This document shows, in pieces, positions 1 through 64,000 of a stretch of DNA of 64,000 nucleotides. How positions within the stretch are numbered: the first letter of the stretch is position 1; the number at the start of each line of letters is the position of its first letter. This DNA is from a bacterium (lineage in GTDB: Bacteria > JAUVQV01 > DATDCY01), in assembly GCA_036524115.1 (NCBI GenBank), contig DATDCY010000315.1:41917-105916 (forward strand). Reading direction: 5' to 3'. The notes under the pieces were generated by a model, which worked only from the letters and a program-made list of their open reading frames with translations, made no database searches and was not told where the DNA came from. The position numbers and the translations under genes were made by a program.

Positions 1-1047
1 GAGCATCTCCTCCAGGCGCCTCTTCTCCGTGAGGTCCATGAAGTAGCCGTCGTAGCCGAGCAGGCGCCCGCCCGCGTCACGTTCCGGGTAGACCGACATC
101 ACCACCTGGAATTCGCGGCCCCCCGTTCCCCGGACGCCAAGCTCCACGTTCTTCAAGTCTCCCGCAAGGGCTTGGCGCAGCCGCTCCTCGCCGCCGGGAG
201 CAACGAAGAGCTCCTCAAGCCGGACGGCATGACCGCAGAGCGCTTCGAACTTGCGATTGCGCTCGACGATGGCTCCCGCGGCGTCGAGCCGGAAGATGGC
301 GTGCTCGACCCGTTCGAAGAGATCCTTGATGCGCTGCTCCGAGGCGATGATTCGCGCCTCGCGCTCCTGGATGGCCCGGCTCATCCCGTTGAACTCGCCT
401 GCGAGCTGGCCGAACTCGTCGCCGGTGACGACCGCGATCTCGGGATATTCCCCGCACGAGATCTTCCGCGCCCCCTTCGCGAGGGCCCGGAGCGGACGCG
501 TGGAAATCGTCACCATCAGGGCGACGACGAGACAACTCCCCGTGGTGAAGAGCAGGGCGAGCAGAAGGCCGCGTCGCACGATCCGGCTCTCGCCGGCGAT
601 GAGCGAGGCCCGCGAGAAGCCCAGCCGCACCCAGCCGATCTGCTCGCCTGCGGCCTCCGGTGCCGGGTCCTGGCCGAAGACGCTCAGCTCGTCGCTCGTC
701 CGCACCGTGAAGATCGGCGCGTAGCACTCGAGACTGTCCGGGTGCTCGAGGATGATGCTCGCCCGTCCGGAGACTGCCGTGGAGAAGGGCGGGGGCGTCC
801 GTCCCGCCGAGGAGAGCGGTCTGCCTTCGGCGTCGTCGAACGCGGCGAAGACCACGTCCGGCGTGCCGAGGAACGAGCGGAGCGCGCGCTGCATGACCGT
901 GCGGTTGCCCGAGAGCAGTGGCAGTTCGCCGGCGCGGCCGGCCAGGGTCGTGACGACCTCGGCGCGCTTGACGAGCTCCCCACGGACCAACCGCTTGCCG
1001 CTGCGGATGGCCTCCACGGTGTATCCGAGGGAAATCGCGATCAGCAG
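1..1047 (-). CDS. Sensor protein, N-terminal part (TM - periplasmic domain - TM - HAMP - PAS); gene continues beyond window start
   Basis: I translated the minus strand of 1-1080 by hand. It gives a continuous frame (...IPLLIAISLGY...MVTISTRPLRALAKGARKISCGEYPEIAVVTGDEFGQLAGEFNGMSRAIQERE...AIFRLDAAGAIVERNRKFEALCGHAVRLEELF...GREFQVVMSVYPERDAGGRLLGYDGYFMDLTEKRRLEEML). It has two hydrophobic helices, a HAMP-like segment and a PAS-like fold. A stop lies at 1063-1065. No ATG or GTG follows it, so the start is uncertain (CTG or ATT candidates at 1033-1053). It is absent from the ORF track because it runs off the window edge. Confidence 0.55.
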   Translation of the reverse strand, partial: MLIAISLGYTVEAIRSGKRLVRGELVKRAEVVTTLAGRAGELPLLSGNRTVMQRALRSFLGTPDVVFAAFDDAEGRPLSSAGRTPPPFSTAVSGRASIILEHPDSLECYAPIFTVRTSDELSVFGQDPAPEAAGEQIGWVRLGFSRASLIAGESRIVRRGLLLALLFTTGSCLVVALMVTISTRPLRALAKGARKISCGEYPEIAVVTGDEFGQLAGEFNGMSRAIQEREARIIASEQRIKDLFERVEHAIFRLDAAGAIVERNRKFEALCGHAVRLEELFVAPGGEERLRQALAGDLKNVELGVRGTGGREFQVVMSVYPERDAGGRLLGYDGYFMDLTEKRRLEEML

Positions 1048-1216
1048 AGGAATGGAGTGCTCCTATAGCACGGCGAGGGAAGCACGGCAACTGCAACCGA
1101 TCAACGAGAAAACAAGCTCCTCGATGGAGGACCTGCGCCGGGGCGGAGGCGCATCGATAGCCCTCCGTGGTGATCTCAAGTCTCATGGGCATGCGCGCCG
1201 AACAGGGGCCGGAACC

Positions 1217-1918
1217 GTGATCAGCCCCATTCTCGTCGTCGAGGACGATCGCAAGATCGCCAACGTCGTGCGCATCTACCTCGAGAACGCGGGCTACCGG
1301 GTCGTCCAGGCCTCCACCGGCCACGCGGCGCTTGAGGCCGCCGGGAAAGAGACGCCGCTGCTGGTCGTTCTCGATCTCATGCTTCCCGACATGGATGGCG
1401 AGGCCGTCTGCCAGGAATTGAAGGAGCGGGGGGACACGCCCGTGATCATGCTCACCGCCAAGGCTTCCGAGGAGCAAAGGCTCGCCGGCTTCGCGCTCGG
1501 GGCCGATGACTACGTGATCAAGCCGTTCTCGCCCCGGGAGCTGGTGTCCCGGGTCAAGGCCGTGCTCAAGCGCGCGAGCAGGGAGGGGGCGGGTGGCGGC
1601 GAAGCGTCGAGCTTCAACAAGGGGGCGCTGGTCGTCGATGCCCGCAGCTATCTCCTCCTGCGGGACGGGAAGCCGGTCGCGCTCACCCCCACGGAGTTCA
1701 AGGTGATCGCCGCCCTCGCCGGGGCGCCCGAGAAGGTGTTCACGCGCGAGGAGCTTGTCGCGAAGGCGCTTGGCTACGACTTCGAGGGCTACGAGCGGAG
1801 CATCGACGCTCATGTGAAGAACGTGCGCCGCAAGATCGGGGACGACCCGCGGCAGCCGCTCTTCATCCAGACCATCTACGGCGTCGGGTACCGCTTCATC
1901 GGCACGAGAGACGTCTGA
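1217..1918 (+). CDS. OmpR-family two-component response regulator (receiver + winged-helix)
   Basis: The product starts ILVVEDDRKIANVVRIYLENAGY...LVVLDLMLPDMDGEAVCQELK...DDYVIKPFSPRELVSRVKAVLKR...LTPTEFKVIAALA...GYRFI. The likely start is GTG at about 1217, inside the longer listed ORF 752..1918. The TGA stop at 1916-1918 overlaps the downstream ATG at 1918. Confidence 0.85.
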   Translation: MISPILVVEDDRKIANVVRIYLENAGYRVVQASTGHAALEAAGKETPLLVVLDLMLPDMDGEAVCQELKERGDTPVIMLTAKASEEQRLAGFALGADDYVIKPFSPRELVSRVKAVLKRASREGAGGGEASSFNKGALVVDARSYLLLRDGKPVALTPTEFKVIAALAGAPEKVFTREELVAKALGYDFEGYERSIDAHVKNVRRKIGDDPRQPLFIQTIYGVGYRFIGTRDV

Positions 1919-3279
1919 TGCCCGGGCGGCTCTGGGCAAGGCTCGCGGTGCTCCTCCTGCTGGTCGGGGGCCTTTCCCTCGTTGCGATCGTCGTCATGCG
2001 GGCCGTCATCTTCCGGGAGTTCAGCGACTATCACGAAGGGGAGATGGCGGACCGCGTCCATTGGGTCACGGCGGACCTGGAGTCGACCTACGAGCGGGGC
2101 CGAGGCTGGAGCCGCCAACGGCTCGCCGAGGACGCGATCTGGGCGCTCATGCTCGGCATCGAAACGCGCGTCCTGGATGCCGGGGGCACGGAGTTGATGT
2201 CCACCAGGCGGGCGCTCCTGACCATGCCGGCGTTGAGCGCGGACCGCATCGCATCCATCTCCCGCATGAGCGAACCCTCCTCCGCCGGCGCCTTCCTGCC
2301 CTACCCGCTCCTTCTCGGCGGGCGGGAGCTGGGACGGGTCGAGGTGCGCTTTCTCCCATTCACGCGGCGCGATCTCTTCCTGAGGCGCTCGAACCGCCTC
2401 ATCCTCCTGATCTCGCTCGTCCTCGGCGGCGTAGCGCTTGGTCTGAGCATCCCCCTCGCGCGCAGCTTCACCCGGCCGATCCTGCGTCTTGCGGAGGCGG
2501 CCGCCGCCATCGGCGAGGGCAATCGCGGCGCTCGCGTGCCGGTGCGGGGCAAGGATGAGCTGGCGATGCTGGCGCGGGACTTCAACCGCATGGCGGAATT
2601 CCTCGAGAAGCAGTCCGAGCTGCACCGGAAGCTCTGCGCCAACATGACGCACGAGCTGCGCACGCCCCTCACCGCCATGCGCGGCGAGATCGAGGGGATC
2701 GCGGACGGTCTCATCCCGGCCTCGCGCGAGCAGCTCCAGTCGCTCCTCGAGGAGATCGACCGGCTCTCGCGCTTCGTGGCGGCCATGGGCGAGCTCGTGG
2801 AGGCCGAGGCCGCGAGCCTCGGACTGCGCAAGACGCGTTTCCCCCTCGAACCCTTCCTCGAAGGGCTTCGCTCCCGGCATGAAGTGCTCTTCAAGGAAAA
2901 GGGCGTCCAGTTGTCAATATCGCCAGTCGGGGACCTCGAGGTCTACGCCGATCCCGATCGCCTCGTGCAGATCCTGCGAAACCTCGTGGCGAACGCCCTG
3001 GCCGCAACCGAGAGCGGCGGGCGGGTGACGGTCGGCGCCCGGGCATCCGGCGACGGCTTGAAGATCGAGGTCACCGACACGGGGCGCGGCATCGCGGCGG
3101 AAGACCTCCCGTTCATCTTCGAGCGGTTCTTTCGCGGGCGGCAGGGCGGCCTCGGTCTCGGGCTCACCATTGTCCGGGAGTTGGTCCAGGCGCACGGCGG
3201 GCGGATCGAGGTGGCGAGCGCACCGGGCCGGGGCACGACTTTCACCGTCATCCTTCCGGATTCGGGAATCGACGCCTGA
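1918..3279 (+). CDS. Sensor histidine kinase (TM, HAMP, HisKA, HATPase_c)
   Basis: H-box MTHELRTPLTAMRGEIE is present. N, G1 and G2 boxes are LRNLVANALAAT...DTGRGI...GGLGLGLTIV. The N-terminal helix is LAVLLLLVGGLSLVAIVVM. The start is coupled to the regulator (TGATG). Confidence 0.9.
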   Translation: MPGRLWARLAVLLLLVGGLSLVAIVVMRAVIFREFSDYHEGEMADRVHWVTADLESTYERGRGWSRQRLAEDAIWALMLGIETRVLDAGGTELMSTRRALLTMPALSADRIASISRMSEPSSAGAFLPYPLLLGGRELGRVEVRFLPFTRRDLFLRRSNRLILLISLVLGGVALGLSIPLARSFTRPILRLAEAAAAIGEGNRGARVPVRGKDELAMLARDFNRMAEFLEKQSELHRKLCANMTHELRTPLTAMRGEIEGIADGLIPASREQLQSLLEEIDRLSRFVAAMGELVEAEAASLGLRKTRFPLEPFLEGLRSRHEVLFKEKGVQLSISPVGDLEVYADPDRLVQILRNLVANALAATESGGRVTVGARASGDGLKIEVTDTGRGIAAEDLPFIFERFFRGRQGGLGLGLTIVRELVQAHGGRIEVASAPGRGTTFTVILPDSGIDA

Positions 3280-3282
3280 TCT

Positions 3283-3299
3283 TCACAAAGCTTCACAAT
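3283..3299. promoter_or_regulatory. Direct repeat TTCACAA-N3-TTCACAA, candidate OmpR-family response-regulator binding site
   Basis: The motif is seen directly in sequence as tcTTCACAAagcTTCACAAtct. It lies just downstream of the kinase stop and 170 bp upstream of the Met-rich protein gene. The 10-bp spacing fits winged-helix regulator half-sites. Confidence 0.3.
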
Positions 3300-3469
3300 C
3301 TGAACGCGCCCCCTTCACGAGTCCTCGCTAGTTTCTCCTCATCCGCAAGAGCCGGGGAGGCGAGGCGGGAGGCAAGGCGAGGCAGGCGAGGCCCTGAGGC
3401 GGTTCCTCGGGGACTTCGAAGAGAGAGTTGGCAACAGATCACGAAAGACGGAAAGGAAGCGTGAGGAGA

Positions 3470-4183
3470 ATGAGAAACGCTGGAAGCAAGATGGTGTTCG
3501 CAGTTCTCGTGGCGGCGGGCCTGATGCTCGGGTCCGCAGGCCGGTCGCATGCCATGATGATGGGGTGGGGCGGCTGGACCGGCGGCTGCGGGTGGACCAG
3601 CGGCCGTGGCGGCATGATGACGGGCGCCGGCGGCTTCGGGATGATGAGCGGGGCGGCGGGAAAGCCCGTCGTGGGGCCTGACGGCACGGCGTACCTGGTG
3701 AGCGCAGTTCCGTCCGCGACTCCGGGCAGCACTCCCCGGTGGTCGTCCTTTCAGTCGCACCTTCTCGCCGTATCGCCAGCGGGCGGGATCCTCAAGCTGA
3801 CGCTGGACGGGCTCGTCTCCAGCCCGGTGCTGAGCGACACCGACCTCATCGCCACGGCCTCACTGCCGAACACTGCCAATTACGTCATCAAAGCCAACGA
3901 CGGAAACACGGCCGCGCAGTCGGTGATCTTCTGGCTTCCCGTGCCGCTTTCCTCGTCCTCGGTGCCGCAGGCGGTCCTGATGGACGGCCGCTACGCATCC
4001 CAACCGGTGATCGCGAACAACCAGGTGTACGTCACGACCAGCAACTTCGGATTCGGGATGATGCAAGGGAACGACGTCTTCAACAACACCTTCCCCAACT
4101 TCACCGTCGCGAACACGGCCAAGGCCTACCTCTACGTCTTCGCCATTGACGGCACGCTGGTTTCGCGCACCGTCCTGCAATAG
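3470..4183 (+). CDS. Secreted protein with Met/Gly/Trp-rich N-terminal region (possible Cu-binding), otherwise uncharacterised
   Basis: ATG at 3470 is preceded by GAGGAG. The signal peptide is MVFAVLVAAGLMLGSAGRSHA, followed by MMMGWGGWTGGCGWTSGRGGMMTGAGGFGMMSG. It is located between the two-component system and the multicopper oxidase. Confidence 0.6.
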   Translation: MRNAGSKMVFAVLVAAGLMLGSAGRSHAMMMGWGGWTGGCGWTSGRGGMMTGAGGFGMMSGAAGKPVVGPDGTAYLVSAVPSATPGSTPRWSSFQSHLLAVSPAGGILKLTLDGLVSSPVLSDTDLIATASLPNTANYVIKANDGNTAAQSVIFWLPVPLSSSSVPQAVLMDGRYASQPVIANNQVYVTTSNFGFGMMQGNDVFNNTFPNFTVANTAKAYLYVFAIDGTLVSRTVLQ

Positions 4184-4353
4184 GCGGGCAGCGACCGGTC
4201 CATCGTCGGCCGAGTGCCCGGTCGCAGCCGACGGCGGAGCCGGTTCGCCTGCACCGACAGCGGCCGTCTCTTCCCCGCAGCTGAGGGAAGGGGCGGCCGC
4301 ATCAGGCGATGCGAAAGGTCGGCAAGGATGGCGCCCCTGCTTCGATCTGCCCC

Positions 4354-5226
4354 TTAGGAGAGAATACTCTCCTGATCGCGCAGCTTCAGGTGGGCGGCGA
4401 TCGAGCGGGCGACGATGGGACTTGCCAGCTCCGGGGGGAGCGAGAGCTCCTTGAGGACGCATCTGGTCGTCTCCAGCGGGTCCGGCTTCGGGGATGTCCC
4501 CGCGCAGAGTCTGACCGCATCATGGATCCTCTGAAGATATCGAAGTCCCTCCTCCATGCTCGAGAAGATGGCGCTGCCCTTCCGCGGCTCGTCCCAGGAG
4601 GGAAGCAGGTAGCGCACGTCCTTGACCGCCATCAGCTTCCGGATCGAGCGGACCGAGGCCAGGACGTCATCGTAGACGGGCGGCTCACCGGGGACCGGGA
4701 TGGCGTCTCCCGAGAAGAGCGCCTGGTAGCCCAGCAGCAGGATGGAGATCGAACCCGGCGAGTGGCCCGGGGTGTGGAAGACCTGCAGCTTCAGGCCGCA
4801 GCCGAGATCGAAGACCTCGCCATCCTCCAGCAGCCGGTCCACGGCAAGGGAGCCGGCCACGAGGGCGTCGAAACCGGGCACCGGTCTCTCCCGGGCCTGG
4901 AGCTGCACGTTCTCGATCCACGCCCTCTCCAGGGGATGCACGGCGACCGCGCATCCCGTCTCCCCCTTTATCGTCCGGGTCGCCCCGATGTGGTCCGGGT
5001 GGGAATGGGTCTGGACGATCAGCGAGATGTCGTCGACTCTCCGTCCCGTGACCCGCAGATAATCGAAGATCGCCTCCTCGGCGGAGGCCACGCCGCTGTC
5101 GATCAGGCAGACGCCGTTCGTGCCATAGATCAGATAGACGTACACGAACCTGTCGATCAGCGCCCCCGCGGGGGTGACGATCGTGAAAGGGACTTTGAGC
5201 GCATGAAGATGCTTGTTGATCTGCAT
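4354..5226 (-). CDS. Metallo-beta-lactamase fold hydrolase
   Basis: The HxHxDH motif is present (QTHSHPDHIG). Downstream His and Asp ligands are present (HTPGHSPGS, GD). Confidence 0.8.
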   Translation of the reverse strand: MQINKHLHALKVPFTIVTPAGALIDRFVYVYLIYGTNGVCLIDSGVASAEEAIFDYLRVTGRRVDDISLIVQTHSHPDHIGATRTIKGETGCAVAVHPLERAWIENVQLQARERPVPGFDALVAGSLAVDRLLEDGEVFDLGCGLKLQVFHTPGHSPGSISILLLGYQALFSGDAIPVPGEPPVYDDVLASVRSIRKLMAVKDVRYLLPSWDEPRKGSAIFSSMEEGLRYLQRIHDAVRLCAGTSPKPDPLETTRCVLKELSLPPELASPIVARSIAAHLKLRDQESILS

Positions 5227-5452
5227 GACTCATTGTAGCAAGAGTCCGATGCAGGAAGCAGGGGCGGAAGAGGCGGCCAACGAAGAGGGGACGGACGGTC
5301 CTTCCAGCGCAATTTGCTGTGTTTGCCCCATGGTCCCCGCGATTCCCCGGCCATATGTTTTGACGCACCGCGGGAGAACCTCGGTGCCCGCATGGTGGCC
5401 GACCGGGTTGTGGTGACGCGGCGGCCAGGGAAACGGGGATGAGGAGAGGCTT

Positions 5453-7768
5453 ATGAGAAAGGGAACGATCCGGACGTTGGGAGCGTGGCTGGCGCTCATG
5501 GGGGGCGTGGCCATGGCCCCGGGGGGCGCCGCCGCGAGCGCGTTGACGCCCCAGACCTGGCTGCCGGGGGAGTGCGTGCCGCAGTTCAAGACTTCGCTGC
5601 CCGTCTTCGGCCCCGGCTACAACGCGGCGCTCCGGCGGGTCAACGCGGTCACGAACAGCAAGATCCTGGTGAAGATGGTGCAGTCCTCGCGGGCCGTGCT
5701 GCCCGACCCGCTGGCGGCTCCCTACAACGCCACGGACAACGCGGGGAAGGCCTGCCCGGCGCCGACCTACAGCCCGACGACGATCTGGGCCTACGAGACC
5801 TGGACCGGCGACGGGACCAGGAAGCTCGCTCCGGCGTTCTGGCCGGCGGTGACGCTGGAGGCCAGACGGGGCAGGCCCCTCACCGTCACGTACGAGAACG
5901 ACCTGCCGAGCTGGAGCGTCGACCCGACCTCGCTGCAGGGGTTGATCACGGTCGACAAGACCATCCACTGGGCCGATCCCCAGCGGATGATGATGATCTG
6001 CATGAACAACCCCACGGGCGTCGACCCGGTGACGGGGATCCGGTGCGACACGCCGTACACGGGACCGGTCCCGGCGGTGCCGCACCTCCACGGCGGCGAG
6101 GTCCCGTCGGCCTTCGACGGCGGCCCGGAGGCGTGGTTCACGCCGACGGGCCTCAAGGGGAAGGCGTACCGCACGCTCGACTCGCCCGCGTCCAACCAGG
6201 CGATCTACCGCTACCCGAACGCCCAGGAGCCGGGGACCCTTTGGTTCCACGACCACGCGCTGGGGAGCACGCGCACGAACGTCTACAGCGGGCTGGAGGC
6301 CTTCTACTTCCTCCGCGATCCGGCGACCGAGCCGGCGAACCTCCCAAGGGGCGCCTACGAGATCGAGATGGCCGTCCAGGACCGCCAGTTCGACACGAAC
6401 AGCCAGCTCTTCTTCCCGGACGGCAGCGGGCCGCTGGACTGCCTCGACGCCTTCCTCAACCCCGTGCCGTGCAGCAACCTCAACGGCCCGCCGACCAACC
6501 CGGGGACCCACACCTTCTGGAACCCCGAGTTCGCGGGTGACGTGGCCCTCGTCAACGGCTCGGCCTGGCCGGTTCTCAAGGTCGAGCCGCGGCGCTACCG
6601 CTTCCGCCTGCTCAACGGCAACAACGCGCGCGTCTGGAACCTGACTTTCGGCGCGGCCCCCGTCTACGCGATCGGCGCCGACGACGCGTACCTCGACGCG
6701 CCGGCCCCGATCACCAGCGTCTTCATGGCCCCCGGCGAGCGCATGGACGTCATCGTGGACTTCACCGGTCTCTCCGGCCTGATCACCGTGACCAACGACG
6801 CGCCGGTGCCGTTCCCGGCGGGGCTCTCGCCGGTCCCCTACACCGACCCGGTGCTCTGCCCCGACCCGGCCAATCCTTGCCCCGCTGACCAGCCCCAGAT
6901 GGCGAGCGTCATGCAGTTCGACGTCTCGCTGCCGCTCGTCGGCACGGACACCAGCTGCAACCCGGCCGCGGCCCAGTGCGGGCGCGTCGTCCCGACCGTG
7001 CGGCTGACCAACGGCACCGGCGGCGCGATCGCCGCGGGCGTCAAGGTCGACAAGGTCCGGCGGCTGGTTCTCAAGGAGCACCAGGGGGCGGGCGGGCCGC
7101 TCGAAGTGCTCGTGAACAACACGCACTGGAACGGCCTGTTCTCGCCGCGCATCGCGGCGGACTTCCCGACCAACGGCATCAGCGAGCTGCCGCGGCAGGG
7201 CTCCGTCGAGCTCTGGGAGATCGTCAACCTGACCATGGACACCCATCCGATCCACACCCACCTGGTGCAGTTCCAGGTCCTGAACCGCGAGAGCTTCGGC
7301 ATGGCCGCTCCCATGGACTACCCCGCGGCCTGGGCGGCGGCGTTCGGCAACCCGCTGCCGGCGAGCCCGATCTGCGACAACCTCGACCCGCTCAACCCCT
7401 GCCCGGGCTACGGCCCCCCGCTGCCCTATGGCAACAACGGCGAGACGACCAGCCTGCCGAACGGACAGACCGGTGTGCGGGTCTTCGGCGGAAACCCCTC
7501 GCTGGCCGGCTACCTGATGGGTGACACCACCCCGCCCGCGCCGTGGGAGTCGGGCTGGAAGGAGACGGTGAAGGCCGAGCCGGGGAAGGTGACGCGCTTC
7601 CTGGCCCGTTGGACCCCGACGAGCGTCCCGGTCGTGCCCAACGTCTCCCTCGCGGGCCAGAACTTCTACCCCTTCAACCCCACCAAGGGCCCGGGCTACG
7701 TCTGGCACTGCCATATCCTCGACCACGAGGACAACGAGATGATGCGGCCGTACCTGGTCGCCAAGTAG
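5453..7768 (+). CDS. Multicopper oxidase (three-domain laccase/CotA/bilirubin-oxidase-like), secreted
   Basis: All four copper-binding motifs are present (HLHGG, WFHDHA, HPIHTHL, HCHILDHED). The signal peptide is LGAWLALMGGVAMAPGGAAASA. The RBS GAGGAGAGG precedes the ATG. Confidence 0.9.
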   Translation: MRKGTIRTLGAWLALMGGVAMAPGGAAASALTPQTWLPGECVPQFKTSLPVFGPGYNAALRRVNAVTNSKILVKMVQSSRAVLPDPLAAPYNATDNAGKACPAPTYSPTTIWAYETWTGDGTRKLAPAFWPAVTLEARRGRPLTVTYENDLPSWSVDPTSLQGLITVDKTIHWADPQRMMMICMNNPTGVDPVTGIRCDTPYTGPVPAVPHLHGGEVPSAFDGGPEAWFTPTGLKGKAYRTLDSPASNQAIYRYPNAQEPGTLWFHDHALGSTRTNVYSGLEAFYFLRDPATEPANLPRGAYEIEMAVQDRQFDTNSQLFFPDGSGPLDCLDAFLNPVPCSNLNGPPTNPGTHTFWNPEFAGDVALVNGSAWPVLKVEPRRYRFRLLNGNNARVWNLTFGAAPVYAIGADDAYLDAPAPITSVFMAPGERMDVIVDFTGLSGLITVTNDAPVPFPAGLSPVPYTDPVLCPDPANPCPADQPQMASVMQFDVSLPLVGTDTSCNPAAAQCGRVVPTVRLTNGTGGAIAAGVKVDKVRRLVLKEHQGAGGPLEVLVNNTHWNGLFSPRIAADFPTNGISELPRQGSVELWEIVNLTMDTHPIHTHLVQFQVLNRESFGMAAPMDYPAAWAAAFGNPLPASPICDNLDPLNPCPGYGPPLPYGNNGETTSLPNGQTGVRVFGGNPSLAGYLMGDTTPPAPWESGWKETVKAEPGKVTRFLARWTPTSVPVVPNVSLAGQNFYPFNPTKGPGYVWHCHILDHEDNEMMRPYLVAK

Positions 7769-7786
7769 AAGAGACCACGCCGAGGC

Positions 7787-7823
7787 GGCGGGGGAGGGCC
7801 GGCAGGCGCGGCCCTCCCCCGCC
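7787..7823. terminator. GC-rich hairpin downstream of the multicopper oxidase gene (candidate intrinsic terminator without U-tract)
   Basis: GGCGGGGGAGGGCC - 9-nt loop - GGCCCTCCCCCGCC forms a 14-bp perfect stem. It begins 19 nt after the stop at 7768. Confidence 0.4.
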
Positions 7824-7858
7824 GCGCGTTCAGCGGCGAGACCACGAAGGGAGGTTCA

Positions 7859-8263
7859 ATGACGACGAGGTTGGCGAAGGTCCTCCTGACCGTGTTCGCC
7901 GTGTGCTGGGCCGCGGCGGTGTGCGCCGACGCGCGGGCCGCGGACCAGAAGACCGAAGAGAGTTACGCTCTCGGTTACCAGTTCGGCGAGAACATGAGGA
8001 AGCTGGGCCTGTCCGTCGACCAGGAGGCGCTGGTCGGCGCGGTCCGGGACGGGCTGGGCGGCAAGGCCCCGACGATCGGCAAGGACCGCTACCTGGAGGT
8101 CTACGAGATACTGCAGCGGCGGATCGTCACGATCCAGCAGAGGAGGGCCGCGGAGGCGAAGAGCGAGAAGGCCCCGCAGGGCCAGGGCGCGAACGCGCCG
8201 GCGGCGACCCCGGGAGGGACTCCGCCGGCGCCGCCCGCCGCCCCGGCCGGCACGGGCCGCTAG
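7859..8263 (+). CDS. Periplasmic protein with FKBP-type N-terminal (FKBP_N / Mip-like dimerisation) domain but no PPIase domain; Pro/Ala-rich tail
   Basis: The signal peptide is LLTVFAVCWAAAVCADARA. SYALGYQFGENMRKLGLSVDQEALVGAVRDGL resembles the FKBP_N helix. The RBS is GGGAGG. Confidence 0.55.
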   Translation: MTTRLAKVLLTVFAVCWAAAVCADARAADQKTEESYALGYQFGENMRKLGLSVDQEALVGAVRDGLGGKAPTIGKDRYLEVYEILQRRIVTIQQRRAAEAKSEKAPQGQGANAPAATPGGTPPAPPAAPAGTGR

Positions 8264-8373
8264 TGTCGTGTCTCAGAAGTGATGATGATTTCGCTCGTTC
8301 ACCAAGCCCGTCAAATCCCCCTTTCCCCCTTCGGCAAAGGGGGAAGGGGGGATTTCGAGGACACGACATGACT
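8264..8373. terminator. Nested palindromes between convergent genes (candidate bidirectional terminator / REP-like element)
   Basis: Outer arms GTGTCGTGTC (8264-8273) pair with GACACGAC (8360-8367). An inner hairpin of about 18 bp forms from AAATCCCCCTTTCCCCCTT (8313-8331) and AAGGGGGAAGGGGGGATTT (8337-8355). The left flank is locally lower in GC. Confidence 0.4.
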
Positions 8374-8516
8374 TTCGGAAGGAGACACTGGCGCCGCGAG
8401 TGGCGGCGAGGTCGCCGGCTAGATCGGGGCACGCCAGTCGATCAGCTCCTTGGGGATGGTGCCGCGTCCCGTCGGCGCAGAAGATCCGTGCCTCCAGGCC
8501 GCAGCCGTCCCGGCTC

Positions 8517-8831
8517 CTACTCCCTGTCGTGCCCGCGCTGCCTGCCCTGGCCGCGGTCGTCGCCCTGCCCGCCGCCATGGCCCTTGAACCTGACCTCTTT
8601 CGGGTAGCGGTCCCGCGGCAGCTCGGTCCACGGCCCGTTCCTTGTGCGCGAGTAGGACCAACTGTTGTTCTGGTAGTAGTAATAGTAGCCGCCGTGCTGG
8701 TAGTAGGGGTCGGCGTCCAGCACCACGATCGACGGCAGCGCCGGCACCACGGCGACGCCATAGCCCCCGCCCACGATGCACCCCGCGAGCAGCAGGGCCG
8801 CGATCACCTCGACGAGCAATAGCCTCTTCAT
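8517..8831 (-). CDS. Small lipoprotein with poly-Tyr and Gly/Arg-rich tail
   Basis: MKRLLLVEVIAALLLAGC contains a lipobox. It is followed by GGYYYYYQNNSWSY. The ATG at 8831 overlaps the upstream TGA (ATGA). Confidence 0.55.
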   Translation of the reverse strand: MKRLLLVEVIAALLLAGCIVGGGYGVAVVPALPSIVVLDADPYYQHGGYYYYYQNNSWSYSRTRNGPWTELPRDRYPKEVRFKGHGGGQGDDRGQGRQRGHDRE

Positions 8832-9157
8832 CGGCTTCCCTTTCCCGGATGAACGTCGTCCCGCCCCTGTTCCTTGAACTTCGCCGCCGCGGCGCCCACG
8901 CCGGCCTTGAGGGCTTCCCAGGAGGTGTCGACCTTCTTCCTGGCGGCGTCCCACGTCTCTTCGCCCGCCGCGGCGAGCTCCGAGAGCCTGGCGCCGGCCT
9001 CGTGCATCCTTCGGTCGAGTTCCTCGAGCTGCCTGGTGACCTCGATCTGCGCGCCCGCCTTGGCCCCCGCCGCCTTCGCCTTGAGCTTGGCGACGTCGGC
9101 CTTCCACTCGTCCAGCTGCGCTTGATATTTCTGCCGGTACAGTTCCTTCTCGTTCAT
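8828..9157 (-). CDS. Coiled-coil protein, unknown function
   Basis: The internal ATG (MNEKELYRQKYQAQLDEWKADVAKLKAKAAGAKAGAQIEVTRQLEELDRRMHEAG) is preceded by GGGAGGA. The sequence is heptad-like, rich in Ala, Lys and Glu. The long listed ORF 8828..9334 has an Arg-rich, implausible N-terminus. Confidence 0.55.
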   Translation of the reverse strand: MNEKELYRQKYQAQLDEWKADVAKLKAKAAGAKAGAQIEVTRQLEELDRRMHEAGARLSELAAAGEETWDAARKKVDTSWEALKAGVGAAAAKFKEQGRDDVHPGKGSR

Positions 9158-9200
9158 CGCCAGTCCTCCCGTCGTGTTCCCTTCCGCCGTGTGGCCCGCG

Positions 9201-11174
9201 TCACTCCGCCGACCCCGGGCCGCGCCCGCCACCTCTCTGACGCTCGTCTCCCGGGAGCTGCTGTCTTTCCTGCTCGCCCTTGCGTCGCGGCCCCGGCGGG
9301 ACCGTCGGCAGCTCCGGCGGCGCGATCGCACCACCCTGCGGTTCCGGCACTCTCTTGAACTGGTGCCGGCCGGCCGGCGGCTGCGGCTCGCGAACTGCCG
9401 CGGCCGGCGGCTCTGGTCTCGTGAAACCCGGTTCAGGCCTTGCGGCCGGCGGCTCTGGTCTCGTGAAACCCGGCTCCGGTCTCGCGGGAGGCGACGCCGG
9501 TCTCGTGAAACCCGGTTCAGGTCTTGCGGCCGGCGGCGCTGGTCTCGTGAAGCCCGGCTCAGGTCTTGCGGGCGGCGGCGCCGGATACTGCGCGGGACGT
9601 TGCGCAGGAGGCCGCGCCGGTTTCGTGAAGGCCGGCTCCGGCCTCGCGGCAGGCGGCGCCTTCGGGGGCGGCGCCCACTGTTCCAGTTCCTTCTCCTTCA
9701 CGACGTTCCTGTGCGCCGGCGGCTTCCTCCCCGGCTGGAAGGCGGACTTGTCCCTGGTCGGGGCCACGACTCGCATCTTGATGTCCCTGGCCTGCTTGTC
9801 GAGCCGCGCCGGGGGCAACGACGTCCGGGTGATCTGTATGTCCGGCCTGGGCTGCCGGGTCTCCCGTATCGGCTTGATCTCCGGAATCGGCGCCCTGCCG
9901 ATGACCCTCAGATCGCCGCCGCCGCCCCGCTGGAACGGGTTGCGCGCCGGGGCGATCCGCCCCTGCCTGATCTTGCCCCGCAGGAAGTTGTCCCGCTGGA
10001 CCACCACGACGCCGTTGTTCACCGTGCTGTTGACGTAGACGTTGGTGATGTTGATATTCGTCGTCTTGTAGACGTTGACGCTGCCGGGGCCGTAGTTCCC
10101 GTACCCGTAGTAGACCTCGTTGTACCCGAGCGGCACCCAGCAGACATCGTCCCCGAGGATCGACCAGCCGACGTAGCCTGGCGACCAGTAGGCCCTCCCC
10201 CGCGGCGCGACCCAGAACCAGCCGAAGGAGACGCTCCAGTTCCACCTGCCGAAGTGGAAAGGGGCGTACCAGGGATCATACGAGAGCCAGACGTAGTCGT
10301 TCGCCTGCCAGACCCAGCGGCCGTTGGAGTACGGCGACCAGCCCGGGTCGACCGCGGGAACCCAGACATAGCCGTAGGTCTGGTCACTGACCCAGCGCCC
10401 GGAGGAGTCGAACTCGTGGGCGTACGGCGAAAGGTCCGCCGGCAGATAGCGGCCGCTCGCGGCCGGCTGGTCGTACCGGTCCGCCCGCGACGCGATCCAG
10501 GTGTCCCAGTCGTCGGGGCTCGGCAGGAAGTCCAGCAGGACCCTCCCGTCGGGCCGGAGTTCGGCCATCCGGCCGGCGCTCACGTCGGTGATGCCGTCCG
10601 TGGTCTCGAGCGCGAGCGTGCCGCTGACGACGCCGATCTGGGCCGTGCCGTCGGGCAGGGTGTTGACCCTGAAGCGGGCCGCGCGGAAGGCGCGGATCGA
10701 GGCGCTGGGCAGATCCACCTGGACGACGGAGCCGGGCCGGTCGAAGCCCGTCACGTCGAAGGCCGCCTCGCCCGAGACCAGCGCCAGCTGGATGGTGTCG
10801 GCCCGGCTGCCTCGAAGCATCCGGGTGATGTCGAGCTCGGACTGGTAGTTCACCCAGGCCGTCGCCCCCAGGGGAAAGCGGACCTCGGTCCTGGCGCCGT
10901 CCTGCACCCAGATCCGATCGCCGACCCGGAGCGAGAGGTTCGGCGCCACGGCGGCCCAGTCCTCGTCGTCCGTGCTCCGGAGCAGCGCGTTGCCGTCCAG
11001 GTACGTCACGAAGGCCAGCCCGAGGCCGTCGGAACTCTCCTCGGCGACCTGTCTGGCGGCGTCCGCCATCGCGCCTGGACTCGTCGCCCGTGGAAGGTAC
11101 TGGCTGGTCGCGAACGACGCGTCGAGCATCAGCGTCATGCTCACCAACAATGGGAGAACGATCTTCCTCTTCAT
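9201..11174 (-). CDS. Secreted FecR-like/Trp-rich domain protein with C-terminal Pro-rich tandem repeats
   Basis: The true start MKRKIVLPLLVSMTLMLDASFA (signal peptide) is preceded by GAGGAGGAAG. A FecR-like beta segment is present (LRVGDRIWVQDGARTEVRFPLGATAWVNYQSELDI). An aromatic-rich block is present (WVWQANDYVWLSYDPWYAPFHFGRWNWSVSFGWFWV). The C-terminus has five (PEPGFTRPxPPAAR) repeats. Confidence 0.6.
   Translation of the reverse strand: MKRKIVLPLLVSMTLMLDASFATSQYLPRATSPGAMADAARQVAEESSDGLGLAFVTYLDGNALLRSTDDEDWAAVAPNLSLRVGDRIWVQDGARTEVRFPLGATAWVNYQSELDITRMLRGSRADTIQLALVSGEAAFDVTGFDRPGSVVQVDLPSASIRAFRAARFRVNTLPDGTAQIGVVSGTLALETTDGITDVSAGRMAELRPDGRVLLDFLPSPDDWDTWIASRADRYDQPAASGRYLPADLSPYAHEFDSSGRWVSDQTYGYVWVPAVDPGWSPYSNGRWVWQANDYVWLSYDPWYAPFHFGRWNWSVSFGWFWVAPRGRAYWSPGYVGWSILGDDVCWVPLGYNEVYYGYGNYGPGSVNVYKTTNINITNVYVNSTVNNGVVVVQRDNFLRGKIRQGRIAPARNPFQRGGGGDLRVIGRAPIPEIKPIRETRQPRPDIQITRTSLPPARLDKQARDIKMRVVAPTRDKSAFQPGRKPPAHRNVVKEKELEQWAPPPKAPPAARPEPAFTKPARPPAQRPAQYPAPPPARPEPGFTRPAPPAARPEPGFTRPASPPARPEPGFTRPEPPAARPEPGFTRPEPPAAAVREPQPPAGRHQFKRVPEPQGGAIAPPELPTVPPGPRRKGEQERQQLPGDERQRGGGRGPGSAE
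9411..9661. repeat. 42-bp tandem repeat (about 6 copies) inside the FecR-like gene
   Basis: The unit is ggtctcgtgaaacccggttcaggccttgcggccggcggctct, with degenerate copies. It is read on the plus strand. It encodes the ARPEPGFTRPAPPA repeats on the minus strand. Confidence 0.7.
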
Positions 11175-11357
11175 GGTCTTCCTCCTCGGCGCAAGGCCGC
11201 CCTTCCTCGGAAGGTACGCTGGCTTCGCCGCAAGGAACATGGGGTGTTCCCTCCATGCCCGCGCCGTTCTCGCGCGCTCCCATTTGTGGCAGTATCTCGT
11301 CCTGGTGCCGGCATCGGCGCCTCGCTCGGGGGCTGAATGTACCTGGAGGAAGACTGC

Positions 11358-11843
11358 ATGGTGGCAAGGCCGCTTCAACCGGGGGATCGATCGAGGATCA
11401 GGGAGATGGTCGTCTCCACCGGGAACTTCAACGACGAGGAGATCGCGACCGCCCTGGAACTCGTCGACGAGGCCCTCGCCGACGGCGAGGAGAGCGGGTA
11501 CATCTTCGTCGTGATCGAGGATGGCACGGAAACCCCGGCCAGGGTGCAGGGCTACGCGTGCTACGGTCCGACCCCGCTCACCGACGGCGTCTATGACCTC
11601 TACTGGATCGTGGTGCATCGCGCGGCGCACGGGAAAGGATACGGCCGGCGGCTGCTCAGCCTGGTGGAGGAGGACGTGCGCAGGCGCCGGGGCCGGAAGC
11701 TCCTGATCGAAACGTCATCCCAGGAGTCGTACGCCGGCACGATCCGCTTCTACGAGCGCAGCGGCTATGCGCTGGCGGCCCGCATCAGGGACTTCTACAA
11801 GGTCGGCGACGACAAGCTCGTCTTCTCGAAGGACTTCGCCTAG
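11358..11843 (+). CDS. GNAT family N-acetyltransferase
   Basis: The acetyl-CoA motif is VVHRAAHGKGYGRRLL, with ...RFYERSGY. The ATG at 11358 has GGAGGAAG upstream. Confidence 0.8.
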   Translation: MVARPLQPGDRSRIREMVVSTGNFNDEEIATALELVDEALADGEESGYIFVVIEDGTETPARVQGYACYGPTPLTDGVYDLYWIVVHRAAHGKGYGRRLLSLVEEDVRRRRGRKLLIETSSQESYAGTIRFYERSGYALAARIRDFYKVGDDKLVFSKDFA

Positions 11844-11845
11844 CG

Positions 11846-14767
11846 GTGGACGCCGGATCACCGAGCGGCTGGGCGCGCCTCGTCGGCGCCGGCGCCTTCG
11901 CGGGCGAGGGAAGCTATCCGATCCCGGCGTACTCCGAGTTCATGCCGGCGGTCCGGCTCGGGGTGAAGCCGTATCGCAACGCCGTCGACCCGCTGTTCTT
12001 CTCACGGGACGACCCCCACGGCTGGCCGATCTCCGAGCGTGAGGAGCACCTCGAACTGCGCCCGGGCATGGCGAGCATTGCCGCCCAGGTGCTCAGGGCC
12101 CTGCGGCAGCTTGTCCGCGGCGAACGCACACACGGCCTGGCCGGCAGGATGCTGGCGGGCAATCCGTACTGGCCGTCCGATCTGGCGGCCGGGCTGCAGG
12201 CGACGCGGCCGGCGACGCACGTTGTCATCCTGCCACTGGCGCTCTCCCGCACCCAGGACGAGATGGGCAGGGTGCGGTGGACGCTGTTTGGCGGCAGCGA
12301 ACACGGTCCGGCTCTGCCGTTCTGGAAGAGCTTCTTCGTCGCTCCGGGCCGGGAAGCTCCCGCGGAGGACGCGCTGGGTTTCTTTCGCGAACTGCTCCTG
12401 ACGGCGTATGGCGAGTCCGTCGATTCCTGGGATGAGTTGCGGCGGGCGGGTTTCCGGCTGCTGTCGCCCGAGGGAAGCGGGACATCCCTTCCCGGCTGGG
12501 CGGCGCCTCTCGTGTGGCAGCCTGGCATGAGCCTGGCCGGCGTTCGGTTCCTGCTGGCGTTCCAGCCGTTCAGCGAGCTGCCCGGGCCGGTGCGCGAGTC
12601 CTACCTCCGCGGGGTTCTCCAGCTGCTGCCGTTTCCCGGGAGCCTTCTCTTCTGGGGAGACCCGGGGTCCCGCGCACTCCGGAAGGAACTGCCCTCGGCC
12701 GGACAGATTCCCCTTCTCCACAGCGTGCGCCGGCACGAGGCCTGGCACGGCATCCGGGTGCCGCAGTCCGGGTGGTTCCACGAGCCGCGGCCCGGCCGGC
12801 AGGTTCCCCGGGGCGACCTCGGCCCCCTGCGGGAGACCTTCCGGCGGACGCATCGCCACGCCCGGGTGCACCGCCACGAGGATGCACTGGAGATCGGCGC
12901 CCGCGAGGAACGCGTGGTTCACGGGCTGTTCAGCACGCGTCCCGAGGACCTCGGGCTCTACGGCAAGCCGATGGCACGGAACAGCCAGATCTGGTGCGAG
13001 GAGCACCGGCTCGTCCTCGACGGCCCGAGCGCCGGGCGCCCCGAAATCGAGGCTGCCGTTCGGCGCATCAAGGAGGGAGGCCACTTCGGCTACCGGTTCT
13101 TCTACCCGCCGATGACGGTGGGATCCCATCAGGTCGTGTGGCATCGGCCGCTTGTCGCGTGCCTTTCGCCGGACGGCGGCGCTTCGGTTCTCGACGGCGC
13201 CCCGGCGGGCTGGCTGACCGCGACTGGTGGCGGCGACGGCCGCGACCTCGAGTTGTGGCCGCGCCTTCTTGACCGCCCGGGCTATCGGGACGCCGTGAGC
13301 CTCTTCAAGGACGGTGTCCACGAGCACAAGACGTTGTGCCGGAGCCTCAGCCTCCTCGAGGCCCGGGAGCTGCTTGGGGGCCGCAGGCTCTCCCGCCCCT
13401 TCGCCCGCCGGCTCGTCAACCTCCCGCGCGGGCGCGACCTGGAGAACTGGATCCGGGACGTCTCCCAGGCGCGAGCGGCCGCCGACACGGGCGGGAGGCT
13501 GGCCGAACTGCTCGCCGGATGCGTCGATCCCGAGACCACCGGGCAGGCGCGCACCCGGAGGACGGAGCCCGCGGGACTGACGTACCGGCGCACCGCCCGG
13601 CGTTCATTCGAGGAATCCTACTGGCGGCGGATTGCCTTCCTTGCCGGCGGGCGCTACGTGAACAAGGCCAATGCCGACTGCGTGCGCGACGCGACGACCC
13701 TCGCCCGCCTGCGCCATCATCACCGGGACCTCGAGGCCCTCGGCGACCACCTGCTCGCGTATTACCGCGCGGTGGCGGCGCGCCAGGGGCTGCGGCGGCG
13801 CGTCATCGTCGGGGAGATGCCGTTCCGCTGGCACACGGACTTCGCGTTCGACTGGTGGGGCGGGTGGCTGGCCAACCAGCACGGTCTCACGGAGGAGCGC
13901 AACCTCGTCGTGGTCATTCCCGGGCGCGACCGCAGCCGCGCCGTGATCATGAGCGATCACTACGACACGGCGTACATGGAGGACGTCTACGCCGAGGGCG
14001 CCGGGGGCGGGGCCCGGCTCGCCGCCGCCGGGGCCGATGACAACCATTCGGCGACCGCGGCGCTGATGGGCGCGGCGCCGGTGCTGATGGAGCTGAGCCG
14101 CGAAGGGCGCCTCGGCTGCGACGTCTGGCTGATCCACCTCACCGGAGAAGAGTTCCCTTCGGACTGCATGGGAGCCCGGCACCTGTGCCAGCGCCTCGTG
14201 GACGGTACGCTGCAGGTCCGCAGTGCCGACGGTCGCTGGCACGATCTCTCCGGCGTCGCCATCGACGGCGTGTTCGTGCTCGACATGGTGGCTCACAACA
14301 ACCCCGCGGAGCCGGACGTCTTCCAGATCTCCCCCGGCACCGGCGGGCGGGCCGTCCAACTGGCCTGCCAGACGCACGAGGCGGCCGAGGCCTGGAACGC
14401 AGCGGCTGCGTCCTGGAACCGGCGGCCGGGGAGGCGCGGGCGACCGCGGGGCAGGCGCGGCGCGACCGAGACGGCGGTGCCGCCGCTCGCGCCCCACCCG
14501 ATTCTCGACGGCCAGGTCCGGCTGCCCCACGACCCGCACAGCACGCTCTACAACACGGACGGGCAGATCTTCTCCGACGCGGGGATCCCGGTCGTCCTGA
14601 TCATGGAGAACTACGACATCAGCCGGCAGGGCTATCACGACACCCACGACACGATGGCGAACATCGACCTCGACTATGGCGCCGCGGTGGCCGCGGTGGC
14701 GATCGAAGCGGTGGCCCGGGTCGCGGGCACGTCCCCGAACCGTCGCGTGGAGCTGGTCAGGGGCTGA
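11846..14767 (+). CDS. Large protein with C-terminal M28-family zinc peptidase domain; N-terminal about 650 aa unassigned
   Basis: M28 metal-ligand motifs are present (SDHYDTAY, GADDNHSATAALMG, HLTGEEFP, YHDTHDT). The GTG start lies 3 nt after the GNAT stop. Alternative downstream starts are possible. Confidence 0.6.
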   Translation: MDAGSPSGWARLVGAGAFAGEGSYPIPAYSEFMPAVRLGVKPYRNAVDPLFFSRDDPHGWPISEREEHLELRPGMASIAAQVLRALRQLVRGERTHGLAGRMLAGNPYWPSDLAAGLQATRPATHVVILPLALSRTQDEMGRVRWTLFGGSEHGPALPFWKSFFVAPGREAPAEDALGFFRELLLTAYGESVDSWDELRRAGFRLLSPEGSGTSLPGWAAPLVWQPGMSLAGVRFLLAFQPFSELPGPVRESYLRGVLQLLPFPGSLLFWGDPGSRALRKELPSAGQIPLLHSVRRHEAWHGIRVPQSGWFHEPRPGRQVPRGDLGPLRETFRRTHRHARVHRHEDALEIGAREERVVHGLFSTRPEDLGLYGKPMARNSQIWCEEHRLVLDGPSAGRPEIEAAVRRIKEGGHFGYRFFYPPMTVGSHQVVWHRPLVACLSPDGGASVLDGAPAGWLTATGGGDGRDLELWPRLLDRPGYRDAVSLFKDGVHEHKTLCRSLSLLEARELLGGRRLSRPFARRLVNLPRGRDLENWIRDVSQARAAADTGGRLAELLAGCVDPETTGQARTRRTEPAGLTYRRTARRSFEESYWRRIAFLAGGRYVNKANADCVRDATTLARLRHHHRDLEALGDHLLAYYRAVAARQGLRRRVIVGEMPFRWHTDFAFDWWGGWLANQHGLTEERNLVVVIPGRDRSRAVIMSDHYDTAYMEDVYAEGAGGGARLAAAGADDNHSATAALMGAAPVLMELSREGRLGCDVWLIHLTGEEFPSDCMGARHLCQRLVDGTLQVRSADGRWHDLSGVAIDGVFVLDMVAHNNPAEPDVFQISPGTGGRAVQLACQTHEAAEAWNAAAASWNRRPGRRGRPRGRRGATETAVPPLAPHPILDGQVRLPHDPHSTLYNTDGQIFSDAGIPVVLIMENYDISRQGYHDTHDTMANIDLDYGAAVAAVAIEAVARVAGTSPNRRVELVRG

Positions 14768-14841
14768 CGACAGGGCCGCGGGGCCAGGCCGCCGCCGGGT
14801 GTGCGGCGGCGGCCTGGCCACGAGCGATCAGCAGGGTGTTC

Positions 14842-16239
14842 TCAATGCCCGATGCAGGACTGCGGAGTCGTCCCGTTGGTGGCGCTGTTGGTGCCGTCCG
14901 GGCAGGTGGTCATTTGCCAGAGAACCCCGGTGAGCGTGGCGCCCGTGAGATCGGCGCCCGTGAGGTCGGCGTTGGCGAGGTTGGTGCCCGTGAGGTTGGC
15001 GCCGGCGAGATTGGCGCCGATAAGCTTCACACCCAGGAGATTCATCCCGCTGAGGTCGGAGCCGCTCAGGTTGATTCCCGACAGCGTGCAGAATGCGAGG
15101 CCGTTGGTCGCGGTGCTCCGGAGCTGCGCGGCCGTGAGGCCGATCGCCCCCGTCAGGTTCGCCATGGAGATCGTGGCGCCGGTGAGGTTGGCGCCCGTGA
15201 GGTTGGCGCCCGTGAAGTTCACGTCGTTCAGGTCGAGACCGCTCAAGTCGAATCCGCTCAGGTCCAGGCCGGAGAGATTGCACCCTCCCGGGGAGACCGC
15301 GCTGCGGAGCTGAGCGGCGGACAGCCCCGTCACCCCGGTCAGGTTCGCGCTTCCGATCCTGGCACCGGAGAGGTTCGCGCCGGTGAGGGTGGCCCCGGTC
15401 AGGTTCGTGCTGACGAGCCTGGCGCCGGCGAAGGTGGCGCCGGTGACGTTGGCGCCGGAGAGGTTCGCGTAGTCGAGATTGAGCGCGCTGAAGTCGAAGC
15501 CGCTCAGGTCGAGTCCCGCGAGGTTGCAGCTCATCAGGCCAAGCTCGCCGATCCCCTGGAACTGGCCGGTCGAGAGCCCGGTGGCGCCGCTCAGATTGGC
15601 GCCCTTGAGGCTGGCGTTGGCGAAGGAGACGCCGGCGAGGTTGGCGCCCGAGAGGTTGGCGCGCTCGAGGTTGTAGCTGGAGAAGTCGGATCCGTGGAGG
15701 TCGGCCCCGTGAAGGTCCACGTTCGGGCTGTAGGTGGCCAGGACGCAGATCGGGCTGCCGGCGTCGTCGAACCCATTGAGCACGAAGCGCGCCGGGCAGC
15801 GAATCCCGGCCACCGTCGCGATGCCGGGGTCGCCCTTGTCTCCCTTCGGGCCGGGAAGACCGGGCACGTCGCTCGTGGCGCTCCACAGGGCGTAGGGGAC
15901 CACCGGCAGCGCCATGCGCTTCAGGAAGGCCCCGGCCTTCACCTCCACCCAGAGCTGCTGGTTGGCGAATGCCGCCTCGGGGAGGTCATTGAGCGGGTCC
16001 ACGCTGCCGAGGCGGTGGGCCACGGTCTGGTCGGCGGGAACCTTGTAGGGCTTCGACTCTGCCCACAGGGCGGTCCCGCCCTGCGCCACGTCGAAGAGAC
16101 GGAACGTGAACGTGTAGGTCCTGCCCGCCGTGAGCGTGGTCTTGACGCTGATGGGCAGCACCGGCTTGACGGGGGCGGCGTGGGCGATCTGGGGAAGGAG
16201 CAGGGAACAGACAGTCAGAAACACCGGGAACTTCCGCAT
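14842..16239 (-). CDS. Secreted pentapeptide-repeat protein with short collagen-like G-X-Y segment
   Basis: The signal peptide is MRKFPVFLTVCSLLLPQIAHA. GLPGPKGDKGDPG is present. More than 40 A(N/D)LxG pentapeptide units follow (ANLSGANLAGVSFANASLKGANLSGA...). The RBS is GGGAGG. Confidence 0.8.
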   Translation of the reverse strand: MRKFPVFLTVCSLLLPQIAHAAPVKPVLPISVKTTLTAGRTYTFTFRLFDVAQGGTALWAESKPYKVPADQTVAHRLGSVDPLNDLPEAAFANQQLWVEVKAGAFLKRMALPVVPYALWSATSDVPGLPGPKGDKGDPGIATVAGIRCPARFVLNGFDDAGSPICVLATYSPNVDLHGADLHGSDFSSYNLERANLSGANLAGVSFANASLKGANLSGATGLSTGQFQGIGELGLMSCNLAGLDLSGFDFSALNLDYANLSGANVTGATFAGARLVSTNLTGATLTGANLSGARIGSANLTGVTGLSAAQLRSAVSPGGCNLSGLDLSGFDLSGLDLNDVNFTGANLTGANLTGATISMANLTGAIGLTAAQLRSTATNGLAFCTLSGINLSGSDLSGMNLLGVKLIGANLAGANLTGTNLANADLTGADLTGATLTGVLWQMTTCPDGTNSATNGTTPQSCIGH

Positions 16240-16390
16240 GGATCCTCCCTTCCTGCACGCAACGGAACGCCAAGGTACCTGGGAACGACCGATGCTAGGC
16301 CGCGAGATACCGCAGTGTCAACGCGAAAAGGTAAGGATTGGCGGTCGACGGCACCGTGCGCCGCGTTCGTCGCTCGCTGCGCGAACTGTG

Positions 16391-16420
16391 TTGACCTGCC
16401 GGGGAGGGGGAGGGTAGATT
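16391..16420 (+). promoter_or_regulatory. Candidate sigma70-type promoter for the beta-barrel protein gene
   Basis: TTGACC - 18 nt - TAGATT lies about 50 nt upstream of the ATG at 16474. It is in the divergent intergenic region. Confidence 0.3.
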
Positions 16421-16473
16421 CACCGCGGGTGCAGTGCCATCCGGCGCGAACTGCCGGGGATAAGGAGCGAGCC

Positions 16474-17058
16474 ATGAAGAAGATGCTGCGTCTCGTTGTC
16501 GTTGCGGTGGCGCTGGTCGCGGCTGCCGCCGGACCCTCGGCCGCCCAGGAACTGCGCTTCGGCGCGCAGGCCAGCTATGGGAGCTTCTCGGAGTTCGGCG
16601 TCGGCGCGCGCGCGGAGATGGACCTGGGCCACCTGGTCGAGAACCTCAGCGTCTCGACCTCGCTCGATTACTTCTTCGAGAGCGACGGGACCGATCACCA
16701 CACCGACGCCTTCAGCCGCGTCTACGCCTACGACTACGAGACGAAGCTCTGGGCCCTCAACGTCAACGCGATCTACGACCTGAGGATGCTGGATATCCCG
16801 GAGACGTTCCAGGTCTACGTCGGGGGCGGGCTGAACTACACGAACGAGAAATACGACTACCCGTACTCCGGCCTCTACTACGTCGGGTCGTACGAGCGCC
16901 GCACCGACAACGACGGCTTCGGGCTCAACGTGCTCGCCGGCTGCCGCTTCAACCTCAACCTGATGGTCGTGCCGTTCGTCGAGGTGCGTTACACGCTGGG
17001 CGGTGTCGAGGACCAGTTCATCACGTCGGTGGGCGTGAGCTACTCGCTGCCCCGCTAG
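16474..17058 (+). CDS. Outer-membrane beta-barrel protein (OmpW/OmpA-like small porin family)
   Basis: AAGGAG precedes the ATG. The signal peptide is MKKMLRLVVVAVALVAAAAGPSAAQ. Aromatic residues alternate, and the terminal residues are ...VGVSYSLPR. It is embedded in the spurious long ORF 14185..17058. Confidence 0.7.
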   Translation: MKKMLRLVVVAVALVAAAAGPSAAQELRFGAQASYGSFSEFGVGARAEMDLGHLVENLSVSTSLDYFFESDGTDHHTDAFSRVYAYDYETKLWALNVNAIYDLRMLDIPETFQVYVGGGLNYTNEKYDYPYSGLYYVGSYERRTDNDGFGLNVLAGCRFNLNLMVVPFVEVRYTLGGVEDQFITSVGVSYSLPR

Positions 17059-17080
17059 CGCGGCGGCGCCCGGTCTGCGG

Positions 17081-18712
17081 ATGAGCCGGCCCTGGCAGGA
17101 CAAGTACGACCACCCGGTCCCCGAGCCGTTCACGTTCCCGGAGACCACGCTCGACCGGGTCCTCGCCGCCACCGCCGCGGCGCACCCTGACTGGGTCGCG
17201 CTCAGCGCGGGCGACGACAATACGACGTACGCCCAGCTCGACGAGCGCGCCACCCGCGTCGCGCACGGGCTGCGGGCGCTCGGGATCGCGAAGGGGGACC
17301 GCGTCGCGCTGATGCTCCCCAACGCCGCGGCCTACCCGCTGGCGGCGGCCGCGGCGCACAAGATCGGCGCCGTGATCGTGAATGTCGGCGCGATGACCAA
17401 GGGGCCGGAGTTCGCCGCCATCGCCCGCGCGACCGGCGCCCGCGTCCTCGTGACCCTGGACGTGTTCCTGCCGAACGTCCACGGGGCGCTGGCCGCCTCG
17501 GGCATCGAGCACCTGGTCCTGCACTCGGTGTCGGGGCTCGAGCGGCAGCTGCCGCCTCCCGGCGTGCCGACGGTGCCCCTCGGCGACCTGCTGCGTTCGC
17601 ACCCGGCGACGGCGCTGCCCCCGGTGGCGGCGCCGGAGGACCTCGCGCTGCTGCAGATGACGAGCGGCACCAGCGGCAGGCCGAAGGCCGTGAAGCTGAC
17701 GCACCGGAACATCGTCGCGAACCTGTACCAGATCGAGGCCTTTCGGCCGGTCGCCGGCGCGGCCAACGGCGCGGTGATCTGCCTGCCGCCGTTCTTCCAC
17801 GTCTTCGGCTTCACGATCGGGCTCCAGCTCTCCGTGCTGCGCGGCTACCGCATGGTGCTCGTGCCGCGCTTCGACCCGCTGGCCATCGTGCCGCTGCTCG
17901 CGCTGGTCGAGAAGCACCGGCCGGTGGTCTCGCTGCCCGGCGTCCCGGCGCTCTGGAAGGTGCTGGTGAAGCACCTCGAGGCCAGCCCGGCGGCGCGCGA
18001 GATGTTCGCCGCCATCGAGATGCCCTCGTGCGGCGGCGCGCCGCTGCCGCCGGAGCTCAAGGAGCGCTTCCATCAGCTCACCGGCCGCCGGCTCCACGAG
18101 GCGTACGGCCTGTCCGAGGCCGCCTCGACGACGCACATGACGCCCGTGTCGCGCCCGTGCCCGGCAGGGTCGATGGGCATCCCGATCCCGGGGATCGACG
18201 CGCGGATCGCGGACCTCGACGCCCCCGCGCGGACGGTCCCCACCGGCGAAGTCGGCGAGCTGGCGGTGCGCGGGCCGCAGGTGATGGCGGGGTACTGGCT
18301 GGCGCCCGACGCCACGGAGTCGACCTCGCGGCTGAGGGACGGCTGGCTCTTCACCGGGGACCTGGCCCGCATGGACGCGGACGGGTTCTTCTTCATCGTC
18401 GACCGCAGGGACGACCTGATCATCACGAGCGGCTTCAACGTCTACCCGAGCGAGGTGGAGGCGGTGCTCAAGGCGCACCCCGGGGTCGCGGATGCCGCGG
18501 TGGTCGGCGTCCCGGACCCCTCGCACGGCAAGGTGGTCATCGCGCGGGTCGTGCCGCGGGAGAAGGTCGAGCTGAGCGCCGCCGAGGTGCTCGAGCACTG
18601 CCGGCAGCGCCTGCCCGACCACAAGGTGCCGCGCCGCGTGCTCGTCGTCGACGAGATCCCCAAGTCGCCGGTGGGCAAGCCGCTGCGGCGGCAGTTGCGG
18701 GCGGAGGGCTAG
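17081..18712 (+). CDS. Long-chain-fatty-acid--CoA ligase (AMP-dependent synthetase)
   Basis: The AMP-binding motif is LQMTSGTSGRPKAVKLTHRN, and ...GELAVRGPQVMAGYW...ITSGFNVYPSEVE...PKSPVGKPLRR is also present. Confidence 0.85.
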   Translation: MSRPWQDKYDHPVPEPFTFPETTLDRVLAATAAAHPDWVALSAGDDNTTYAQLDERATRVAHGLRALGIAKGDRVALMLPNAAAYPLAAAAAHKIGAVIVNVGAMTKGPEFAAIARATGARVLVTLDVFLPNVHGALAASGIEHLVLHSVSGLERQLPPPGVPTVPLGDLLRSHPATALPPVAAPEDLALLQMTSGTSGRPKAVKLTHRNIVANLYQIEAFRPVAGAANGAVICLPPFFHVFGFTIGLQLSVLRGYRMVLVPRFDPLAIVPLLALVEKHRPVVSLPGVPALWKVLVKHLEASPAAREMFAAIEMPSCGGAPLPPELKERFHQLTGRRLHEAYGLSEAASTTHMTPVSRPCPAGSMGIPIPGIDARIADLDAPARTVPTGEVGELAVRGPQVMAGYWLAPDATESTSRLRDGWLFTGDLARMDADGFFFIVDRRDDLIITSGFNVYPSEVEAVLKAHPGVADAAVVGVPDPSHGKVVIARVVPREKVELSAAEVLEHCRQRLPDHKVPRRVLVVDEIPKSPVGKPLRRQLRAEG

Positions 18713-20097
18713 CTCTTCGCCCGCTGGAAGAGGGCCGCGATGGCCTTGCGGTCGATCTTGCCCGCGGCGGTCACGGGGATCCTGGCGAGCACCTTGACGG
18801 CGCGCGGCCGCGCGTGGGGCGGCAGGGAGGCCAGCGCGGCCGGCCCGAGGTCCAGGCTCGCGGGATCGCCTTCGACGACCGCGACGATCTGGTGCTCGCG
18901 GCCGTTGCCCACGGGGAGGGCGAGGGCGACCGCGTCGCGGACTCCCGGCAGACCCGAGAGACCCTGGCGCACCGCCTCCAGGTCGACGCGCCTGCCGCCG
19001 ACCTTGACGACGCCGTCGGCCCGGCCGCGCAGCTCGAAGCGCGCGCCCGGCGTGGCCTGCGCCAGATCGCTCGTGAGATGGAAGCCGTCGTCATCCCGTG
19101 GCAGTTCGGGCGAGAGGTACTCGGAGCGCACGGCCAGTCGCCCCTCGTTGAGCCGCACGGCGATCTCGGGGAAGGCCTTGAAGTCCCGCTCGCCGGCGTG
19201 ACGGACCCGCGCCGCGATGCCGCCGGTCTCGGTCGAGCCGTAGATCTCCGCGACGGGCGCGCCGGTCCGAGCGCTGAAGGCGAGCGCGTCCTCTTCCGCG
19301 AGGCTGCCGGCGGAGGAGAACGCCAGGCGCAGCGCCGGCAGGTCGCAGGGCTGGCCGTTGAGCGCCCGGTAGTGGGCAGGCACGCTGACCAGGATCGTCG
19401 CCCCGCCCCGGCGGCCGGCGGCCTGGATCTCGGCGGGGAACGTGGGGGTCTCGGCCGCGACCGACGCGGATGCCGCCAGCGGCGTGAGAACGGCGTAGAG
19501 CAGCCCGTAGATGTGGTTCGAGTTCACCGTCGCGAGGACGCGGTCCCGGTCGGTGACCCGGTAGCGCCCGACGATGGCGGACGTCTCCGCCAGGAGGTTG
19601 CGCACCGTCTTGGTCCACATCTTGGGCGCGCCCGTCGAACCGCCGGTGAACAGCCGCAGCCAGCGATCGCCGGGGGACTTGCGCCCCGGAGCGTCGGCCA
19701 ACGGCCGCGGGGGCGTGCGGCGCGCGCCCGGGATGCAGATGCGCACGCCGGCCGGGACCGGCCGGGGCACGTCGCTGATCACGGTGCCGCAGCCTGTCGC
19801 CTGCCGCACCTCCTCCAGCACCGCCTCGTCGAAGGCGTGGGGCAGCACCAGCGTCGCGGGGCCGGCCAGGGTCGCCAGCAGGGCGGCGGCGACCACGGAG
19901 CGGTCCTGCGCGCAGAGGCAGAGTGGCGCCGCCTCGGCCCCGCACTCCGCCGCGATCCCCGCGGCGAGGGCGTGGACCTCCGCGTACGTCGCCCCCCCGA
20001 TCACGAAGTGCCGCCGGGGGTCGTCGGGGCCGGCGAGCAGGCGGCCGATCAACCCCCGCAGCCGGCTGTCCGAAGCTGAATCGTCCATGGCAGGCAT
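18709..20097 (-). CDS. AMP-dependent synthetase/ligase (aryl- or acyl-CoA/ACP ligase-like)
   Basis: LFTGGSTGAPKMWTKTVRN...EIYGSTETGG...VKVGGRRVDLEAV...TAAGKIDRK is present. The start is placed at MPAMDD (20097 or 20088). The N-terminus of the longer ORF is implausible. Confidence 0.75.
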   Translation of the reverse strand: MPAMDDSASDSRLRGLIGRLLAGPDDPRRHFVIGGATYAEVHALAAGIAAECGAEAAPLCLCAQDRSVVAAALLATLAGPATLVLPHAFDEAVLEEVRQATGCGTVISDVPRPVPAGVRICIPGARRTPPRPLADAPGRKSPGDRWLRLFTGGSTGAPKMWTKTVRNLLAETSAIVGRYRVTDRDRVLATVNSNHIYGLLYAVLTPLAASASVAAETPTFPAEIQAAGRRGGATILVSVPAHYRALNGQPCDLPALRLAFSSAGSLAEEDALAFSARTGAPVAEIYGSTETGGIAARVRHAGERDFKAFPEIAVRLNEGRLAVRSEYLSPELPRDDDGFHLTSDLAQATPGARFELRGRADGVVKVGGRRVDLEAVRQGLSGLPGVRDAVALALPVGNGREHQIVAVVEGDPASLDLGPAALASLPPHARPRAVKVLARIPVTAAGKIDRKAIAALFQRAKS

Positions 20098-20178
20098 GAT
20101 CCCGGCGCAAGACTCTATGACCTGGACGCCGCGCCTGTCAACGTGCCGCGTCCGCGGTTGCGCGGCCTGCGCACAGAT

Positions 20179-20207
20179 GCTATACACATCCCCCGAATGG
20201 TGACAGG
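20179..20207 (+). promoter_or_regulatory. Candidate promoter of the darA-darB operon
   Basis: TTGCGC - 17 nt - TATACA lies about 55 nt upstream of the darA ATG. Confidence 0.25.
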
Positions 20208-20261
20208 AAAGGGCCGATCCGTCCGCGTCCGACCCGGGATCCACTTCTTGCCCACGCCGAG

Positions 20262-21218
20262 ATGAGGAAGCGGGTCCTCGTCCTCCACTACTCGCAGACC
20301 GGCCAGCTCACGTCGGCCATCCGGTCCATGATCGGCCCCCTCGAGCGCGATCCGGAGATCGAGGTCACGTGGGAGGAACTCAAGCCGGTCCGGCCGTACC
20401 CCTTTCCCTGGCCGCTGCTGCAGTTCTTCGACGTCTTCCCCGAGTCGGTGTTCCTGGACCCGCCCGCGATGCAGCCGGTCGCCTTCGATCCCGACAGCAG
20501 GTTCGACCTCGTCGTCATCGCCTACCAGGTGTGGTTCCTCTCGCCGTCGCTGCCGGTCACCGGCTTCCTCAAGTCGGAGGCCGCGCGCGTCCTCGACGGC
20601 GCGCCCGTCGTCACGGTGATCGTCTGCCGGAACATGTGGCTCACGGCCCAGGAAAAGATGAGGGCGCTGATCGAAGCCCGGGGCGGGCGGCTCGTGGACA
20701 ACGTGGCCCTCGTCGACCGGGGCTCGCCGTGGACCACCTTCGTCACGACGCCGCGCTGGCTGCTCACCGGGCGCAAGGGGCCCTTCTGGGGCATCTTTCC
20801 CGGCGCGGGCGTGAGCCGCCAGGACATCGAAGGGGCGGCGCGGTTCGGCAGGGCGCTCGCGGACGGGTTGCGAAAGACGGGAGACGGCCCGGTCCGCGAA
20901 TCGATGCTCGCGGGCCTCGGCGCCGTGCGGGTGAATCCGGCGTACATCATGAGCGAGCGGATGGGCCAGAGGAGCTTCCGCGCGTGGGGCCGGCTCCTCA
21001 GGGCCCTCGGCCCGCCGGCCGCGCCGCTGCGGCGGGTGGCGCTCGTCGTCTACGTCGTGTTCCTCGTGTGCCTGATCCTGACCGTCGTCCCCCTGGGGAT
21101 CGTGGTGCGGGCGGTTCTCCGGCCGTTTCTCCGACGGAGGCTGGATGCCGAGGTCGCGCGCCTGGAGGGACCCTCCGGCTCCTCCACCGAGCGCGTGCAA
21201 TCCTTTGGCAGCGCGTGA
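20262..21218 (+). CDS. darA: Dialkylresorcinol-condensing-enzyme-associated protein DarA-like (flavodoxin-like N-terminus, C-terminal TM helix)
   Basis: The N-terminus MRKRVLVLHYSQTGQLT is flavodoxin-like, and the length is about 318 aa. It is immediately followed by a KAS III-like gene. This is recognised from memory of flexirubin and dar cluster annotations, not from a search. Confidence 0.6.
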   Translation: MRKRVLVLHYSQTGQLTSAIRSMIGPLERDPEIEVTWEELKPVRPYPFPWPLLQFFDVFPESVFLDPPAMQPVAFDPDSRFDLVVIAYQVWFLSPSLPVTGFLKSEAARVLDGAPVVTVIVCRNMWLTAQEKMRALIEARGGRLVDNVALVDRGSPWTTFVTTPRWLLTGRKGPFWGIFPGAGVSRQDIEGAARFGRALADGLRKTGDGPVRESMLAGLGAVRVNPAYIMSERMGQRSFRAWGRLLRALGPPAAPLRRVALVVYVVFLVCLILTVVPLGIVVRAVLRPFLRRRLDAEVARLEGPSGSSTERVQSFGSA

Positions 21219-21226
21219 GCGAGGAC

Positions 21227-22378
21227 ATGGCGAACCCGGTCTTCATCACCGACTTCGGCTCCTTCCTGCCGAACGCGCCCGTCGCGAACGACAGGATCGA
21301 GGATGTCCTCGGGATGGTCGGCGGCCGCAAGTCGCGCGCCCGCGCGATCGTGCTGCGCAACAACGGCATCAGGACCCGCCACTACGCCGTCGACCCGGCG
21401 TCCGGGGCCTTCACCCACACCAACGCCCGGATGACGGCCGAGGCGGTGCGGGCGCTGGTCGCCAGGAGCGGCATCGGGCTCGACGACATCGACTGCCTCT
21501 GCTGCGGCACGTCGAGCCCCGACCAGATCCAGCCCTCCCACGGCTGCATGGTCCAGGGGGAGCTTGCCCTGCCGCCGCGGGAGGTGGTGACCACGTCCGG
21601 CGTCTGTCTCTGCGGCCTGGCGGCGATGAAGTACGCCTGGATGACCGTCGCCGCCGGGCTCGTCGGGAGGGCCGTCTCGACCGGGTCGGAGTTCGCATCG
21701 AGCGTGATGAAGGCGTCCACGTTCTGGTGCGACGAGGGCGCCGGTGTCGACGAGCTGGAAAAGCGGCCTTCCCTGGCGTTCGAGAAGGACTTTCTGCGGT
21801 GGATGCTCTCCGACGGGGCCGGGGCCGCGCTGCTGACAAACAGGCGCGCCCCCGACCGGCTGGCCCTCGCCGTGGACTGGATCGAGACCCGATCGTACGC
21901 GGGCCGCCTGCCCGTGTGCATGTACGCCGGCGCCGTGAAACGCGAGGACGGCTCGCTGGAGGGGATGCGCTCGGTCGACCAGCCCGCGCGGATCGTGAAG
22001 GAGCACTTCCTCGCGCTCAAGCAGGATGCGCGGCTTTTGGATGAGCACATGGTCGCCGTGGCGACGGAGGTCCTGCTGGAGGTGGCCGGGAAGCGGGGGC
22101 TCGCGGCGGGCGACGTCACCTGGTTTCTCCCGCACTACTCGTCGGAGTACTTCAGGCCCCGGCTGCACGCCGCGTTCGCGGCGGCCGGCTTCCCGATCGA
22201 CTTCGCGCGGTGGTTCAGCAACCTTCCCGCCAAGGGCAACGTCGGCTCGGCCGCCATCTACCTGATCCTCGAGGAGCTCTTCTACTCGGGCCGGCTCAAG
22301 CGTGGGGACCGCCTGCTCTGCCTCGTCCCGGAGAGCGCCCGGTTCTCGGTCGGCTACATGCTGCTGACCGTGGTGTGA
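21227..22378 (+). CDS. darB: KAS III (FabH)-like ketosynthase DarB-like
   Basis: The FabH-like architecture is present. The active-site Cys context is TTSGVCLCGLAAM, and the C-terminus is ...GNVGSAAIYLILEELF. An ATG at 21227 or an in-frame GTG at 21215 follows the darA stop. Confidence 0.75.
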   Translation: MANPVFITDFGSFLPNAPVANDRIEDVLGMVGGRKSRARAIVLRNNGIRTRHYAVDPASGAFTHTNARMTAEAVRALVARSGIGLDDIDCLCCGTSSPDQIQPSHGCMVQGELALPPREVVTTSGVCLCGLAAMKYAWMTVAAGLVGRAVSTGSEFASSVMKASTFWCDEGAGVDELEKRPSLAFEKDFLRWMLSDGAGAALLTNRRAPDRLALAVDWIETRSYAGRLPVCMYAGAVKREDGSLEGMRSVDQPARIVKEHFLALKQDARLLDEHMVAVATEVLLEVAGKRGLAAGDVTWFLPHYSSEYFRPRLHAAFAAAGFPIDFARWFSNLPAKGNVGSAAIYLILEELFYSGRLKRGDRLLCLVPESARFSVGYMLLTVV

Positions 22379-22388
22379 GGGGCCGCCG

Positions 22389-22802
22389 GTGAAGGCCGAG
22401 GACGTCCCGCAGGAGGAATGGATCTCCGGCCACGGCCGGCGCGCCTGCTATGCCGAGGACGAGAGCGGCAGGTATGTGGTCGTCGCGAGCAGCGGCTGGG
22501 AGGTCGAGCGGATCGTCAACTCCCAGGCCCACGACCAGATCCGGCGCAGGCTCCGCGAGGTGCGGCGCGAGGTGCGCGAGGGCGCGGCGAGCCCGCTCAA
22601 GTACCACATGGAGAGCGCGATGATGGACGCCGGCCTGCTCGCCTCGACGACCGGCCTCTGGAAGTTCCAGGTCAGGCGGCACCTGAAGCCGCGGCACTTC
22701 GCCGCCCTGGACCGCGCCACCCTGGAACGGTACGCGGCGGCCCTGCGCATCTCCGTCGAAGAGCTGCGAAGCCTGCCCGACGAGGAAGGGTGCGGCCCCT
22801 GA
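22389..22802 (+). CDS. Hypothetical protein
   Basis: The ORF is 137 aa and has a GTG start. It shows no recognisable motif. The call rests on position and coding-like composition only. Confidence 0.35.
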   Translation: MKAEDVPQEEWISGHGRRACYAEDESGRYVVVASSGWEVERIVNSQAHDQIRRRLREVRREVREGAASPLKYHMESAMMDAGLLASTTGLWKFQVRRHLKPRHFAALDRATLERYAAALRISVEELRSLPDEEGCGP

Positions 22803-22803
22803 G

Positions 22804-23802
22804 GTGGCCCGGGCCTTCGATCACCGCCATTCGGGGCACTGCGAGACCGGGGCGCTGTCCGCGCTGTTGAGGGACCGCGGACTCGACCTGAGCGAGCCCA
22901 TGGTCTTCGGCCTCGGCGGGGGCGTCTTCTTCGTCCACGCGCCATTCGTGCGCGTGGGGGGCGTGCCGCTCACGGCGTACCGCGACGCGCCAGGGGCGAT
23001 CGTGCGCAGGGTGTGCGCGCGGCTGGGGATCCGCATGCGGACGCACCGCTTCCGGAGCGAGTCGCAGGGCGAAGAGAAGCTCGATGCCCTCCTGGCGGCC
23101 GGGAACTCCGTCGGACTGAGGGCGAGCGTCTACTGTCTCCCGTACTTCCCGAGGGAGATGCGCTTTCGCTTCAACGCGCACCACCTGGTGGTCTTCGACA
23201 GGGAAGGCGGCGAGTACCTGGTCAGCGACCCCGTGTTCGACCACGTCGAGCGCTGCCCGGCGGCGGACCTCGCGCGGGCGCGCTTTGCGAAGGGACTGTT
23301 CGCGCCCAGGGGGCTTCTCTTCTACCCGGAGCGCATTCCGCGGGACTTCGACCTGGACCGCGCCGTCAGGAAGAGCATCCGCTTCACCTGCAGGCGCATG
23401 ACCGCGACGCTGCCGTTCATCGGCGTGCGCGGCATCAGGTACCTGGCGCGCCGGATGCGGCGGTGGCCGGCGAAGCAGGACTACGCGGATGCGGTCCTGA
23501 ACGTGGGGACCGTCGTCCGGATGCAGGAGGAGATCGGCACGGGCGGGGCGGGCTTCCGTTTCATGTACGCAGCGTTCCTGCAGGAGGCGGCCGAGGTGAC
23601 CGGGCTCCCGGCACTCAGGGACGAGGGCAGGGCCATGGCCGAGACGGGGGACCGCTGGCGGGACTTCGCGGTGCAGGGGGCCCGGCTCTGCAAGGGCCAC
23701 GTGCGGGGGGACGCGGCGTTCGACGAGCTCGCCGCGATGCTCGTGGAGTGCGCGGACCGGGAAGAGGGCCTCTATCGGCGGCTGCTCACGATCGTCAGGT
23801 GA
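22804..23802 (+). CDS. BtrH_N-like (papain-fold, C39-related) putative acyltransferase
   Basis: The N-terminal segment HSGHCETGALSALL resembles the BtrH N-terminal domain. This call is tentative. Confidence 0.35.
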   Translation: MARAFDHRHSGHCETGALSALLRDRGLDLSEPMVFGLGGGVFFVHAPFVRVGGVPLTAYRDAPGAIVRRVCARLGIRMRTHRFRSESQGEEKLDALLAAGNSVGLRASVYCLPYFPREMRFRFNAHHLVVFDREGGEYLVSDPVFDHVERCPAADLARARFAKGLFAPRGLLFYPERIPRDFDLDRAVRKSIRFTCRRMTATLPFIGVRGIRYLARRMRRWPAKQDYADAVLNVGTVVRMQEEIGTGGAGFRFMYAAFLQEAAEVTGLPALRDEGRAMAETGDRWRDFAVQGARLCKGHVRGDAAFDELAAMLVECADREEGLYRRLLTIVR

Positions 23803-24076
23803 CGGGGGCGCCGGGCTGGATGACGTCGGCCAGCGCGTTCAGGGATTTCATCACCCGCATGGCCTCCTTCCGGTCGTTGATCTGCACCCCGTAGTCCTTC
23901 TTGAGGGCCACCACCAGCTGCAGCGTGTCCAGCGAATCGAGCTCCAGCGTCGATCCCGGCCCGATCAGGGCCAGGTCCTCGGGGATGGATTCCGGCGCAA
24001 TGTCGAGCCTGCACTCCCTGATGATCAGCGCCTTCAGCCTCGACTTCAGCTCTTCGTCCTCGGAGCCCTTCTTCAC
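23795..24076 (-). CDS. Acyl carrier protein
   Basis: LDSLDTLQLVVAL carries the phosphopantetheine Ser context. The ORF is 93 aa with a GTG start. It is the last gene of the ABC-transporter operon. Confidence 0.75.
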   Translation of the reverse strand: MKKGSEDEELKSRLKALIIRECRLDIAPESIPEDLALIGPGSTLELDSLDTLQLVVALKKDYGVQINDRKEAMRVMKSLNALADVIQPGAPVT

Positions 24077-24133
24077 ACGGCACCTCCGCCCGACACGTCC
24101 TTCACGCCCATTCGTCGACGATCCGCCCCGCGC

Positions 24134-25330
24134 TCAGGAGCGGCTCGCAATCCACCTGAACCGGACCACCGCCACCGACGCGCACACCAGGGAGAACACG
24201 GCCAGGGCCGCGACCCTGGGCAGTATCTCCCGGACGCCCCCGTCGCGCACGAAGATGTCGAGGAACGCCTCCAGCCCCCAGGACATCGGCGAGAGCACCG
24301 TCGCCTTCTGCAGGTAGCGCGGCATCTCGAACGTCGGCACCATGACACCGCCGAGGGCGCCGAAGATGATCGCCGACGTCCCGCCGAGGGTGGCGGCCTG
24401 CTCGACGGACCGGCAGAAGGTCGAGATCATGATGCCGTAGCTGACCGCCGCGAGGCTCGCGCCCGTGGCGACGACCGCCAGGGCCGCCGGCGAGTTGCCC
24501 AGGCGCAGCGCATCGCCGCCGAGGAGCGGGACGATGTAGATGCCGGTCAGGAGCATGAGGGCGAGCTGGACCTGGTTGATGACGAAGAAGGGGATTGCCT
24601 TGCCCAGCAACATGGTCGAGGCGGACACGGGCATCGACAGGATCCGCACGAGGGTTCCCTCCTGGCGCTCCTTGACGAACGCCACGGAGAGAGGGACGAC
24701 GACGAAGAACATCGCGAAGAGGGAATAGGCGGGGACGCTCTGCTGGACCGCGGTCGGCAGGGCGACGGACTTCCCCGAGGCGTTCTCCGGCGCCAGCGCC
24801 GCGAACAGGCGCGGAGGCGCGGCGCCGATCGCCTCGCCGGCCAGCTTCAGCTCCACGCCGAGGAGCGCCTGGTTCAGGACCGAGGCCACCAGGGCGCGGT
24901 GATCCCCCCGCAGCGAGGGGTCGACCAGCAGCCGCAGGGACACGGCGGGCGTCGCGGCTCCGGCCCCGGTCCGGCCCCCCGCGCTCATCGCGGCGCCCGT
25001 CGCACCGGGAGGGACGACGATGCCGAAGGAGTAGCGGCCGTCCGCCACTGCCTTCCTGAGGTCCGCCTCGGTGCCGTCCACGGAGCGCGCCTCGATGCCC
25101 GGCAGGCCGGAGAACCCCCGCAGGACGGCGGTCCCCACCGCGCCCCCGTCCAGGTCCAGCACCGCGCCCGCGAAGACGGCGCCGCCGCCCTTCTCCTTGA
25201 AGACGTCCTCGAGCGCCAGGGACATGATGAGCACGAAGGCCAGCGGCATCAGGAAGAGCACCGCGAGGGCGTCGCGGTCCCGCGCGACGACCCGGGCTTC
25301 CTTGACGACGGACGCGATCAGCCGTGCCAC
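24134..25330 (-). CDS. ABC-2 type transporter permease
   Basis: The N-terminus ARLIASVVKEARVVARDRDALAVLFLMPLAFVLIMSLAL is followed by six hydrophobic spans. The GTG at 25330 overlaps the ATPase gene end by about 13 nt. Confidence 0.7.
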   Translation of the reverse strand: MARLIASVVKEARVVARDRDALAVLFLMPLAFVLIMSLALEDVFKEKGGGAVFAGAVLDLDGGAVGTAVLRGFSGLPGIEARSVDGTEADLRKAVADGRYSFGIVVPPGATGAAMSAGGRTGAGAATPAVSLRLLVDPSLRGDHRALVASVLNQALLGVELKLAGEAIGAAPPRLFAALAPENASGKSVALPTAVQQSVPAYSLFAMFFVVVPLSVAFVKERQEGTLVRILSMPVSASTMLLGKAIPFFVINQVQLALMLLTGIYIVPLLGGDALRLGNSPAALAVVATGASLAAVSYGIMISTFCRSVEQAATLGGTSAIIFGALGGVMVPTFEMPRYLQKATVLSPMSWGLEAFLDIFVRDGGVREILPRVAALAVFSLVCASVAVVRFRWIASRS

Positions 25331-26325
25331 GGCGGATGTCCCCCGGTGCCGCTGCGGCCCTGCGTGAGCGAGAGAAAGAGCTCCTCGAGGCTGGCAGTGC
25401 CCTGGCGCAGCGACAGCACGCCGATGCCGCGCTCCTCGAGGAGGGCGAGCGCGTTGCGGGTCGTCCTGGCCGGCGAGGCGCTGATCAGCGTCAGCGCGCC
25501 GTCCCGCCAGCGCGCCTCCCGGACGGACGGCAGGCCGCCGGCCTCGCGCACGACGGCGTCGGGGACCGGCGCAGCCGTCCTGATCGCGATGACGTCGTGC
25601 CCGAAGCGCGCGAGCAGCTCCCTCACCGGTCCGGTGGCGATCAGCCGCCCCCGGTCCAGGATCGCGATCTCCTGGCACAGGTACTCCACCTCTTCCAGGT
25701 AGTGGCTCGCGTAGAGGACCGTCATCCCCTCGGCGTTCATGCGCTTGAGGCTGTCGTAGAGAAAGTGCCGGGACGGCGGGTCGATGCCGACGGTGGGCTC
25801 GTCCAGAAGGAGCAGCCGCGGGTTGTGGATCAGCCCGACGGCGAGGCTCAGCCTGCGCTTCTGTCCGCCCGAGAGCGTCCGGACCCGCCTGTCCGCGAGG
25901 TCGTGGAGGTCCGCTATATCCAGGCAGCGCTCGATCTCCTTCGCCAGCGCCGGCGCCCGCAGTCCCTGCATGGCGCCGAAGAACGCCAGGTTCTCGCGCG
26001 CGGACAGGGTGGGGTAGAGCGCGATGTCCTGGGGCACGTATCCCAGCGTGGCCTTGATCGCCGAAGGGCGCTCCGAAAGCGGATGCCCGTCGATCGAGAC
26101 CGTGCCCGAATCAGGCCGGATCAACGTGCAGAGGATGGAGAGGAGCGTGGTCTTGCCGGCGCCGTTCGGGCCGAGGAGGCCGAAGAAGCTCCCCCGTCCG
26201 ATGGAAAGGCTCATCCCGTCGAGGGCGGGCCCGTCCGCGCGCCGGTAGGTCTTCGACACGGATGACAGCTCGACGATGGGTCGGGAACCGGGTGTCATGG
26301 GGCTGGCGTCGACGGTCGGAGCCAC
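25318..26325 (-). CDS. ABC transporter ATP-binding protein
   Basis: Walker A is GPNGAGKTT. The signature motif is LSGGQKRRL. Walker B is LLLLDEPT. Confidence 0.85.
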   Translation of the reverse strand: MAPTVDASPMTPGSRPIVELSSVSKTYRRADGPALDGMSLSIGRGSFFGLLGPNGAGKTTLLSILCTLIRPDSGTVSIDGHPLSERPSAIKATLGYVPQDIALYPTLSARENLAFFGAMQGLRAPALAKEIERCLDIADLHDLADRRVRTLSGGQKRRLSLAVGLIHNPRLLLLDEPTVGIDPPSRHFLYDSLKRMNAEGMTVLYASHYLEEVEYLCQEIAILDRGRLIATGPVRELLARFGHDVIAIRTAAPVPDAVVREAGGLPSVREARWRDGALTLISASPARTTRNALALLEERGIGVLSLRQGTASLEELFLSLTQGRSGTGGHPPWHG

Positions 26326-26444
26326 CGGTCGGGCTGGCTCAGAAGGGGGTCACCATTTCGGGCCCGAGTATCGGGAGAGCGCCGGCCGAAGTCAAGTCGG
26401 GCCGGCCGTCGGGGACTCGCGAGCGGCACATGCCGCGACGCGCT

Positions 26445-26497
26445 TGACAGGCGCGGGTGATTCCCCTACTTTCTGGCATTCGTGGCGCCATGTTGAC
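26445..26497. promoter_or_regulatory. Divergent promoter region with two TTGACAGG repeats
   Basis: cgcTTGACAGGcgcg occurs at about 26445 and tgTTGACAGGacg at about 26490. They lie in the 190-bp gap between the ABC ATPase gene (minus strand) and the rSAM-SPASM gene (plus strand). Confidence 0.25.
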
Positions 26498-26515
26498 AGG
26501 ACGAGAAGCACCGCA

Positions 26516-27592
26516 GTGAGCCGACACCCCCTGCCCACCGGCTCTTCCGAGTTCCCGCCCGACGTCATCGCCGCGGCCGCCCGCGCGGGCCGCCTGCTGA
26601 CGATGGAGATCGAGTTCAGCCTGCGCTGCAACTTCCGCTGCCCGTACTGCTACGTGCCCGGGAAGGAGCAGGCGCCCGACGAGCTCTCCGTGGAGGAGAT
26701 CCGCTCGGCCATCCTCCAGGCCAAGGCGCTCGGCGCGAGCAGGATCATCGTGCTCGGCGGCGAGCCGACGATCTACCCCGCCACGCCGGAGCTGATCGCG
26801 TTCATGCGGGAGAACGGCCTGGAGGTCGAGCTGTTCACCAACGGCACGGGGATCACCGGGGAGTTCGCCCGCATGCTGCACCGCCACCAGGTGCGGGTGG
26901 CCCTGAAGATGAACGCCTTCGACCCGGCGCTGCAGGACCGGCTCTCGGGGCGCGACGGCGCGCACCGCATCATCGGCGCGGCGCTGGAGCGGCTCAAGGC
27001 CCTCGGCTATCCCGATGCGGGGCACCAGCTCGCGATCAGCTCCGTGATCTGCCGGCAGAACATCGCCGACCTGCCGCGCCTCTGGCAGTGGGCGCGGGAG
27101 CAGGGGATCCTGCCGTACTTCGAGATCATCACGCCCCAGGCCAACGCCCTGGACAACCCGTGGCTGGACGTGCACCCCCCCGAGCTGGAGGCGTTCTTCC
27201 GCACGATTGCCGACCTGGACGAGCGCCTCTTCGGCCACCGCTGGGAGATCCAGCCGCCCCTCGTCGGCGGCCAGTGCATGCGCCACCAGTACTCGTGCGT
27301 CGTGACCGCCCGGGGCGACGTCATGCCCTGCGTCGGCGTCGCCATCGCGCTCGGGAACATCCGCGAGCAGCCGCTGGCCGAGATCCTCGCCGGCAGCCAG
27401 GTGCTCAGGGACCTGAAGAACTACCGCGAGACGATCAAGGGCGGCTGCAGCACCTGCGACCGCGCGGATGTCTGCTACGGCTGCCGGGGCGCTGCCTTCC
27501 AGATCACCAGCGACTACCTGGCGTCCGATCCGCTCTGCTGGCGCAACTGGCGGGAGGAGCGTCGAGCCGCCGGCTCACGGGACGCCCGCTAG
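26516..27592 (+). CDS. Radical SAM enzyme with C-terminal SPASM domain
   Basis: The CxxxCxxC cluster is CNFRCPYC. GGEPT is present. The C-terminal Cys cluster is CSTCDRADVCYGCRGAAF. The start is GTG 26516 or ATG 26603. Confidence 0.75.
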   Translation: MSRHPLPTGSSEFPPDVIAAAARAGRLLTMEIEFSLRCNFRCPYCYVPGKEQAPDELSVEEIRSAILQAKALGASRIIVLGGEPTIYPATPELIAFMRENGLEVELFTNGTGITGEFARMLHRHQVRVALKMNAFDPALQDRLSGRDGAHRIIGAALERLKALGYPDAGHQLAISSVICRQNIADLPRLWQWAREQGILPYFEIITPQANALDNPWLDVHPPELEAFFRTIADLDERLFGHRWEIQPPLVGGQCMRHQYSCVVTARGDVMPCVGVAIALGNIREQPLAEILAGSQVLRDLKNYRETIKGGCSTCDRADVCYGCRGAAFQITSDYLASDPLCWRNWREERRAAGSRDAR

Positions 27593-28560
27593 GCCCGGCG
27601 GCGGGCGTACAGCCACAGCATCTCGCCCTTCGTCCCCGAGGGGACGGTGCCCTCCGTCTCGAACCCGTTGGCGGCCAGGATCGCGCGAAGCTGCTCCTCC
27701 GGCCGAAACCACGTCCGCAGGCCGCGGAGGTTGTTGATCAGCCGGTCGGCCCACCAGGACCAGGGACAGCTGCGGGTCGGGAGCATCACCGCGCGGATGA
27801 CCAGCGGCGCGCCCGCGGCCAGGCGCTCGCGGAGCCGCGAGAGCGTGAGCCCGAGCTGCGCGTCGTCCAGGTAGTGCAGCATGTCCAGCATGAAGGCGCC
27901 GTCCGCGCCCATCGGAGACGGCGGGAGATCCGGAGCGGCCCCGCGGACGATCGTCCCGCTCTCGCCGAGGGCGCGGGCCGCCACGCGCACTCCTTCGGCC
28001 AGGGGGTCGATGCCGTAGAGGTGCACGCCGGGGAAGGTCTCTGCCAGCCAGCAGGCCGGCACGCCGTTGCCGGTGCCGATGTCCAGCAGCACGCGGGGCG
28101 GCGCGGCGAAAATCGGCCGGCCCGCCAGTTCGCGGAACAGCGGGTCGAGCTTCAGCTTGAAGCGCACGAACAGCCGGGCGTTCGGTTCCAGGCGCGCATA
28201 GCGGGCGCGGATGCGCTCCTCCAGGCTGGCCGCGGGCGGCGGCGTCCGCGGCCGTCCCTCGAGGCTGCGGAGAACGCGCGCGAGCGCCGGGTGCCGGGCC
28301 GCGCCGTGGCGCTGGTACGATCGCGCCGCGAGCAGCGACCAGATCGCGCTGGCGCCCAGGACGACCAGCGTCAGGATCTGCCCAGGGAAGTCCATCGCCC
28401 GCCCGAGCAGGGCCAGGGCCCCGAGCGTCCCGGCCGTGGCGAGCACGACCGGCACGAGCGCGAGGAGGGTCAGGCGCACATCGAGCAGGAGGACGGACAG
28501 CAGAGCGACGCCGATCGAGCCGACGGCCGCCAGCAGCCCGGCGAAGGTCCTGGGCTCCAC
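27589..28560 (-). CDS. Membrane-anchored class I SAM-dependent methyltransferase
   Basis: Three N-terminal TM helices are followed by LLDIGTGNGV and hxhxD motifs. The start is GTG. Confidence 0.7.
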   Translation of the reverse strand: MEPRTFAGLLAAVGSIGVALLSVLLLDVRLTLLALVPVVLATAGTLGALALLGRAMDFPGQILTLVVLGASAIWSLLAARSYQRHGAARHPALARVLRSLEGRPRTPPPAASLEERIRARYARLEPNARLFVRFKLKLDPLFRELAGRPIFAAPPRVLLDIGTGNGVPACWLAETFPGVHLYGIDPLAEGVRVAARALGESGTIVRGAAPDLPPSPMGADGAFMLDMLHYLDDAQLGLTLSRLRERLAAGAPLVIRAVMLPTRSCPWSWWADRLINNLRGLRTWFRPEEQLRAILAANGFETEGTVPSGTKGEMLWLYARRRA

Positions 28561-28597
28561 CTTGATTGTTGGCCGCGGCTCGGCTAGGTTCTAGCCG

Positions 28598-29014
28598 ATG
28601 GCCTCCGGGAACTTGAACGTCTCGCGCCCCCTCGGCGGCCGGCTCGTGGCCCGGCTGGCCCGGACGCGCTTCGTGCGCACCGCCATGGAAGGCGAGGCGG
28701 CGGATCTCGGCGCCCTGCGGGGCAAGCCCTCTCCCGCGGTGATCCTGGGCGTCGCGCTCATCGGCTTCAGTTATATCATCGGCTGGCCGGCCGTGGCACT
28801 GCTCGGGCTGCTCGCCGCCCATTTCCAGCGCATGGCCATCGTCGTGGTGGGCGGCCCGCTCGTGTACGGCCTCTCGCACCTGGTGTTCATGCTGGGGATG
28901 TACTTCGCCGGGAATCACTACGCGCCCATCTTCCTGCGCTGCGCCGCCCGGGCCGTGATGCGCAAGCTGCTCGCGCGCTATCCCAGCGCGGCGCCGGGCT
29001 TCTCGGAGACGTAG
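28598..29014 (+). CDS. Small integral membrane protein, unknown function
   Basis: Three hydrophobic spans are present (VILGVALIGFSYIIGWPAVALLGLLAA..., IVVVGGPLVYGLSHLVFMLGMYFAG). Confidence 0.4.
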   Translation: MASGNLNVSRPLGGRLVARLARTRFVRTAMEGEAADLGALRGKPSPAVILGVALIGFSYIIGWPAVALLGLLAAHFQRMAIVVVGGPLVYGLSHLVFMLGMYFAGNHYAPIFLRCAARAVMRKLLARYPSAAPGFSET

Positions 29015-29109
29015 CGGCGCAGACTATCGCAGGCTTCTGCCTGGAGAAGGAAATCCACAAGAATCCTAAGTAGTTGTCTTTGTGTACTGCCCGCTCACCA
29101 CAAACTCAC

Positions 29110-29142
29110 TTGTGTAAAGCACAGCCAATATCTCTTTACACA
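29110..29142. promoter_or_regulatory. Perfect 10-bp inverted repeat (candidate operator) upstream of fic
   Basis: TTGTGTAAAG - N13 - CTTTACACAA sits in a locally AT-rich segment. A third TTTGTGTAC copy lies at 29079-29087. Confidence 0.4.
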
Positions 29143-29183
29143 AACCATCTTTCGGCTACAATGATTTCCGCAAGGAGGATGGT

Positions 29184-30299
29184 TTGAAACCGGCGATCCC
29201 AAAGAAGCTTCCCCTGGCAAGCCTGGGCTGGGGCGATCTGATCCCCCCAATTGCCGCGGCCAATCGCGCCCTTGCCCTCTACGAAGGCATTCTCCACGGC
29301 GTCCCGGAGCCGCAGGTCCTGCTCTCGCCGCTGACGACCAACGAGGCCGTCCTCTCTTCCCGCATCGAGGGGACGCGGGCCACGCTCAACGAAGTGCTCG
29401 AGTTCGAGGCCGGGGCCGAAATCGTCGAAGAGTCGAAGCGCCAGGACATTCAGGAGATCATCAATTATCGGCGCGCCCTGCGCCGTGCGGAGGAGGAGCT
29501 TGTCGGCCGCCCCTTCAACCTCAATCTGCTCAAGGAGCTGCACGATATTCTCCTCGACAGCGTCAGGGGCCGCAACCGGGAGCCGGGGCGCTTCCGTACG
29601 ACACAGAACTACATTGGCGCGCGCAACGCACCCATTGAGCAGGCCGCGTTCATTCCGCCCGAGCCGGGGCTGCTGCTGGAATGCCTCGACAACTGGGAGA
29701 GGTACTACCACGCCGAGGAACGCGATGCCCTCGTTCAATTGGCGATCGTCCACGCCCAGTTCGAGATAATTCACCCCTTCTCGGACGGCAATGGCAGAAT
29801 CGGACGCATCCTCGTGCCGCTCTTCCTCTACGAGCGCAAGATTCTCTCCCGCCCGATGTTCTATCTCTCGGGCTACCTTGAAGAGCACCGGGACGAGTAC
29901 ATCGCTCATCTGCGTGCTTTGAACGGCCCGGAAAGCTGGAATCGTTGGGTGCGCTTCTTCCTCGGCGCGCTCGTCGAACAAGCCCGCGAGAACGCCGACA
30001 AGGCGCGTGGCATTCTCGCCCTCTATGAGAGGCTCAAGGTCCAGGTGCTCGGCCTCACGCACTCGCAGTACGCGATTCCGCTTCTCGACCGGCTCTTCCG
30101 GCAGCCGGTCTTCTCGAGCAGCAGCGTGACAGGCGCCGCAGCCATGCCGAGCAAGCCGATGGTCATGAACCTCCTGCGGAAGCTCCGTGAGGCAGGCATC
30201 CTCACGGTGGTGCGGGAGGGGAGCGGGCGACGGCCGCAAATCCTGGCGCTCGCGGAACTCGTGAACCTCTGTGAGGGAAAGCCCGTCTTCCGGATGTAG
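29184..30299 (+). CDS. Fic family protein (AMPylase/adenylyltransferase-type)
   Basis: The canonical Fic motif is HPFSDGNGRIGR. The RBS is AAGGAGG. The ORF is 371 aa. Confidence 0.85.
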   Translation: MKPAIPKKLPLASLGWGDLIPPIAAANRALALYEGILHGVPEPQVLLSPLTTNEAVLSSRIEGTRATLNEVLEFEAGAEIVEESKRQDIQEIINYRRALRRAEEELVGRPFNLNLLKELHDILLDSVRGRNREPGRFRTTQNYIGARNAPIEQAAFIPPEPGLLLECLDNWERYYHAEERDALVQLAIVHAQFEIIHPFSDGNGRIGRILVPLFLYERKILSRPMFYLSGYLEEHRDEYIAHLRALNGPESWNRWVRFFLGALVEQARENADKARGILALYERLKVQVLGLTHSQYAIPLLDRLFRQPVFSSSSVTGAAAMPSKPMVMNLLRKLREAGILTVVREGSGRRPQILALAELVNLCEGKPVFRM

Positions 30300-30365
30300 C
30301 CAACGAGAAGAACTCATGGCCAGACGGCTCATCTGGTGGAGCCGACGCAGAACGTGTAGGAGCCG

Positions 30366-30647
30366 CTAACCGGCAGGGGGTTTGCGAACCTTCCTCCAGG
30401 TTTCCTCGTAGATCGTCCGGCGTGGGCCGACGGCGACGATCTCGATCACCGTCCCGGCGACCCGGTAGATGATCCGGAACCGGGCGACGCGACAACTCCG
30501 CAGACCCCCAAGCTCATCGCGAAGCGCCTTGCCGATGGTCGGGTCGTCGAGCAGGTCGTCGAGGGCTGACCGGATCTTGCGCTTCAGGTCGGGGTGAAGC
30601 CCCCGGATCAGTGCGGCGACGTCATCGGGGATCCTGAGTCGACGCAT
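30366..30647 (-). CDS. Type II toxin RelE/ParE family
   Basis: The ORF is 93 aa. ...RVARFRIIYRVAGTVIEIVAVGPRRTIY is typical of the RelE/ParE fold. It is coupled downstream of the antitoxin. Confidence 0.75.
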   Translation of the reverse strand: MRRLRIPDDVAALIRGLHPDLKRKIRSALDDLLDDPTIGKALRDELGGLRSCRVARFRIIYRVAGTVIEIVAVGPRRTIYEETWRKVRKPPAG

Positions 30648-30659
30648 GAGGATGAAGGG

Positions 30660-30923
30660 TCAGTCGGCGAATAGTTCGTCCAGTGTGTACAACGTCGCTT
30701 TGCCGCGCTTGAGGGCAGAGAGTCCCCGGCGGATTTCGGCGACGAGATCCGCATCTGCCCGGACCGCAGCCGTTTCCTTCCAGCTCTCGAAATCATCCGG
30801 GCTCACGAGAACCGCGGCCGCCCGCCCGTTGCGGGTGATGACGATCTCCTCGTCGTGCCCCTCGACCGCGTCGAGCAGGGCGCTGAGCCGAGCCTTGGCC
30901 TCGGAGAGCGGGACCGTTTTCAT
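30660..30923 (-). CDS. Type II antitoxin Phd/YefM family
   Basis: MKTVPLSEAKARLSALLDAVEGHDEEIVITRNGRAAAVLVSPDDFESW is present. The ORF is 87 aa. Confidence 0.8.
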   Translation of the reverse strand: MKTVPLSEAKARLSALLDAVEGHDEEIVITRNGRAAAVLVSPDDFESWKETAAVRADADLVAEIRRGLSALKRGKATLYTLDELFAD

Positions 30924-31035
30924 CGCACACGCTCCTGTATGGTCAGAATTATGACCAATGTAGGCTGGGGGGGATGGCTTGTCAACGGGCGGGTCCAGTC
31001 TGCCATCACCAAGAAACGTACCTCTCGGTCTCCCG

Positions 31036-32643
31036 CTAGCCGGCTTCCTCGCCGGGGACGTCCCCCCGGCGCAGCAGCGTGATCACGTGCCCGTCGAGTT
31101 CCGCGTGGCGGGCTGCGACCGACGGTCCCGCGCCAAGGGCGACGCGGCTCTCCTCCGGCCCGATCTCCAGCACGCGCACCTGTCCCCAGGCAACGGCGAG
31201 GTCGATGCCCAGTACCTTGGCGGCGGCCTCCTTGACGGTCCAGACGCGCGCGGCCGCCGCGATCGCGCCGAGCTGCGACGACGCGACCAGCGTCTGCTCC
31301 GCATCGTCGGCGTAGAGCGGGAGGTTCTCGAGAAGACGGTCCTGGAGCGCTTCCACGTCCACGCCGACGGCCGTCTCCGCGGCCACGGCGATGGTGAAGC
31401 GCCGGTCGTGCGACACGCTGCAGCGCAGGCCCGTCCCGCCGGCCAGCGGCCTGACGCCGTCCCCGTCCAGCGTGTGGATGGCGGTCGCGGGGGTGCGCTC
31501 ATCGCCGGTCAGCCGGCGGAAGAGGCGTTTGCACGCGAGGCGTGAAGAACAATACGAGGTCCGGCGCCGCTCGCCCATCCCGGCCGTGCGCAGGCGCTCG
31601 GTCTCGGTGAGACACTGCTCCGCAAAGGGCATCAGCGTGGCCTGTTCGATGAGGACCACGGCGGCGCATCCCCGGGCGATCGGTCCGAGGGGATCCTCCT
31701 CCGCCCCGGCGCGGACCCACGCCGGCGGCTGCAGCGTCCCGCCGCTCACGTCGCGCATGGTCACCCCGTGGAGCACCTCGCACGGCTGGCCCGCCATGTC
31801 CAGGATCCAGATGTCGAAGGTCAGCACGCCCGCGGCGGCCCCCACGGGGAAGATCCGGCTCACGTAGGTGCCGCCCTCCGTGGGCCGCACGATCTCCCGC
31901 CGGCGGAAGCCCACGGGAAAGGCCACGATCCCCGCGTGCCGCTGGCTCCAGACGCAGGCGGCGTGCAGCGCGGCGTCGAGCACGAAGGGCGAGCCGAGGG
32001 GCGGCTCGGGCGCGTCCTGGCTGCGCGCGGGGGCGTCGATCACCGCGAGCGCCCCCTCGGGCGAGACGAACAGGGGGCGGGCGATCGTCCGGAACGCGGG
32101 GCCGAACGGGACGAGGTCCCGGTAGATCGCCTCCGGCTCCACCGTGAGGCAGCGGCCCGCGAGCGCGGCGGCGAGGTCCAGGGCCGCCGGGATCTCCGGC
32201 CGCTCTTCGGCGACGAACTCGACCTGCGCATGAACCCGCGTGCGCGTCATGCCGGAGGACCCGGCCGCCGTCCGCGTGAGCAGCGCGGCGCGCAGGGAGC
32301 CGTCGTCCAGCGGGCGCAGCTCGCACCAGGCCGCGATCGGGCCTCCGCCGCTTGGCAGCTCGAGGAACTTGTCGAAGGTCGCGTTGCGCAGGCGGCGCAC
32401 CGGCCGGCCCGGTTCGCGCTCGCGGACCCAGCCCGCCAGCAGCTGCATGGCCTCCACGGCCGGGAGCACGGCCCGCCCCTGGAAGCGGTGGTCGGCCCAG
32501 GCGGGCTCGACCGGGATCGTCACGGCCAGGCGGCCGTCGGGACCTAGCGGGGGAAGCGCGCCCACAACTCCAGGGTCTTCTCGTCGATGCCCACCGGGAT
32601 GCCCCTGGCGTTCACCGCGCAGTGCCGCGTGAAGCCGGTGCAC
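31036..32643 (-). CDS. Fusion of PKS-type dehydratase (double hotdog, HxxxGxxxxP) with C-terminal Sfp-type 4'-phosphopantetheinyl transferase
   Basis: The DH motif is PAWADHRFQGRAVLPAVEAMQLLAGW. PPTase motifs GVDVEALQ and WTVKEAAAKVLG lie in the C-terminal 120 aa. The ATG at 32643 would overlap the upstream thioesterase by 100 nt. A GTG at 32565 is an alternative. Confidence 0.6.
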   Translation of the reverse strand: MHRLHAALRGERQGHPGGHRREDPGVVGALPPLGPDGRLAVTIPVEPAWADHRFQGRAVLPAVEAMQLLAGWVREREPGRPVRRLRNATFDKFLELPSGGGPIAAWCELRPLDDGSLRAALLTRTAAGSSGMTRTRVHAQVEFVAEERPEIPAALDLAAALAGRCLTVEPEAIYRDLVPFGPAFRTIARPLFVSPEGALAVIDAPARSQDAPEPPLGSPFVLDAALHAACVWSQRHAGIVAFPVGFRRREIVRPTEGGTYVSRIFPVGAAAGVLTFDIWILDMAGQPCEVLHGVTMRDVSGGTLQPPAWVRAGAEEDPLGPIARGCAAVVLIEQATLMPFAEQCLTETERLRTAGMGERRRTSYCSSRLACKRLFRRLTGDERTPATAIHTLDGDGVRPLAGGTGLRCSVSHDRRFTIAVAAETAVGVDVEALQDRLLENLPLYADDAEQTLVASSQLGAIAAAARVWTVKEAAAKVLGIDLAVAWGQVRVLEIGPEESRVALGAGPSVAARHAELDGHVITLLRRGDVPGEEAG

Positions 32644-33029
32644 GCCAGGGCGCCGCCCTCGGCGTGGGTGATGACGTAATCGAACTGTGCCTTGACCCGC
32701 TCGAGCGTGGACGGACGCGTGTGGATGTACATCGCGTCGTCGTAGGTCAGCGGGCTGAAGTACTCCAGCCCCGTGGCGATGATCGGGTAGACGAAGCCGC
32801 TCGCCTCGACGTCCTTGTAGGTGTAGCCGGAGTCGCGCATCAGCGAGGCCCGCCCGAACTCGAAGTAGCGCAGGTAGTTCGAGTGGTAGACCACCTGGGA
32901 GCGGTCAGTGTCGGCATACAAGGTGCGCAGCTGGCAGCGGTGCCACACCAGGCCGCTGGTGCGGTCGCGCACGTAGTTCGCGGCGGCATCGCCGTCGAGG
33001 GGCTCGGGGCGAAACGGCTTCGGTCGCAC
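32544..33029 (-). CDS. 4HBT/YbgC-like acyl-CoA or acyl-ACP thioesterase
   Basis: Hotdog thioesterase signatures are present (VVYHSNYLRYFEFGRASLM, ...GFVYPIIATGLEY). Confidence 0.75.
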   Translation of the reverse strand: MRPKPFRPEPLDGDAAANYVRDRTSGLVWHRCQLRTLYADTDRSQVVYHSNYLRYFEFGRASLMRDSGYTYKDVEASGFVYPIIATGLEYFSPLTYDDAMYIHTRPSTLERVKAQFDYVITHAEGGALACTGFTRHCAVNARGIPVGIDEKTLELWARFPR

Positions 33030-33030
33030 G

Positions 33031-34296
33031 CTACACGCCTCTGAAGACGACGCAGCAGTTGGTGCCGCCGAAGCCGAACGCGTTGGAGAGCAGGAACTCC
33101 TGGGCGTGGCGGCGCGCCTGCCTGGGGACGACGTCGATGTCGTCGAAGGCCGGGTCCGGGATGTGGTTGACCGTCGGGAGCACCAGCCCCCGGCGCATGC
33201 CCTCTATGCCGAGCGCCGCCTCGACGGCGGCCGCCGCCCCGAGGGTGTGGCCGATCTGGGACTTGTTGGCGGAGATCGGGATCTTCCCCAGGGCTTGCCC
33301 GAACACGGCGCGCAGGCAGGCCACCTCCACCGCGTCCCCCTTGGGCGTGGAGGTGCCGTGGGCGTTGACCGCGTCGATGTCGGCCGGCTCGAGCCCGGCG
33401 TCGTCGATCGCCTCGCGGATGGCCCGCACGATGGTCTCCTGGTTGGGCATCGTGAAGTGGTGGGCGTCGGAGGTCCAGCCGATCCCGGCCACCTCGGCCA
33501 GCGGCTTCAGCCCATGCTCGGCCAGCGCGGTGTCCGCCGCGAGCACCAGGACGCCTCCGCCCTCGGCCATGACGAAGCCCTTGCGGTCGACGCTGAACGG
33601 GCGGGAGGCCTGCGTGGGGTCCGCGAACGCCCGGTCGCCCTCCGTGACCTTGATGGTGGCCCACATGTTGGAGAACCCCTGGATGATCTCGGGGATCAGA
33701 CAGGTCTCCACGCCGCCGGCGAGCACGAAGTCGCAGTCGCCGTCCCGGATCATGCGCGCGCCGATGGCGATCGCGTGGTTGCCCGAGGCGCAGGCGCCCT
33801 GCGGCGAGAAGATCGGCCCGGTGAAGCCGAGCAGCATGCCGGCCTTGCCGGCGGGCACGTTCGCGCAGAGGTTCGGGAGCAGGTACGGGCTGACCTTCGT
33901 CGGGCCCTCCCGCGCCAGGTTCTCCACGGCGATGCGCATCGCGTCGCTGCCGTTGAGGGCGGAGCCCACGAGGCACGCCGTCCGCGGGCCGGTGCGCCCG
34001 TCCATGGCGAGCCCGGCGTGCGCCAGGGCCCGCTTGCAGAGGGCCATCGTCAGGAAGACGAAGTCGGCGTTCCAGCTGCCGGCATCCTTGGCCTTGACGA
34101 AGTCCAGGGACTCCGGACGCCAGTCGGGGATCTCCCCCACGACGTTGCTGCGCGAGTCGGTGGCGCAGCGCGTCACCCGCCGGAAGCCGGCCTCGCCGCG
34201 CACGGCGCGCTCCCAGGTGCTCTCGAGCGTGGAGCCAAGCGCCGTGGCCACGTCGTAGCCGACGACGTAGACCTTCCGGTTCAGCGGCGGCCTCAT
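33031..34296 (-). CDS. Beta-ketoacyl-ACP synthase (FabF/FabB-type KS, active Cys-His-His)
   Basis: The start is MRPPLNRKVYVVGYDV. Catalytic contexts are GACASGNHAIAIG, NAHGTSTPKGD and IGHTLGAAAAVEA. Confidence 0.85.
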   Translation of the reverse strand: MRPPLNRKVYVVGYDVATALGSTLESTWERAVRGEAGFRRVTRCATDSRSNVVGEIPDWRPESLDFVKAKDAGSWNADFVFLTMALCKRALAHAGLAMDGRTGPRTACLVGSALNGSDAMRIAVENLAREGPTKVSPYLLPNLCANVPAGKAGMLLGFTGPIFSPQGACASGNHAIAIGARMIRDGDCDFVLAGGVETCLIPEIIQGFSNMWATIKVTEGDRAFADPTQASRPFSVDRKGFVMAEGGGVLVLAADTALAEHGLKPLAEVAGIGWTSDAHHFTMPNQETIVRAIREAIDDAGLEPADIDAVNAHGTSTPKGDAVEVACLRAVFGQALGKIPISANKSQIGHTLGAAAAVEAALGIEGMRRGLVLPTVNHIPDPAFDDIDVVPRQARRHAQEFLLSNAFGFGGTNCCVVFRGV

Positions 34297-34330
34297 CTCG
34301 CTCGCTCGCGCTGGCGGGGGTGGCGGGTCG

Positions 34331-35581
34331 TCATGCGACCCGCTCGAAGACGACGCACGTGTTGCAGCCCCCGAACCCGAAGGCGTTCTTGAGCACGAAC
34401 GTCTGGTCGACCCGCCGGGCGCCCTCGGCCACGCAGTCGAGCGGCAGCTCCGGGTCGGGCCGATGGTTGATCGTCGGCGGCAGCATGCCCGCGAGCATGC
34501 CCTCGAAGGCGAGGACGGACTCGATCGCGCTGGAGGCGCCCATCGCATGGCCCGTGAGCGACTTGTTCGCGGTCACCGGCGGCAGAGCGTCGCCGAAGAC
34601 CTCCCGCAGCGCGTCGTACTCCACCTTGTCGCCCACGCGCGTCGCCGCGGCGTGCGCGTTGACCGCGTCCACGTCGCCGGGCGCCACCCCGGCCTGGTCC
34701 AGGCTCTCGCGGATGCAGCGGCGCACCGTGTCGAGGTGCGGCGCCACGAAGTGGTGGGCGTCCGACGTCATGCCCCAGCCGGCGACCGCGATCCGGTAGT
34801 CCAGGCCGTGGGCGCGGGCGAACTCCTCGGCGGCGAGGACGACGCACCCGGCCCCCTCCGACACCACGAACCCGCGCCGGTGCGCGCTGAAGGGCCGGCT
34901 GGCGGCCTGCGGCGGCTCCTCGGGCTGCCCCTCCTTCGGGACGTAGGCGCCGTTCATCGTGGCGAAGCCGGCGACGATCGGCTCGACGAGCGCGAAGTCG
35001 GCCGCGCCGCAGAGCACCACGTCCGCCCGGTCCTGCGCCAGCAGCAGCGCGCCCACGGTCATGGAGGTCACGCCCGTGGCGCACGCCGTCACGGTGCTCA
35101 CGATCGGGCCCGTGGCGCCGGTGTGCATCGAGACCTTGCCGCCGACCATGTTGATGCAGGAGTTCGGGTTGACGCAGGGCAGCGGCAGCGTGCCGTCGGC
35201 GACGAGCTTGCGGTCGGCGGCGAGCACGGCGTCCAAGCCGCCCACCGCCGAGCTGTAGGTGATCGCCACGCGCGGCGCCAGTTCCGGCGTGATCCGGAGG
35301 CCGGAGCGGGCGAGGGCGCGCTCGACGGTGACGAGCGCGTACTTGAAGATCGGCGAGGGCCAGCGGGCCTGCTCGCGCGGCTTGAGGAAGTCGTAGGGCA
35401 GGTGGTCGATGTCCGGGGCCTGGCCGGCGATCTTGACGGGGAAGTCGTCGCCGGCCGCAAAGCGGGTCAGCCGCCCGACGCCGCTCTCGCCCCGCAGGGC
35501 GCGCTGCCACTGCCCGTCCAGGTCGAGCCCGAGCGGGGAGATCGCGTCGTAGCCGACGACGACGGGACGCCTGCCGAGCAA
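34331..35581 (-). CDS. Beta-ketoacyl-ACP synthase paralog
   Basis: RPVVVGYDAISPLG, TACATGVTSM, NAHAAATRVGD and TGHAMGASSAIE are present. The probable TTG start lies 9 nt after the upstream rSAM stop. Confidence 0.75.
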   Translation of the reverse strand: MLGRRPVVVGYDAISPLGLDLDGQWQRALRGESGVGRLTRFAAGDDFPVKIAGQAPDIDHLPYDFLKPREQARWPSPIFKYALVTVERALARSGLRITPELAPRVAITYSSAVGGLDAVLAADRKLVADGTLPLPCVNPNSCINMVGGKVSMHTGATGPIVSTVTACATGVTSMTVGALLLAQDRADVVLCGAADFALVEPIVAGFATMNGAYVPKEGQPEEPPQAASRPFSAHRRGFVVSEGAGCVVLAAEEFARAHGLDYRIAVAGWGMTSDAHHFVAPHLDTVRRCIRESLDQAGVAPGDVDAVNAHAAATRVGDKVEYDALREVFGDALPPVTANKSLTGHAMGASSAIESVLAFEGMLAGMLPPTINHRPDPELPLDCVAEGARRVDQTFVLKNAFGFGGCNTCVVFERVA

Positions 35582-35589
35582 CGCGCCCC

Positions 35590-36588
35590 CTACCAGGGCA
35601 GGAACTTGTAGAGCTTGGCGAACATCTCGTAGACCTCGATCCAGTTCTGGAGGTCCCTGGTCGAGGCCATGTGGGCGCGCTTGTTGACCATCACCCAGCT
35701 CATGTGGGCCGCGCCGTCCTTGCACGTGGAGCAGTCGCGCGTCTCCGAGGTGCAGCAGCGGTGCATGGTCTTGAGGTCCGAGGCCCAGCGGATGAAGTTC
35801 GTGAGGTGCTTCGGGGCCGGGTCGCGCTTGTCGAGCGGCTGGGTCACCGACGGGCACTCCATCCAGCCGAACGGCCGGCCGAGCATCATCCCGGTGGTGA
35901 TGACCTCGTGGTAGTACTTGGAGCTGATGACCGTCTCCGGGTAGGCATCGAGCATGGCGTCCATCTCGGCGCGGATGGCGGTCAGCTCCCCGGGCTTCCA
36001 GCTGAAACCCGAGACCCCCTCGTCGTTGGAGAGCAGCTGCATGTGCACCTTGAGGCCTGCGTCGCGGATCTTGCGGATGATGCGCTCGGTCCGGCCGATC
36101 TGCTTGGGCGTGATGGTGAAGAGGTAGTAGGTGTAGGGGTCGCCCTCGTAGTTCTTGCTGGAGATGGCGAAGGTGTCCCTGCCACGCAGCACGCGCTCGT
36201 CCTGCTCGTCGCCCCAGAGGGAGATGCCGACCATCAGGTCCGGGAAGCGGTCGCGGGGCACCTTGATCAGTCCGTTGGACGCGCAGAAGGTGGGGAGCCG
36301 CTTGTAGAACGCCTCCACGCGGTCGAGGCAGAGCGTCGGCTCGCCGCCGATGAGGATGGCGAGGTTCACGCCCCGTTCCATCTCCCGGTCGACGAACGCC
36401 TCCCACTCGGCGACGTCGGTCTCCTCCGGGGCGGCCTTGTGCTCGTTGGACGAGAAGAAGAAGCACCCCTTGCACCGCAGGTTGCAGCGGTTGGTGACGT
36501 CGTAGATGGAGCTGCGGATGTTGAGCCGGGAGATCTTCCGGTAGCGCTCGTGCCAGTGCTCGTCCAGGAGGGAGCTGATTGTCTTCAT
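35590..36588 (-). CDS. Radical SAM enzyme (non-B12), C-terminal Cys cluster
   Basis: CNLRCKGC and ILIGGEPTL are present. The C-terminal cluster is CCTSETRDCSTCKDG. The ORF is 332 aa. Confidence 0.8.
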   Translation of the reverse strand: MKTISSLLDEHWHERYRKISRLNIRSSIYDVTNRCNLRCKGCFFFSSNEHKAAPEETDVAEWEAFVDREMERGVNLAILIGGEPTLCLDRVEAFYKRLPTFCASNGLIKVPRDRFPDLMVGISLWGDEQDERVLRGRDTFAISSKNYEGDPYTYYLFTITPKQIGRTERIIRKIRDAGLKVHMQLLSNDEGVSGFSWKPGELTAIRAEMDAMLDAYPETVISSKYYHEVITTGMMLGRPFGWMECPSVTQPLDKRDPAPKHLTNFIRWASDLKTMHRCCTSETRDCSTCKDGAAHMSWVMVNKRAHMASTRDLQNWIEVYEMFAKLYKFLPW

Positions 36589-36602
36589 CGGGAGTGTTGG
36601 TG

Positions 36603-37652
36603 CTAGTCGAGCCCGAAGCCCGGTGGCGCCGTCATCCTTTCGCAGAGATTCCGGCCCTTAGTATAGTCCACGACCCAGACGGCGAGGTAGGTGTCGACGT
36701 AATCCAGCCAGGAGCGGAAGGTGTCGGGGTCCGTCGCGTGCCGGAAGAGGCGCGCCGTGACCACCGCGCTGCCGGCCGCGTAGTGGCGGCAGTCGGGGCA
36801 GTCGGTGTCGGGGACGCAGCAGGCGGCGTCCCGGTCCCACTCCAGGTCCGTGCGGTACTGGCGAAATGAGCGTCCCAGGCCTAAGTCCGTGGACGGGTTC
36901 CGGCGGGGGTACGAGCAGCCGAACAGGTCGTGCAGCCCCAGCCGGTGGGTGTGGGCCACGGCGTTGTAGGGCGAGAAGAGCACGTGGTCGGGGTGGCGCG
37001 CCAGCAGCTCGGTCATCGTCCGCCGGGTGCGGGCCAGCGACTCGGGCGTGTGACGCAGGCGGCCGCTGTAGCCGACGGGCGCGGAGAACATGTTGAACGT
37101 CACCTTGCAGTCCTCGCGCGCCAGGGTCGCGACCACGTCGCCGGCCTCGTCGATGTTGTGCGGGGTGAAGGTGTAGACGAAGACGGCGCGGGAGTCGCCC
37201 TTGTAGTTCTCGATCTGGCGGGCGAGCATGTGCCTGGCGCCGCGGATGCGCGCGCTGGTCTCGTCGTTGCCCCAGACCGAGACGTGGATCCGGTAGCCCA
37301 CGGCGCGGGGGATGTGCATGATGCCGTTCGAGGCGATGGCGCCCAGCGGCATCTCCTCGTGGCACACCCGGAGCAGTTCGGGCACGAGGGAGGGCTCGGC
37401 GCCGGCGAGCACCACGTAGGTGATGCCGCGGTCGCGCTCGGCGCGCATGAGGGCGCGCCACGCGTCGGGGTCGCCGTGCTCCGCCGCGTGCTGCTTGTCC
37501 CCCTCGAAGTAGTAGCAGCCCTCGCAGCGGATGTTGCAGCGGCGGGTCATGTCGTAGGTGGACTCGCGGAGGAAGAAATAGCGCCGCACGCGCTCCCACC
37601 GGGCCCTGACCTCCGGTTCCGCGGTCAGGGCCGCGAACGTCCACTCCGCCAT
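36603..37652 (-). CDS. Radical SAM enzyme, paralog of 35590..36588
   Basis: CNIRCEGC and VLAGAEPSL are present. The C-terminal cluster is CCVPDTDCPDCRHY. The start MAEWTF lies 8 nt after the upstream ACP stop. Confidence 0.8.
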   Translation of the reverse strand: MAEWTFAALTAEPEVRARWERVRRYFFLRESTYDMTRRCNIRCEGCYYFEGDKQHAAEHGDPDAWRALMRAERDRGITYVVLAGAEPSLVPELLRVCHEEMPLGAIASNGIMHIPRAVGYRIHVSVWGNDETSARIRGARHMLARQIENYKGDSRAVFVYTFTPHNIDEAGDVVATLAREDCKVTFNMFSAPVGYSGRLRHTPESLARTRRTMTELLARHPDHVLFSPYNAVAHTHRLGLHDLFGCSYPRRNPSTDLGLGRSFRQYRTDLEWDRDAACCVPDTDCPDCRHYAAGSAVVTARLFRHATDPDTFRSWLDYVDTYLAVWVVDYTKGRNLCERMTAPPGFGLD

Positions 37653-37660
37653 CGTGCGGG

Positions 37661-37933
37661 CTAGGCCCCGGCCGCCAGCTTGCCGTGGATGTACTGGGAG
37701 ATCAGGCGCAGGGTCTTGAGCTTCGGGTAGTCGTCCTCGTCGATGCGTACGCGGTACTGGTCGCGCAGCACCAGCGCCACGGTCGCCAGGTCCATGCTGT
37801 CGACGCCCACCTCGTCCACGAGGTCCAGGTCGGGGTCGAAGGTCTCGGGAGTTACGTCCTCGAGCTTCAGCTCCCTGATCATGATCCCGGCGATGTTGAG
37901 GATCAACTGGTCCAGTTCCATTGCTACAGCCAT
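37661..37933 (-). CDS. Acyl carrier protein-like
   Basis: VDEVGVDSMDLATVAL carries the Ser context. The ATG at 37933 is preceded by a GGGGGGG Shine-Dalgarno-like run. Confidence 0.6.
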   Translation of the reverse strand: MAVAMELDQLILNIAGIMIRELKLEDVTPETFDPDLDLVDEVGVDSMDLATVALVLRDQYRVRIDEDDYPKLKTLRLISQYIHGKLAAGA

Positions 37934-38023
37934 ATCCCCCCCGTCTTCCTGTCTGCTTCCGTCGGCACCCTGCGCCGGAACGCCCCCCCCGGGCCGTTCG
38001 TCCGCCACGCAGCCGTCGTCGCG

Positions 38024-38404
38024 CTAACGCTCCACGCTCTTGACCACCATCGTCCCGCTGCACACCGGCGTCTCCCCCCTGGTGATCCGGAAGGCGTACG
38101 CCCCGTCGCGGCCGGGGCGCGGCTCGGCCGACACCTGCAGCTGCTCGCCCGGCAGGATCATCTGCTTGAAGCGGACGCGGCTGACTTCCGCCACCCGCGC
38201 GGGCAGGCCCAGGGCGGACTGGATTAGATCGGCGACCATCGCCAGCTGCGCGATTCCCGGCAGCACCGGCTGACCGGGAAAATGGCCGTCAAACCAGGGA
38301 GAATCAGCGGGGACCCACACGTCAACCATTAGAGCGCAATCGCCTCGTCGTATGTCGGCTGCCTTGTACCACAGAGGATTTGTTCCTGCAAATTGTTCGC
38401 TCAT
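38024..38404 (-). CDS. Hotdog-fold 3-hydroxyacyl-ACP dehydratase (FabZ/APE-type)
   Basis: PWFDGHFPGQPVLPGIAQLAMVADL is present. The ORF is 126 aa. Confidence 0.75.
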   Translation of the reverse strand: MSEQFAGTNPLWYKAADIRRGDCALMVDVWVPADSPWFDGHFPGQPVLPGIAQLAMVADLIQSALGLPARVAEVSRVRFKQMILPGEQLQVSAEPRPGRDGAYAFRITRGETPVCSGTMVVKSVER

Positions 38405-38503
38405 CGCCGATATCCGCGTGCGCGGATCGAAGGCGCCGGCCTGTCACCGCGCGTCAAACCTGTCATCGCGTCCCCATTGTACCGCCGTACGCGCAGATCG
38501 TGG

Positions 38504-39868
38504 TCATCGCACGAGGTGCTCCCACAGGGGGCCGGACCGGCCGCGCTGGTGCATACGCTGGAGGATGGCCGTCGCGGCGTCCCCGCCGGAGGCCTCGACC
38601 CAGTTGTCCCGCCCCCGGGCCCGCTTGGCCAGGGCCTGCGCGATCGCGGGAAGGGTGATCCCCGCCGGCTGGTAGAACACCGGTTCCACGATGTTCGCTC
38701 CGGCGGCGATCTGCCCCTCCCGCACGGCCAGTTCGTGCAGGGGCGTGTTCGGGTAGATGCGCATGCCGCCGAAGAGGAAGAGAACGGTCCTCTCGAGCGT
38801 CTCGATCTGCGCCAGGGTGTCGGCGAACGTCTCCTCCGTCTCACCGGGGCCGCCGAAGAGGAGGTAGTGGGCCACGTGCAGGCCGGCGGCCCGCGCGGCG
38901 CGGTGGGCGGCCAGCACCTCGCTGCGGCGGAAGGGCTTGCCGTAGGCCTTCAGGACGCCGTCCGTCAGGGACTCCGTGCCGAATTCCACGTGCCTGAGCC
39001 CGCAGGCGGCCATGGTCTCGAAGTAGCCCTCCGGCAGGGCGACGGGCGCGAAGAAGCCGCCCCAGGGGATCGTGAGGCCGTGCTCCCGGAAGGCGCGGGC
39101 GACCTCCAGGCTGTGTCCCACGTCGGCGTTGAACGCCGAGTCGGTGATGAAGAGGTACCGGGCCCCCGCCTCCTGGAGCCGCAGGGCGGTGGCCGCCACC
39201 TCGTCGACCGGCGCGTGGCGCAGGCGCCGGCCCTCGATGCGCGGGTAGGTGCAGTAGACGCAGCGGAACGGGCAGCCGCGCTTGGTCTGGAGATTGAGCA
39301 TGCCGCCGTTGCGCAGGTAGAAGTCCACGTGCCCGGCCCGCGCGTCGAAGCGGCGCCTGACGGACTGCGGCCAGGGCTCCGGCGCGGGCAGCGGCGGCCC
39401 CGCGTCCGCCCCGCTCCGGGTCACGACGCCCGGCAGGCCGGCCGGGTCCAGCCCCGCGGCCAGCGCCTCGAGCAGCGCTTCGAGCCGCTCGCCCTCGCCG
39501 ACTATTCCGTAGTCGGCCTCCAGCAGTTCCATGGCTTCGCCCGGGAAGATCGTGAAGCCGCTGCCCCCCAGCACGATCGGCGCCCCGCTGCAGCGGCGGA
39601 CGCGAAGGGCGAGCTGGCGATAGTCCCCCATGTAGCTGCGGGGGGCGCGGCTGTCGGTGTTGTCTGCGTTGCGGAGCGAGAGCCCGATGACTTCGGGGCT
39701 CCATTCGGCGACGGCGCGCTCCAGCGCCTGGTCCTCGCCCAGACAGTTGAGGTCCAGGCAGCGCACCTCGTGCCGCGCGGAGATGGACCCCGCCACGTAG
39801 TCGAGGCCCAGCGGGTAGACCGGGAACGGCTCGCGCACGGTGTTGACGGAGAGCAGGAGCACTCTCAT
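38504..39868 (-). CDS. B12-binding (class B) radical SAM enzyme
   Basis: An N-terminal B12-binding-like Rossmann segment is present (MRVLLLSVN...VIGLS). The rSAM cluster is RGCPFRCVYCTYP. The ORF is 454 aa. Confidence 0.85.
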   Translation of the reverse strand: MRVLLLSVNTVREPFPVYPLGLDYVAGSISARHEVRCLDLNCLGEDQALERAVAEWSPEVIGLSLRNADNTDSRAPRSYMGDYRQLALRVRRCSGAPIVLGGSGFTIFPGEAMELLEADYGIVGEGERLEALLEALAAGLDPAGLPGVVTRSGADAGPPLPAPEPWPQSVRRRFDARAGHVDFYLRNGGMLNLQTKRGCPFRCVYCTYPRIEGRRLRHAPVDEVAATALRLQEAGARYLFITDSAFNADVGHSLEVARAFREHGLTIPWGGFFAPVALPEGYFETMAACGLRHVEFGTESLTDGVLKAYGKPFRRSEVLAAHRAARAAGLHVAHYLLFGGPGETEETFADTLAQIETLERTVLFLFGGMRIYPNTPLHELAVREGQIAAGANIVEPVFYQPAGITLPAIAQALAKRARGRDNWVEASGGDAATAILQRMHQRGRSGPLWEHLVR

Positions 39869-42027
39869 CGCGGCCCGACCATCACGGCGGAGGAGGAGAG
39901 GCCGAGGCCCAGCAGCAGGACGCCCCGGCCGCCGAGGGGGACATCGACCCCGCCGGCGAGGGCGGCCGGGACGAGCTGGTCCCGGACCATCCGGTGCGCG
40001 AGGACCGCCGCAACCGCCGAGGCCGCGCCGAACTGACCGATGGCGCGGCGATAGTCGATCACGGGCCTATCGAAGCCGCTGGCCGCCACGAAGGCCGCCA
40101 GGTCGCGGGAGGCCGCCTCGGCGTGCCCGGCGGGGATGCCGGCGAGGATGGCGCCGACGGTGTTGCGGACGTTCCCGGCCCCACCCGCGGCCTCGAGCAG
40201 CGCCTGCATCGCGTCCGCCCCCGAATCGCCGCGATACGCCAGGAGGGCGACCGTGGGCTCGTCGCCGCGCGCCCGCCGCAGCAGCAGCGCCCCGCCCCCG
40301 TCGGCCGGCGGGGTGCCGCGCACCGAGTCGTCGAACAGCGGCGCCAGCGACGGATGGCCCTCGTCGACGCCGAGCACGAGGACCGCCTGGCCGGGGTCGC
40401 CCGCCAGCAGATCGGCCGCCAGCAGCGCCTGCTCGAAGGAGGCGTCGCCGCCCGTGGTCGTGACGTTGGCCCCCCGGGCGCCGAGGTGCATCGCGATCTG
40501 GCCGGCTGGCGCGTTGTGCACCGAGCCGACGAAGTCCGTGGGGGAGGGGAACCGCTGCCGCGTCTCGAAGAGCCGGCGCAGGAAGTCGTGCGTCTCCGAG
40601 AGCGCGCCCCAGGCCGTGCCGAGGCAGACGGCCATGGGCCCGGCGCCGGCGGGCGCGCCGTGACAGGCCTCGGTCGCCAGGGCCAGGGCCAGCCGCGACA
40701 GACGCTTGAGTCGACGGACGACGCGCGACGGCAGCTCCCCGCAGATCGCCTGCTCGTCGAGGCAGCCGGCGCAACTGCCGCCCGCCGCGAAGCGCTCCCA
40801 GGTGGCGCGCGTGCCGCCGGCCCCGGTCAGGCAGGCGGCGGCAGCGATTGCCAGTGCGGGCGGACGCGGTGGCATCGCGCGAGCGGTCCCGGGCCGGGCC
40901 CTGCCGATCACCAGCGCCGCGTTGTTCCCGCCGAACCCGAAGGAGTTGGAGAGCACGGTGCCGATGCTCCGCCGGACAGGCGCCGTCACCGGGTCCAGCT
41001 TCAGCTGCGGATCGACGTTCTCCAGTCCCGCGTTGGCCGGTGCGAAGCCCTCGTTCACGGCCAGGGCCGAGACCACGGCTTCTATCGCGCCCGCCGCGGC
41101 CAGACTGTGTCCGGTCGCCCCCTTGATCGAGGAGAGAGCGGGCGGGTGATCCCCGAAAAGCGAGACGACGGCCCGCGCCTCGGCCAGGTCGTTGTCCTCG
41201 GTGCCGGTGCCGTGGAGATTGATGTAGTCGATTTCCTCGGGCGCCACGCCGGCGTCGGCGAGGGCGGCCCGCATCGCGGCGATCGCCCCCAGGCCCTCGG
41301 GGTGGGGCGCCGCCGGGTGGTGGGCGTCGCACGACAGGCCGGCCCCCAGTAGCTGCGCGCCCCCGCCGGCGGGCGGATCGCTCGTGAGCAGGAGCAGGGC
41401 CGCGCCCTCCGCCACCGACATGCCGTGCCGGTCGCGGTCGAGCGGGCGGCTGCCCCGCGGGTCGATGAGCTGGAGGGAGTGGAATCCGAAGTAGGTCAGG
41501 CGGCAGAGGCTGTCGGCGCCGCCGGCCAGCACCCGCCGCGCCAGCCCGCGGCGCAGCATGGCCATCGCGAGGGCGATCGCCACGGCGCCCGACGAGCAGG
41601 CGGTGGAGACGGTGATGAGCGGGCCGCGGCAGCCGCAGCGCCGGGCAAGCAGCTCGGCCACGGTGCCGGCGCCGTGATGGCGGTAGGCGGCCGGGTCCTC
41701 GCAGCCGCCTTCCAGCAGCGTCTCGGTGCGCAGGATGCCGCCGGTCGTCGTGCCCAGGACGATGGCGTCGACCGGGCCCGGGGCGCCGGCCAGGGCCTGG
41801 TCCGCGGCAAGGCAGGCCAGACGGTGTGTGCGGGGGAGGCGTTCGCCTTCGTCCTCCGCGAGGTCCACCGCCCCGACGGGCAGGTCGTTCCCGGATTCGA
41901 TGGGGAAGATTCGCAGCGGCCCCAGCCCGCGTCGTGCTTCGAGCAGGGCCGACAGCGTCTGGTCCGTGCCGCTCCCGAGGGCGCCGATCACCCCCATCCC
42001 GGCGATGGAGACCGGGCCACCGCTCAA
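39865..42027 (-). CDS. Ketosynthase fused to a Cys-less KS-like (chain-length-factor-like) domain
   Basis: The N-terminal half has VSIAGMGVIGALG, TACSSGAVAIA, NLHGTGTEDND and GATGHSLAAAGAIE. The C-terminal half has KS-like LAIAAAACLTGAG...RRLKRLSRLALALATEA but no active-site Cys (VHNAPAGQIAM). No stop lies between the halves in this frame. The TTG start overlaps the ACP stop (TTGA). Confidence 0.65.
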   Translation of the reverse strand: MSGGPVSIAGMGVIGALGSGTDQTLSALLEARRGLGPLRIFPIESGNDLPVGAVDLAEDEGERLPRTHRLACLAADQALAGAPGPVDAIVLGTTTGGILRTETLLEGGCEDPAAYRHHGAGTVAELLARRCGCRGPLITVSTACSSGAVAIALAMAMLRRGLARRVLAGGADSLCRLTYFGFHSLQLIDPRGSRPLDRDRHGMSVAEGAALLLLTSDPPAGGGAQLLGAGLSCDAHHPAAPHPEGLGAIAAMRAALADAGVAPEEIDYINLHGTGTEDNDLAEARAVVSLFGDHPPALSSIKGATGHSLAAAGAIEAVVSALAVNEGFAPANAGLENVDPQLKLDPVTAPVRRSIGTVLSNSFGFGGNNAALVIGRARPGTARAMPPRPPALAIAAAACLTGAGGTRATWERFAAGGSCAGCLDEQAICGELPSRVVRRLKRLSRLALALATEACHGAPAGAGPMAVCLGTAWGALSETHDFLRRLFETRQRFPSPTDFVGSVHNAPAGQIAMHLGARGANVTTTGGDASFEQALLAADLLAGDPGQAVLVLGVDEGHPSLAPLFDDSVRGTPPADGGGALLLRRARGDEPTVALLAYRGDSGADAMQALLEAAGGAGNVRNTVGAILAGIPAGHAEAASRDLAAFVAASGFDRPVIDYRRAIGQFGAASAVAAVLAHRMVRDQLVPAALAGGVDVPLGGRGVLLLGLGLSSSAVMVGPR

Positions 42028-42299
42028 CTGGTGAGCCTCGGGGACTTCTCCTGGATGTAGCTGGCGAGCGTCCGCAGGGAGGCGAAGACCCTGGCGCCCA
42101 GCTCCTTGTTGTCGATGACGACCCCGTAGTCCCGCTCGATCATGACGACCATTTCCAGGGTGTCGATGGAGTCGATCCCCAGGTCGCCGCCGACGAGCCG
42201 GCCGTCCAGGGGGATGTCGGCGGGGGTGACGTCCGGGAGGTTGAGGATCTGAACGATCTTGACCCGCAGCGCTTCGATCAGCGTGTCCATGTCCTCCAC
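42024..42299 (-). CDS. Acyl carrier protein
   Basis: GGDLGIDSIDTLEMVVMIERDYG is present. The ORF is 91 aa. Confidence 0.8.
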   Translation of the reverse strand: MEDMDTLIEALRVKIVQILNLPDVTPADIPLDGRLVGGDLGIDSIDTLEMVVMIERDYGVVIDNKELGARVFASLRTLASYIQEKSPRLTS

Positions 42300-42316
42300 A
42301 TGATATCATCTTTCCC

Positions 42317-42766
42317 ATGGGCGCCGAGGGGACGCAGGGCGGTCCGAACGTGGACCTCGAGACGCTCGTACCCCATCGCGGCCGCATGCTGCTGCTCTCG
42401 GAGATCGTCTCGTTCGATACGGACGAGGCCACCTGCCGCGCCGTCGTGCGCGAGGGCTGGCCGCTGACCGGGGAAGGCGGCGCCGACCCGCTGGTGCTCA
42501 TCGAGCTGGTTGCCCAGACGGCGGCGGTCAACAACGGCTGGAACATCATCCAGACGCAGGAGCCGGGGCGGCACCACCGCGGCTGGATCGCGGGCATCAA
42601 GAGCGCCCGGCTGGGGGTCGACCGCATCGCCCTCGGCACGGCGCTGACGACCCGGGCGCGGAACCAGTTCGCCTACGAGGAGTTCCGCGAGATCGAGGGC
42701 ACGGTCAGCATCGGCGCGGAGGTCGTGGCCGAGGTGACGCTGCAACTCGTGCAGGCGGCGCCGTGA
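42317..42766 (+). CDS. Hotdog-fold dehydratase (FabA/FabZ-like, APE-type)
   Basis: LVPHRGRMLLLSEIVSFD...LIELVAQTAAV is present. The ORF is 149 aa. Confidence 0.7.
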   Translation: MGAEGTQGGPNVDLETLVPHRGRMLLLSEIVSFDTDEATCRAVVREGWPLTGEGGADPLVLIELVAQTAAVNNGWNIIQTQEPGRHHRGWIAGIKSARLGVDRIALGTALTTRARNQFAYEEFREIEGTVSIGAEVVAEVTLQLVQAAP

Positions 42767-43500
42767 CGGACGCTCCCGCATCGCCGGCCGCGCTCGTCAC
42801 GGGCGGCAGCAAGGGCATCGGGCGCGCCATCTGCGTGGAGCTGGCCCGCGTCGGCTACGAGGTGATCGTCAACTACCACTCCGACGCCGACGGCGCCCGC
42901 GAGACCGTCGCCCAGATCGAGGCCGTGGGCGGCAAGGGCAGCTGCGCCGGCTTCGACGTCGCCGACGCCGAGGCGACCGGCCGGGCCATGGAGGAGATCT
43001 TCGCGGCCCACCCCGCGGTGGACGTGCTCGTCAACAACGCCGGCCGCGTCGCGGACGAACTGTTCGTCATGATGAAGCCGGAGGCCTGGCGCAGCGTGAT
43101 TGACGTCACCCTCCAGGGCTTCTACAACGTGACGAAACCGGTGCTGGAGAAGATGGTTGTGCACCGCAGGGGCGCGATCGTCTCGATCGCCTCGGTCTCG
43201 GGCCTCATGGGCAACCGCGGGCAGGCCAACTACGCCGCCGCCAAGGCCGGCCTCATCGGCGCCAGCCGCTCCGTGGCCGCCGAGGTCGCGCGCCTGGGCA
43301 TCCGCGTCAACGTCGTGGCACCCGGCCTGATCCAGACCGCGATGATCCAGGAGGCGCCGGTGCAGAAGATCAAGGGCCTCATCCCGATGGCCCGCGTGGG
43401 GACGCCCGAGGAGGTGGCGCGGGTGGTGCGGTTCCTCTGCTCCGAGGACGCCAGCTACGTCACCGGCCAGGTTCTGTCGGTGAACGGGGGGATGTTCTGA
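42763..43500 (+). CDS. fabG: 3-oxoacyl-ACP reductase (SDR, FabG-like)
   Basis: TGGSKGIGRAI...NNAG...YAAAKAG...PGLIQTAM is present. The GTG start overlaps the upstream stop (GTGA). Confidence 0.9.
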   Translation: MTDAPASPAALVTGGSKGIGRAICVELARVGYEVIVNYHSDADGARETVAQIEAVGGKGSCAGFDVADAEATGRAMEEIFAAHPAVDVLVNNAGRVADELFVMMKPEAWRSVIDVTLQGFYNVTKPVLEKMVVHRRGAIVSIASVSGLMGNRGQANYAAAKAGLIGASRSVAAEVARLGIRVNVVAPGLIQTAMIQEAPVQKIKGLIPMARVGTPEEVARVVRFLCSEDASYVTGQVLSVNGGMF

Positions 43501-44765
43501 ACCTCAAGCTCATCTATCCGCGCTGGCCGAAGCTCATGAGCCAGACGGAGTTCCACCTGCCGCCGCACGGCCCGGTCGTCATGGCCGCCGCCCTGCCGCC
43601 GGATGTCGCCGTCACCTTCGTCGACGAGAACGTGGAGGAGCTGGACCTCGACGATCGCCCCGACGCGGTCGCCATCTCCATGATGCTCACCAGCCAGGTC
43701 CGGCGCGGCTGGGAGATCGCCGACGCCTACCGCCGCGCGGGCGTGCCGGTCGTCTGCGGCGGGATCGCCACCATGCTGCACGCCGAGGAGACGCAGACGC
43801 ACGCCGACGCCGTCTTCCTCGGCGAGGCCGAGGGGCGCATGGAGACGCTCGTCGACGACCTGCGCCGCCGCCGGCTCAAGCCGGTCTATGACTACCTGCG
43901 CCAGCCGCCGCCCATCGAGATCGTGGGCACCGCCCGGCGCGACATCCTGCGGCGGGAGCTCTACAACTACCGGGGCGTGCAGATGGTGGATCTCGTGCAC
44001 GCCTCGCGTGGCTGCCGCTACAACTGCTACCCCTGCTGCGTCTCCTACCTCGGCGGCCGCGTGTTCCGGCCCCGGCCGATCGACCGGACCATCGCCGAGA
44101 TGGCCGCCATCGACAACAACCGCCTCTTCATCGTGGACAACTCGCTGGCCCAGGACCGGAAGTGGGAGCTGGACCTCTTCCGCGAGATGATCCCCCTGAA
44201 GAAGAAGTGGTGCTGCCACCCCATCGAGGACGACCCCGAGGTGCTCGACCTGGCCGCGCAGGCCGGCGCCTGGTACGTCTACCAGGCGGTCTTCGACACC
44301 TCCGACTACATCCGCGAGCGCATCCGGCGCTACCACGACCACGGCATCGGCGTGGAGGGCACCATCCTGCTCGGCCTGGACGAGCACACCGAGGACGACA
44401 TCAAGCGCCTCGTCGACTTCCTGCTGGAGATCGAGCTGGACCTCGCCGAGTTCACGGTCCTCACGCCGTTCCCCCACACCCGCGCCTACGAAGACCTGCA
44501 GCGCGACGGGCGCATCCTCTCGCACGACTGGAACGACTACACCGCCGACAAGGTCGTCTTCCAGCCCAAGCAGATGAGCGCGGAGCGGCTCCAGGAGCTG
44601 CTGGCGTACGCCTGGGACACCTTCTACCGCGACGAGCCCCAGCCGATGAAGATGTCGAAGCTCTTCACGAGGGTGATCCGCAAGGAGATGGCCGACGGCA
44701 CCGCCCGCCCCCGCCAGCGGGAGCTGCGCGGCCGGGCGTTCGGGAAGACGGTTGGGGGGATGTGA
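43476..44765 (+). CDS. B12-binding (class B) radical SAM enzyme
   Basis: SRGCRYNCYPCCVSY is present. The conserved N-terminal LKLIYPRWP lies upstream of the first ATG (43536). I therefore propose a GTG start at 43476 overlapping the fabG 3' end. The ATG-only model is 43536..44765. Confidence 0.75.
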   Translation, partial: VGERGDVLNLKLIYPRWPKLMSQTEFHLPPHGPVVMAAALPPDVAVTFVDENVEELDLDDRPDAVAISMMLTSQVRRGWEIADAYRRAGVPVVCGGIATMLHAEETQTHADAVFLGEAEGRMETLVDDLRRRRLKPVYDYLRQPPPIEIVGTARRDILRRELYNYRGVQMVDLVHASRGCRYNCYPCCVSYLGGRVFRPRPIDRTIAEMAAIDNNRLFIVDNSLAQDRKWELDLFREMIPLKKKWCCHPIEDDPEVLDLAAQAGAWYVYQAVFDTSDYIRERIRRYHDHGIGVEGTILLGLDEHTEDDIKRLVDFLLEIELDLAEFTVLTPFPHTRAYEDLQRDGRILSHDWNDYTADKVVFQPKQMSAERLQELLAYAWDTFYRDEPQPMKMSKLFTRVIRKEMADGTARPRQRELRGRAFGKTVGGM

Positions 44766-44786
44766 GGCGGCCGGGAGCCTTCTCCG

Positions 44787-46280
44787 TCAGCCGTCCAGCT
44801 CCTCGAACCGGTTCGCCGCCCTGAGCCGCGCCATCTCGCGCTCGTAGCTCGCGCGCCAGCCGATCTTCCGGCGGCGGCGGCCGAGCACCACCTTGAGCAC
44901 GGGGCGCACGAGGTAGAGCCAGATGCCGATCCAGAGCGGCCCCTGCATGCGCGCATGGCGGGAAGGCTCCCACCAGCCCAGGACCTGCTGGCGCTGGTAC
45001 CAGACCAGGTACTGCAGGGCGTCGGCGTCCAGGTGCCGGGTCCGCACGTTCGCCCAGATGCCGTTGTAGGTCGAGAAGTCGTCCGCGTTGGTGACCAGCC
45101 CCTCGTCCAGCAGCTGCTGGCGGATGCCGGTCTTGGGGTACGGCGTGAGTATCTGGCAGTAGGGGGAGTCGACGTCGACCTCCTTGAGGAAGCGGTAGTT
45201 GTCGATGAAGTCCTGCTCCTCGTCGTCGGGGAAGCCGAAGATCATGCCCCCCACCACCATGATGCCGTACTTGTGGCACAGTTCCACGGCCCTGCGGGAG
45301 GCGTCGAGGATGTCCCCCTTCTGGGCGGCCTTGAGGTTCTTGCGGGAGGCGCTCTCGATCCCCAGGAAGATGCTCTTGAAGCCCGCGCGGGCCATCAGGG
45401 CAACCATCTCCTCGTTGCGCGACATGGTGACGCAGTCGGCCTGGACGACGAAGTGCATGCCGCGGTAGGCGCGCTCGATGATCGCCTTGCAGATCTCGAT
45501 GACCCGCGGGGGCGAGAGCACCATGTTGTCGTCGGAGACGAAGACCCAGCGGCAGCGGCGCTTGTGGTAGATATCGTCGATGTCGGCCAGGATGCGCTCG
45601 ATCGGGAACGGCCGGAAGGACTGGCCGTACATGTGCCGGATGCTGCAGAAGTTGCACGAGCGGTTGCAGCCGCGGGAGGTCTCCATGACCTCCACGCTGC
45701 GGTTCATGATGTGGTAGCCCCACGTCAGGCGCCGCTTGTCGCGGATGGGCAGCTTCAGGCGCGCGAGGTCCAGCAGCTCGCCCTTCGGGTTGTGCACGAG
45801 CGCGCCGTCCGCCCCGCGGTGCGAGAGAGAAGGGATCGCGGCGACATCGTCCCTGCCGGCCAGCGCGTTGACCAGGCGCCGGAAGCACTCCTCGCCCTCG
45901 CCCCGCACGAGGAAGTCGATGTCCCGGGCCCCGGGGTCGCGGCCGATCTCCTCGTACATCAAGGTGGCGTGGTAGCCCCCGACCACGATCCTGGCCTGCG
46001 GCAGCCACTGCCTGACCAGGCGCGCGATCTTGAGGCAGGTGCCGAACTGCCAGGTCATCGACGAGAGGCCGACGACGTCGGGGCGCAGCTTGAGCAGGGT
46101 CCGCTGGAGGTACCCGCGCACGGTGCCACGCTTGCGGACGAGATCGACGAGGAAGACCTCGTGGTCCTCGTCCAGGTTGGCGCCCAGGCTGGCGATGCCG
46201 AGATTCGGCATGTGAAAGGCGGCCTCGTGCATGATGACCGCGGCGACGTCCGGCATGGAAGCGAGCACCACCCTCATTGC
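44787..46280 (-). CDS. B12-binding (class B) radical SAM enzyme
   Basis: The start is MRVVLASMPD...VVGLS. The rSAM cluster is SRGCNRSCNFCSI. The ORF is about 497 aa. Confidence 0.85.
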   Translation of the reverse strand, partial: AMRVVLASMPDVAAVIMHEAAFHMPNLGIASLGANLDEDHEVFLVDLVRKRGTVRGYLQRTLLKLRPDVVGLSSMTWQFGTCLKIARLVRQWLPQARIVVGGYHATLMYEEIGRDPGARDIDFLVRGEGEECFRRLVNALAGRDDVAAIPSLSHRGADGALVHNPKGELLDLARLKLPIRDKRRLTWGYHIMNRSVEVMETSRGCNRSCNFCSIRHMYGQSFRPFPIERILADIDDIYHKRRCRWVFVSDDNMVLSPPRVIEICKAIIERAYRGMHFVVQADCVTMSRNEEMVALMARAGFKSIFLGIESASRKNLKAAQKGDILDASRRAVELCHKYGIMVVGGMIFGFPDDEEQDFIDNYRFLKEVDVDSPYCQILTPYPKTGIRQQLLDEGLVTNADDFSTYNGIWANVRTRHLDADALQYLVWYQRQQVLGWWEPSRHARMQGPLWIGIWLYLVRPVLKVVLGRRRRKIGWRASYEREMARLRAANRFEELDG

Positions 46281-46302
46281 GTCCTCCGATCCTCGCGCGG
46301 CC

Positions 46303-47103
46303 TCACCCTTGCGCCGTCGCCCCGCCGGCCGCGGGCTCCAGCAGCGCCCGCACCTGGGCAATCAGCGCCCGGGTCGAGAAGTTCGGCCGGTCGTACGCCG
46401 GGGTGAGGCGCGCCAGCAGCCGCACCGTGATCGTGTTGGGCCGGCAGGCGGCGAAGCGGAAGCGTCCCGGCGTGAAGAGCCGCTGGGTGTTCCCGATGGC
46501 CGCCACGGCCACGGGCGCCCTGCAGAGCCGGGCGATCTTGAACGCACCGGCCTGGAGCGGGCCGACGGAGCCGTCGCGGCTGCGCGTGCCTTCAGGGAAG
46601 ACGAAGAGGTTGCCGCCCCCGGCAAGGAAGGTCCGCATCCCCTCGAGGTGCTCCAGCGTGCGCTCCGAATCGGGGCCGCCGGACGCCAGGTAGCCCGACG
46701 CGCGCAGCACCCAGCCGAGGAAGGGGTAGCGGAAGAGACGTTCCTTGACGACGGTCGTGTGCCGGGGGAAGAGGGAGATGAAGAGCAGCGGGTCGAGATA
46801 CGAGAGGTGGTTGCACACGACGACCGAGCCGCTCACGGCGGTCAGCGCCGGGTCGATCTCCCAGCGCTGCCGGGGCATGAGCAGCCGGCAGAGTCGGAAG
46901 AAGCCCCGGTAGAAAAGATTGTTGAGGCGCTGCGCCGCCCGGGCGCGGTTGTGCCCCAGCGCCATCGCCAGGAGGCAGAGGGGCGCGAAAAAGAACACGA
47001 AGCCGAGTATGAAGTATCCCCAGAGGACGAGCGTGACCGCGACCTCGACCGCCCACGTCAGGAGGCGCGGCAGGCCCGTTCGTGCGTCCGCGCCGCCGCT
47101 CAC
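46303..47103 (-). CDS. PlsC-family lysophospholipid acyltransferase
   Basis: VVCNHLSYLDPL (HX4D) and FPEGTRS are present. Two N-terminal TM helices are present. The GTG start overlaps the upstream KS stop (GTGA). Confidence 0.8.
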   Translation of the reverse strand: MSGGADARTGLPRLLTWAVEVAVTLVLWGYFILGFVFFFAPLCLLAMALGHNRARAAQRLNNLFYRGFFRLCRLLMPRQRWEIDPALTAVSGSVVVCNHLSYLDPLLFISLFPRHTTVVKERLFRYPFLGWVLRASGYLASGGPDSERTLEHLEGMRTFLAGGGNLFVFPEGTRSRDGSVGPLQAGAFKIARLCRAPVAVAAIGNTQRLFTPGRFRFAACRPNTITVRLLARLTPAYDRPNFSTRALIAQVRALLEPAAGGATAQG

Positions 47104-48338
47104 GGCGTCGCCTTCCGGAGGACGAGGCAGGTGTTGACGCCCCCGAAGGCGAAGTTCTGGATGGCCGCGGTCCGCACGGGCTCCTCGACCAACTGTCGGA
47201 CGTGGCGGACCATGGCGCAGCGCTCGTCGACCTCGTCCAGGTTGAGCGTCGGGGCCACGAAGCCCCCGTGCATCATGTAGAGCGTGAGGATGGTCTCGAT
47301 GGCGCCGCACGAGCCCATGGTGTGGCCCATGTAGCTCTTGAGGCCCGCCACCCAGGGTCGCCGGCCGTAGATGCCGCCCATGGCCTGGGCCTCCATGACG
47401 TCGCCCATCTTGGTGGCCGTGGCGTGCGCGCTCACGAAGTCGATCTCGTCGGCGCTCACCCGCGCCTCCTCCAGCCCGAGGCGGATCGTGCGCTCGATGC
47501 CGCGGACGTCGGGCAGGATCAGGTCGCCGCCGTTGTTGGTGCAGGCGAAGCCGAGAAGCTCCGCGAGGATGGGCGCCCCGCGGCGTCTGGCCCGCTCGTA
47601 CTCCTCGAGCACCACCGCGCCGGCCCCCTCGCCCACGACGAGGCCGTCGCGCCGATTGTCGAAGGGCCGCGGGGTCAGGTGCGGCGTGGCGTTGAACTCC
47701 GTGGAGCAGGCCATCAGGTTGTCGAAGACCGCCACGGTCGTGGTGTCGTACTCGTCGGCGCCGCCGCAGAGCATGGCGTCCTGCATGCCGAACTTCACCG
47801 CCTCGTAGCCGAAGCCGATGGACTGGCTGCTGGTGGTGCAGGCCGTCGAGGAGGAGATCACCCGGCCGGTGATGCCGAACATCCGCGTGATGTTCACCGC
47901 CGTGGTGTGCACCATGGACTTGAGATAGTCCACCGCGCCGATGTTCGACAGCCCGCGGTCGTCCTTGCCGAAGAAGGTCCGGTAGATGTCGCGCTGCACG
48001 GTGGGGCTGCCGTGGGTGGAGCCGAAGGCGACGCCCAGGCGCCCGGAGGTGACGAACTCCTCGTCCAGGCCGGAGGCGGCCAGCGCCTCCTTGGCCACCT
48101 GGCAGGCGTAGTAGGCCACCGGCCCCATGGTCTTGCGGTGGTGGCGCGAGAAGCCGTACTCGATGGGGTAGTCCACGGTGCCGAAGACGCCGGCGTGGAT
48201 CTGGGCGGAGAGCAGGTCGTCCCTGCGGATGGCCTTGACCCCCGATATCCCCTCGGTCAGGTGCCGGACGATCCCCTCGCGCGTGTTGCCGATGGGGGTG
48301 ATGGCGGCGCAGCCGGTGACGACGACCCTGCGGCTCAT
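47100..48338 (-). CDS. Beta-ketoacyl-ACP synthase (KS)
   Basis: The start is MSRRVVVTGCAAITPIG. Catalytic contexts are SSTACTTSSQ, SAHATATKMGD and MGHTMGSCGAIE. Confidence 0.85.
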   Translation of the reverse strand: MSRRVVVTGCAAITPIGNTREGIVRHLTEGISGVKAIRRDDLLSAQIHAGVFGTVDYPIEYGFSRHHRKTMGPVAYYACQVAKEALAASGLDEEFVTSGRLGVAFGSTHGSPTVQRDIYRTFFGKDDRGLSNIGAVDYLKSMVHTTAVNITRMFGITGRVISSSTACTTSSQSIGFGYEAVKFGMQDAMLCGGADEYDTTTVAVFDNLMACSTEFNATPHLTPRPFDNRRDGLVVGEGAGAVVLEEYERARRRGAPILAELLGFACTNNGGDLILPDVRGIERTIRLGLEEARVSADEIDFVSAHATATKMGDVMEAQAMGGIYGRRPWVAGLKSYMGHTMGSCGAIETILTLYMMHGGFVAPTLNLDEVDERCAMVRHVRQLVEEPVRTAAIQNFAFGGVNTCLVLRKATP

Positions 48339-48364
48339 CGAAGGAGGAGCCTCGTGCGGCGCCC

Positions 48365-48624
48365 TCAGGCGGCCGTGCGGGCGGCGGCCAGGCGCAGGAC
48401 GTAGTCCACGATCTGGCCGACGGTCCTGATCTCCATGGCGCTCTTCTTCTCCTCGTAGGTCAGGGGGCTGCCGAGGAGCAGCTCGATCTCGCGCAGCAGC
48501 TCGACCGCGTCGATGCTGTCGAACTCGTAGGCCTCGCGCAGGTCCTCGTCCTGGCCCGGGTCCTTGATCTCGAAGCGCTCCGCGAAGACCTTGAGGATGG
48601 CGGCACGGGCTTCGTCGCGGGTCA
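48365..48624 (-). CDS. Acyl carrier protein
   Basis: EFDSIDAVELL is present. The start is placed at MTRDEARAAILK. An upstream ATG at 48644 is an alternative. Confidence 0.7.
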
Positions 48625-48723
48625 TCGGCACCCCGGACGGCATGACACTGGCGATCGCAGCATGGTCACGACTTTCTACTACAAGAGCCGCCGCCTGAAA
48701 AGTCAAATCTTCGTCGGCCTCGC

Positions 48724-49431
48724 TTGTGCTTCATGCCGCGCTCTGGCACCGTTTTCACGATGACAGCGCTTGGACAGAGCAGGGTCCCCGAGACGAACGG
48801 CACCACGGCCGGCCGCGCCTACGTCGACGCCTATGACCAGATGCAGGCGGAACACTGGCGGCAGGGCTGGCTTGGGACCGAGGATCTCCTGCTCGAGGGC
48901 GTCACGAGCGGATCGGCGCTGGAAGTCGGGTCGGGGCCTGGCTTTCTCGGCCTGGATTGGCTGCTGCGGACGAAGGGCACCGTCCTCGTCGGTCTTGACA
49001 TCAACCCCGACATGGTCGGGCTCGCCGTGAGACACGCGCGGGAACTGGGACTCGGCGACCGCGTCGGGCACGTCCTCGGCTCCGCGGCGGCGCTGCCGTT
49101 CGAAGACAACTCCTATGACGCCGTCTTCACGAACCGCTCGCTGCACGAGTGGCTCGACCCAGGTCTGGTCTTCGCCGAGATGTGGCGGGTCCTGAAACCC
49201 GGCGGCAGGATGTTCGTGTCCGATCTCCGCAGGAACCTCTCTCCCAAGGCCCGCTACTTCCTCGAGAGCTGCGTGACCTCCGAGCTGGTCAGGGAAAGTC
49301 TCCGTGCCTCGATCGGCGCCGCCTACAACGTCGCGGAGGTGTCGGCCATTCTGGCGGCGGCGGAACTCGGCGACGTGGCGGTCGCCGAGACGATGCTCGG
49401 GTTGCGGGTGACGGGGGTCAAGCCGGCCTGA
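48724..49431 (+). CDS. Class I SAM-dependent methyltransferase
   Basis: ALEVGSGPGFLG and ...VFTNRSLHEW...LKPGGRM are present. An internal ATG at about 48760 is an alternative start. Confidence 0.75.
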   Translation: MCFMPRSGTVFTMTALGQSRVPETNGTTAGRAYVDAYDQMQAEHWRQGWLGTEDLLLEGVTSGSALEVGSGPGFLGLDWLLRTKGTVLVGLDINPDMVGLAVRHARELGLGDRVGHVLGSAAALPFEDNSYDAVFTNRSLHEWLDPGLVFAEMWRVLKPGGRMFVSDLRRNLSPKARYFLESCVTSELVRESLRASIGAAYNVAEVSAILAAAELGDVAVAETMLGLRVTGVKPA

Positions 49432-51034
49432 TGCGCGCGCCCGGAGGGGGGTCTGCCGGCGGCGCGGCCAGCGGCGGGCCCAGGAAGCGCGAGAAGTGGA
49501 ACCACTCGAGGGGCCGCGATCGCACCTCGGCTTCCAGCAGGTCGGCGTAGGCCTGCGCGGCCTCCCGCACGACCTCGCGGCGGCGCTCGCGGCTCGCGGC
49601 CGGCAGCGGCAGGGGGCCGCGCAGGGCGAAGTGGTACTGTCGCGGTGCGCGCCGCGCCGCGAAGAAGACATACAGCGGCGCCCGCGCGACCAGGGCCAGC
49701 ATGAACGGCGCCTCCGGCAGGCGCACCTCGTGACCCGCGAAGCGCACGGGCAGCCCCTCCCGGTCCTCGCGCCAGTCCAGGTCGCCGGCCATGGAGACGA
49801 AGCCGCCGGAGCGCAGGAAGGCCGCCCCCTCGACGAGATCGAAGGGCGAGCCGCCGTCCTCGCCCACGACCTGCAGGCGGACGCCGCTGGCCGCGAGGTC
49901 CTCCTTCTGCAGGCGCTCGATGTCCTCCTTGGCGCGCCGGCCGACGTAGAGCATCAGGCGCAGCTCGGGGAGGGAGCGCCGCAGCAGGCGCGCGCCCATC
50001 TCCCAGGCGCCGAGGTGCGACATGAGGAGGATGCCGCCGCGTCCCTCGGCCAGCGACGCGTACAGGTGCTCGCGGCCTTCGAAGGTGAAGCGGATGGCGT
50101 CGCCGCTCTCGAGCAGCAGGCGGTCGAGGTAGACCGTGGTGAACGTCTGGAACTGCCGCCAGGCGCACCACCAGGCGTGCCAGCGGCCGCGGCCGGGGAA
50201 CAGGGCGCGGTAGAACGCGGCGCTCACCGCTGCGCGGCGGGGGAAGAGCACGAAGTAGCCGGCGGCGACCACGCGGGCGGCGACGCCGAAGAGCCAGGCG
50301 CCGAAGACCCGCGACGCGGCTGCGAGGAGACGATAGAAGAGACGCGGCACGCCCCGGAAGACGCGGCGCACGATCAGGCGGGCGAAGGTGTCCGAGTTGC
50401 GGCAGAAGTCCACGAAGGGCCGGAAGTGCGAGATGCGCTCGGCGCCGAAGTAGCGCACGCTCACCGGCGTCTCGATCGCCGGCAGCCCGGCCCAGGCGGC
50501 CTTGACCAGGACCTCGACCTCGAACTGGTAGCGCCGGGCGCGCAGCTCGAGGGCGAGGACCTCGGGGAGGGGGTAGATGCGCAGGCCGCTCTGGCTGTCG
50601 AGCACCCGGGGGCCGCCCGCCGCGCGGACCCAGAAATTGGAGAAGCCGCGCCCGAAGCGGCTGGTCCACGGGGCGCCCTCGCTCGCCATCTGCCGGCGCT
50701 GGCCGACGACGATCGGCCGTTGCCCGGCCGGGATGGCCGCGATCAGGCGCGGGATGTCCGCCGGGTCGTGCTGGCCGTCGGCGTCGAGCGTGACGGCCCA
50801 GTCCGCGTGCTCGGCCGCGGCCCGGAAGCCGGTGAGCAGCGCCGCGCCCTTGCCGCGGTTCACCGGGTGCCGCAGCAGGCGCACCTGCGGCAGGGCCTCG
50901 ATGCCGTCGACGCCGCCGTCCGTGGAGCCGTCGTCCACCACCCAGACCGGCCAGCCCAGCGCCGCGGCCGCGCGCACGACCTCGCGCGCCGTGCGGCCGT
51001 GGTTGTACACCGGCACGACGACCGCGAGTCTCAT
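49418..51034 (-). CDS. Fusion of family-2 glycosyltransferase with LpxL/HtrB-type lipid acyltransferase
   Basis: The N-terminal half has VVVPVYNHG...DDGSTDG...LDADGQHD. The C-terminal half has LLMSHLGAWEMG. The ATG overlaps the upstream stop (ATGA). Confidence 0.75.
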   Translation of the reverse strand: MRLAVVVPVYNHGRTAREVVRAAAALGWPVWVVDDGSTDGGVDGIEALPQVRLLRHPVNRGKGAALLTGFRAAAEHADWAVTLDADGQHDPADIPRLIAAIPAGQRPIVVGQRRQMASEGAPWTSRFGRGFSNFWVRAAGGPRVLDSQSGLRIYPLPEVLALELRARRYQFEVEVLVKAAWAGLPAIETPVSVRYFGAERISHFRPFVDFCRNSDTFARLIVRRVFRGVPRLFYRLLAAASRVFGAWLFGVAARVVAAGYFVLFPRRAAVSAAFYRALFPGRGRWHAWWCAWRQFQTFTTVYLDRLLLESGDAIRFTFEGREHLYASLAEGRGGILLMSHLGAWEMGARLLRRSLPELRLMLYVGRRAKEDIERLQKEDLAASGVRLQVVGEDGGSPFDLVEGAAFLRSGGFVSMAGDLDWREDREGLPVRFAGHEVRLPEAPFMLALVARAPLYVFFAARRAPRQYHFALRGPLPLPAASRERRREVVREAAQAYADLLEAEVRSRPLEWFHFSRFLGPPLAAPPADPPPGARIRPA

Positions 51035-52746
51035 GTGAAGGCTTCGGGGAGGAAGGCGATCGCCCAGGTGCCCGGTCCCATGTGGGCGCCGGAGGTCAGG
51101 GAGAGGGGGCGCACCAGGATCGAGGCGCGCGGCAGCAGCGCGCGCACCTCCCGGGCGGCGACCTCCTCGACCCAGGGCCGGTTGTCGGAGTACTGCAACA
51201 GGATCAGCGGCGCGGACCCGGGGGGAAGCGCCGCCTCGAGCCTGCCGCGGGCGAACGCCACCTGGTCCTCGCGCCGGTGGACCACCCCCACCTTGACCGC
51301 GCCCTCGGCCAGCGGCGAGACGACCGGCTTCATGCGCAGGAGATCGCCAAAGAAGCCCTGGGTCTTCGAGATCCGCCCGCCGGCGGCCAGGAACTTGAGC
51401 TGGTCGAGGAAGATGAACTCCTGGGCGTGCGCGAGCGCCGCGCGGGCGAACTCCCGCACCGCCTCGACGCCGTGGCCCGCGCAGGCGTGGCGGGCGGCGG
51501 CCAGCGCGACGATGCCCAGGCGGCCGGCGGCGGTTCCGGTGTCGACGATGCTCAGCCGCCCCTCCGGGTCGTTCGCCGCCTGCCAGGACGTCGCCGCCGC
51601 GACGTTGCCCGTGTAGTACGACCCGACGCAGAGGTAGAGCACGTGCCGGTGGCGGCTGACGGCGCTCAGGTAGCTCTGGTGCCTCTGGAACACCGACGCC
51701 TGCGCCGTGGAGACCCTCGTCCCGCCGGCCATGGCCTCGTAGAGGGTCTCCGGGGCCACCAGCGTCTCGGGCCAGGACTGGTCGCCCAGCACCAGGTAGC
51801 TGTCCAGGACGGTGATGCCGAGGGAGGCGGCGTCCTCCGCGCCGATCGAGCCGGCCGCATCCGTCATGACGTGCACGGCCTGCGATGCGCGCGCGGCTGG
51901 GACGGCCGCAGCGGCGATCCGCTCCTCGCGCCAGGAGATCACGGGACCGATCTGGGCCAGCCCGCGCCGCAGCGCGTCCCGGTCGCCGGTGTGCAGGTGG
52001 ATCTTCACGCCGCCGGTCCCCTCGCTGACCACCACGCTCTCGCCCAACGTGCCCAGCAGCTCCCGCGCTTCGTCCGCGTCCCTGTCGGACCCCACCAGGG
52101 TGCTGACGCAGTAGCCGGCCTGCGCCTCCTCCGGGCGCCAACGCTCGGCCACCGCGAGCCCTGTGCTGAAGCGCTCGGTCACCGGACGCGCCTCGCCGCG
52201 CCCCGCAAGCTCGTGGAGGAGGGTCTCGACGAAGATGAACATGCCGAGGGCGCCGGCGTCCACCACGCCCGCGCGGGACATCTCGGGGAGGATCGTGGCG
52301 GTCGCGGCCACGCTCTTCTCCAGGACCTCGACGATGTCTTCCGCGTCCCAATCCGACGGCGGCACCGACCCGGGCGGCAGGGCGCCGGCGAGGTCGTCGA
52401 GCAGCGTGAGCATGGTGCCCGGCTTGGGGTCTGCCACGGCGCGGCGCGCCTCGCCCGCCCCTCGGCGCACGGCCGCGGCCAGGTCTTCGGGGGCCTGTGC
52501 CTCGAGAAGGGGCCGGAGGAAGGCGGCCGCGATGTTGCCGGCGTTGCCCGTCGCCGCCCCGAGGATCCGCCGGGCCGCCTCCCCGGGACGGTCCGGCAGC
52601 AGGCGCAGCGGCGCGAGGCTGACCCTGAGGTTGCGGCCGGTGTCGGCGTCGGCCACGGGAAAGACGTTGATCGCGTCGAGCAGGTCCGACCAGGCCGCGA
52701 GGCGCTCGTACCCCTTGACAAGGGCGCTGCCGAGGCGCCGGTCCAT
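51031..52746 (-). CDS. DAK2 (DhaL-like) domain fused to DegV-family fatty-acid-binding domain (fatty acid kinase-like)
   Basis: The N-terminal half has NVFPVADADTGRNL. The C-terminal half has VHVMTDAAGSIGAEDAASLGITVLDSYLVLGDQSW. The ORF is 571 aa. Confidence 0.65.
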   Translation of the reverse strand: MDRRLGSALVKGYERLAAWSDLLDAINVFPVADADTGRNLRVSLAPLRLLPDRPGEAARRILGAATGNAGNIAAAFLRPLLEAQAPEDLAAAVRRGAGEARRAVADPKPGTMLTLLDDLAGALPPGSVPPSDWDAEDIVEVLEKSVAATATILPEMSRAGVVDAGALGMFIFVETLLHELAGRGEARPVTERFSTGLAVAERWRPEEAQAGYCVSTLVGSDRDADEARELLGTLGESVVVSEGTGGVKIHLHTGDRDALRRGLAQIGPVISWREERIAAAAVPAARASQAVHVMTDAAGSIGAEDAASLGITVLDSYLVLGDQSWPETLVAPETLYEAMAGGTRVSTAQASVFQRHQSYLSAVSRHRHVLYLCVGSYYTGNVAAATSWQAANDPEGRLSIVDTGTAAGRLGIVALAAARHACAGHGVEAVREFARAALAHAQEFIFLDQLKFLAAGGRISKTQGFFGDLLRMKPVVSPLAEGAVKVGVVHRREDQVAFARGRLEAALPPGSAPLILLQYSDNRPWVEEVAAREVRALLPRASILVRPLSLTSGAHMGPGTWAIAFLPEAFT

Positions 52747-53153
52747 CAGAATCCCAGCGCCTGCCGGATGTCTTCGGGGATCGTGAACTCCATCTCCATC
52801 GTCGCGTAGCGCACCGCGAGCTGCTCGCTGGTGCCGCGGGCGCAGAGGATGCCGCCGTCGACCTTGCGGATCTCGAAGGACATGCCGATCTTGTACTGCG
52901 CCTCAGTCACGGCGGCCCGGCAGACGAACTCGTCGAAGGCCCGCAGCGGGGCGATGTGCTTGAGGGCCGTGCGCGTCACCGGGAAGGCGTACCCCTTCTC
53001 GATCATGTAGGCGTAGAGATCGACGCCGCGCTCCGCGAAGAGGCCGAAGCGCGCCACGTCGAAGTACTTCAGGTAGTTGCCGTGCCACACGATGCGCAGG
53101 GGGTCCACATCGTGGAACGGGACCCTCATCCGCAGTTCGTAGACCGCTCCCAT
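52746..53153 (-). CDS. 4HBT-family thioesterase
   Basis: The start is placed at MGAVYELRMRVPFHDVDPLRIVWHGNYLKYFD. The longer ORF has an implausible N-terminus. Confidence 0.7.
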   Translation of the reverse strand: MGAVYELRMRVPFHDVDPLRIVWHGNYLKYFDVARFGLFAERGVDLYAYMIEKGYAFPVTRTALKHIAPLRAFDEFVCRAAVTEAQYKIGMSFEIRKVDGGILCARGTSEQLAVRYATMEMEFTIPEDIRQALGF

Positions 53154-53510
53154 GGCCCCAACTCTATCGCATGTCCTCACCGGGGAATGCAATCCTTTGG
53201 TGCCGAACTCACTGGAACATCCCCCATCTTCGAGGGACAGGGGATGAGCTCCAGGGTCAGGCACAGGCACACTTGCCTCACGACCGGTGCAATGCCATAA
53301 TTCAACAGTTCACAAGGCGATAGTTTGCCTCTCCTCGGGTGGACTCGGCAACGGGCCGAGAGTTGCGCGTCGTCCGGCACTGACAGCGCGATCACTGGAA
53401 GGAGGGTTCTCGTCGCTGTCCAGGACAGATCAGAGTTGATCCGCCGATCCTGAAGAAGGTCTTTGGAGAGCTCGAATTCTGGTATTCCGCAAGCATCAAA
53501 GGAGGCAGTC

Positions 53511-54098
53511 ATGAGAAGTGGCGTGAATTCCGCCTCTCGCTTGTCAGGTCTAGTCATCCTCGGGGCCGTGCTGGTCGGGTGTGCGGGGGGGCAACAGTCA
53601 GCACGCCAGGAAACCTCTCCACAGTCGACTGCAGCGAGCACCGTCCAGAAGCTGAGCAGAAAGTACTCTCAGGTTGTCTTCAGCGGTGTTGAGGTCCCTC
53701 CCCAGATCGCCAAGGACTATCCGGAAGCTGCCGATCATTGCAGGGACGGCGCAATTGCCGAACTGAGGAAGAAGGGCTTGTTTGACAAGGTTGAAGCGGC
53801 TTCCGGGGAGCAGACCTACGGCAGCGATACACTCGTGGTGCGGACGAAGATCGAGGATATGCGATTGGTCAGCCGTTCCGCCCGCTTCTGGGGCGGTGCC
53901 TTCGCCGGGAAATCCAGCATGACGTTGAATGTGGAACTGGTGGAGGCGGGAACCGGGAATGCCCTGGGCACGCAAAAACTGTCAAGTTCGAACAATGCCT
54001 GGGGTGCATCCTGGACGTTTGGCAGCAGCGACGCCTCCCTGCCCTCCGACATGGGCGCTGTCGTCGCGGAGTATGTTGCCTCCGTCATGCCCAATTGA
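53511..54098 (+). CDS. Lipoprotein, unknown function
   Basis: AAAGGAGG precedes the ATG. The signal peptide MRSGVNSASRLSGLVILGAVLVGC contains a lipobox. It lies in a locally lower-GC segment. Confidence 0.55.
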   Translation: MRSGVNSASRLSGLVILGAVLVGCAGGQQSARQETSPQSTAASTVQKLSRKYSQVVFSGVEVPPQIAKDYPEAADHCRDGAIAELRKKGLFDKVEAASGEQTYGSDTLVVRTKIEDMRLVSRSARFWGGAFAGKSSMTLNVELVEAGTGNALGTQKLSSSNNAWGASWTFGSSDASLPSDMGAVVAEYVASVMPN

Positions 54099-54108
54099 TC
54101 TTTCCGCT

Positions 54109-55596
54109 CTACACGCGGACCTCGCGGCGGAAGCGCTCCGGGCCGACGATGAACTGCACCGTGGCCAGCGACCCCAGGATCGTGCCCAGGATGCCGGGAG
54201 CCAGGACGCTCTGGCCGGCCAGGAAGAGGCCGCGCAGGGAGGTGCGGTTGAGCAGGGCGGCCGAGAGCATCTGCCCGGTGGAGCGCATCACGCCGTAGGC
54301 CGAGCCGCCGGGGCTCGCGACCCAGTCCCGGATGGTCAGGGGCGTGGAGACATCCAGGAGGCGCGCGTCGCCCAGGGGGCCGATGATCTTCTCCGCCTCG
54401 GCGATGACGCGACCGCCGAAGTCCGTCTTGGCCTGCAGGTAATCGTCGCCCCGGCGGCCGCTGAGCGTGTGCTGCCAAGGCTGCCACAACTCCTCGTGGC
54501 CGGAGGTGAGCACGGAAAGCAGATTCTGGTCCGGCCGTTCGCTCGGGCGCAATTGCAGGTACATCAGGTCCCGGGCGTCGCCGACGGCGTCGGTCTGGAC
54601 CGCGTAGAGATTGTGCGCCATGGCCGGCCGCCGCTCGGCCGGCACGAGGGCGTGCACTGCCGCCACGCTCCGCGTGTCCGTGAGGCCCAGGATGCGTTCC
54701 CGGTAGGAGCACTGGGTGCTCTCGGGGGCCAGCAGCTCCACCATGGCCTTGGGGTGCAGCGTGCTGACGACGAGGGGCGCGTCGACGCGCTCCCCCGACG
54801 CCAGGGTGACGCCCTGCACGCCGCCGCCGCCCGTCCGAATGCGCGCCACCCCATCCCCCGTGCGAACCGTGCCGCCCAGGGCGGCCAGGCGCCGGGCGCA
54901 GACGTCGGCCATGTGCGCGCCGTTGCTGCCCAGGCGCCACGACGAGGAGAGATAACTCGCCAGCGTCATCGTGTGATAGAAGTGGGGGCAGTCCGCGGGC
55001 GGGACCCCGATCAGGACCGACGGCAGGCCGAACACCGCCCGCAGCCCCGGCCGGCAGCCGAGGCCCTCGAGTATGCCTCCGAGAGGTGCGGTCTGCTCGA
55101 GCCAGTGCTGCGTCGGCTCGGAAGAGTAGAGAAAATCCAGGCGGTCGAACTGGACGGCGCTGCGGCGCAGCAGCTCCATCAGGGCGTCGATCTGGCGTCC
55201 CTGGTCCGGAAATGCGGCCCCCAGGGCGGCCTCGTAGGCCTCGAAACCGGCCGGCATGTCGAACGTGGCGATGCCGAGGCCCGGGTTGGTGAACAGATAG
55301 CGGTCGACGGGCCCCTCCGTGCCCATGCGCACCAGCGGCAGCTCGCCCGTGATGCCCAGGTAGTCGAAGCAGCGCCGCAGGATCTGCCCCTCGTCCAGGG
55401 CGCCCAGGTAGTGCACGCCGACGTTGCAGTGCACGCCCTGGCGCACGTAGCTGCGCATCATCCCGCCGGGCTGCCGGTTCTTCTCCAGCACCGTGACGTC
55501 GAAGCCCAGCCGCGCCAGGATGATGCCGGCGCTCAGGCCGCCGATGCCGGAGCCGATGACGAGCGCCTTTCCCCCTTCGTGTCGCAGTCTTCTCAT
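54109..55596 (-). CDS. FAD-dependent oxidoreductase, phytoene desaturase (CrtI)/amine-oxidase family
   Basis: The dinucleotide-binding motif is KALVIGSGIGGLSAGIILARLGFDVTVLEKN. The C-terminus is LFLAGQSVLAPGILGTILGS. The ATG overlaps the upstream stop (ATGA). The listed 718-aa ORF is over-extended at its N-terminus. Confidence 0.8.
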   Translation of the reverse strand: MRRLRHEGGKALVIGSGIGGLSAGIILARLGFDVTVLEKNRQPGGMMRSYVRQGVHCNVGVHYLGALDEGQILRRCFDYLGITGELPLVRMGTEGPVDRYLFTNPGLGIATFDMPAGFEAYEAALGAAFPDQGRQIDALMELLRRSAVQFDRLDFLYSSEPTQHWLEQTAPLGGILEGLGCRPGLRAVFGLPSVLIGVPPADCPHFYHTMTLASYLSSSWRLGSNGAHMADVCARRLAALGGTVRTGDGVARIRTGGGGVQGVTLASGERVDAPLVVSTLHPKAMVELLAPESTQCSYRERILGLTDTRSVAAVHALVPAERRPAMAHNLYAVQTDAVGDARDLMYLQLRPSERPDQNLLSVLTSGHEELWQPWQHTLSGRRGDDYLQAKTDFGGRVIAEAEKIIGPLGDARLLDVSTPLTIRDWVASPGGSAYGVMRSTGQMLSAALLNRTSLRGLFLAGQSVLAPGILGTILGSLATVQFIVGPERFRREVRV

Positions 55597-56417
55597 GGGG
55601 TCGCCATGACGGGGCGCTGTATGAGTTCTCCCAGCGGCAGGACCGCCAGGCCCTGCGCCCGGATGCCCGCGAGGATGCGGTCCACCTCCGAGAGCCAGAC
55701 GTCGGCGCCGGCAGGGTCCCTGGGCGCGACGTCGTGCAGCATGATGATGTCCTCCGACCGCAGGCGCTCGAGGATGCGCCGGGAGAGGCGGGTGACGCTG
55801 CGGTTGCCGCGGTCGGCGGCGCGCCTGCTGAAGTTGACGACGTAGAGGCCCGTGCGCGCCAGGGCGGCGGCCAGCCGCGGGTTGGTGACGCCCACCGGGG
55901 GCCGGAAGGCCAGCGGCCGGAAGCCGAGCTGCCGGAAGACCTCCTGCGCGCCTTCGATCTCCCGGACCAGGGCGCCGGTGCTCTTGAACATGATCAGGTT
56001 GTCGTGGCTGTACGAGTGGTTGCCGACGGTGTGCCCCGCATCGAGGATGGCGCGGACCAGCCCGGGATGACTCTGCGCCTTCTGCCCGGTGATGAAGAAC
56101 GTGGCCGGCGCGCCGTGACGGGCCAGGAGATCCAGCAGCCGGGAGGTGGTCTGCGGGTCCGGCCCGTCGTCGAAGGTGAGGGCCACCGCCGGCCGGCCGG
56201 AGCACCCGCGGCTGACGATGGGCAGGAAGAAGCTGAACGCCGGGAAGAGCGGCGCCGCCAGGCACAGCACCAGGAACAGCGCGGGCGGGACGAGGGCCAC
56301 GCGCGCGCTCAAAGGCAGCAGCACGACCGCCAGCGCCAGCGCGGCCAGGCCGGAGCGTTCGGCCAGGGTGAGGCTGCGTCGAGCGCCGCTGGAGGCTTGC
56401 ATGTCAGGTGGGGCCAT
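55593..56417 (-). CDS. Polysaccharide deacetylase (NodB homology) with N-terminal TM segments
   Basis: LTFDDGPD and GNHSYSHD are present. Confidence 0.8.
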   Translation of the reverse strand: MAPPDMQASSGARRSLTLAERSGLAALALAVVLLPLSARVALVPPALFLVLCLAAPLFPAFSFFLPIVSRGCSGRPAVALTFDDGPDPQTTSRLLDLLARHGAPATFFITGQKAQSHPGLVRAILDAGHTVGNHSYSHDNLIMFKSTGALVREIEGAQEVFRQLGFRPLAFRPPVGVTNPRLAAALARTGLYVVNFSRRAADRGNRSVTRLSRRILERLRSEDIIMLHDVAPRDPAGADVWLSEVDRILAGIRAQGLAVLPLGELIQRPVMATP

Positions 56418-56440
56418 TGCACCCGTGGGCGGGCGGGGCG

Positions 56441-57160
56441 TCAGATCGCCAGGATGAGCACCAGCAGCGCCATGAGGTGCGCGCCGATGATGGCCCAGCG
56501 GTTGCGGTGGTAGAAGGCGTCCAGCTTCTGCAGGTTCCGCAGCCCGCCCAGCAGCCGGCGCACGCGGTCCAGGGGAAGGTAGCGCTCGTTGTCGGAGGGC
56601 GAATTGCTCTGGAAGGCGAAGGAGGGATAGAGGGCGAACGCGCGTTCGTCCCTCAGGTCCCTCAGGAAGTCATCGTAGGGCACGCCGCGCCAGGGGCGCG
56701 CCATGAGGCGCTCGGCGAACCGCCCGCTGATCGCGTAGGCGTGCGTCAGGCTGCGATAGCGTACCCGGATCACGCCCGGGAATGGCGTGCGCCCGCTGGA
56801 CTTGACCATGCAGCCGAGGAAGAACAGGTGCCAGTCCGGTTCGGCGGCGAGAAACGCGGTGCAGCGCTCCAGGGCCGCGGCGCTGAAGCCATCGAAGAAG
56901 ATGTCGTCCTCGAAGATCAGCATCCGCCTGGCGCCGGCGGCCAGTCCCCTGGCCATGCACTGCAGGTGCGACTCGTAGCAGCCCTGCTCGCGGTCGGTGG
57001 GGTGCCTCGGCACGACGACGAACTCGACCCGGTCGGCCAGGCCGACCCCGGCGAACTGAGCCGCGGCCTCGGCGCGGCGGTCGGGCCGCTCGGCCAGCGA
57101 GATGCAGTAGATCTTGTCAAAGAATTCCCAGCCTGCCACCATGCTCACCGATGTCGACAC
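56441..57160 (-). CDS. Glycosyltransferase family 25-like protein with C-terminal TM helix
   Basis: FDKIYCISLAERPDRR resembles the GT25 N-terminus. This call is tentative. Confidence 0.45.
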   Translation of the reverse strand: MSTSVSMVAGWEFFDKIYCISLAERPDRRAEAAAQFAGVGLADRVEFVVVPRHPTDREQGCYESHLQCMARGLAAGARRMLIFEDDIFFDGFSAAALERCTAFLAAEPDWHLFFLGCMVKSSGRTPFPGVIRVRYRSLTHAYAISGRFAERLMARPWRGVPYDDFLRDLRDERAFALYPSFAFQSNSPSDNERYLPLDRVRRLLGGLRNLQKLDAFYHRNRWAIIGAHLMALLVLILAI

Positions 57161-57252
57161 ATTCTTCCCTCAGCGCCGCCGCGATTGTATATGAGGTGTT
57201 CATGCGGGGATACCACCGCCCAGTCCCTCTCGCACCGTTCGCCGGACCGTAG

Positions 57253-58671
57253 ATGAAGATCGTCCTGGTCCATCCCGCCGGCTCCAACTGGGTCCCCGGC
57301 AAGAAGGACGTGGCCGCCGTGGCCAACCGCATGGCGCCGCTGGGCCTGCTCTCCATCGCCGCCTACCTGGAGCGCGAGGGGCACGCCGTCACCGTGATCG
57401 ATTGCCTGGGGCCGCACCCCGCCGGCGCGCAGGAGACCGCACGGCGCATCCTGGCGTGCGGCCCCGACCTCGTCGGCTTCTCCGCCACCACGTCCGGCTT
57501 CCTGGACGGCCACGACCTGGCCGGCCGGCTCAAGGAGGCCCGGCCGGATCTGCCGATCGTCTTCGGCGGGGTGCACATCTCGGCTCTCGGCGCTCCGTTG
57601 CTGGACGACTACGCCCACATCGACTATCTCTGCATGGGCGAGGGTGAGCGCACCCTGGCCGAGCTGGCAGGCGGGCGGCCCCCCGCCGAGATCGACGGGC
57701 TGGCCTGGCGCGACGGCGGCCGCGCGGTGGCCAACGCGCCCCGGGCGCCGATCGCGGACCTGGACAGCCTGCCGTTCCCGGCCTACGAGAAGCTGGCCGG
57801 CTTCCCCGAGGGCTACAACCTGCCCCTGTTCAGCTTCGTCCAGGCCCCCGGGGCCACCATGGTCACCAGCCGCGGCTGCCCCTACCAGTGCTCGTACTGC
57901 GACCGCTCGGTCTTCAAGCAGGGTTTCCGCTACAACTCCGCCGACTACGTCTACGCCCACATGCAGCACCTGCGCACGCGCTTCGGCGTGCGCCACGTCA
58001 ACATCTACGACGACCTCTTCACGCTGAACCGCAAGCGCATTGCGGCGCTCTGCGAACTGCTGAGCGCGCGGCCCCTGGGGATGCAGTTCAACTGCGCCGT
58101 GCGCGTGGGCCACGCCGACGACGAGCTGCTGGCGATGCTCAGGCGGGCCGGCTGCCTGATGGTCTCGCTGGGCATCGAGACCGCCGACCCGGACCTGCTG
58201 GCGCAGCACAAGCCCGGCGTCTACCTCGAGGAAGTCCGGGAGACGGTCCGGCGCATCCAGGCCGCTGGTCTGCGCGCCAAGGGCCTCTTCATGATGGGAC
58301 TGCCCGGCGAGACCGTGGCCTCGATACGCACGACCAGCGATTTCGTCATCTCCCTGGGCCTGGACGACATGAACATGGCCAAGTTCACCCCGTTTCACGG
58401 CGCGCCGCTGTGGAAGACGATCCGGGAGGAGGGCCGCCTCGACGAGGACTGGCGCCGGATGAACTGCCTCAATTTCGTGTTCGTGCCCAGGAGCATCGAC
58501 TCGCGCGAGACGCTGGACCAGCTCTACAACACGCACGTGAAGCGCTTCTACTCGGACCGGGCGTGGCGTCGCAGGTTCCGCCGGCGGCTGTGGCAACACC
58601 GCCGCAGCCTGTGGCACCTGCTGCGGCACCTGCCGGACTTCCTTTCCGCGATGCGGACCTTCGAACCGTGA
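57253..58671 (+). CDS. B12-binding (class B) radical SAM enzyme
   Basis: The start is MKIVLVHPAG...LVGFS. The rSAM cluster is SRGCPYQCSYCD. The ORF is 472 aa. Confidence 0.85.
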   Translation: MKIVLVHPAGSNWVPGKKDVAAVANRMAPLGLLSIAAYLEREGHAVTVIDCLGPHPAGAQETARRILACGPDLVGFSATTSGFLDGHDLAGRLKEARPDLPIVFGGVHISALGAPLLDDYAHIDYLCMGEGERTLAELAGGRPPAEIDGLAWRDGGRAVANAPRAPIADLDSLPFPAYEKLAGFPEGYNLPLFSFVQAPGATMVTSRGCPYQCSYCDRSVFKQGFRYNSADYVYAHMQHLRTRFGVRHVNIYDDLFTLNRKRIAALCELLSARPLGMQFNCAVRVGHADDELLAMLRRAGCLMVSLGIETADPDLLAQHKPGVYLEEVRETVRRIQAAGLRAKGLFMMGLPGETVASIRTTSDFVISLGLDDMNMAKFTPFHGAPLWKTIREEGRLDEDWRRMNCLNFVFVPRSIDSRETLDQLYNTHVKRFYSDRAWRRRFRRRLWQHRRSLWHLLRHLPDFLSAMRTFEP

Positions 58672-58757
58672 CGCGCCTGCAAAGACCCCATCTGCGGCGT
58701 TGGGCTGCGTCCCTCCTCACTGCGGCGTACGACAACGTACGCCTCATTCGTCGGGAC

Positions 58758-59648
58758 TTGCCCGCCTTGCATCTGGGGCCTCTGCAAGCGCGTCAACGTT
58801 TTGCGCGCCCGTGGTGCGCGGGGATCGGGCTCCTGGCGGCCGCCGTCGCTCTCGCCTGGCCGGGCGGCGCCCGCGCCGAGCAGGCCCTGCGCCCGCGCTG
58901 GGAGATCGGCGCCGGCGTCGCCGCGTTTTCCATGCCGGCCTATCGCGGCTCGAGCGAGCAGCGGGGCTACCTCCTCCCGGTCCCCTATGCCGTCTACCGG
59001 GGGGAGGTGCTGAAGGTCGACCGGGAGAAGGTCGCCGGGATGCTCTTCTCGAGCGAGCACGTCAAGCTGGACATCAGCATGAGCGGGTCGGCCCCGGCTT
59101 CGAGCGACGGCCTGGAGGCCCGCCGGGGCATGCCCGACCTCGCGCCGTCGTTCGAGGTGGGACCGCAGCTCGACGTGATCCTGTCGGAGCGCGATCGCTG
59201 GCGCCTCGACCTCTACCTGCCGGTGCGCCGGGTGGTGGCGGTCGACGGCTCGGGACTGCACGCCATCGGCTGGGTGGCCAACCCGTCGCTCGGTCTCGCC
59301 GTCAAGGACGTGGGGCCGGGAGGGGGCTGGGAGCTCGGGATCTCGGGCGGCCCCCTCTGGGCGGACGCGGAGATGCACGGGTACTACTACGGGGTGTCCC
59401 CCGAGTACGCCACCGCTGACCGGCCTGCCTACCGGGCCCGCGGCGGATACAGCGGCACGGCGCTGACCGTCAGCGCGACAAAGCGCTTCGATCGCCTGTG
59501 GGTGGGCGCGTTCGTGCGGGTCAATCTCCTGCAGGGCACGGCCTTCGAGGGAAGCCCGCTGGTCGAGGAGCGCACCGGCTATCTCGCGGGCCTGGCGGTC
59601 TCCTGGGTGCCGCTGCAGTCCCGCGACCTGGTGCTCTCGGATTATTGA
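58758..59648 (+). CDS. MipA/OmpV-family outer-membrane protein
   Basis: The signal peptide is GIGLLAAAVALAWPGGARA. The beta-barrel pattern ends ...LAGLAVSWVPLQSRDLVLSDY. There is no ATG or GTG, so the start is placed at TTG about 58758 and is uncertain. It is embedded in listed ORF 57888..59648. Confidence 0.55.
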   Translation: MPALHLGPLQARQRFARPWCAGIGLLAAAVALAWPGGARAEQALRPRWEIGAGVAAFSMPAYRGSSEQRGYLLPVPYAVYRGEVLKVDREKVAGMLFSSEHVKLDISMSGSAPASSDGLEARRGMPDLAPSFEVGPQLDVILSERDRWRLDLYLPVRRVVAVDGSGLHAIGWVANPSLGLAVKDVGPGGGWELGISGGPLWADAEMHGYYYGVSPEYATADRPAYRARGGYSGTALTVSATKRFDRLWVGAFVRVNLLQGTAFEGSPLVEERTGYLAGLAVSWVPLQSRDLVLSDY

Positions 59649-59732
59649 CCGGGCCGCGGATCCCCCGGGGAGACGGCGCCGGGCCGCGGGCCGGCCTCGG
59701 CGCCGGAGGCCAGCCCGCGATCCTGAAGGCTC

Positions 59733-60338
59733 CTAGAAATTGTCGTCGAGTCGGAAGAGCAGCACCGCCGCGCCCCGGAACCCGTTCCTGGTGCCGTCGC
59801 CGTCGTCGTAGTCCGTCTCCCACGAGTAGCCGCTGAACTCGTACCCCGCCTCGAGTCCCAGCGTCACCACCGGCCCGAGGTTGAAGTTCACGCCGAGCGC
59901 CGGCCCGATCCCGATCCCGAAGTCCTGGAAGTCTCCGTTGAAGTCGCTGTCGTACCCGTAGGCGAGACTGATCTGCGGGCCGATCCAGAGCCGGAAGGGC
60001 GCGGTCCGCACCACTCCGAAGCCGAAGGTATTGGTCATGACCATCCGGTCGATCTTGAGGTCCCGGTTGCCCTGCCCATCTTCGACGGTCTCCCGCTCGT
60101 ACCCGAGGGCGAGACGGTAGTTGAAGATCCGATCGGCGGCGACGTTCGTGTCGAGGACGAAGTTCAGGCCCGTGGCCTTGAAGTCGTAATCCTCGTCGGG
60201 CTCGTCGAGACTGAGCGTGCCGCCTTTGACATCGACGCCCACCCCGATCCCGACTGCGCGAGCCGCGGTGGGAAGACACAGCGACACCGTCACGAGGGCG
60301 AGCAGTGCCAGTACCAAACCCGTCCGACGCACGTTCAT
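59733..60338 (-). CDS. Outer-membrane beta-barrel protein
   Basis: GAGGAGGG precedes the ATG. The signal peptide is MNVRRTGLVLALLALVTVSLCLPTAARA. The C-terminus is ...LLFRLDDNF. Confidence 0.6.
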   Translation of the reverse strand: MNVRRTGLVLALLALVTVSLCLPTAARAVGIGVGVDVKGGTLSLDEPDEDYDFKATGLNFVLDTNVAADRIFNYRLALGYERETVEDGQGNRDLKIDRMVMTNTFGFGVVRTAPFRLWIGPQISLAYGYDSDFNGDFQDFGIGIGPALGVNFNLGPVVTLGLEAGYEFSGYSWETDYDDGDGTRNGFRGAAVLLFRLDDNF

Positions 60339-60652
60339 GCATCCCTCCTCTGTTGTGTCCCGAGGCCGCGTCACGGGACCACCCCGTCACGCCAGGCCGC
60401 GGCACGGCAAGACCGACGATCGTCTTTCTTCAGCGACGCGAAGTCGTCGCGAGCGGGGTTCCTCCGGAGGTCCCCCGAGTCAGGATGGGAGGCATTTTCG
60501 GGTCGGGGTCCGGGTCTGTCAAGCAACTCCTGCCCGGAGGCGGTCGAGGGTCGTTCTTGACTTTGGCCCGGGACGTCATAGGTTTGTTCCTGAGGGTGCC
60601 TGATGTGCCGCGCACCCTGGCCGCAGCAGACAGCAAGAGAGGAGGACTCAGC

Positions 60653-61204
60653 ATGAAGATCGCCATCCGGTTCGCTCTCGGTGCCGTTGTCGTCGCAGCA
60701 CTCGCGGGCCCCCTGTCCGCCCAGCAGCCCGCGCAGGAGCCTGCGCCGCCGGCCGCGAAAGAGGCCGCGCAGGCCGCGCAACCGGCCGCCCAACAGCCCG
60801 CCGCCCAGCCCGCCCCGGAGGCGAAGCCGGAGGTCAGCCCGGAGGTCAGGAAGCTGATCAAGGGCGAGATCAAGCAGGCGGTCGCCGTGCTCGGCGCCGA
60901 CGGCATCCAGCGGGTCGAGATCCTCGGGGGCGGCTACTTCTACAACCCGAACTACGTCATCGTGAAGGTCAACGTCCCCGTCGAGATCACCTACAAGCGG
61001 GAGCCCGGCTTCGTCCCGCACGACTTCGCGATCAAGGCACCGGATGCCGGCATCAACTTCTCGGAGTCGATGGACACCAAGCCGAAGGTCGTGAAGTTCA
61101 CCCCGACGAAGACCGGCGTCTATCCCTTCTACTGCACCAAGAAGCTGCTCTTCTTCGCCAGCCACCGCGACAAGGGCATGGAGGGCGCCCTCGAGGTCCG
61201 GTAG
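60653..61204 (+). CDS. Secreted cupredoxin-like domain protein
   Basis: GAGGAGGA precedes the ATG. The signal peptide is MKIAIRFALGAVVVAALAGPLSAQ, followed by an Ala/Gln/Pro-rich linker. Candidate type-1 Cu ligands are H(VPHDF), C(FYCT), H(ASHRD) and M(KGM). Confidence 0.5.
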   Translation: MKIAIRFALGAVVVAALAGPLSAQQPAQEPAPPAAKEAAQAAQPAAQQPAAQPAPEAKPEVSPEVRKLIKGEIKQAVAVLGADGIQRVEILGGGYFYNPNYVIVKVNVPVEITYKREPGFVPHDFAIKAPDAGINFSESMDTKPKVVKFTPTKTGVYPFYCTKKLLFFASHRDKGMEGALEVR

Positions 61205-61242
61205 GGCGTTCCGGGCGGCGCCGCGGAGGGGGGCAGAGACGG

Positions 61243-61668
61243 ATGAAGGAACTCGTTCCCGTTATTCAGGTCCTTCACGCCGTCTTCAACGCGGCGCTCT
61301 TCGCGGCGTTCATCGTGCAGGGGACGCTCGGGTGGCGCATCCGGCGCAGGCGCCTCTCCGGGGCGTCCCCGGATTTCGCGGCGGTCAAGAAGCACCGCAG
61401 CCGCGGCCCGCTCCTCGCGAAGCTTGCGGTCGCGGGCTATCTCGCCGGCCTCGTCACCGCGTACCTGCATCGCGGCACGCTGGTCACCGCCCCCGCGCAC
61501 CTCGCCGGAGGGACCATCCTCCTCGCCTGCTGCTGGGTGGCGGTCGTCCTGGGAGGGCGCATCCGCGGCCCGCAGTCGCCGGCGCGCACGCAGCACCTGG
61601 CGGCAGGGGGCGCGACGCTCGTCGCGTTCGTCGTCCAGGTCTTCCTCGGCCTCAACGTCCTGCTCTAG
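61243..61668 (+). CDS. Small 4-TM membrane protein, unknown function
   Basis: Four hydrophobic helices are present. The ORF is 141 aa. Confidence 0.45.
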   Translation: MKELVPVIQVLHAVFNAALFAAFIVQGTLGWRIRRRRLSGASPDFAAVKKHRSRGPLLAKLAVAGYLAGLVTAYLHRGTLVTAPAHLAGGTILLACCWVAVVLGGRIRGPQSPARTQHLAAGGATLVAFVVQVFLGLNVLL

Positions 61669-61744
61669 CGTGGCCGCTGAAGGAGCCTGATCGGACGAGC
61701 GCTCCTTGACTTTGTCCCGGGGCGCCGGGAGAATCCTCGGCGCG

Positions 61745-62377
61745 ATGCGCGCGCACCAACTCCGATCGGCCCGCGGCGCGGGCGCCATGCTCGCCCTGTC
61801 CCTGGTGGCCGCGGCGGCGGGGGCGGGCGCCGCGACGACCGACGAGGTGCTGGCGCGGCTGGCCCGCGAGGCCGCGCGCGTCGAGACGCTGCAGGCGGGC
61901 ATCGTCCAGGAGAAGCGCCTCGAGATGTTCCAGGACACCGTGACCTCGCGGGGGCGCTTCGCCTACCGCCGCCCCGACCGGCTGCGCTGGGAGCTGACCG
62001 ATCCGGTCGCGACCGGCTTCGTCATCGCCGGCTCGTCCGGGCGGCGCTGGCACGGGCTCACGGGCAGGACGGAGCCGTTCACGCTCGAGAGCGACCCGAT
62101 GATGAAGGTCGTGGCCGGGCAGCTGCTGGCGTGGGCGCACGCCGACTTCGGCGCGATGCGCCGCGACTTCCGGATCGCCGTCGCCTCCGAGGCGCCGGTC
62201 ACGCTGCAGCTCGAGCCGCTGGCGGCCAACGCGTTCGTCGCGCGGGTGACGATGGTCTTCGCGGCAAGCGGCGACCACGTCGAGTCGGTCACCGTCGAGG
62301 AGAAGGGGGGGGACCGGACGGTCATGCGGTTCACCGACGTCGAGGTCAACCGGCCGCTGCCCGATGGACTCTTCTGA
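61745..62377 (+). CDS. LolA-like outer-membrane lipoprotein carrier protein (APE-cluster type)
   Basis: The start is placed at MRAHQLRSARGAGAMLALSLVAAAAGAGA. LolA-like segments are present (...RLRWELTDPVATGFVIAGSSGRRW...). Confidence 0.6.
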   Translation: MRAHQLRSARGAGAMLALSLVAAAAGAGAATTDEVLARLAREAARVETLQAGIVQEKRLEMFQDTVTSRGRFAYRRPDRLRWELTDPVATGFVIAGSSGRRWHGLTGRTEPFTLESDPMMKVVAGQLLAWAHADFGAMRRDFRIAVASEAPVTLQLEPLAANAFVARVTMVFAASGDHVESVTVEEKGGDRTVMRFTDVEVNRPLPDGLF

Positions 62378-64000
62378 GCCCGCGGTCCCACCCGCGGACT
62401 CGCCGCTCGCGAGGCTTTTCGAGCGGCTTCACCGCCGGCTCGCCGGCCGGCGCGCAGTCCTCGCCGCCGCCATGCTGGCCCTGGTTGCGGCGGCCGCCCT
62501 GGTCGCGGCGCGCGCGACCATCCGCGAGGACATCGGCGCGATGCTCCCCGACGAGCGCTCCGCCGTCGGGCGGGACTTCGAGCTCTTCTCCGGCACGCCG
62601 CTCGCCCGCACCGTGCTCGTGGCGCTCGTCGCGCAACCGGGGACCGCGGCCGGCGCCCTCGACGAGGCGGCGCAGCGCGTCGAGGCCGCGCTCGGGCCGC
62701 CGCTGTTCTCGCCCCGTCCGTCCCCGCCCGACCCGGCGCACGTCGCCGCCCTGCTGCCGCGCGCCCTCCAGGTCATGGCCGAGCCCGGCGACCTGGAGCG
62801 CCTCGCCGCGCTCGGCCCCCGGGACGTGGCGGGAAAGCTCGCCGCCGCCTACGAAACGCTGCTCTCGCCGCAGGGCATCGGGGCGAAGGCCTTCCTGCGG
62901 AACGATCCGCTCGGCGTCGCCGGGCCGATCCTGGCGCGCTTCACGCCGTCCGGGATGTCCCTCGAGGGCGGCGGCCAGCGCCAGCGCGGCCGGGACGGGC
63001 GCAGCCTGCTGCTGACCTTCGACTCGCCGGTGCCGATGACCGACTTCGGCAGGGCCCGGGAGGTCGACGCGCTGCTGCGCACGACCGCCGCGGCGCTGCC
63101 GCCGGGCGTCGCGATGCACGCGGTCAGCGGCCACCGCTACACGGTCGCGAACGCGGAGGCGATCCGCCGCGACCTGGCCGTGATCATCTCGGTCTCGTCA
63201 CTTGCGATCCTCGGCATCTACCTCTGGTTCCTGCGCAGCCGCCTGGCGGTCTTCGTCTTCCTCGTGCCGATGACGGTCCTCGTGCTCGCCACGGGCGGCA
63301 TCTCGCTGCTGCCCGGCGGGGTGTTCGCGATCACGCTCGGCTTCGGCGGCGTCCTGCTCGGCATGACCGACGAGTACGCGAGCTACGTGTTCTTCGCGAC
63401 CCGGCTCGGAGGCGCGGATCAGGCGCGCGCCGTGGGCGCGGCCGCGCGTCCCGTGGTGATGGGGGGCCTCGCCACGGCCACCTCCTTCGGGGTGATGGCC
63501 TTCTCCACCCTCCCGGGACAGCGGCAGCTCGGCATCTTCGGCCTGCTGGGCATCGTGACCTCGGTGCTGATCTCGCTCATCGTGCTTCCGCACTTCGTCG
63601 CGCCCGGCACGGCCCCCCTGCCGCCGCTGCCGCGCCCGCTGCCGCTTTCCGCGCGGCTCGTGCTGCCGGTGTGGATCGCGCTGCTCGTCCTGAGCCTCGC
63701 CGGCGCGACCCGCGTGCGGTTCGACGGCTCGATGGCCTCGCTCGGCTTCGTCACGCCCGAGCTGCGGGCGGCCGAGCGGGAGATCGGGACGGTCTCGGGC
63801 GACCTTGGGGGCAAGGCCGTGGTCTTCGCGCGCGGCGCCACGCTCGCAGAGGCGCTCGAGCGCAACGAGGCGGTGTACCGCCGCCTCGGCGGCACGCTGG
63901 CGCCGGCGGAGATCGTCAGCCTCGCCCCCGTGGTTCCCGGCGCCGGGACGCGCGAGCGACGGCAAGCCGATTGGCTGGCCTTCTGGCGCGGGCCGCAGGG
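62364..64000 (+). CDS. MMPL/RND-type exporter, N-terminal part (continues beyond window end)
   Basis: I translated 62364 onward by hand. It gives MDSSEPAVPP...AVLAAAMLALVAAAALVAARA, then a large periplasmic loop, then a TM block (IISVSSLAILGIYLWFLRSRLAVFVFLVPMTVLVLATGGISLL...GFGGVLLGMTDEYASYVFF). The frame is open to the window end. It is absent from the track because there is no stop. Confidence 0.7.
   Translation, partial: MDSSEPAVPPADSPLARLFERLHRRLAGRRAVLAAAMLALVAAAALVAARATIREDIGAMLPDERSAVGRDFELFSGTPLARTVLVALVAQPGTAAGALDEAAQRVEAALGPPLFSPRPSPPDPAHVAALLPRALQVMAEPGDLERLAALGPRDVAGKLAAAYETLLSPQGIGAKAFLRNDPLGVAGPILARFTPSGMSLEGGGQRQRGRDGRSLLLTFDSPVPMTDFGRAREVDALLRTTAAALPPGVAMHAVSGHRYTVANAEAIRRDLAVIISVSSLAILGIYLWFLRSRLAVFVFLVPMTVLVLATGGISLLPGGVFAITLGFGGVLLGMTDEYASYVFFATRLGGADQARAVGAAARPVVMGGLATATSFGVMAFSTLPGQRQLGIFGLLGIVTSVLISLIVLPHFVAPGTAPLPPLPRPLPLSARLVLPVWIALLVLSLAGATRVRFDGSMASLGFVTPELRAAEREIGTVSGDLGGKAVVFARGATLAEALERNEAVYRRLGGTLAPAEIVSLAPVVPGAGTRERRQADWLAFWRGPQ

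What the first reader, a model, noticed from the sequence alone, without database searches (positions are those of the whole stretch)
20262..64000. APE/flexirubin-like lipid-pigment island with an unusually large radical-SAM complement (seven enzymes)
The core genes match aryl-polyene and flexirubin-type clusters. These are DarA/DarB, four ACPs, four Cys-active KS, a KS-CLF fusion, FabG, two hotdog dehydratases, two 4HBT thioesterases, PlsC, a GT2-LpxL fusion, methyltransferases, a NodB deacetylase, a LolA-like carrier and an MMPL exporter.

Interleaved with them are seven radical-SAM enzymes: four B12-binding class B, two tandem non-B12 paralogs and one SPASM enzyme. A phytoene-desaturase-like oxidoreductase, a DAK2-DegV fusion and an ACP-linked ABC exporter are also interleaved.

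Characterised APE and flexirubin clusters, as I recall them, carry no radical-SAM enzymes. The combination of rSAMs, a CrtI-like oxidoreductase, KS and ACP is reminiscent of the gene sets proposed for ladderane-type lipids, but that similarity is only superficial. The product is likely a heavily C-modified lipid or polyene, possibly methylated, cross-linked or cyclised. It may be previously undescribed.
Basis: partly seen in the sequence, partly recalled or inferred. Interest (0 to 1): 0.85.

Follow-up and report, generated by a model that had tools for sequence, protein, structure and literature searches.

The report
Radical-SAM-rich aryl-polyene-type lipid gene cluster
This is a roughly 45-kb gene cluster for a polyene-type outer-membrane lipid or pigment, of a kind common in sulfate-reducing bacteria and related to the unsolved 'ladderane' clusters of anammox bacteria. 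Its seven radical-SAM enzymes are conserved parts of the pathway, the cluster type has been described before, and its product is still unknown.

Summary
The region encodes DarA/DarB/DarG/DarH, four ACPs, three stand-alone Cys-His-His ketosynthases and a KS-CLF fusion. It also encodes FabG, ApeI/ApeP-type dehydratases, two 4HBT thioesterases, a PlsC-type acyltransferase, a GT2-LpxL fusion, LolA and MMPL. There are seven radical-SAM enzymes, all with an intact CX3CX2C motif.

The rSAM genes are not an accidental juxtaposition. The block g28-g41 is syntenic at 50-90% amino-acid identity in many Desulfobacterales and Syntrophobacterales genomes, including cultured Desulfatitalea and Desulfosarcina. 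Two rSAMs (g32, g41) are the most conserved proteins of that block.

One B12-rSAM (g36) passes the curated cut-off of NCBIfam TIGR04072 ('rSAM_ladder_B12'). The gene inventory is close to the union of the three Kuenenia clusters, and syntenic clusters were reported in 2009 for Desulfotalea, Geobacter and Pelobacter.

So this is a member of a described but chemically uncharacterised cluster family. In this genome it has gained a dialkylresorcinol (dar) cassette and a Fic/ParE/Phd insertion. No characterised BGC with this rSAM set was found. The product and the chemistry of each rSAM are inferred, not shown.

The parts
18709..20088 (-). g16, adenylating enzyme (AMP-binding N-domain only; ApeH / 'phenylacetyl-CoA-ligase'-like). 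This is the left edge of the cluster.
   Evidence: Pfam AMP-binding. The best NCBIfam match is 4-coumarate-CoA ligase, below its cut-off. It is conserved next to the SPASM rSAM in L003, L005 and L086. The start codon was checked.
20262..21218 (+). g17, DarA (dialkylresorcinol aromatase, also named 'condensing enzyme')
   Evidence: It is 100% identical to P0121, named dialkylresorcinol condensing enzyme by NCBI. No Pfam or NCBIfam model matched.
21227..22378 (+). g18, DarB (KAS III-like cyclase)
   Evidence: NF005293 StlD/DarB family, 524.5 bits against a cut-off of 450.
22389..22802 (+). g19, DarG-family protein
   Evidence: NF053536, 152.7 bits against a cut-off of 70.
22804..23802 (+). g20, DarH, a BtrH-related ACP-dependent acyltransferase
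   Evidence: NF053550, 437 bits against a cut-off of 300. Pfam BtrH_N plus DUF4872.
23795..24076 (-). g21, ACP of the dar module
   Evidence: Pfam PP-binding. DSL motif.
24134..26259 (-). g22 and g23, ABC-2 permease and ATPase of the dar module
   Evidence: Pfam. The same genes occur in the arcuflavin dar cluster (PMC3949708) and in L085 and L086.
26516..27592 (+). g24, radical SAM/SPASM enzyme
   Evidence: Pfam Radical_SAM plus SPASM. CX3CX2C motif. Orthologues at 68-69% identity in L003-L005 and 44-50% in NC10 and Lentisphaerae loci. The start was set from L086.
27589..28560 (-). g25, SAM-dependent methyltransferase (start uncertain)
   Evidence: Pfam Methyltransf_25/23/12/11. Conserved in L086.
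28598..29014 (+). g26, small conserved membrane protein with no family assignment
   Evidence: No Pfam or NCBIfam hit. 50-69% identical in L001, L002, L013 and L015, and present in L086.
29184..30923 (.). Insertion that is not part of the pathway: Fic (29184-30299, plus strand), ParE toxin (30366-30647, minus strand) and Phd/YefM antitoxin (30660-30923, minus strand)
   Evidence: Pfam. Absent at this position in L086, L001, L002, L013 and L015.
31036..32523 (-). g28, PKS-type double-hotdog dehydratase fused to an Sfp-type phosphopantetheinyl transferase
   Evidence: Pfam PS-DH, PKS_DH_N and ACPS. The fusion is conserved.
32544..33029 (-). g29, 4HBT thioesterase
   Evidence: Pfam 4HBT_2. 63-81% identical in relatives.
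33031..35581 (-). g30 and g31, two FabF-like ketosynthases, both with Cys-His-His
   Evidence: Pfam. Alignment.
35590..36588 (-). g32, radical SAM enzyme of SPASM/twitch-like fold, with a C-terminal CCx6Cx2C motif. It is the most conserved protein of the shared block.
36603..37652 (-). g33, paralogous radical SAM enzyme (28% identical to g32)
37661..37921 (-). g34, ACP
   Evidence: Pfam PP-binding. DSM motif.
38024..38404 (-). g35, ApeI-like hotdog dehydratase (126 aa)
   Evidence: The best PDB matches are 3ESI and 6QSR. The match to amxFabZ 8AYD is only E = 0.0027.
38504..39862 (-). g36, B12-binding radical SAM enzyme, a member of TIGR04072 (rSAM_ladder_B12)
   Evidence: 378.6 bits against a cut-off of 360. 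147 relatives were confirmed in the genome collection. Among the 43 kept loci of at least 15 kb, KS genes lie nearby in 19 of 20 close loci and 14 of 23 distant loci.
39865..41997 (-). g37, KS-CLF fusion (equivalent to ApeO-ApeC)
   Evidence: Pfam ketoacyl-synt, ketoacyl-synt_C and Ketoacyl-synt_2. PDB matches 7F28, 6QSP and 6KXD. The C-half lacks the Cys and the second His.
42024..42299 (-). g38, ACP
42317..43500 (+). g39, ApeP-like dehydratase, and g40, FabG/ApeQ-type ketoreductase
   Evidence: Pfam ApeP-like (22 bits, below its cut-off of 27) and adh_short.
43497..44765 (+). g41, radical SAM enzyme with a short B12-binding-type N-domain (422 aa). It is the second most conserved protein of the block.
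44787..46277 (-). g42, B12-binding radical SAM enzyme (BchE/HpnR-like)
   Evidence: 61-78% identical in L003, L006, L008, L010, L013 and L015.
46303..48643 (-). g43, PlsC-type acyltransferase (ApeD-like); g44, KS (ApeR-like); g45, ACP
48760..49431 (+). g46, UbiE-like SAM methyltransferase (ApeB-like)
   Evidence: Pfam.
49418..51034 (-). g47, fusion of GT2 (polyprenyl-phosphate sugar-transferase-like) with an LpxL-type acyltransferase
   Evidence: Present in 14 of 23 distant loci.
51031..53153 (-). g48, FakA (Dak2 plus middle domain)-DegV fusion, and g49, 4HBT thioesterase
53463..54098 (+). DUF4410 protein (membership in the cluster uncertain)
   Evidence: Pfam, 42.6 bits against a cut-off of 26.
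54109..57160 (-). g50, CrtI-like amine-oxidase flavoprotein; g51, NodB-type deacetylase; g52, GT25 glycosyltransferase
   Evidence: The orthologues are scattered in L001, L004, L017 and L019.
57253..58671 (+). g53, B12-binding radical SAM enzyme (BchE/HpnJ-like)
   Evidence: 70-78% identical in L004 and L017, and 44-47% in L031, L033, L037 and L038.
58668..61668 (.). MipA, an OMP beta-barrel, a 183-aa unknown and DUF4079 (membership in the cluster unproven)
   Evidence: No counterparts were found in the related loci.
61706..64000 (+). g58, LolA-like carrier, and g59, MMPL/RND exporter (ApeL/ApeM-like). g59 is cut by the window end.
   Evidence: 41-42% and 34-36% identical in L031, L033 and L037.

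Best explanation
This is a type-II FAS/PKS-like lipid-pigment gene cluster of the aryl-polyene (APE) kind, in the form carried by anaerobic Desulfobacterota. That form belongs to the same family as the 'ladderane-like' FASII/radical-SAM clusters of Kuenenia, Desulfotalea and Geobacter. In this genome a dialkylresorcinol (dar) cassette has been added.

**Shown**
- The gene families, their catalytic motifs and their conserved co-location.

**Inferred pathway**
1. The adenylating enzyme g16 loads a starter acid.
2. The KS-CLF fusion g37, ketoreductase g40 and the ApeI/ApeP dehydratase pair g35/g39 extend the chain on ACP g38. No enoyl reductase is encoded, so the chain stays polyunsaturated.
3. 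KS g44 with ACP g45, and the clade-specific module g28-g34, make or remodel further acyl chains. That module holds a DH-PPTase, a thioesterase, two KS, two rSAMs and an ACP.
4. The seven rSAMs act on carrier-bound chains at unactivated carbons.
   - The four B12-type enzymes are candidates for C-methylation or C-C bond formation.
   - The three SPASM/twitch-type enzymes are candidates for H-abstraction-driven cross-linking, desaturation or decarboxylation.
5. Several enzymes build a glycolipid anchor, as in the Xenorhabdus APE lipids: GT2-LpxL g47, deacetylase g51, GT25 g52, PlsC-type g43, and thioesterase g49 with the FakA-DegV fusion g48.
6. DarA, DarB and the dar ACP make a dialkylresorcinol. 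DarH transfers an ACP-bound acyl chain onto it, giving a flexirubin- or arcuflavin-like ester.
7. LolA, MMPL and the ABC pump deliver the products to the outer membrane.
For: **Family assignments**
- Pfam and NCBIfam scans.
- KS catalytic residues and the CLF half.
- rSAM motifs.
- ACP serines.

**APE kinship**
- g37 matches ApeO 6QSP.
- g35 matches 3ESI and 6QSR.
- Every core APE family named by Grammbitter et al. (KS, CLF, ACP, DH, KR, transporter) has a counterpart here.

**Dar module**
- It matches curated models and the arcuflavin gene list.

**rSAMs are part of the system**
- Synteny at 50-90% identity in 20 close loci, with the same order and strands.
- g32 (84%) and g41 (78.5%) are the most conserved proteins of the block.
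- g24, g36, g41 and g53 recur with KS/CLF, ACP, GT2-LpxL, LolA and MMPL in Lentisphaerae, NC10 and Thermodesulfobacteriota loci.

**Ladderane-family link**
- TIGR04072 membership.
- Published Kuenenia and Desulfotalea inventories.

**rSAM class**
- The g32 fold matches BlsE, SkfB, anSME, SuiB and GDGT-MAS.
- The g41 fold matches MgmA and AprD4.
Against: - No product is known for any rSAM-bearing member of this family. The rSAM chemistries are guesses from enzyme class alone.
- No aryl-starter pathway (TAL, chorismate lyase/XanB2) is in the window, so the 'aryl' part is unsupported.
- The Pfam ApeP-like hit of g39 is below its cut-off.
- AprD4, a top structural match of g41, does not use cobalamin (my own knowledge), so a B12-type domain does not prove methylation.
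- The dar cassette is absent from the same site in L003 and L005. A DAR ester therefore cannot be the family's general product.
- Orthology of g32/g33 with kuste3342/3343 could not be tested.
Confidence: 0.6

Rival explanations
1. The cluster makes genuine ladderane (concatenated cyclobutane) lipids.
For: - g36 passes the TIGR04072 'rSAM_ladder_B12' cut-off.
- An ACP, a DH, a KS with an inactive KS partner, a B12-rSAM and a phytoene-desaturase-like protein mirror Kuenenia cluster kuste3603-3608.
Against: - The closest relatives are Desulfobacterales and Syntrophobacterales, not anammox Planctomycetota.
- Desulfotalea, which has a syntenic cluster, has no ladderanes (PMC2649909).
- g35 resembles ApeI-type dehydratases far more than amxFabZ (E = 0.0027 to 8AYD).
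- g36 is only about 33-36% identical to the Planctomycetota hits and sits just above the family cut-off.
- Even in anammox bacteria the link between cluster and ladderanes is unproven.
Confidence: 0.03
2. This is not a pigment cluster. It makes a housekeeping envelope lipid of sulfate reducers, for example mid-chain C-methylated, cross-linked or otherwise rSAM-modified fatty acyl chains on a glycolipid or phospholipid anchor. The APE-like enzymes serve as a dedicated FAS.
For: - g32 and g41 are extremely conserved across genera: 79-90% and 72-85% identity, with hundreds of near-identical homologues in metagenomes. This fits a core function better than a dispensable pigment.
- Anchor-building genes (PlsC-type, GT2-LpxL, deacetylase, GT25, FakA-DegV) are present.
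- No aryl-starter genes are present.
Against: - No enoyl reductase is in the cluster, which favours polyunsaturated chains.
- The KS-CLF, ApeI/ApeP, LolA and MMPL set is the APE signature.
- Gene content varies between relatives: L003 lacks g32-g35 and g37-g39, and L006 and L010 lack module g28-g35 at the site. That is typical of accessory metabolism.
Confidence: 0.3
3. This is an accidental juxtaposition. The rSAM genes belong to unrelated pathways (RiPP or cofactor maturation) that merely lie among lipid genes.
For: - g24 scores best, but far below cut-off, against heme and PQQ/peptide-maturase SPASM models.
- The region does contain one foreign insertion, Fic/ParE/Phd.
Against: - All seven rSAM types recur next to KS, ACP and GT2-LpxL genes in many genomes, with order and strand conserved.
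- No precursor-peptide or cofactor-pathway genes are nearby.
- No rSAM reaches the cut-off of any peptide or cofactor family.
Confidence: 0.02

Closest known systems
'Ladderane-like' FASII/radical-SAM clusters of Kuenenia stuttgartiensis (kuste2802-2805, 3335-3352, 3603-3608) and their syntenic counterparts in Desulfotalea psychrophila, Geobacter and Pelobacter (Rattray 2009, PMC2649909; Javidpour 2016, PMC4790861)
   Same: - The unusual mix is the same: several FabF paralogues including an inactive one, several ACPs, FabG, a DH, tandem rSAMs and B12-rSAMs.
- It also shares a phytoene-desaturase-like flavoprotein, a phenylacetyl-CoA-ligase-like enzyme, a glycosyltransferase, a polysaccharide-deacetylase-like protein, a UbiE-like methyltransferase and a PPTase.
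- g36 belongs to the curated family named after these clusters, TIGR04072.
- The product in non-anammox hosts is equally unknown.
   Different: - This cluster holds seven rSAMs in one locus, against four rSAMs spread over three loci in Kuenenia (PMC2649909, PMC4790861).
- The inactive KS is fused to its partner.
- The dehydratase is ApeI-like, not amxFabZ-like.
- This cluster also carries LolA/MMPL export genes, a FakA-DegV fusion and a dar cassette.
- Sequence-level orthology was tested only for g36 (against the family model) and for g35 (against amxFabZ, weak).
Aryl-polyene (APE) gene clusters of E. coli CFT073, Xenorhabdus doucetiae and Acinetobacter baumannii (apeA-R)
   Same: - It has counterparts of ApeO/ApeC (KS/CLF), ApeR, the ACPs ApeE/F, the ApeI/ApeP dehydratases and the ApeQ ketoreductase.
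- It also has counterparts of the ApeD and ApeJ acyl/glycosyl-transferases, the ApeK thioesterase, the ApeB methyltransferase, the ApeH adenylating enzyme and ApeL/ApeM (LolA/MMPL).
- No enoyl reductase is encoded.
   Different: - As far as I know, characterised APE clusters have no rSAM enzymes.
- Here there are seven rSAMs, an extra KS-KS-rSAM-rSAM-ACP module, a CrtI-like flavoprotein, a deacetylase, GT25 and FakA-DegV.
- No aryl-starter supply genes were seen.
Flexirubin and arcuflavin polyene-dialkylresorcinol hybrids (dar cluster of Azoarcus sp. BH72, PMC3949708; Chitinophaga and Flavobacterium flexirubin)
   Same: - DarA, DarB, a DarG-family protein, the BtrH-like acyltransferase, an ACP and an ABC ATPase/permease have the same content and nearly the same order as the arcuflavin dar cluster.
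- Both also carry a toxin-antitoxin insertion: inside the dar cluster in Azoarcus, and a few kb from the dar module here.
   Different: - No TAL/4CL (FlxA/FlxY) or XanB2 is present.
- g18 is below the cut-off of the specific 'resorcinol_DarB' model (443 bits against 550).
- The dar cassette is accessory here, being absent at the same site in L003 and L005.

Membership tests
APE-type gene cluster | A KS plus chain-length-factor pair (ApeO/ApeC) | tested here: met
   g37 is a fusion. Its N-half keeps Cys-His-His. Its C-half (Pfam Ketoacyl-synt_2) lacks the Cys and the second His. The nearest PDB entries include ApeO 6QSP.
APE-type gene cluster | A second stand-alone KS (ApeR) and dedicated ACPs (ApeE/F) | tested here: met
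   g44 is an active KS. There are four ACPs with DSx motifs.
APE-type gene cluster | The ApeI/ApeP hotdog dehydratase pair and the ApeQ ketoreductase, with no enoyl reductase | tested here: met
   - g35's nearest PDB matches are 3ESI and 6QSR.
- g39 hits Pfam ApeP-like at 22 bits, below its cut-off of 27.
- g40 is FabG-type.
- No ER family was found in any gene.
APE-type gene cluster | A LolA-like carrier and an MMPL exporter (ApeL/ApeM) | tested here: met
   g58 hits Pfam LolA and g59 hits MMPL. g59 is truncated by the window end.
APE-type gene cluster | An aryl starter unit (4-hydroxybenzoate or coumarate supply) and an aryl-polyene product | tested here: not met
   No TAL, chorismate lyase or XanB2 gene is in the 64-kb window. 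Only an ApeH-like adenylating enzyme is present, with a sub-threshold match to 4-coumarate-CoA ligase. The product cannot be tested with these tools.
Dialkylresorcinol (dar) module of flexirubin/arcuflavin clusters | The DarB cyclase and the DarA aromatase | tested here: met
   g18 scores 524.5 against a cut-off of 450 for the StlD/DarB family, but 442.7 against 550 for the specific DarB exception model. g17 is named DarA-type only through an identical NCBI record.
Dialkylresorcinol (dar) module of flexirubin/arcuflavin clusters | The accessory genes: DarG family, BtrH-like acyltransferase (DarH), ACP and ABC transporter | tested here: met
   DarG family scores 152.7 against 70, and DarH 437 against 300. 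The gene list equals that of the arcuflavin dar cluster.
Ladderane-associated lipid cluster (Kuenenia type) | A B12-binding rSAM of family TIGR04072 | tested here: met
   g36 scores 378.6 bits against a cut-off of 360. The other three B12-type rSAMs score 47-90 bits.
Ladderane-associated lipid cluster (Kuenenia type) | An anammox-specific FabZ (amxFabZ) | tested here: not met
   g35 against K. stuttgartiensis amxFabZ 8AYD gives E = 0.0027. It matches ApeI-like 3ESI much better, at E = 4e-12.
Ladderane-associated lipid cluster (Kuenenia type) | Tandem rSAMs orthologous to kuste3342/3343 (DP1853/DP1855) | not testable with these tools
   The Kuenenia and Desulfotalea sequences could not be retrieved. 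The named distant relatives of g32 are from Acidobacteriota, Ponticaulis and Deltaproteobacteria.
Ladderane-associated lipid cluster (Kuenenia type) | An anammox host and a ladderane product | tested here: not met
   The nearest homologues are from Desulfobacterales and Syntrophobacterales. The product itself cannot be tested here.

The most novel reading that the evidence does not exclude
The conserved rSAM set builds a so-far unknown class of radical-SAM-modified ketoacyl (non-isoprenoid) lipids in sulfate-reducing bacteria. The key parts are the clade-specific KS-KS-rSAM-rSAM-ACP module and the near-invariant g41. The products could be C-methylated, cyclised or cross-linked polyene chains made on ACPs. 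Because g36 belongs to the same family as the anammox enzyme, the cultured Desulfatitalea and Desulfosarcina carriers would offer an experimentally accessible route to what the 'ladderane' B12-rSAM actually does.
Probability: 0.35. Interest if true: 0.8.

Novelty: new member of a known kind. Interest (0 to 1): 0.45.

Why it matters
[quoted passage not shown] It also notes that the anammox enzymes remain uncharacterised.

This cluster shows that a large rSAM set is fixed in an APE-type lipid pathway across many sulfate reducers, some of them cultured. Two of those rSAMs are more conserved than the ketosynthases.

Solving its product would define new rSAM lipid chemistry. It could also indicate what TIGR04072 enzymes do in ladderane biosynthesis. 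As a sequence observation, however, the cluster type has been in the literature since 2009 and is already captured by a curated protein family.

Tried and rejected
- **Rfam scan for a cobalamin riboswitch or other RNA:** nothing found.
- **PDB searches to link the methyltransferase g46, the ACP g34 and the KS g31 to the solved anammox proteins:**
  - No anammox methyltransferase or amxACP appeared among the listed hits.
  - g31 is simply FabF-like, with B. subtilis 4LS5 the best match.
- **Naming distant relatives of g32 to reach Kuenenia or Desulfotalea:** this returned Acidobacteriota, Ponticaulis and Deltaproteobacteria only, so orthology with kuste3342/3343 stays open.
- **Extending the window beyond 64 kb through exact-protein look-ups:** only short Logan contigs were retrievable.
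- **Literature searches:** queries for flexirubin clusters with rSAMs, for TIGR04072, and for a characterised APE cluster with rSAMs found nothing.
- **Fold searches of g32 and g41:** they give the enzyme class but no specific reaction. Both models are of moderate confidence (pLDDT 70 and 67).
- **Ideas rejected:**
  - A RiPP or cofactor role for the rSAMs, because no score reaches a cut-off and there is no precursor context.
  - A hopanoid or tetraether origin, because no isoprenoid genes are present and the HpnJ, HpnR and Tes scores are far below their cut-offs.

Full report
**Observation**

The window is about 70% G+C, so I called genes with a codon-usage model. I then scanned each product against Pfam and NCBIfam.

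- **Dar module:** DarA, DarB, a DarG-family protein and the BtrH-like acyltransferase DarH, with an ACP and an ABC-2 exporter.
- **ACPs:** four in all, each with the DSx serine motif.
- **Ketosynthases:** three stand-alone KS with Cys-His-His, plus one KS-CLF fusion. The C-terminal half of the fusion has lost the Cys and the second His.
- **Other fatty-acid-type enzymes:** FabG, two small hotdog dehydratases plus a PKS-type dehydratase fused to a PPTase, and two 4HBT thioesterases.
- **Anchor and tailoring genes:** a PlsC-type acyltransferase, a GT2-LpxL fusion, two methyltransferases, a NodB-type deacetylase, GT25, a CrtI-like flavoprotein and a FakA(Dak2)-DegV fusion.
- **Export genes:** LolA, and an MMPL exporter cut by the window end.
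- **Radical-SAM enzymes:** seven, all with an intact CX3CX2C motif.
  - One has a SPASM domain (g24).
  - Two are tandem paralogues with a shared C-terminal CCx6Cx2C motif (g32, g33).
  - Four have an N-terminal B12-binding-type domain (g36, g41, g42, g53).

Three corrections apply:

- The cluster begins upstream of 20262, with the ApeH-like adenylating enzyme at 18709-20088.
- The true starts of g41 and g35 are 43497 and 38404.
- 29184-30923 (Fic, ParE, Phd/YefM) is an insertion, absent at the same position in relatives.

**Are the rSAMs part of the system?**

Yes. A scan of 185,579 species genomes with g36 confirmed 147 relatives, of which 80 loci were kept. I ran tblastn with all window proteins against those loci.

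- The block g28-g41 recurs with the same order and strands at 50-90% amino-acid identity. It runs DH-PPTase, 4HBT, KS, KS, rSAM, rSAM, ACP, DH, B12-rSAM, KS-CLF, ACP, ApeP-DH, FabG, B12-type rSAM.
- The genomes are Desulfobacterales, Desulfatitalea and Syntrophobacteraceae, including the cultured Desulfatitalea alkaliphila. Homologue searches add Desulfosarcina widdelii and Desulfatitalea tepidiphila.
- g42-g47 follow in the same arrangement in L003, L008, L013 and L015.
- g24, g51, g52 and g53 occur in shuffled positions in the same loci.
- Across ten loci the most conserved proteins are two rSAMs: g32 at 84% mean identity and g41 at 78.5%. Both are ahead of the ketosynthases and ACPs.
- A metagenomic contig (L086) reproduces the left part of the window gene for gene, from the adenylating enzyme through the dar module, the SPASM rSAM, the methyltransferase, g26 and the DH-PPTase.
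- Further away, g24, g36, g41 and g53 types sit beside KS/CLF, ACP, GT2-LpxL, LolA and MMPL in Lentisphaerae, NC10 and Thermodesulfobacteriota loci. g41 is still 63-67% identical there.
- DarG, DarH and ABC genes lie next to a TIGR04072-like gene in Bacteroidota MAGs (L028-L030, L036).
- Among loci of at least 15 kb, KS genes lie within 10 kb of the g36 homologue in 19 of 20 close loci and 14 of 23 distant loci.

**What it is**

The core is an APE-type type-II system.

- g37 corresponds to the ApeO-ApeC KS/CLF pair, and its nearest solved structures include ApeO 6QSP.
- g35 is closest to the ApeI-type hotdogs 3ESI and 6QSR.
- Every core family that Grammbitter et al. use to define ape clusters is present: KS, CLF, ACP, DH, KR and transporter.
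- Counterparts of ApeB, D, H, J, K and L are also present.
- No enoyl reductase is encoded.

The segment 20262-26259 is a standard dar module.

- It matches curated models for DarB (family level), DarG and DarH.
- It has the same gene list as the arcuflavin dar cluster of Azoarcus.
- It is accessory. In L003 and L005 the SPASM rSAM abuts the adenylating enzyme with no dar genes between them.
- In L085 a dar module sits beside a simpler APE-like cluster with no rSAM within 10 kb.

**Relation to ladderane clusters**

The evidence says otherwise.

- g36 scores 378.6 bits against NCBIfam TIGR04072 ('rSAM_ladder_B12', lipid biosynthesis B12-binding/radical SAM protein), above its curated cut-off of 360.
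- The published inventories of the three Kuenenia clusters are:
  - ACP, FabZ, FabF, non-canonical FabF, phytoene desaturase, rSAM.
  - PPTase, B12-rSAM, FabF, non-canonical FabB.
  - GT, phytoene desaturase, methylases, FabZ, ACPs, FabG, tandem rSAMs, phenylacetyl-CoA ligase, FabFs, deacetylase-like.
- Together these add up to nearly the window's gene set.
- Rattray et al. reported syntenic clusters in Desulfotalea, Geobacter and Pelobacter in 2009. They found no ladderanes in Desulfotalea.
- Metagenome surveys report antiSMASH 'ladderane' calls in Desulfobacterota, Myxococcota and other phyla, with unknown function.

This does not make the window a ladderane producer.

- The host lineage is not anammox.
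- g35 is not amxFabZ-like (E = 0.0027 to 8AYD).
- g36 sits only just above the family threshold.
- I could not retrieve the Kuenenia or Desulfotalea sequences, so orthology of the tandem pair g32/g33 with kuste3342/3343 is untested.
- The g32 family is small. Among 1.84 billion representatives only 34 reach E <= 1e-30, and there is a single full-length 50%-identity cluster for the orthologues.
- The named distant relatives of g32 come from Acidobacteriota, Ponticaulis and Deltaproteobacteria.

**Mechanism**

The gene families, motifs and conserved linkage are shown. The pathway below is inferred from the established functions of these families.

1. g16 loads a starter acid.
2. The KS-CLF fusion, the KR and the ApeI/ApeP dehydratases extend the chain without enoyl reduction, giving a polyunsaturated chain on an ACP.
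3. Further chains come from KS g44 with ACP g45, and from the clade-specific module g28-g34.
4. A glycolipid anchor is assembled by GT2-LpxL, the deacetylase, GT25 and the PlsC-type enzyme. A thioesterase plus the FakA-DegV fusion provide an acyl-phosphate route. This parallels the GalNAc-phosphate-glycerol anchor of the Xenorhabdus APE lipids.
5. DarA and DarB form the dialkylresorcinol, and DarH forms the ester.
6. LolA, MMPL and the ABC pump export the products.

For the rSAMs only the enzyme class can be argued.

- The AlphaFold model of g32 (pLDDT 70, pTM 0.75) is closest to the SPASM/twitch enzymes BlsE, SkfB, anSME and SuiB, to viperin, and to the tetraether synthase GDGT-MAS.
  - This suggests H-abstraction followed by C-C or C-X bond formation, oxidation or decarboxylation, rather than methyl transfer.
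- The g41 model (pLDDT 67) is closest to the B12-rSAM methylase MgmA and to the diol dehydratase AprD4.
  - Both methylation and non-methylating chemistry therefore remain possible.

**Novelty and score**

I found no characterised BGC with this rSAM complement. [quoted passage not shown]

Against that, the cluster type has been described since 2009, is captured by a curated protein family, and is abundant in public genomes. I therefore class it as a new member of a known but chemically unsolved kind.

It has some lineage-specific features: the dar cassette, the toxin-antitoxin and Fic insertion, and seven rSAMs in one locus.

Interest is moderate. The open question is real, and cultured carriers exist. 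This window adds an instance rather than a new concept.

Noticed in passing
window 29184-30923: A Fic-domain gene, a ParE toxin and a Phd/YefM antitoxin are inserted inside the biosynthetic cluster, between g26 and g28. They are absent at the same site in L086, L001, L002, L013 and L015. The Azoarcus dar cluster also carries a Phd/PilT pair.
   Followed up: yes
window 51031-52746 (minus strand): The N-terminal Dak2 and middle domains of the fatty-acid kinase FakA are fused to a full DegV (FakB-like fatty-acid-binding) domain. The gene lies next to a 4HBT thioesterase. This suggests a route from free acid to acyl-phosphate for lipid assembly.
   Followed up: partly
window 31036-32523 (minus strand): A PKS-type double-hotdog dehydratase is fused to an Sfp-type phosphopantetheinyl transferase. 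The fusion is conserved in relatives (L086 and L001-L005). It recalls the PPTase kuste2802, which lies beside a B12-rSAM in Kuenenia.
   Followed up: partly
window 35590-36588 and 43497-44765: Two radical-SAM proteins are more conserved across genera (84% and 78.5% mean identity) than the ketosynthases and ACPs of the same cluster. g41 stays 63-67% identical even in Lentisphaerae. This is unusually strong constraint for tailoring enzymes.
   Followed up: partly
L085 (ENA contig_11020, 720 kb), locus positions 1-16400: A dar module lies next to a simpler APE-like cluster that contains a CrtI-like amine oxidase between two KS genes. No rSAM lies within 10 kb. The dar cassette therefore combines with different polyene clusters.
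   Followed up: no
window 5498-7768 and 14842-16239: Upstream of the cluster are a 756-aa multicopper-oxidase-like protein and a 465-aa pentapeptide-repeat protein. Neither has a counterpart in the related loci. They appear unrelated to the cluster.
   Followed up: no
window 58668-61668: MipA, an OMP beta-barrel protein, a 183-aa unknown and a DUF4079 membrane protein lie between the last B12-rSAM and LolA. It is unknown whether they serve outer-membrane insertion of the product.
   Followed up: no

Follow-up and report, generated by a model that had tools for sequence, protein, structure and literature searches.

A SPASM radical SAM gene at the probable junction of a predicted dialkylresorcinol cassette and a ladderane-like lipid cluster

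Introduction

In characterised DarABC systems, the acyl carrier protein (ACP) holds a fatty-acid-derived thioester, DarB joins this thioester to a second acyl unit to give a cyclohexanedione, and DarA aromatises the cyclohexanedione to a 2,5-dialkylresorcinol. The darobactin operon, darA-E, encodes a precursor, an ABC transporter and the SPASM radical SAM enzyme DarE. The dialkylresorcinol (dar) cluster of Azoarcus sp. BH72 comprises darA, darB, darD, darE (BtrH-like), darF (ABC ATPase), darI (permease), darC (ACP) and darJ, has darF..darI-darC in its gene order, and contains an inserted toxin-antitoxin pair; in 9 of 16 DAR-bearing genomes, the dar genes are part of a polyene-type lipid cluster or its neighbours (PMC3949708).

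‘Ladderane-like’ extended FASII clusters occur in Kuenenia stuttgartiensis and Desulfotalea psychrophila, and ladderanes were not found in the latter (Rattray 2009, PMC2649909). Neither that paper nor a 2026 review of lipid-modifying radical SAM enzymes mentions a SPASM-type radical SAM protein in ladderane-like clusters. Tes (GDGT-MAS) and Gms are SPASM-type enzymes working on lipid chains, so SPASM enzymes need not use peptide substrates; radical SAM modification of ketoacyl lipids has been proposed so far for just ladderanes and Jaw5 (PMC13459092).

The DNA analysed here is a stretch of 64,000 nucleotides (the window), in which a preliminary description had treated an ACP/ABC exporter operon and a SPASM radical SAM gene (rSAM) as one RiPP-like unit. 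The two belong to separate modules, and we consider it probable that the region is a junction of two lipid-type biosynthetic modules and not a peptide-maturation unit.

Results and discussion

The operon and the divergent radical SAM gene

Genes were called from open reading frames (ORFs) and domains were assigned with Pfam/NCBIfam profiles. By these calls the minus-strand ATPase, permease and ACP genes and the divergent rSAM gene, as first described, are real.

25318-26325 (-): ABC ATPase as its longest ORF, GTG start at 26325; PF00005, 122.8 bits
25318..26298 (-): the same ABC ATPase, darF-type and DrrA-like, from its suggested start at ATG 26298
24134..25330 (-): ABC-2 permease, darI-type; PF12698, 114 bits; PF01061, 73 bits
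23795..24076 (-): DarC-type ACP, last gene of the operon; PP-binding, 23.9 bits (cut-off 20.8), DSL serine motif
26516..27592 (+): radical SAM/SPASM enzyme with three predicted [4Fe-4S] sites; Radical_SAM, 81 bits; SPASM PF13186

The ATPase scored 261 bits against TIGR01188, under the cut-off of 312. Alignment with the closest relative, locus L004, suggests that it starts at ATG 26298 rather than GTG 26325, and the intergenic region to rSAM would then be ~217 bp and not the 190 bp reported earlier. The 5' end of the permease gene and the 3' end of the ATPase gene share 13 nt (25318-25330), and the permease (398 aa) is equal in length to its L004 orthologue. The permease stop and the ACP start are 57 nt apart, with no predicted terminator-like site between them.

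A predicted dialkylresorcinol cassette

Four plus-strand genes (20262-23802) converge with this operon.

20262..21218 (+): DarA-like protein, putative aromatase, placed by darABC synteny
21227..22378 (+): StlD/DarB-family ketosynthase, dialkylresorcinol ring-forming; NF005293, 524.6 bits (cut-off 450)
22389..22802 (+): DarG-family protein (darD in Azoarcus); NF053536, 152.7 bits (cut-off 70)
22804..23802 (+): DarH, BtrH-related acyltransferase (darE in Azoarcus); NF053550, 437 bits (cut-off 300)

Together with the ATPase, permease and ACP genes they are predicted to form a canonical dialkylresorcinol cassette, laid out over 20262-26298. DarB, DarG and DarH each score above their NCBIfam cut-offs, and DarH has the Pfam domains BtrH_N and DUF4872; against the narrower resorcinol_DarB model, DarB falls under the cut-off of 550 with 442.8 bits. 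The DarA-like protein has no Pfam or NCBIfam family match. It is placed by its 48% identity to a Burkholderia pseudomallei plasmid protein encoded directly 5' of KAS III and ACP genes, which is the darABC arrangement, and among 55 metagenomic DarB loci, 35 have a homologue immediately 5' of DarB.

Azoarcus BH72 and 16 of 19 metagenomic dar loci share the order ATPase, permease, ACP with the window. An ACP gene comes directly after the ABC-2 permease gene in 17 of these 19 loci, and in 5 of 7 loci from genomes. Several of the metagenomic loci (L108, L109, L116, L143, L157 and L159) also match the convergent arrangement of the window, DarA-B-G-H / ACP-permease-ATPase, but carry one more gene, KS-like and darJ-type, which is absent here. 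The rSAM gene was found in none of 80 metagenomic DarB loci.

The cassette resembles the dar clusters of Azoarcus BH72 and flexirubin producers in gene set, in the order of ATPase, permease and ACP, and in having a polyene-type lipid cluster nearby. It differs in that neither a darJ ketosynthase nor darK lies beside the ACP, in its flanking AMP-ligase and SPASM rSAM, in a DarB (443 bits) under the narrow cut-off of 550, and in a high-GC, probably anaerobic, Desulfobacterota-like host. By analogy with DarABC, the DarC-type ACP, DarB and the DarA-like protein would take a thioester through a cyclohexanedione to a 2,5-dialkylresorcinol, which DarH probably acylates and the ABC-2 pump probably removes from the cytoplasmic membrane.

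The lipid cluster around the radical SAM gene

The rSAM gene belongs to a ~40-kb aryl-polyene/‘ladderane-like’ acyl-lipid cluster (17-64 kb of the window), a large orphan cluster typical of Desulfobacterota and found in sulfate reducers. Its synthesis genes encode several ketosynthases (FabF-like KS and KS/CLF), KR, 4HBT thioesterases and a PS-DH fused to a PPTase, and two ACPs beyond the DarC-type protein make three in all. Besides the SPASM gene there are at least six radical SAM genes, four or five of them with a B12 domain, and one B12/rSAM protein scores 380 bits against TIGR04072, ‘lipid biosynthesis B12/rSAM’ (cut-off 360). Further genes encode PlsC, a FakA-DegV fusion, a phytoene-desaturase-like oxidase, GT25, LolA and a weak MMPL match. 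No Rfam element was found across the whole window. Three genes of the cluster lie close to the cassette or to rSAM.

18709..20100 (-): AMP-binding acyl/aryl-acid ligase (AMP-ligase), ancestral divergent partner of rSAM; PF00501, 86 bits
27589..28560 (-): methyltransferase with N-terminal transmembrane helices; several Pfam Methyltransf_* matches
28598..29014 (+): conserved 138-aa membrane protein of the lipid cluster, at the same position in many relatives

The best NCBIfam model for the AMP-ligase, 4-coumarate-CoA ligase, gave 101 bits, far under its cut-off of 334; orthologues lie divergent and <700 nt 5' of rSAM in 24 of 80 genome loci. The methyltransferase is a relic of an MMPL-methyltransferase fusion of ~1020 aa that relatives have, and aligns to only the C-terminal third of the fusion proteins in L006 and L003. 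The 138-aa membrane protein matched no family.

The cluster resembles the ladderane-like clusters of K. stuttgartiensis and D. psychrophila (PMC2649909) and aryl-polyene/xanthomonadin clusters. Common to them are FabF paralogues, a KS/CLF pair, a dedicated ACP, 4HBT thioesterase, paired non-B12 rSAMs, B12-rSAMs (with one above the TIGR04072 cut-off), a phytoene-desaturase-like oxidase, a methyltransferase, MMPL/LolA, a glycosyltransferase, acyltransferases and an AMP-ligase. Unlike the ladderane-like clusters, that of the window is combined with a dar cassette.

The 120 best homologues of rSAM (57-90% identity) are from Desulfobacterota. Among 74 species-level orthologue loci flanked by 4 kb or more of sequence, lipid cluster genes lie near rSAM in 66, across several orders; four lack cluster and dar genes alike, and in three of these four the flank is shorter than 5 kb. 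Unbiased clustering of neighbours returned KS (35 loci), B12-rSAM (29), PlsC-type acyltransferase (24), AMP-ligase (18+8), MMPL-methyltransferase (18), deacetylase (15) and GT25 (14). In Desulfobulbus rhabdoformis, rSAM stands within the operon B12rSAM-AMPlig-FakA/DegV-GT2-LpxL-KS-PlsC-B12rSAM-rSAM/SPASM-B12rSAM-DarB. The rSAM family is uncharacterised, and the gene is a core member of the lipid cluster.

Domains and fold of the radical SAM enzyme

The gene is monocistronic in the window, and its GTG start at 26516 is backed by the N-termini of 20 homologues. The SPASM domain scored 40.9 bits (PF13186, cut-off 21.5). Invariant cysteines comprise the cluster motif C38/C42/C45 (CX3CX2C) and, in the C-terminal part, C254-X6-C261-X5-G-X4-C272, C311-X2-C314-X5-C320-X2-C323 and C341. 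These last eight make up a full SPASM pattern, in a layout like that of the anSME structure; the original SPASM call was correct.

An AlphaFold2 model (pLDDT 78.7, pTM 0.82) was compared using Foldseek, with PqqE, SkfB, anSME and SuiB as the best matches (TM 0.6-0.7, identity ≤22%). By sequence, the closest relatives are mostly peptide or protein modifiers, with PqqE at E 2e-20. PqqE, anSME, SuiB, SkfB, CteB, AhbD and NirJ share with rSAM the CX3CX2C motif and a C-terminal SPASM region of seven or eight cysteines with two auxiliary clusters; at the same low identity and TM values, rSAM differs from this set in having no RRE, peptide partner or tetrapyrrole context. Likeness to Tes and Gms, which act on archaeal isoprenoid ether lipids, is confined to the radical SAM core (7tol, E 4e-7; TM normalised to target 0.36).

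No NCBIfam model was reached at its cut-off by rSAM. The best were AhbD (123 bits) and NirJ2 (116 bits), which would fit a housekeeping tetrapyrrole enzyme beside the cluster by chance; however, both scores are four-fold under the 500-bit cut-offs, no heme or siroheme genes lie nearby, and synteny with lipid genes is kept in most loci, so that we regard this origin as extremely unlikely.

Search for a precursor peptide

Pairing of a SPASM enzyme with an ABC exporter is typical of RiPP loci, and the nearest solved structures (PqqE, SkfB, SuiB and CteB) are RiPP or protein maturases. The enzyme could thus modify a precursor overlooked by ORF finders or encoded elsewhere, with export by the ABC-2 pump. 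However, among ORFs of at least 12 aa near rSAM, neither 26250-26620 nor 27560-29200 yielded a credible small one, in agreement with the preliminary description, which had seen no convincing short ORF in 26326-26515 or downstream. The candidates are Arg-rich, off-frame products, nearly all without a ribosome-binding site, and the sole plus-strand intergenic ORF (26457-26519) is broken by a 1-nt indel in L004, which is 89% identical. The 700-nt flanks of rSAM in 80 orthologue loci, compared by tblastx, showed only the neighbouring large genes, with no conserved small ORF on either side. The suggestion of a precursor hidden by a 60-aa cut-off found no support in these loci.

Nor was a peptide-recognition domain found in the 74 loci, or an RRE or PqqD-like domain in rSAM or among the scanned neighbours; just 37 residues precede CX3CX2C, leaving no room for an RRE within the enzyme. 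The pump is co-inherited with the dar genes and not with rSAM, which is absent from the 80 DarB loci, and most rSAM loci lack an ABC pump. Likeness to the darobactin operon is superficial, namely a SPASM gene beside an ABC exporter and the ‘dar’ names: the gene families are unrelated, ‘Dar’ here denotes dialkylresorcinol, the window has no precursor gene, and its transporter travels with DarB/G/H. With rSAM orthologues standing amid lipid genes, a hidden RiPP locus is very unlikely, and the RiPP-like framing is not upheld.

Proposed chemistry

The lipid gene context favours the non-peptidic (lipid or ACP-bound) substrate that had been offered as an alternative, and most likely the rSAM substrate is of this kind. 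Its chemistry we purely infer. The enzyme would act on a non-peptide acyl/aryl intermediate, either ACP-bound or an acid used by the AMP-ligase. A 5'-deoxyadenosyl radical, formed on reductive cleavage of SAM, would take a hydrogen atom from this intermediate, and the two auxiliary clusters would then accept an electron. The net outcome could be a two-electron oxidation independent of O2, akin to desaturation or aromatisation, or else C-C coupling.

A protein of the cluster (e.g. ACP or AMP-ligase) might instead be the target, modified as by anSME or QhpD, or rSAM might build a peptide-derived cofactor. The structural match to anSME, the similar cysteine layout, and the tight divergent pairing with the AMP-ligase in 24 loci are consistent with such a role. 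We judge it unlikely, as there is no known target motif and no precedent in lipid clusters, and in Desulfobulbales rSAM adjoins B12-rSAM, PlsC and KS, with the AMP-ligase ~8 kb off.

In the 15 rSAM loci with dar genes nearby, the dar module is always within about 1.6 kb, with DarB divergent, convergent or co-directional by locus; this closeness could reflect a functional tie to the dar branch and not mere insertion. Further, 11 of the 15 lack the DarA-like gene, as might be expected if rSAM served to aromatise or oxidise the cyclohexanedione product of DarB independently of O2, or acted on a DarB substrate. We nevertheless hold this role to be unlikely. No dar gene lies within 10 kb in 52 of the 66 rSAM loci with cluster genes, the metagenomic DarB loci are without rSAM, the window and L004 have both the DarA-like gene and rSAM, and DarA-less loci have a B12-rSAM, not the SPASM enzyme, in the position of DarA directly 5' of DarB.

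Promoter-like sites and probable insertion of the cassette

The promoter-like sites point to a composite origin of the region. Three copies of TTGACAGG are present, at 26444 (+), 26493 (+) and 20134-20141 (-).

20112..20141 (-): AMP-ligase promoter-like site, TTGACA-18-TAGAGT, holding the third TTGACAGG; promoter scan 10/12
26367..26395 (-): ABC/ACP operon promoter-like site, TTGACT-17-GATACT; promoter scan, conserved in L004
26444..26472 (+): rSAM promoter-like site, TTGACA-17-TACTTT, with the first TTGACAGG; conservation in relatives
26493..26500 (+): second TTGACAGG, presumed 5' UTR, ending 15 nt before the GTG start

CTTGACA of the rSAM site is invariant in six relatives at about the same spacing (roughly 65-75 nt) to the start codon, with TTGACAcG...TAGTTT as the L004 counterpart; the automatic scan did not call this site because the -10 box fits just 3/6 positions. 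TTGACAG...TAGAGT of the AMP-ligase site is likewise present in L004, L006, L008 and L009. The second copy, at 26493, is only partly conserved (cTGACAGGACGAGAAGC in L004, CTCCAA in L006), and no acceptable -10 box follows it. The first and third copies are predicted to be sigma-70-type -35 boxes: their hexamers are conserved and lie at the correct distance from -10 boxes, and the trailing GG is unconserved, which lends no support to the regulator site proposed earlier.

L004 has the same synteny as the window, whereas in 24 other loci the AMP-ligase and rSAM are directly divergent. In such relatives a shared intergenic region of ~230 bp holds TTGACA promoters set back to back, from which the two genes diverge; this pair is seen in L006 and is matched by the AMP-ligase and rSAM boxes of the window. 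The 6-kb dar cassette was probably inserted between these two promoters in the window lineage; such an insertion would give rise to the apparent divergence of an ABC operon from rSAM and account for two TTGACAGG copies, out of three, as parts of the separated promoters. By itself, the count of the 8-mer is only marginally over chance (3 copies against 0.81 expected, with at least 3 in 4 of 100 shuffles).

A predicted dialkylresorcinol cassette contains the exporter operon

All of the genes named in the preliminary description (ATPase, ABC-2 permease, ACP and divergent radical SAM gene) were found in the window, including the overlap of 13 nt.

Genes of the operon and the divergent radical SAM gene
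25318–26325, minus strand: ABC ATPase, identified by domain search
24134–25330, minus strand: ABC-2 permease, its start overlapping the ATPase stop by 13 nt
23795–24076, minus strand: ACP of 93 aa with a DSL phosphopantetheine site, 57 nt past the permease stop
26516 (GTG start), plus strand: radical SAM/SPASM gene; SPASM match PF13186, 40.9 bits against a cut-off of 21.5

The window has a G+C content of about 70%, and no terminator-like site was predicted in the gap between permease and ACP. The divergent layout was upheld; the proposed spacer of 190 bp may need a small correction, as the closest relative (locus L004) suggests that the ATPase begins at ATG 26298, which would give a spacer of about 217 bp.

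The genes convergent with this operon were assigned using curated models. The StlD/DarB-family ring-forming ketosynthase reached NF005293 (524.6 bits, cut-off 450), with a sub-threshold score for the narrower NF053539 (442.8 bits against 550), and the DarG-family protein (NF053536, 152.7 bits, cut-off 70) and DarH, a BtrH-related acyltransferase (NF053550, 437.2 bits, cut-off 300), were both above threshold. The 318-aa protein encoded upstream of DarB matched no curated model in Pfam or NCBIfam; its name, DarA-like, rests on synteny. It displays 48% identity to the product of a Burkholderia plasmid gene directly upstream of KAS III and ACP genes, which is the darABC arrangement, and in 35 of 55 loci a homologue precedes DarB.

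The dar cluster of Azoarcus BH72 comprises darA, darB, darD, darE (BtrH-like), darF (ABC ATPase), darI (ABC permease), darC (ACP) and darJ (PMC3949708). For comparison, we used 80 metagenomic loci encoding DarB relatives. In 17 of the 19 metagenomic loci having both genes, the ACP gene comes immediately after the ABC-2 permease gene, and the complete order ATPase, permease, ACP is found in 16 of these 19, in five of seven genome loci and in Azoarcus. Co-transcription of an ACP with an ABC-2 exporter is thus a standard, already described trait of dar loci. The convergent layout of the window, DarA-B-G-H facing ACP, permease and ATPase, likewise recurs in several metagenomic loci, although these have, in addition, a KS-like gene with no counterpart in the window. 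On this gene content, the ABC/ACP operon is assigned to a dialkylresorcinol cassette, neither the operon nor the dar genes being new. The cassette is predicted to encode a dialkylresorcinol pathway with an acyl precursor borne on a DarC-type ACP, DarB, the DarA-like protein and DarH, and its ABC-2 transporter presumably handles the pathway product.

The dar cassette appears inserted between two divergent promoters

The L004 contig (89% identical) has the gene order of the window. In all other close relatives the radical SAM gene is directly divergent from the gene for an AMP-binding acyl/aryl-acid ligase (AMP-ligase), found in the window at 18709–20100 on the minus strand. The intergenic region shared by these two genes in L006, another orthologue locus, contains a pair of promoter-like sites placed back to back some 40 bp from each other, TTGACAG-N17-TAGAGT facing the ligase and TTGACA-N17-TAAGTT facing the radical SAM gene. 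Both types of site are present in the window, at 20141–20112 on the minus strand (10 of 12 positions matching) and at 26444–26472 on the plus strand. The sites that stand back to back in L006 are split here by the 6-kb dar cassette, and the parsimonious reading is that the cassette was inserted between the two promoters. The ABC operon has a promoter-like site of its own (TTGACT-17-GATACT, 26395–26367), which is kept in L004.

The repeat TTGACAGG at 26444 and 26493, put forward in the preliminary description for testing as a regulator site, has a third copy at 20134–20141 on the minus strand. Its enrichment in the window is marginal (three copies against 0.81 expected; three or more in 4 of 100 shuffles), the 8-mer is not conserved in L004 (TTGACAcG, cTGACAGG), and two of the copies were reread as −35 boxes; a regulator site was rejected. 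Upstream of the radical SAM gene CTTGACA is invariant in six relatives, with the following GG not conserved, and the copy at 26493, within what is presumed to be the 5′ UTR, is conserved in part only. The segment TGACAGGACGAGAAGC (26493–26515), just upstream of the radical SAM start, is kept in L004 and partly in L008 and L009, and, instead of being a second promoter, may be an element of the 5′ UTR or for ribosome binding.

The radical SAM protein has an intact SPASM domain

The GTG start at 26516 agrees with the N-termini of 20 homologues. Eleven cysteines (C38/C42/C45, C254/C261/C272, C311/C314/C320/C323 and C341) are kept in 21 of 21 aligned sequences and make up a full SPASM pattern, of the kind that serves two auxiliary clusters. 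The original SPASM call is thereby confirmed, by PF13186 as well as by the invariant seven-cysteine motif.

Partial matches to 65 NCBIfam models were obtained, none of them at cut-off. Tetrapyrrole enzymes of the AhbD/NirJ kind were rejected (123 and 116 bits against cut-offs of 500; no heme or heme d1 gene context). The nearest relatives are PqqE (E 2e-20) and, at TM 0.6–0.7 and no more than 22% identity, SkfB, anSME and SuiB. Searches of solved structures by sequence and by fold, the latter with a predicted structure of pLDDT 78.7, returned only generic SPASM relatives and no clue to the substrate. Literature searches, which included radical SAM enzymes connected with dialkylresorcinol or aryl-polyene clusters and any solved ladderane pathway, found nothing assigning the enzyme or its family. 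The family is uncharacterised.

The best 120 homologues are 57–90% identical and come from Desulfobacterota. A scan of 185,579 species genomes gave 557 matching stretches, which puts the number of carrier species at several hundred or more, most of them Desulfobacterota; SAR324 is also represented among the best 80 loci. Two paralogues with ∼63% identity to the window protein occur in one Desulfatitalea MAG (L019 and L020, contig CAXXMB010000002.1), one within the lipid cluster and the other on its own amid genes for an HD-domain protein, a hydrolase, a sensor kinase and a transposase. The context of the second paralogue (L020) and the region downstream in L009 were uninformative.

Orthologues of the radical SAM gene are embedded in lipid clusters

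Neighbourhoods were analysed for the best 80 of the 557 loci by tblastn with the window proteins, with counts taken on the 74 whose flanks reached 4 kb or more. Lipid-cluster genes were present within 10 kb of the radical SAM gene in 66 of the 74 loci and dar genes in 14; only four had neither, and in three of these the flank was shorter than 5 kb. When all neighbouring ORFs were clustered without preselection, only lipid-type families emerged, and the SPASM gene is, on this synteny, a conserved cluster member.

Two arrangements prevail. In Desulfobacterales and Syntrophobacterales the AMP-ligase is divergent, under 700 nt away on the upstream side (24 loci). Downstream of the radical SAM gene are genes for a deacetylase, an MMPL-methyltransferase, GT25, a 138-aa membrane protein and PlsY, followed by PS-DH/PPTase, thioesterase, KS genes, radical SAM genes, ACP and a B12-binding radical SAM protein. 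In Desulfobulbales, as in L057, the gene lies within an operon, which in D. rhabdoformis reads B12rSAM-AMPlig-FakA/DegV-GT2-LpxL-KS-PlsC-B12rSAM-rSAM/SPASM-B12rSAM-DarB.

The enzyme may be tied to the dar branch, since the dar module abuts the radical SAM gene in 15 of 15 loci holding both. However, in most of the radical SAM loci no dar gene lies within 10 kb, and this enzyme is normally missing from dar cassettes, being found in none of the 80 metagenomic DarB loci. The idea that it replaces DarA is weakened by the same absence and by its co-occurrence with DarA-like genes.

Two further associations involve other enzymes. In eight Desulfosarcina-type loci (for example L002, 7108–9675, and L023, 6390–9605) the divergent AMP-ligase is fused to RACo domains (corrinoid reductive activase), and the adjoining cluster has many B12-dependent radical SAM enzymes. 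Where a dar locus has no DarA-like gene, the gene immediately preceding DarB, on the same strand, codes for a B12-binding radical SAM protein (L057, 11083–13530; L044, L050 and L087; L107, L125, L133, L136 and L140). The DarA-like gene holds this position in 35 of 55 other loci, and the B12-binding protein may provide an O2-independent substitute for the DarA aromatase.

The divergent genes are very unlikely to form a RiPP module

The preliminary description had read the ACP/ABC-2 operon and the SPASM gene as a RiPP-like architecture without a visible precursor, naming two alternatives: a non-peptidic (lipid or ACP-bound) substrate, or a small ORF that had escaped the 60-aa cut-off. Small ORFs of at least 12–20 aa were listed with a ribosome-binding-site check in 26250–26620 and 27560–29200. 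Those in and around the spacer were all Arg-rich off-frame products, nearly all without a ribosome-binding site, and the sole intergenic plus-strand ORF (26457–26519) is broken in L004 by a 1-nt indel; neither region offered a credible candidate. Likewise, gene callers placed no small gene beside the radical SAM gene in L001–L006. An all-versus-all tblastx of the 700-nt flanks of the 80 orthologue loci revealed no conserved precursor; because the only matches were to the large genes alongside and to the near-identical L004, an adjoining precursor peptide was rejected for the homologues as well.

With only 37 residues before the CX3CX2C motif the protein has no fused RRE, and no PqqD-like domain was found among the scanned neighbours. 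There was no recurrent link of homologues to peptide, protease or transporter genes, the neighbours being KS, B12-binding radical SAM, acyltransferase, AMP-ligase and MMPL genes. Of the RiPP-module features looked for, only the SPASM domain was found. The layout of an ACP/ABC-2 operon divergent from a SPASM gene is real, whereas its reading as a RiPP locus finds no support: the operon belongs to the dar cassette and the radical SAM gene to another lipid cluster.

The surrounding cluster is of the ladderane-like or aryl-polyene type

The lipid cluster spans from about 17 kb to the window end.

Principal genes of the lipid cluster
33031, 39865 and 47100: KS genes, of FabF-like KS and KS/CLF types
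37661 and 48365: two ACPs besides the dar ACP
35590–36588 and 36658–37644: paired radical SAM genes starting at 35590 and 36658, the second identified by tblastn to relatives only
38504–39868: ‘lipid biosynthesis B12-binding/radical SAM protein’, TIGR04072, 380 bits against 360
43104–44765: B12 domain, with a radical SAM match under the Pfam cut-off
44787–46361 and 57253–58671: radical SAM genes
54109: amine oxidase, the phytoene-desaturase-like oxidase of the cluster

The cluster thus has at least six further radical SAM genes, three with a clear B12 domain and one (38504–39868) matching TIGR04072. It also encodes two AMP-ligases, a dehydratase-phosphopantetheinyl transferase fusion, 4HBT thioesterases, a ketoreductase, a PlsC acyltransferase, a FakA-DegV fusion, GT25, LolA and a weak MMPL match. 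The TIGR04072 protein, FabF paralogues, dedicated ACP, paired radical SAM genes and desaturase-like oxidase together place it in the ladderane-like/aryl-polyene type, first compared between Kuenenia and Desulfotalea (PMC2649909). AMP-ligase, deacetylase, exporter, LolA, acyltransferase and glycosyltransferase are shared with aryl-polyene/xanthomonadin gene sets (PMC3949708). The literature gave no defined lipid product for this cluster type in Desulfobacterota, and genome-mining tools call it ‘ladderane’; the cluster belongs to a known but orphan kind.

Judged from its genes, the cluster is predicted to build and tailor an ACP-bound acyl or polyene chain, with enzymes for chain release (4HBT), re-activation (FakA/DegV, AMP-ligases), attachment to glycerol phosphate (PlsC; PlsY in relatives) and export (LolA/MMPL). 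The FakA-DegV fusion (fatty-acid kinase plus binding protein; 51031–52746) and the PlsC-type acyltransferase (46400–47100) both lie within the cluster, with a comparable case in L057 (2646–4355) and PlsY also in relatives. Their presence suggests that the tailored acid is set free, phosphorylated anew and built into a glycerolipid.

The 323-aa methyltransferase at 27589–28560 matches only the C-terminal third of the ∼1020-aa MMPL-methyltransferase fusion of relatives (L006, 11982–15044); neither the window nor L004 has the MMPL exporter part, deacetylase or PlsY at this place. The LolA gene and the weak MMPL match lie between 61706 and the window end. An ORF of ∼540 aa at 49412–51030 on the plus strand has high third-position G+C and no Pfam family.

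Proposed role of the SPASM enzyme

The substrate of the enzyme is probably not a peptide. We lean, by a narrow preference, towards an uncharacterised SPASM family that tailors a ketoacyl (fatty-acid- or polyketide-type) lipid, whether aryl-polyene, resorcinol or ‘ladderane-like’, by O2-independent oxidation or C–C coupling. In such a mechanism the enzyme would bind three [4Fe-4S] clusters, cleave SAM and take a hydrogen atom from an acyl or aryl intermediate, and the auxiliary clusters would then complete a two-electron oxidation or C–C coupling independently of O2. Any particular reaction type, taken singly, is doubtful.

The SPASM enzymes acting on lipids, Tes and Gms, have isoprenoid lipid substrates, and ladderanes and Jaw5 are to date the only ketoacyl lipids for which modification by radical SAM enzymes has been proposed (2026 review, PMC13459092). 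If correct, our proposal would make this enzyme among the first of the SPASM group assigned to non-isoprenoid lipids, and would offer a handle on the products of the widespread ‘ladderane-like’ clusters of non-anammox bacteria. The locus itself is explained and largely ordinary: a false RiPP lead is removed, and a SPASM gene beside an ABC exporter can result when a mobile dialkylresorcinol cassette lands next to a lipid-cluster gene. The point of moderate interest is the reaction of the radical SAM family, which is conserved in orphan ‘ladderane’-labelled clusters of sulfate reducers that make no ladderanes. Since Desulfatitalea alkaliphila, Desulfobulbus rhabdoformis and Desulfosarcina variabilis are cultivable carriers, enzyme function and cluster product are directly testable.

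Other features of the window

An Rfam scan of the whole window gave no match. Upstream of the cluster (5453–16239) are genes for a multicopper-oxidase-like protein (5453–7768), a FecR/DUF6600 protein (9201–11630), an M28 peptidase-domain protein of ∼970 aa (11846–14767) and a pentapeptide-repeat protein (14842–16239). Within the cluster, a putative Fic gene (29184–30299, plus strand) and a putative RelE/ParE-Phd/YefM pair (30366–30923, minus strand), names which we presume from reading the translations, are absent in the otherwise syntenic L004, where PS-DH/PPTase directly follows the 138-aa gene; this absence suggests that they were inserted recently. At 29135–29162 there is a strong promoter-like site, TTTACA-16-TACAAT.
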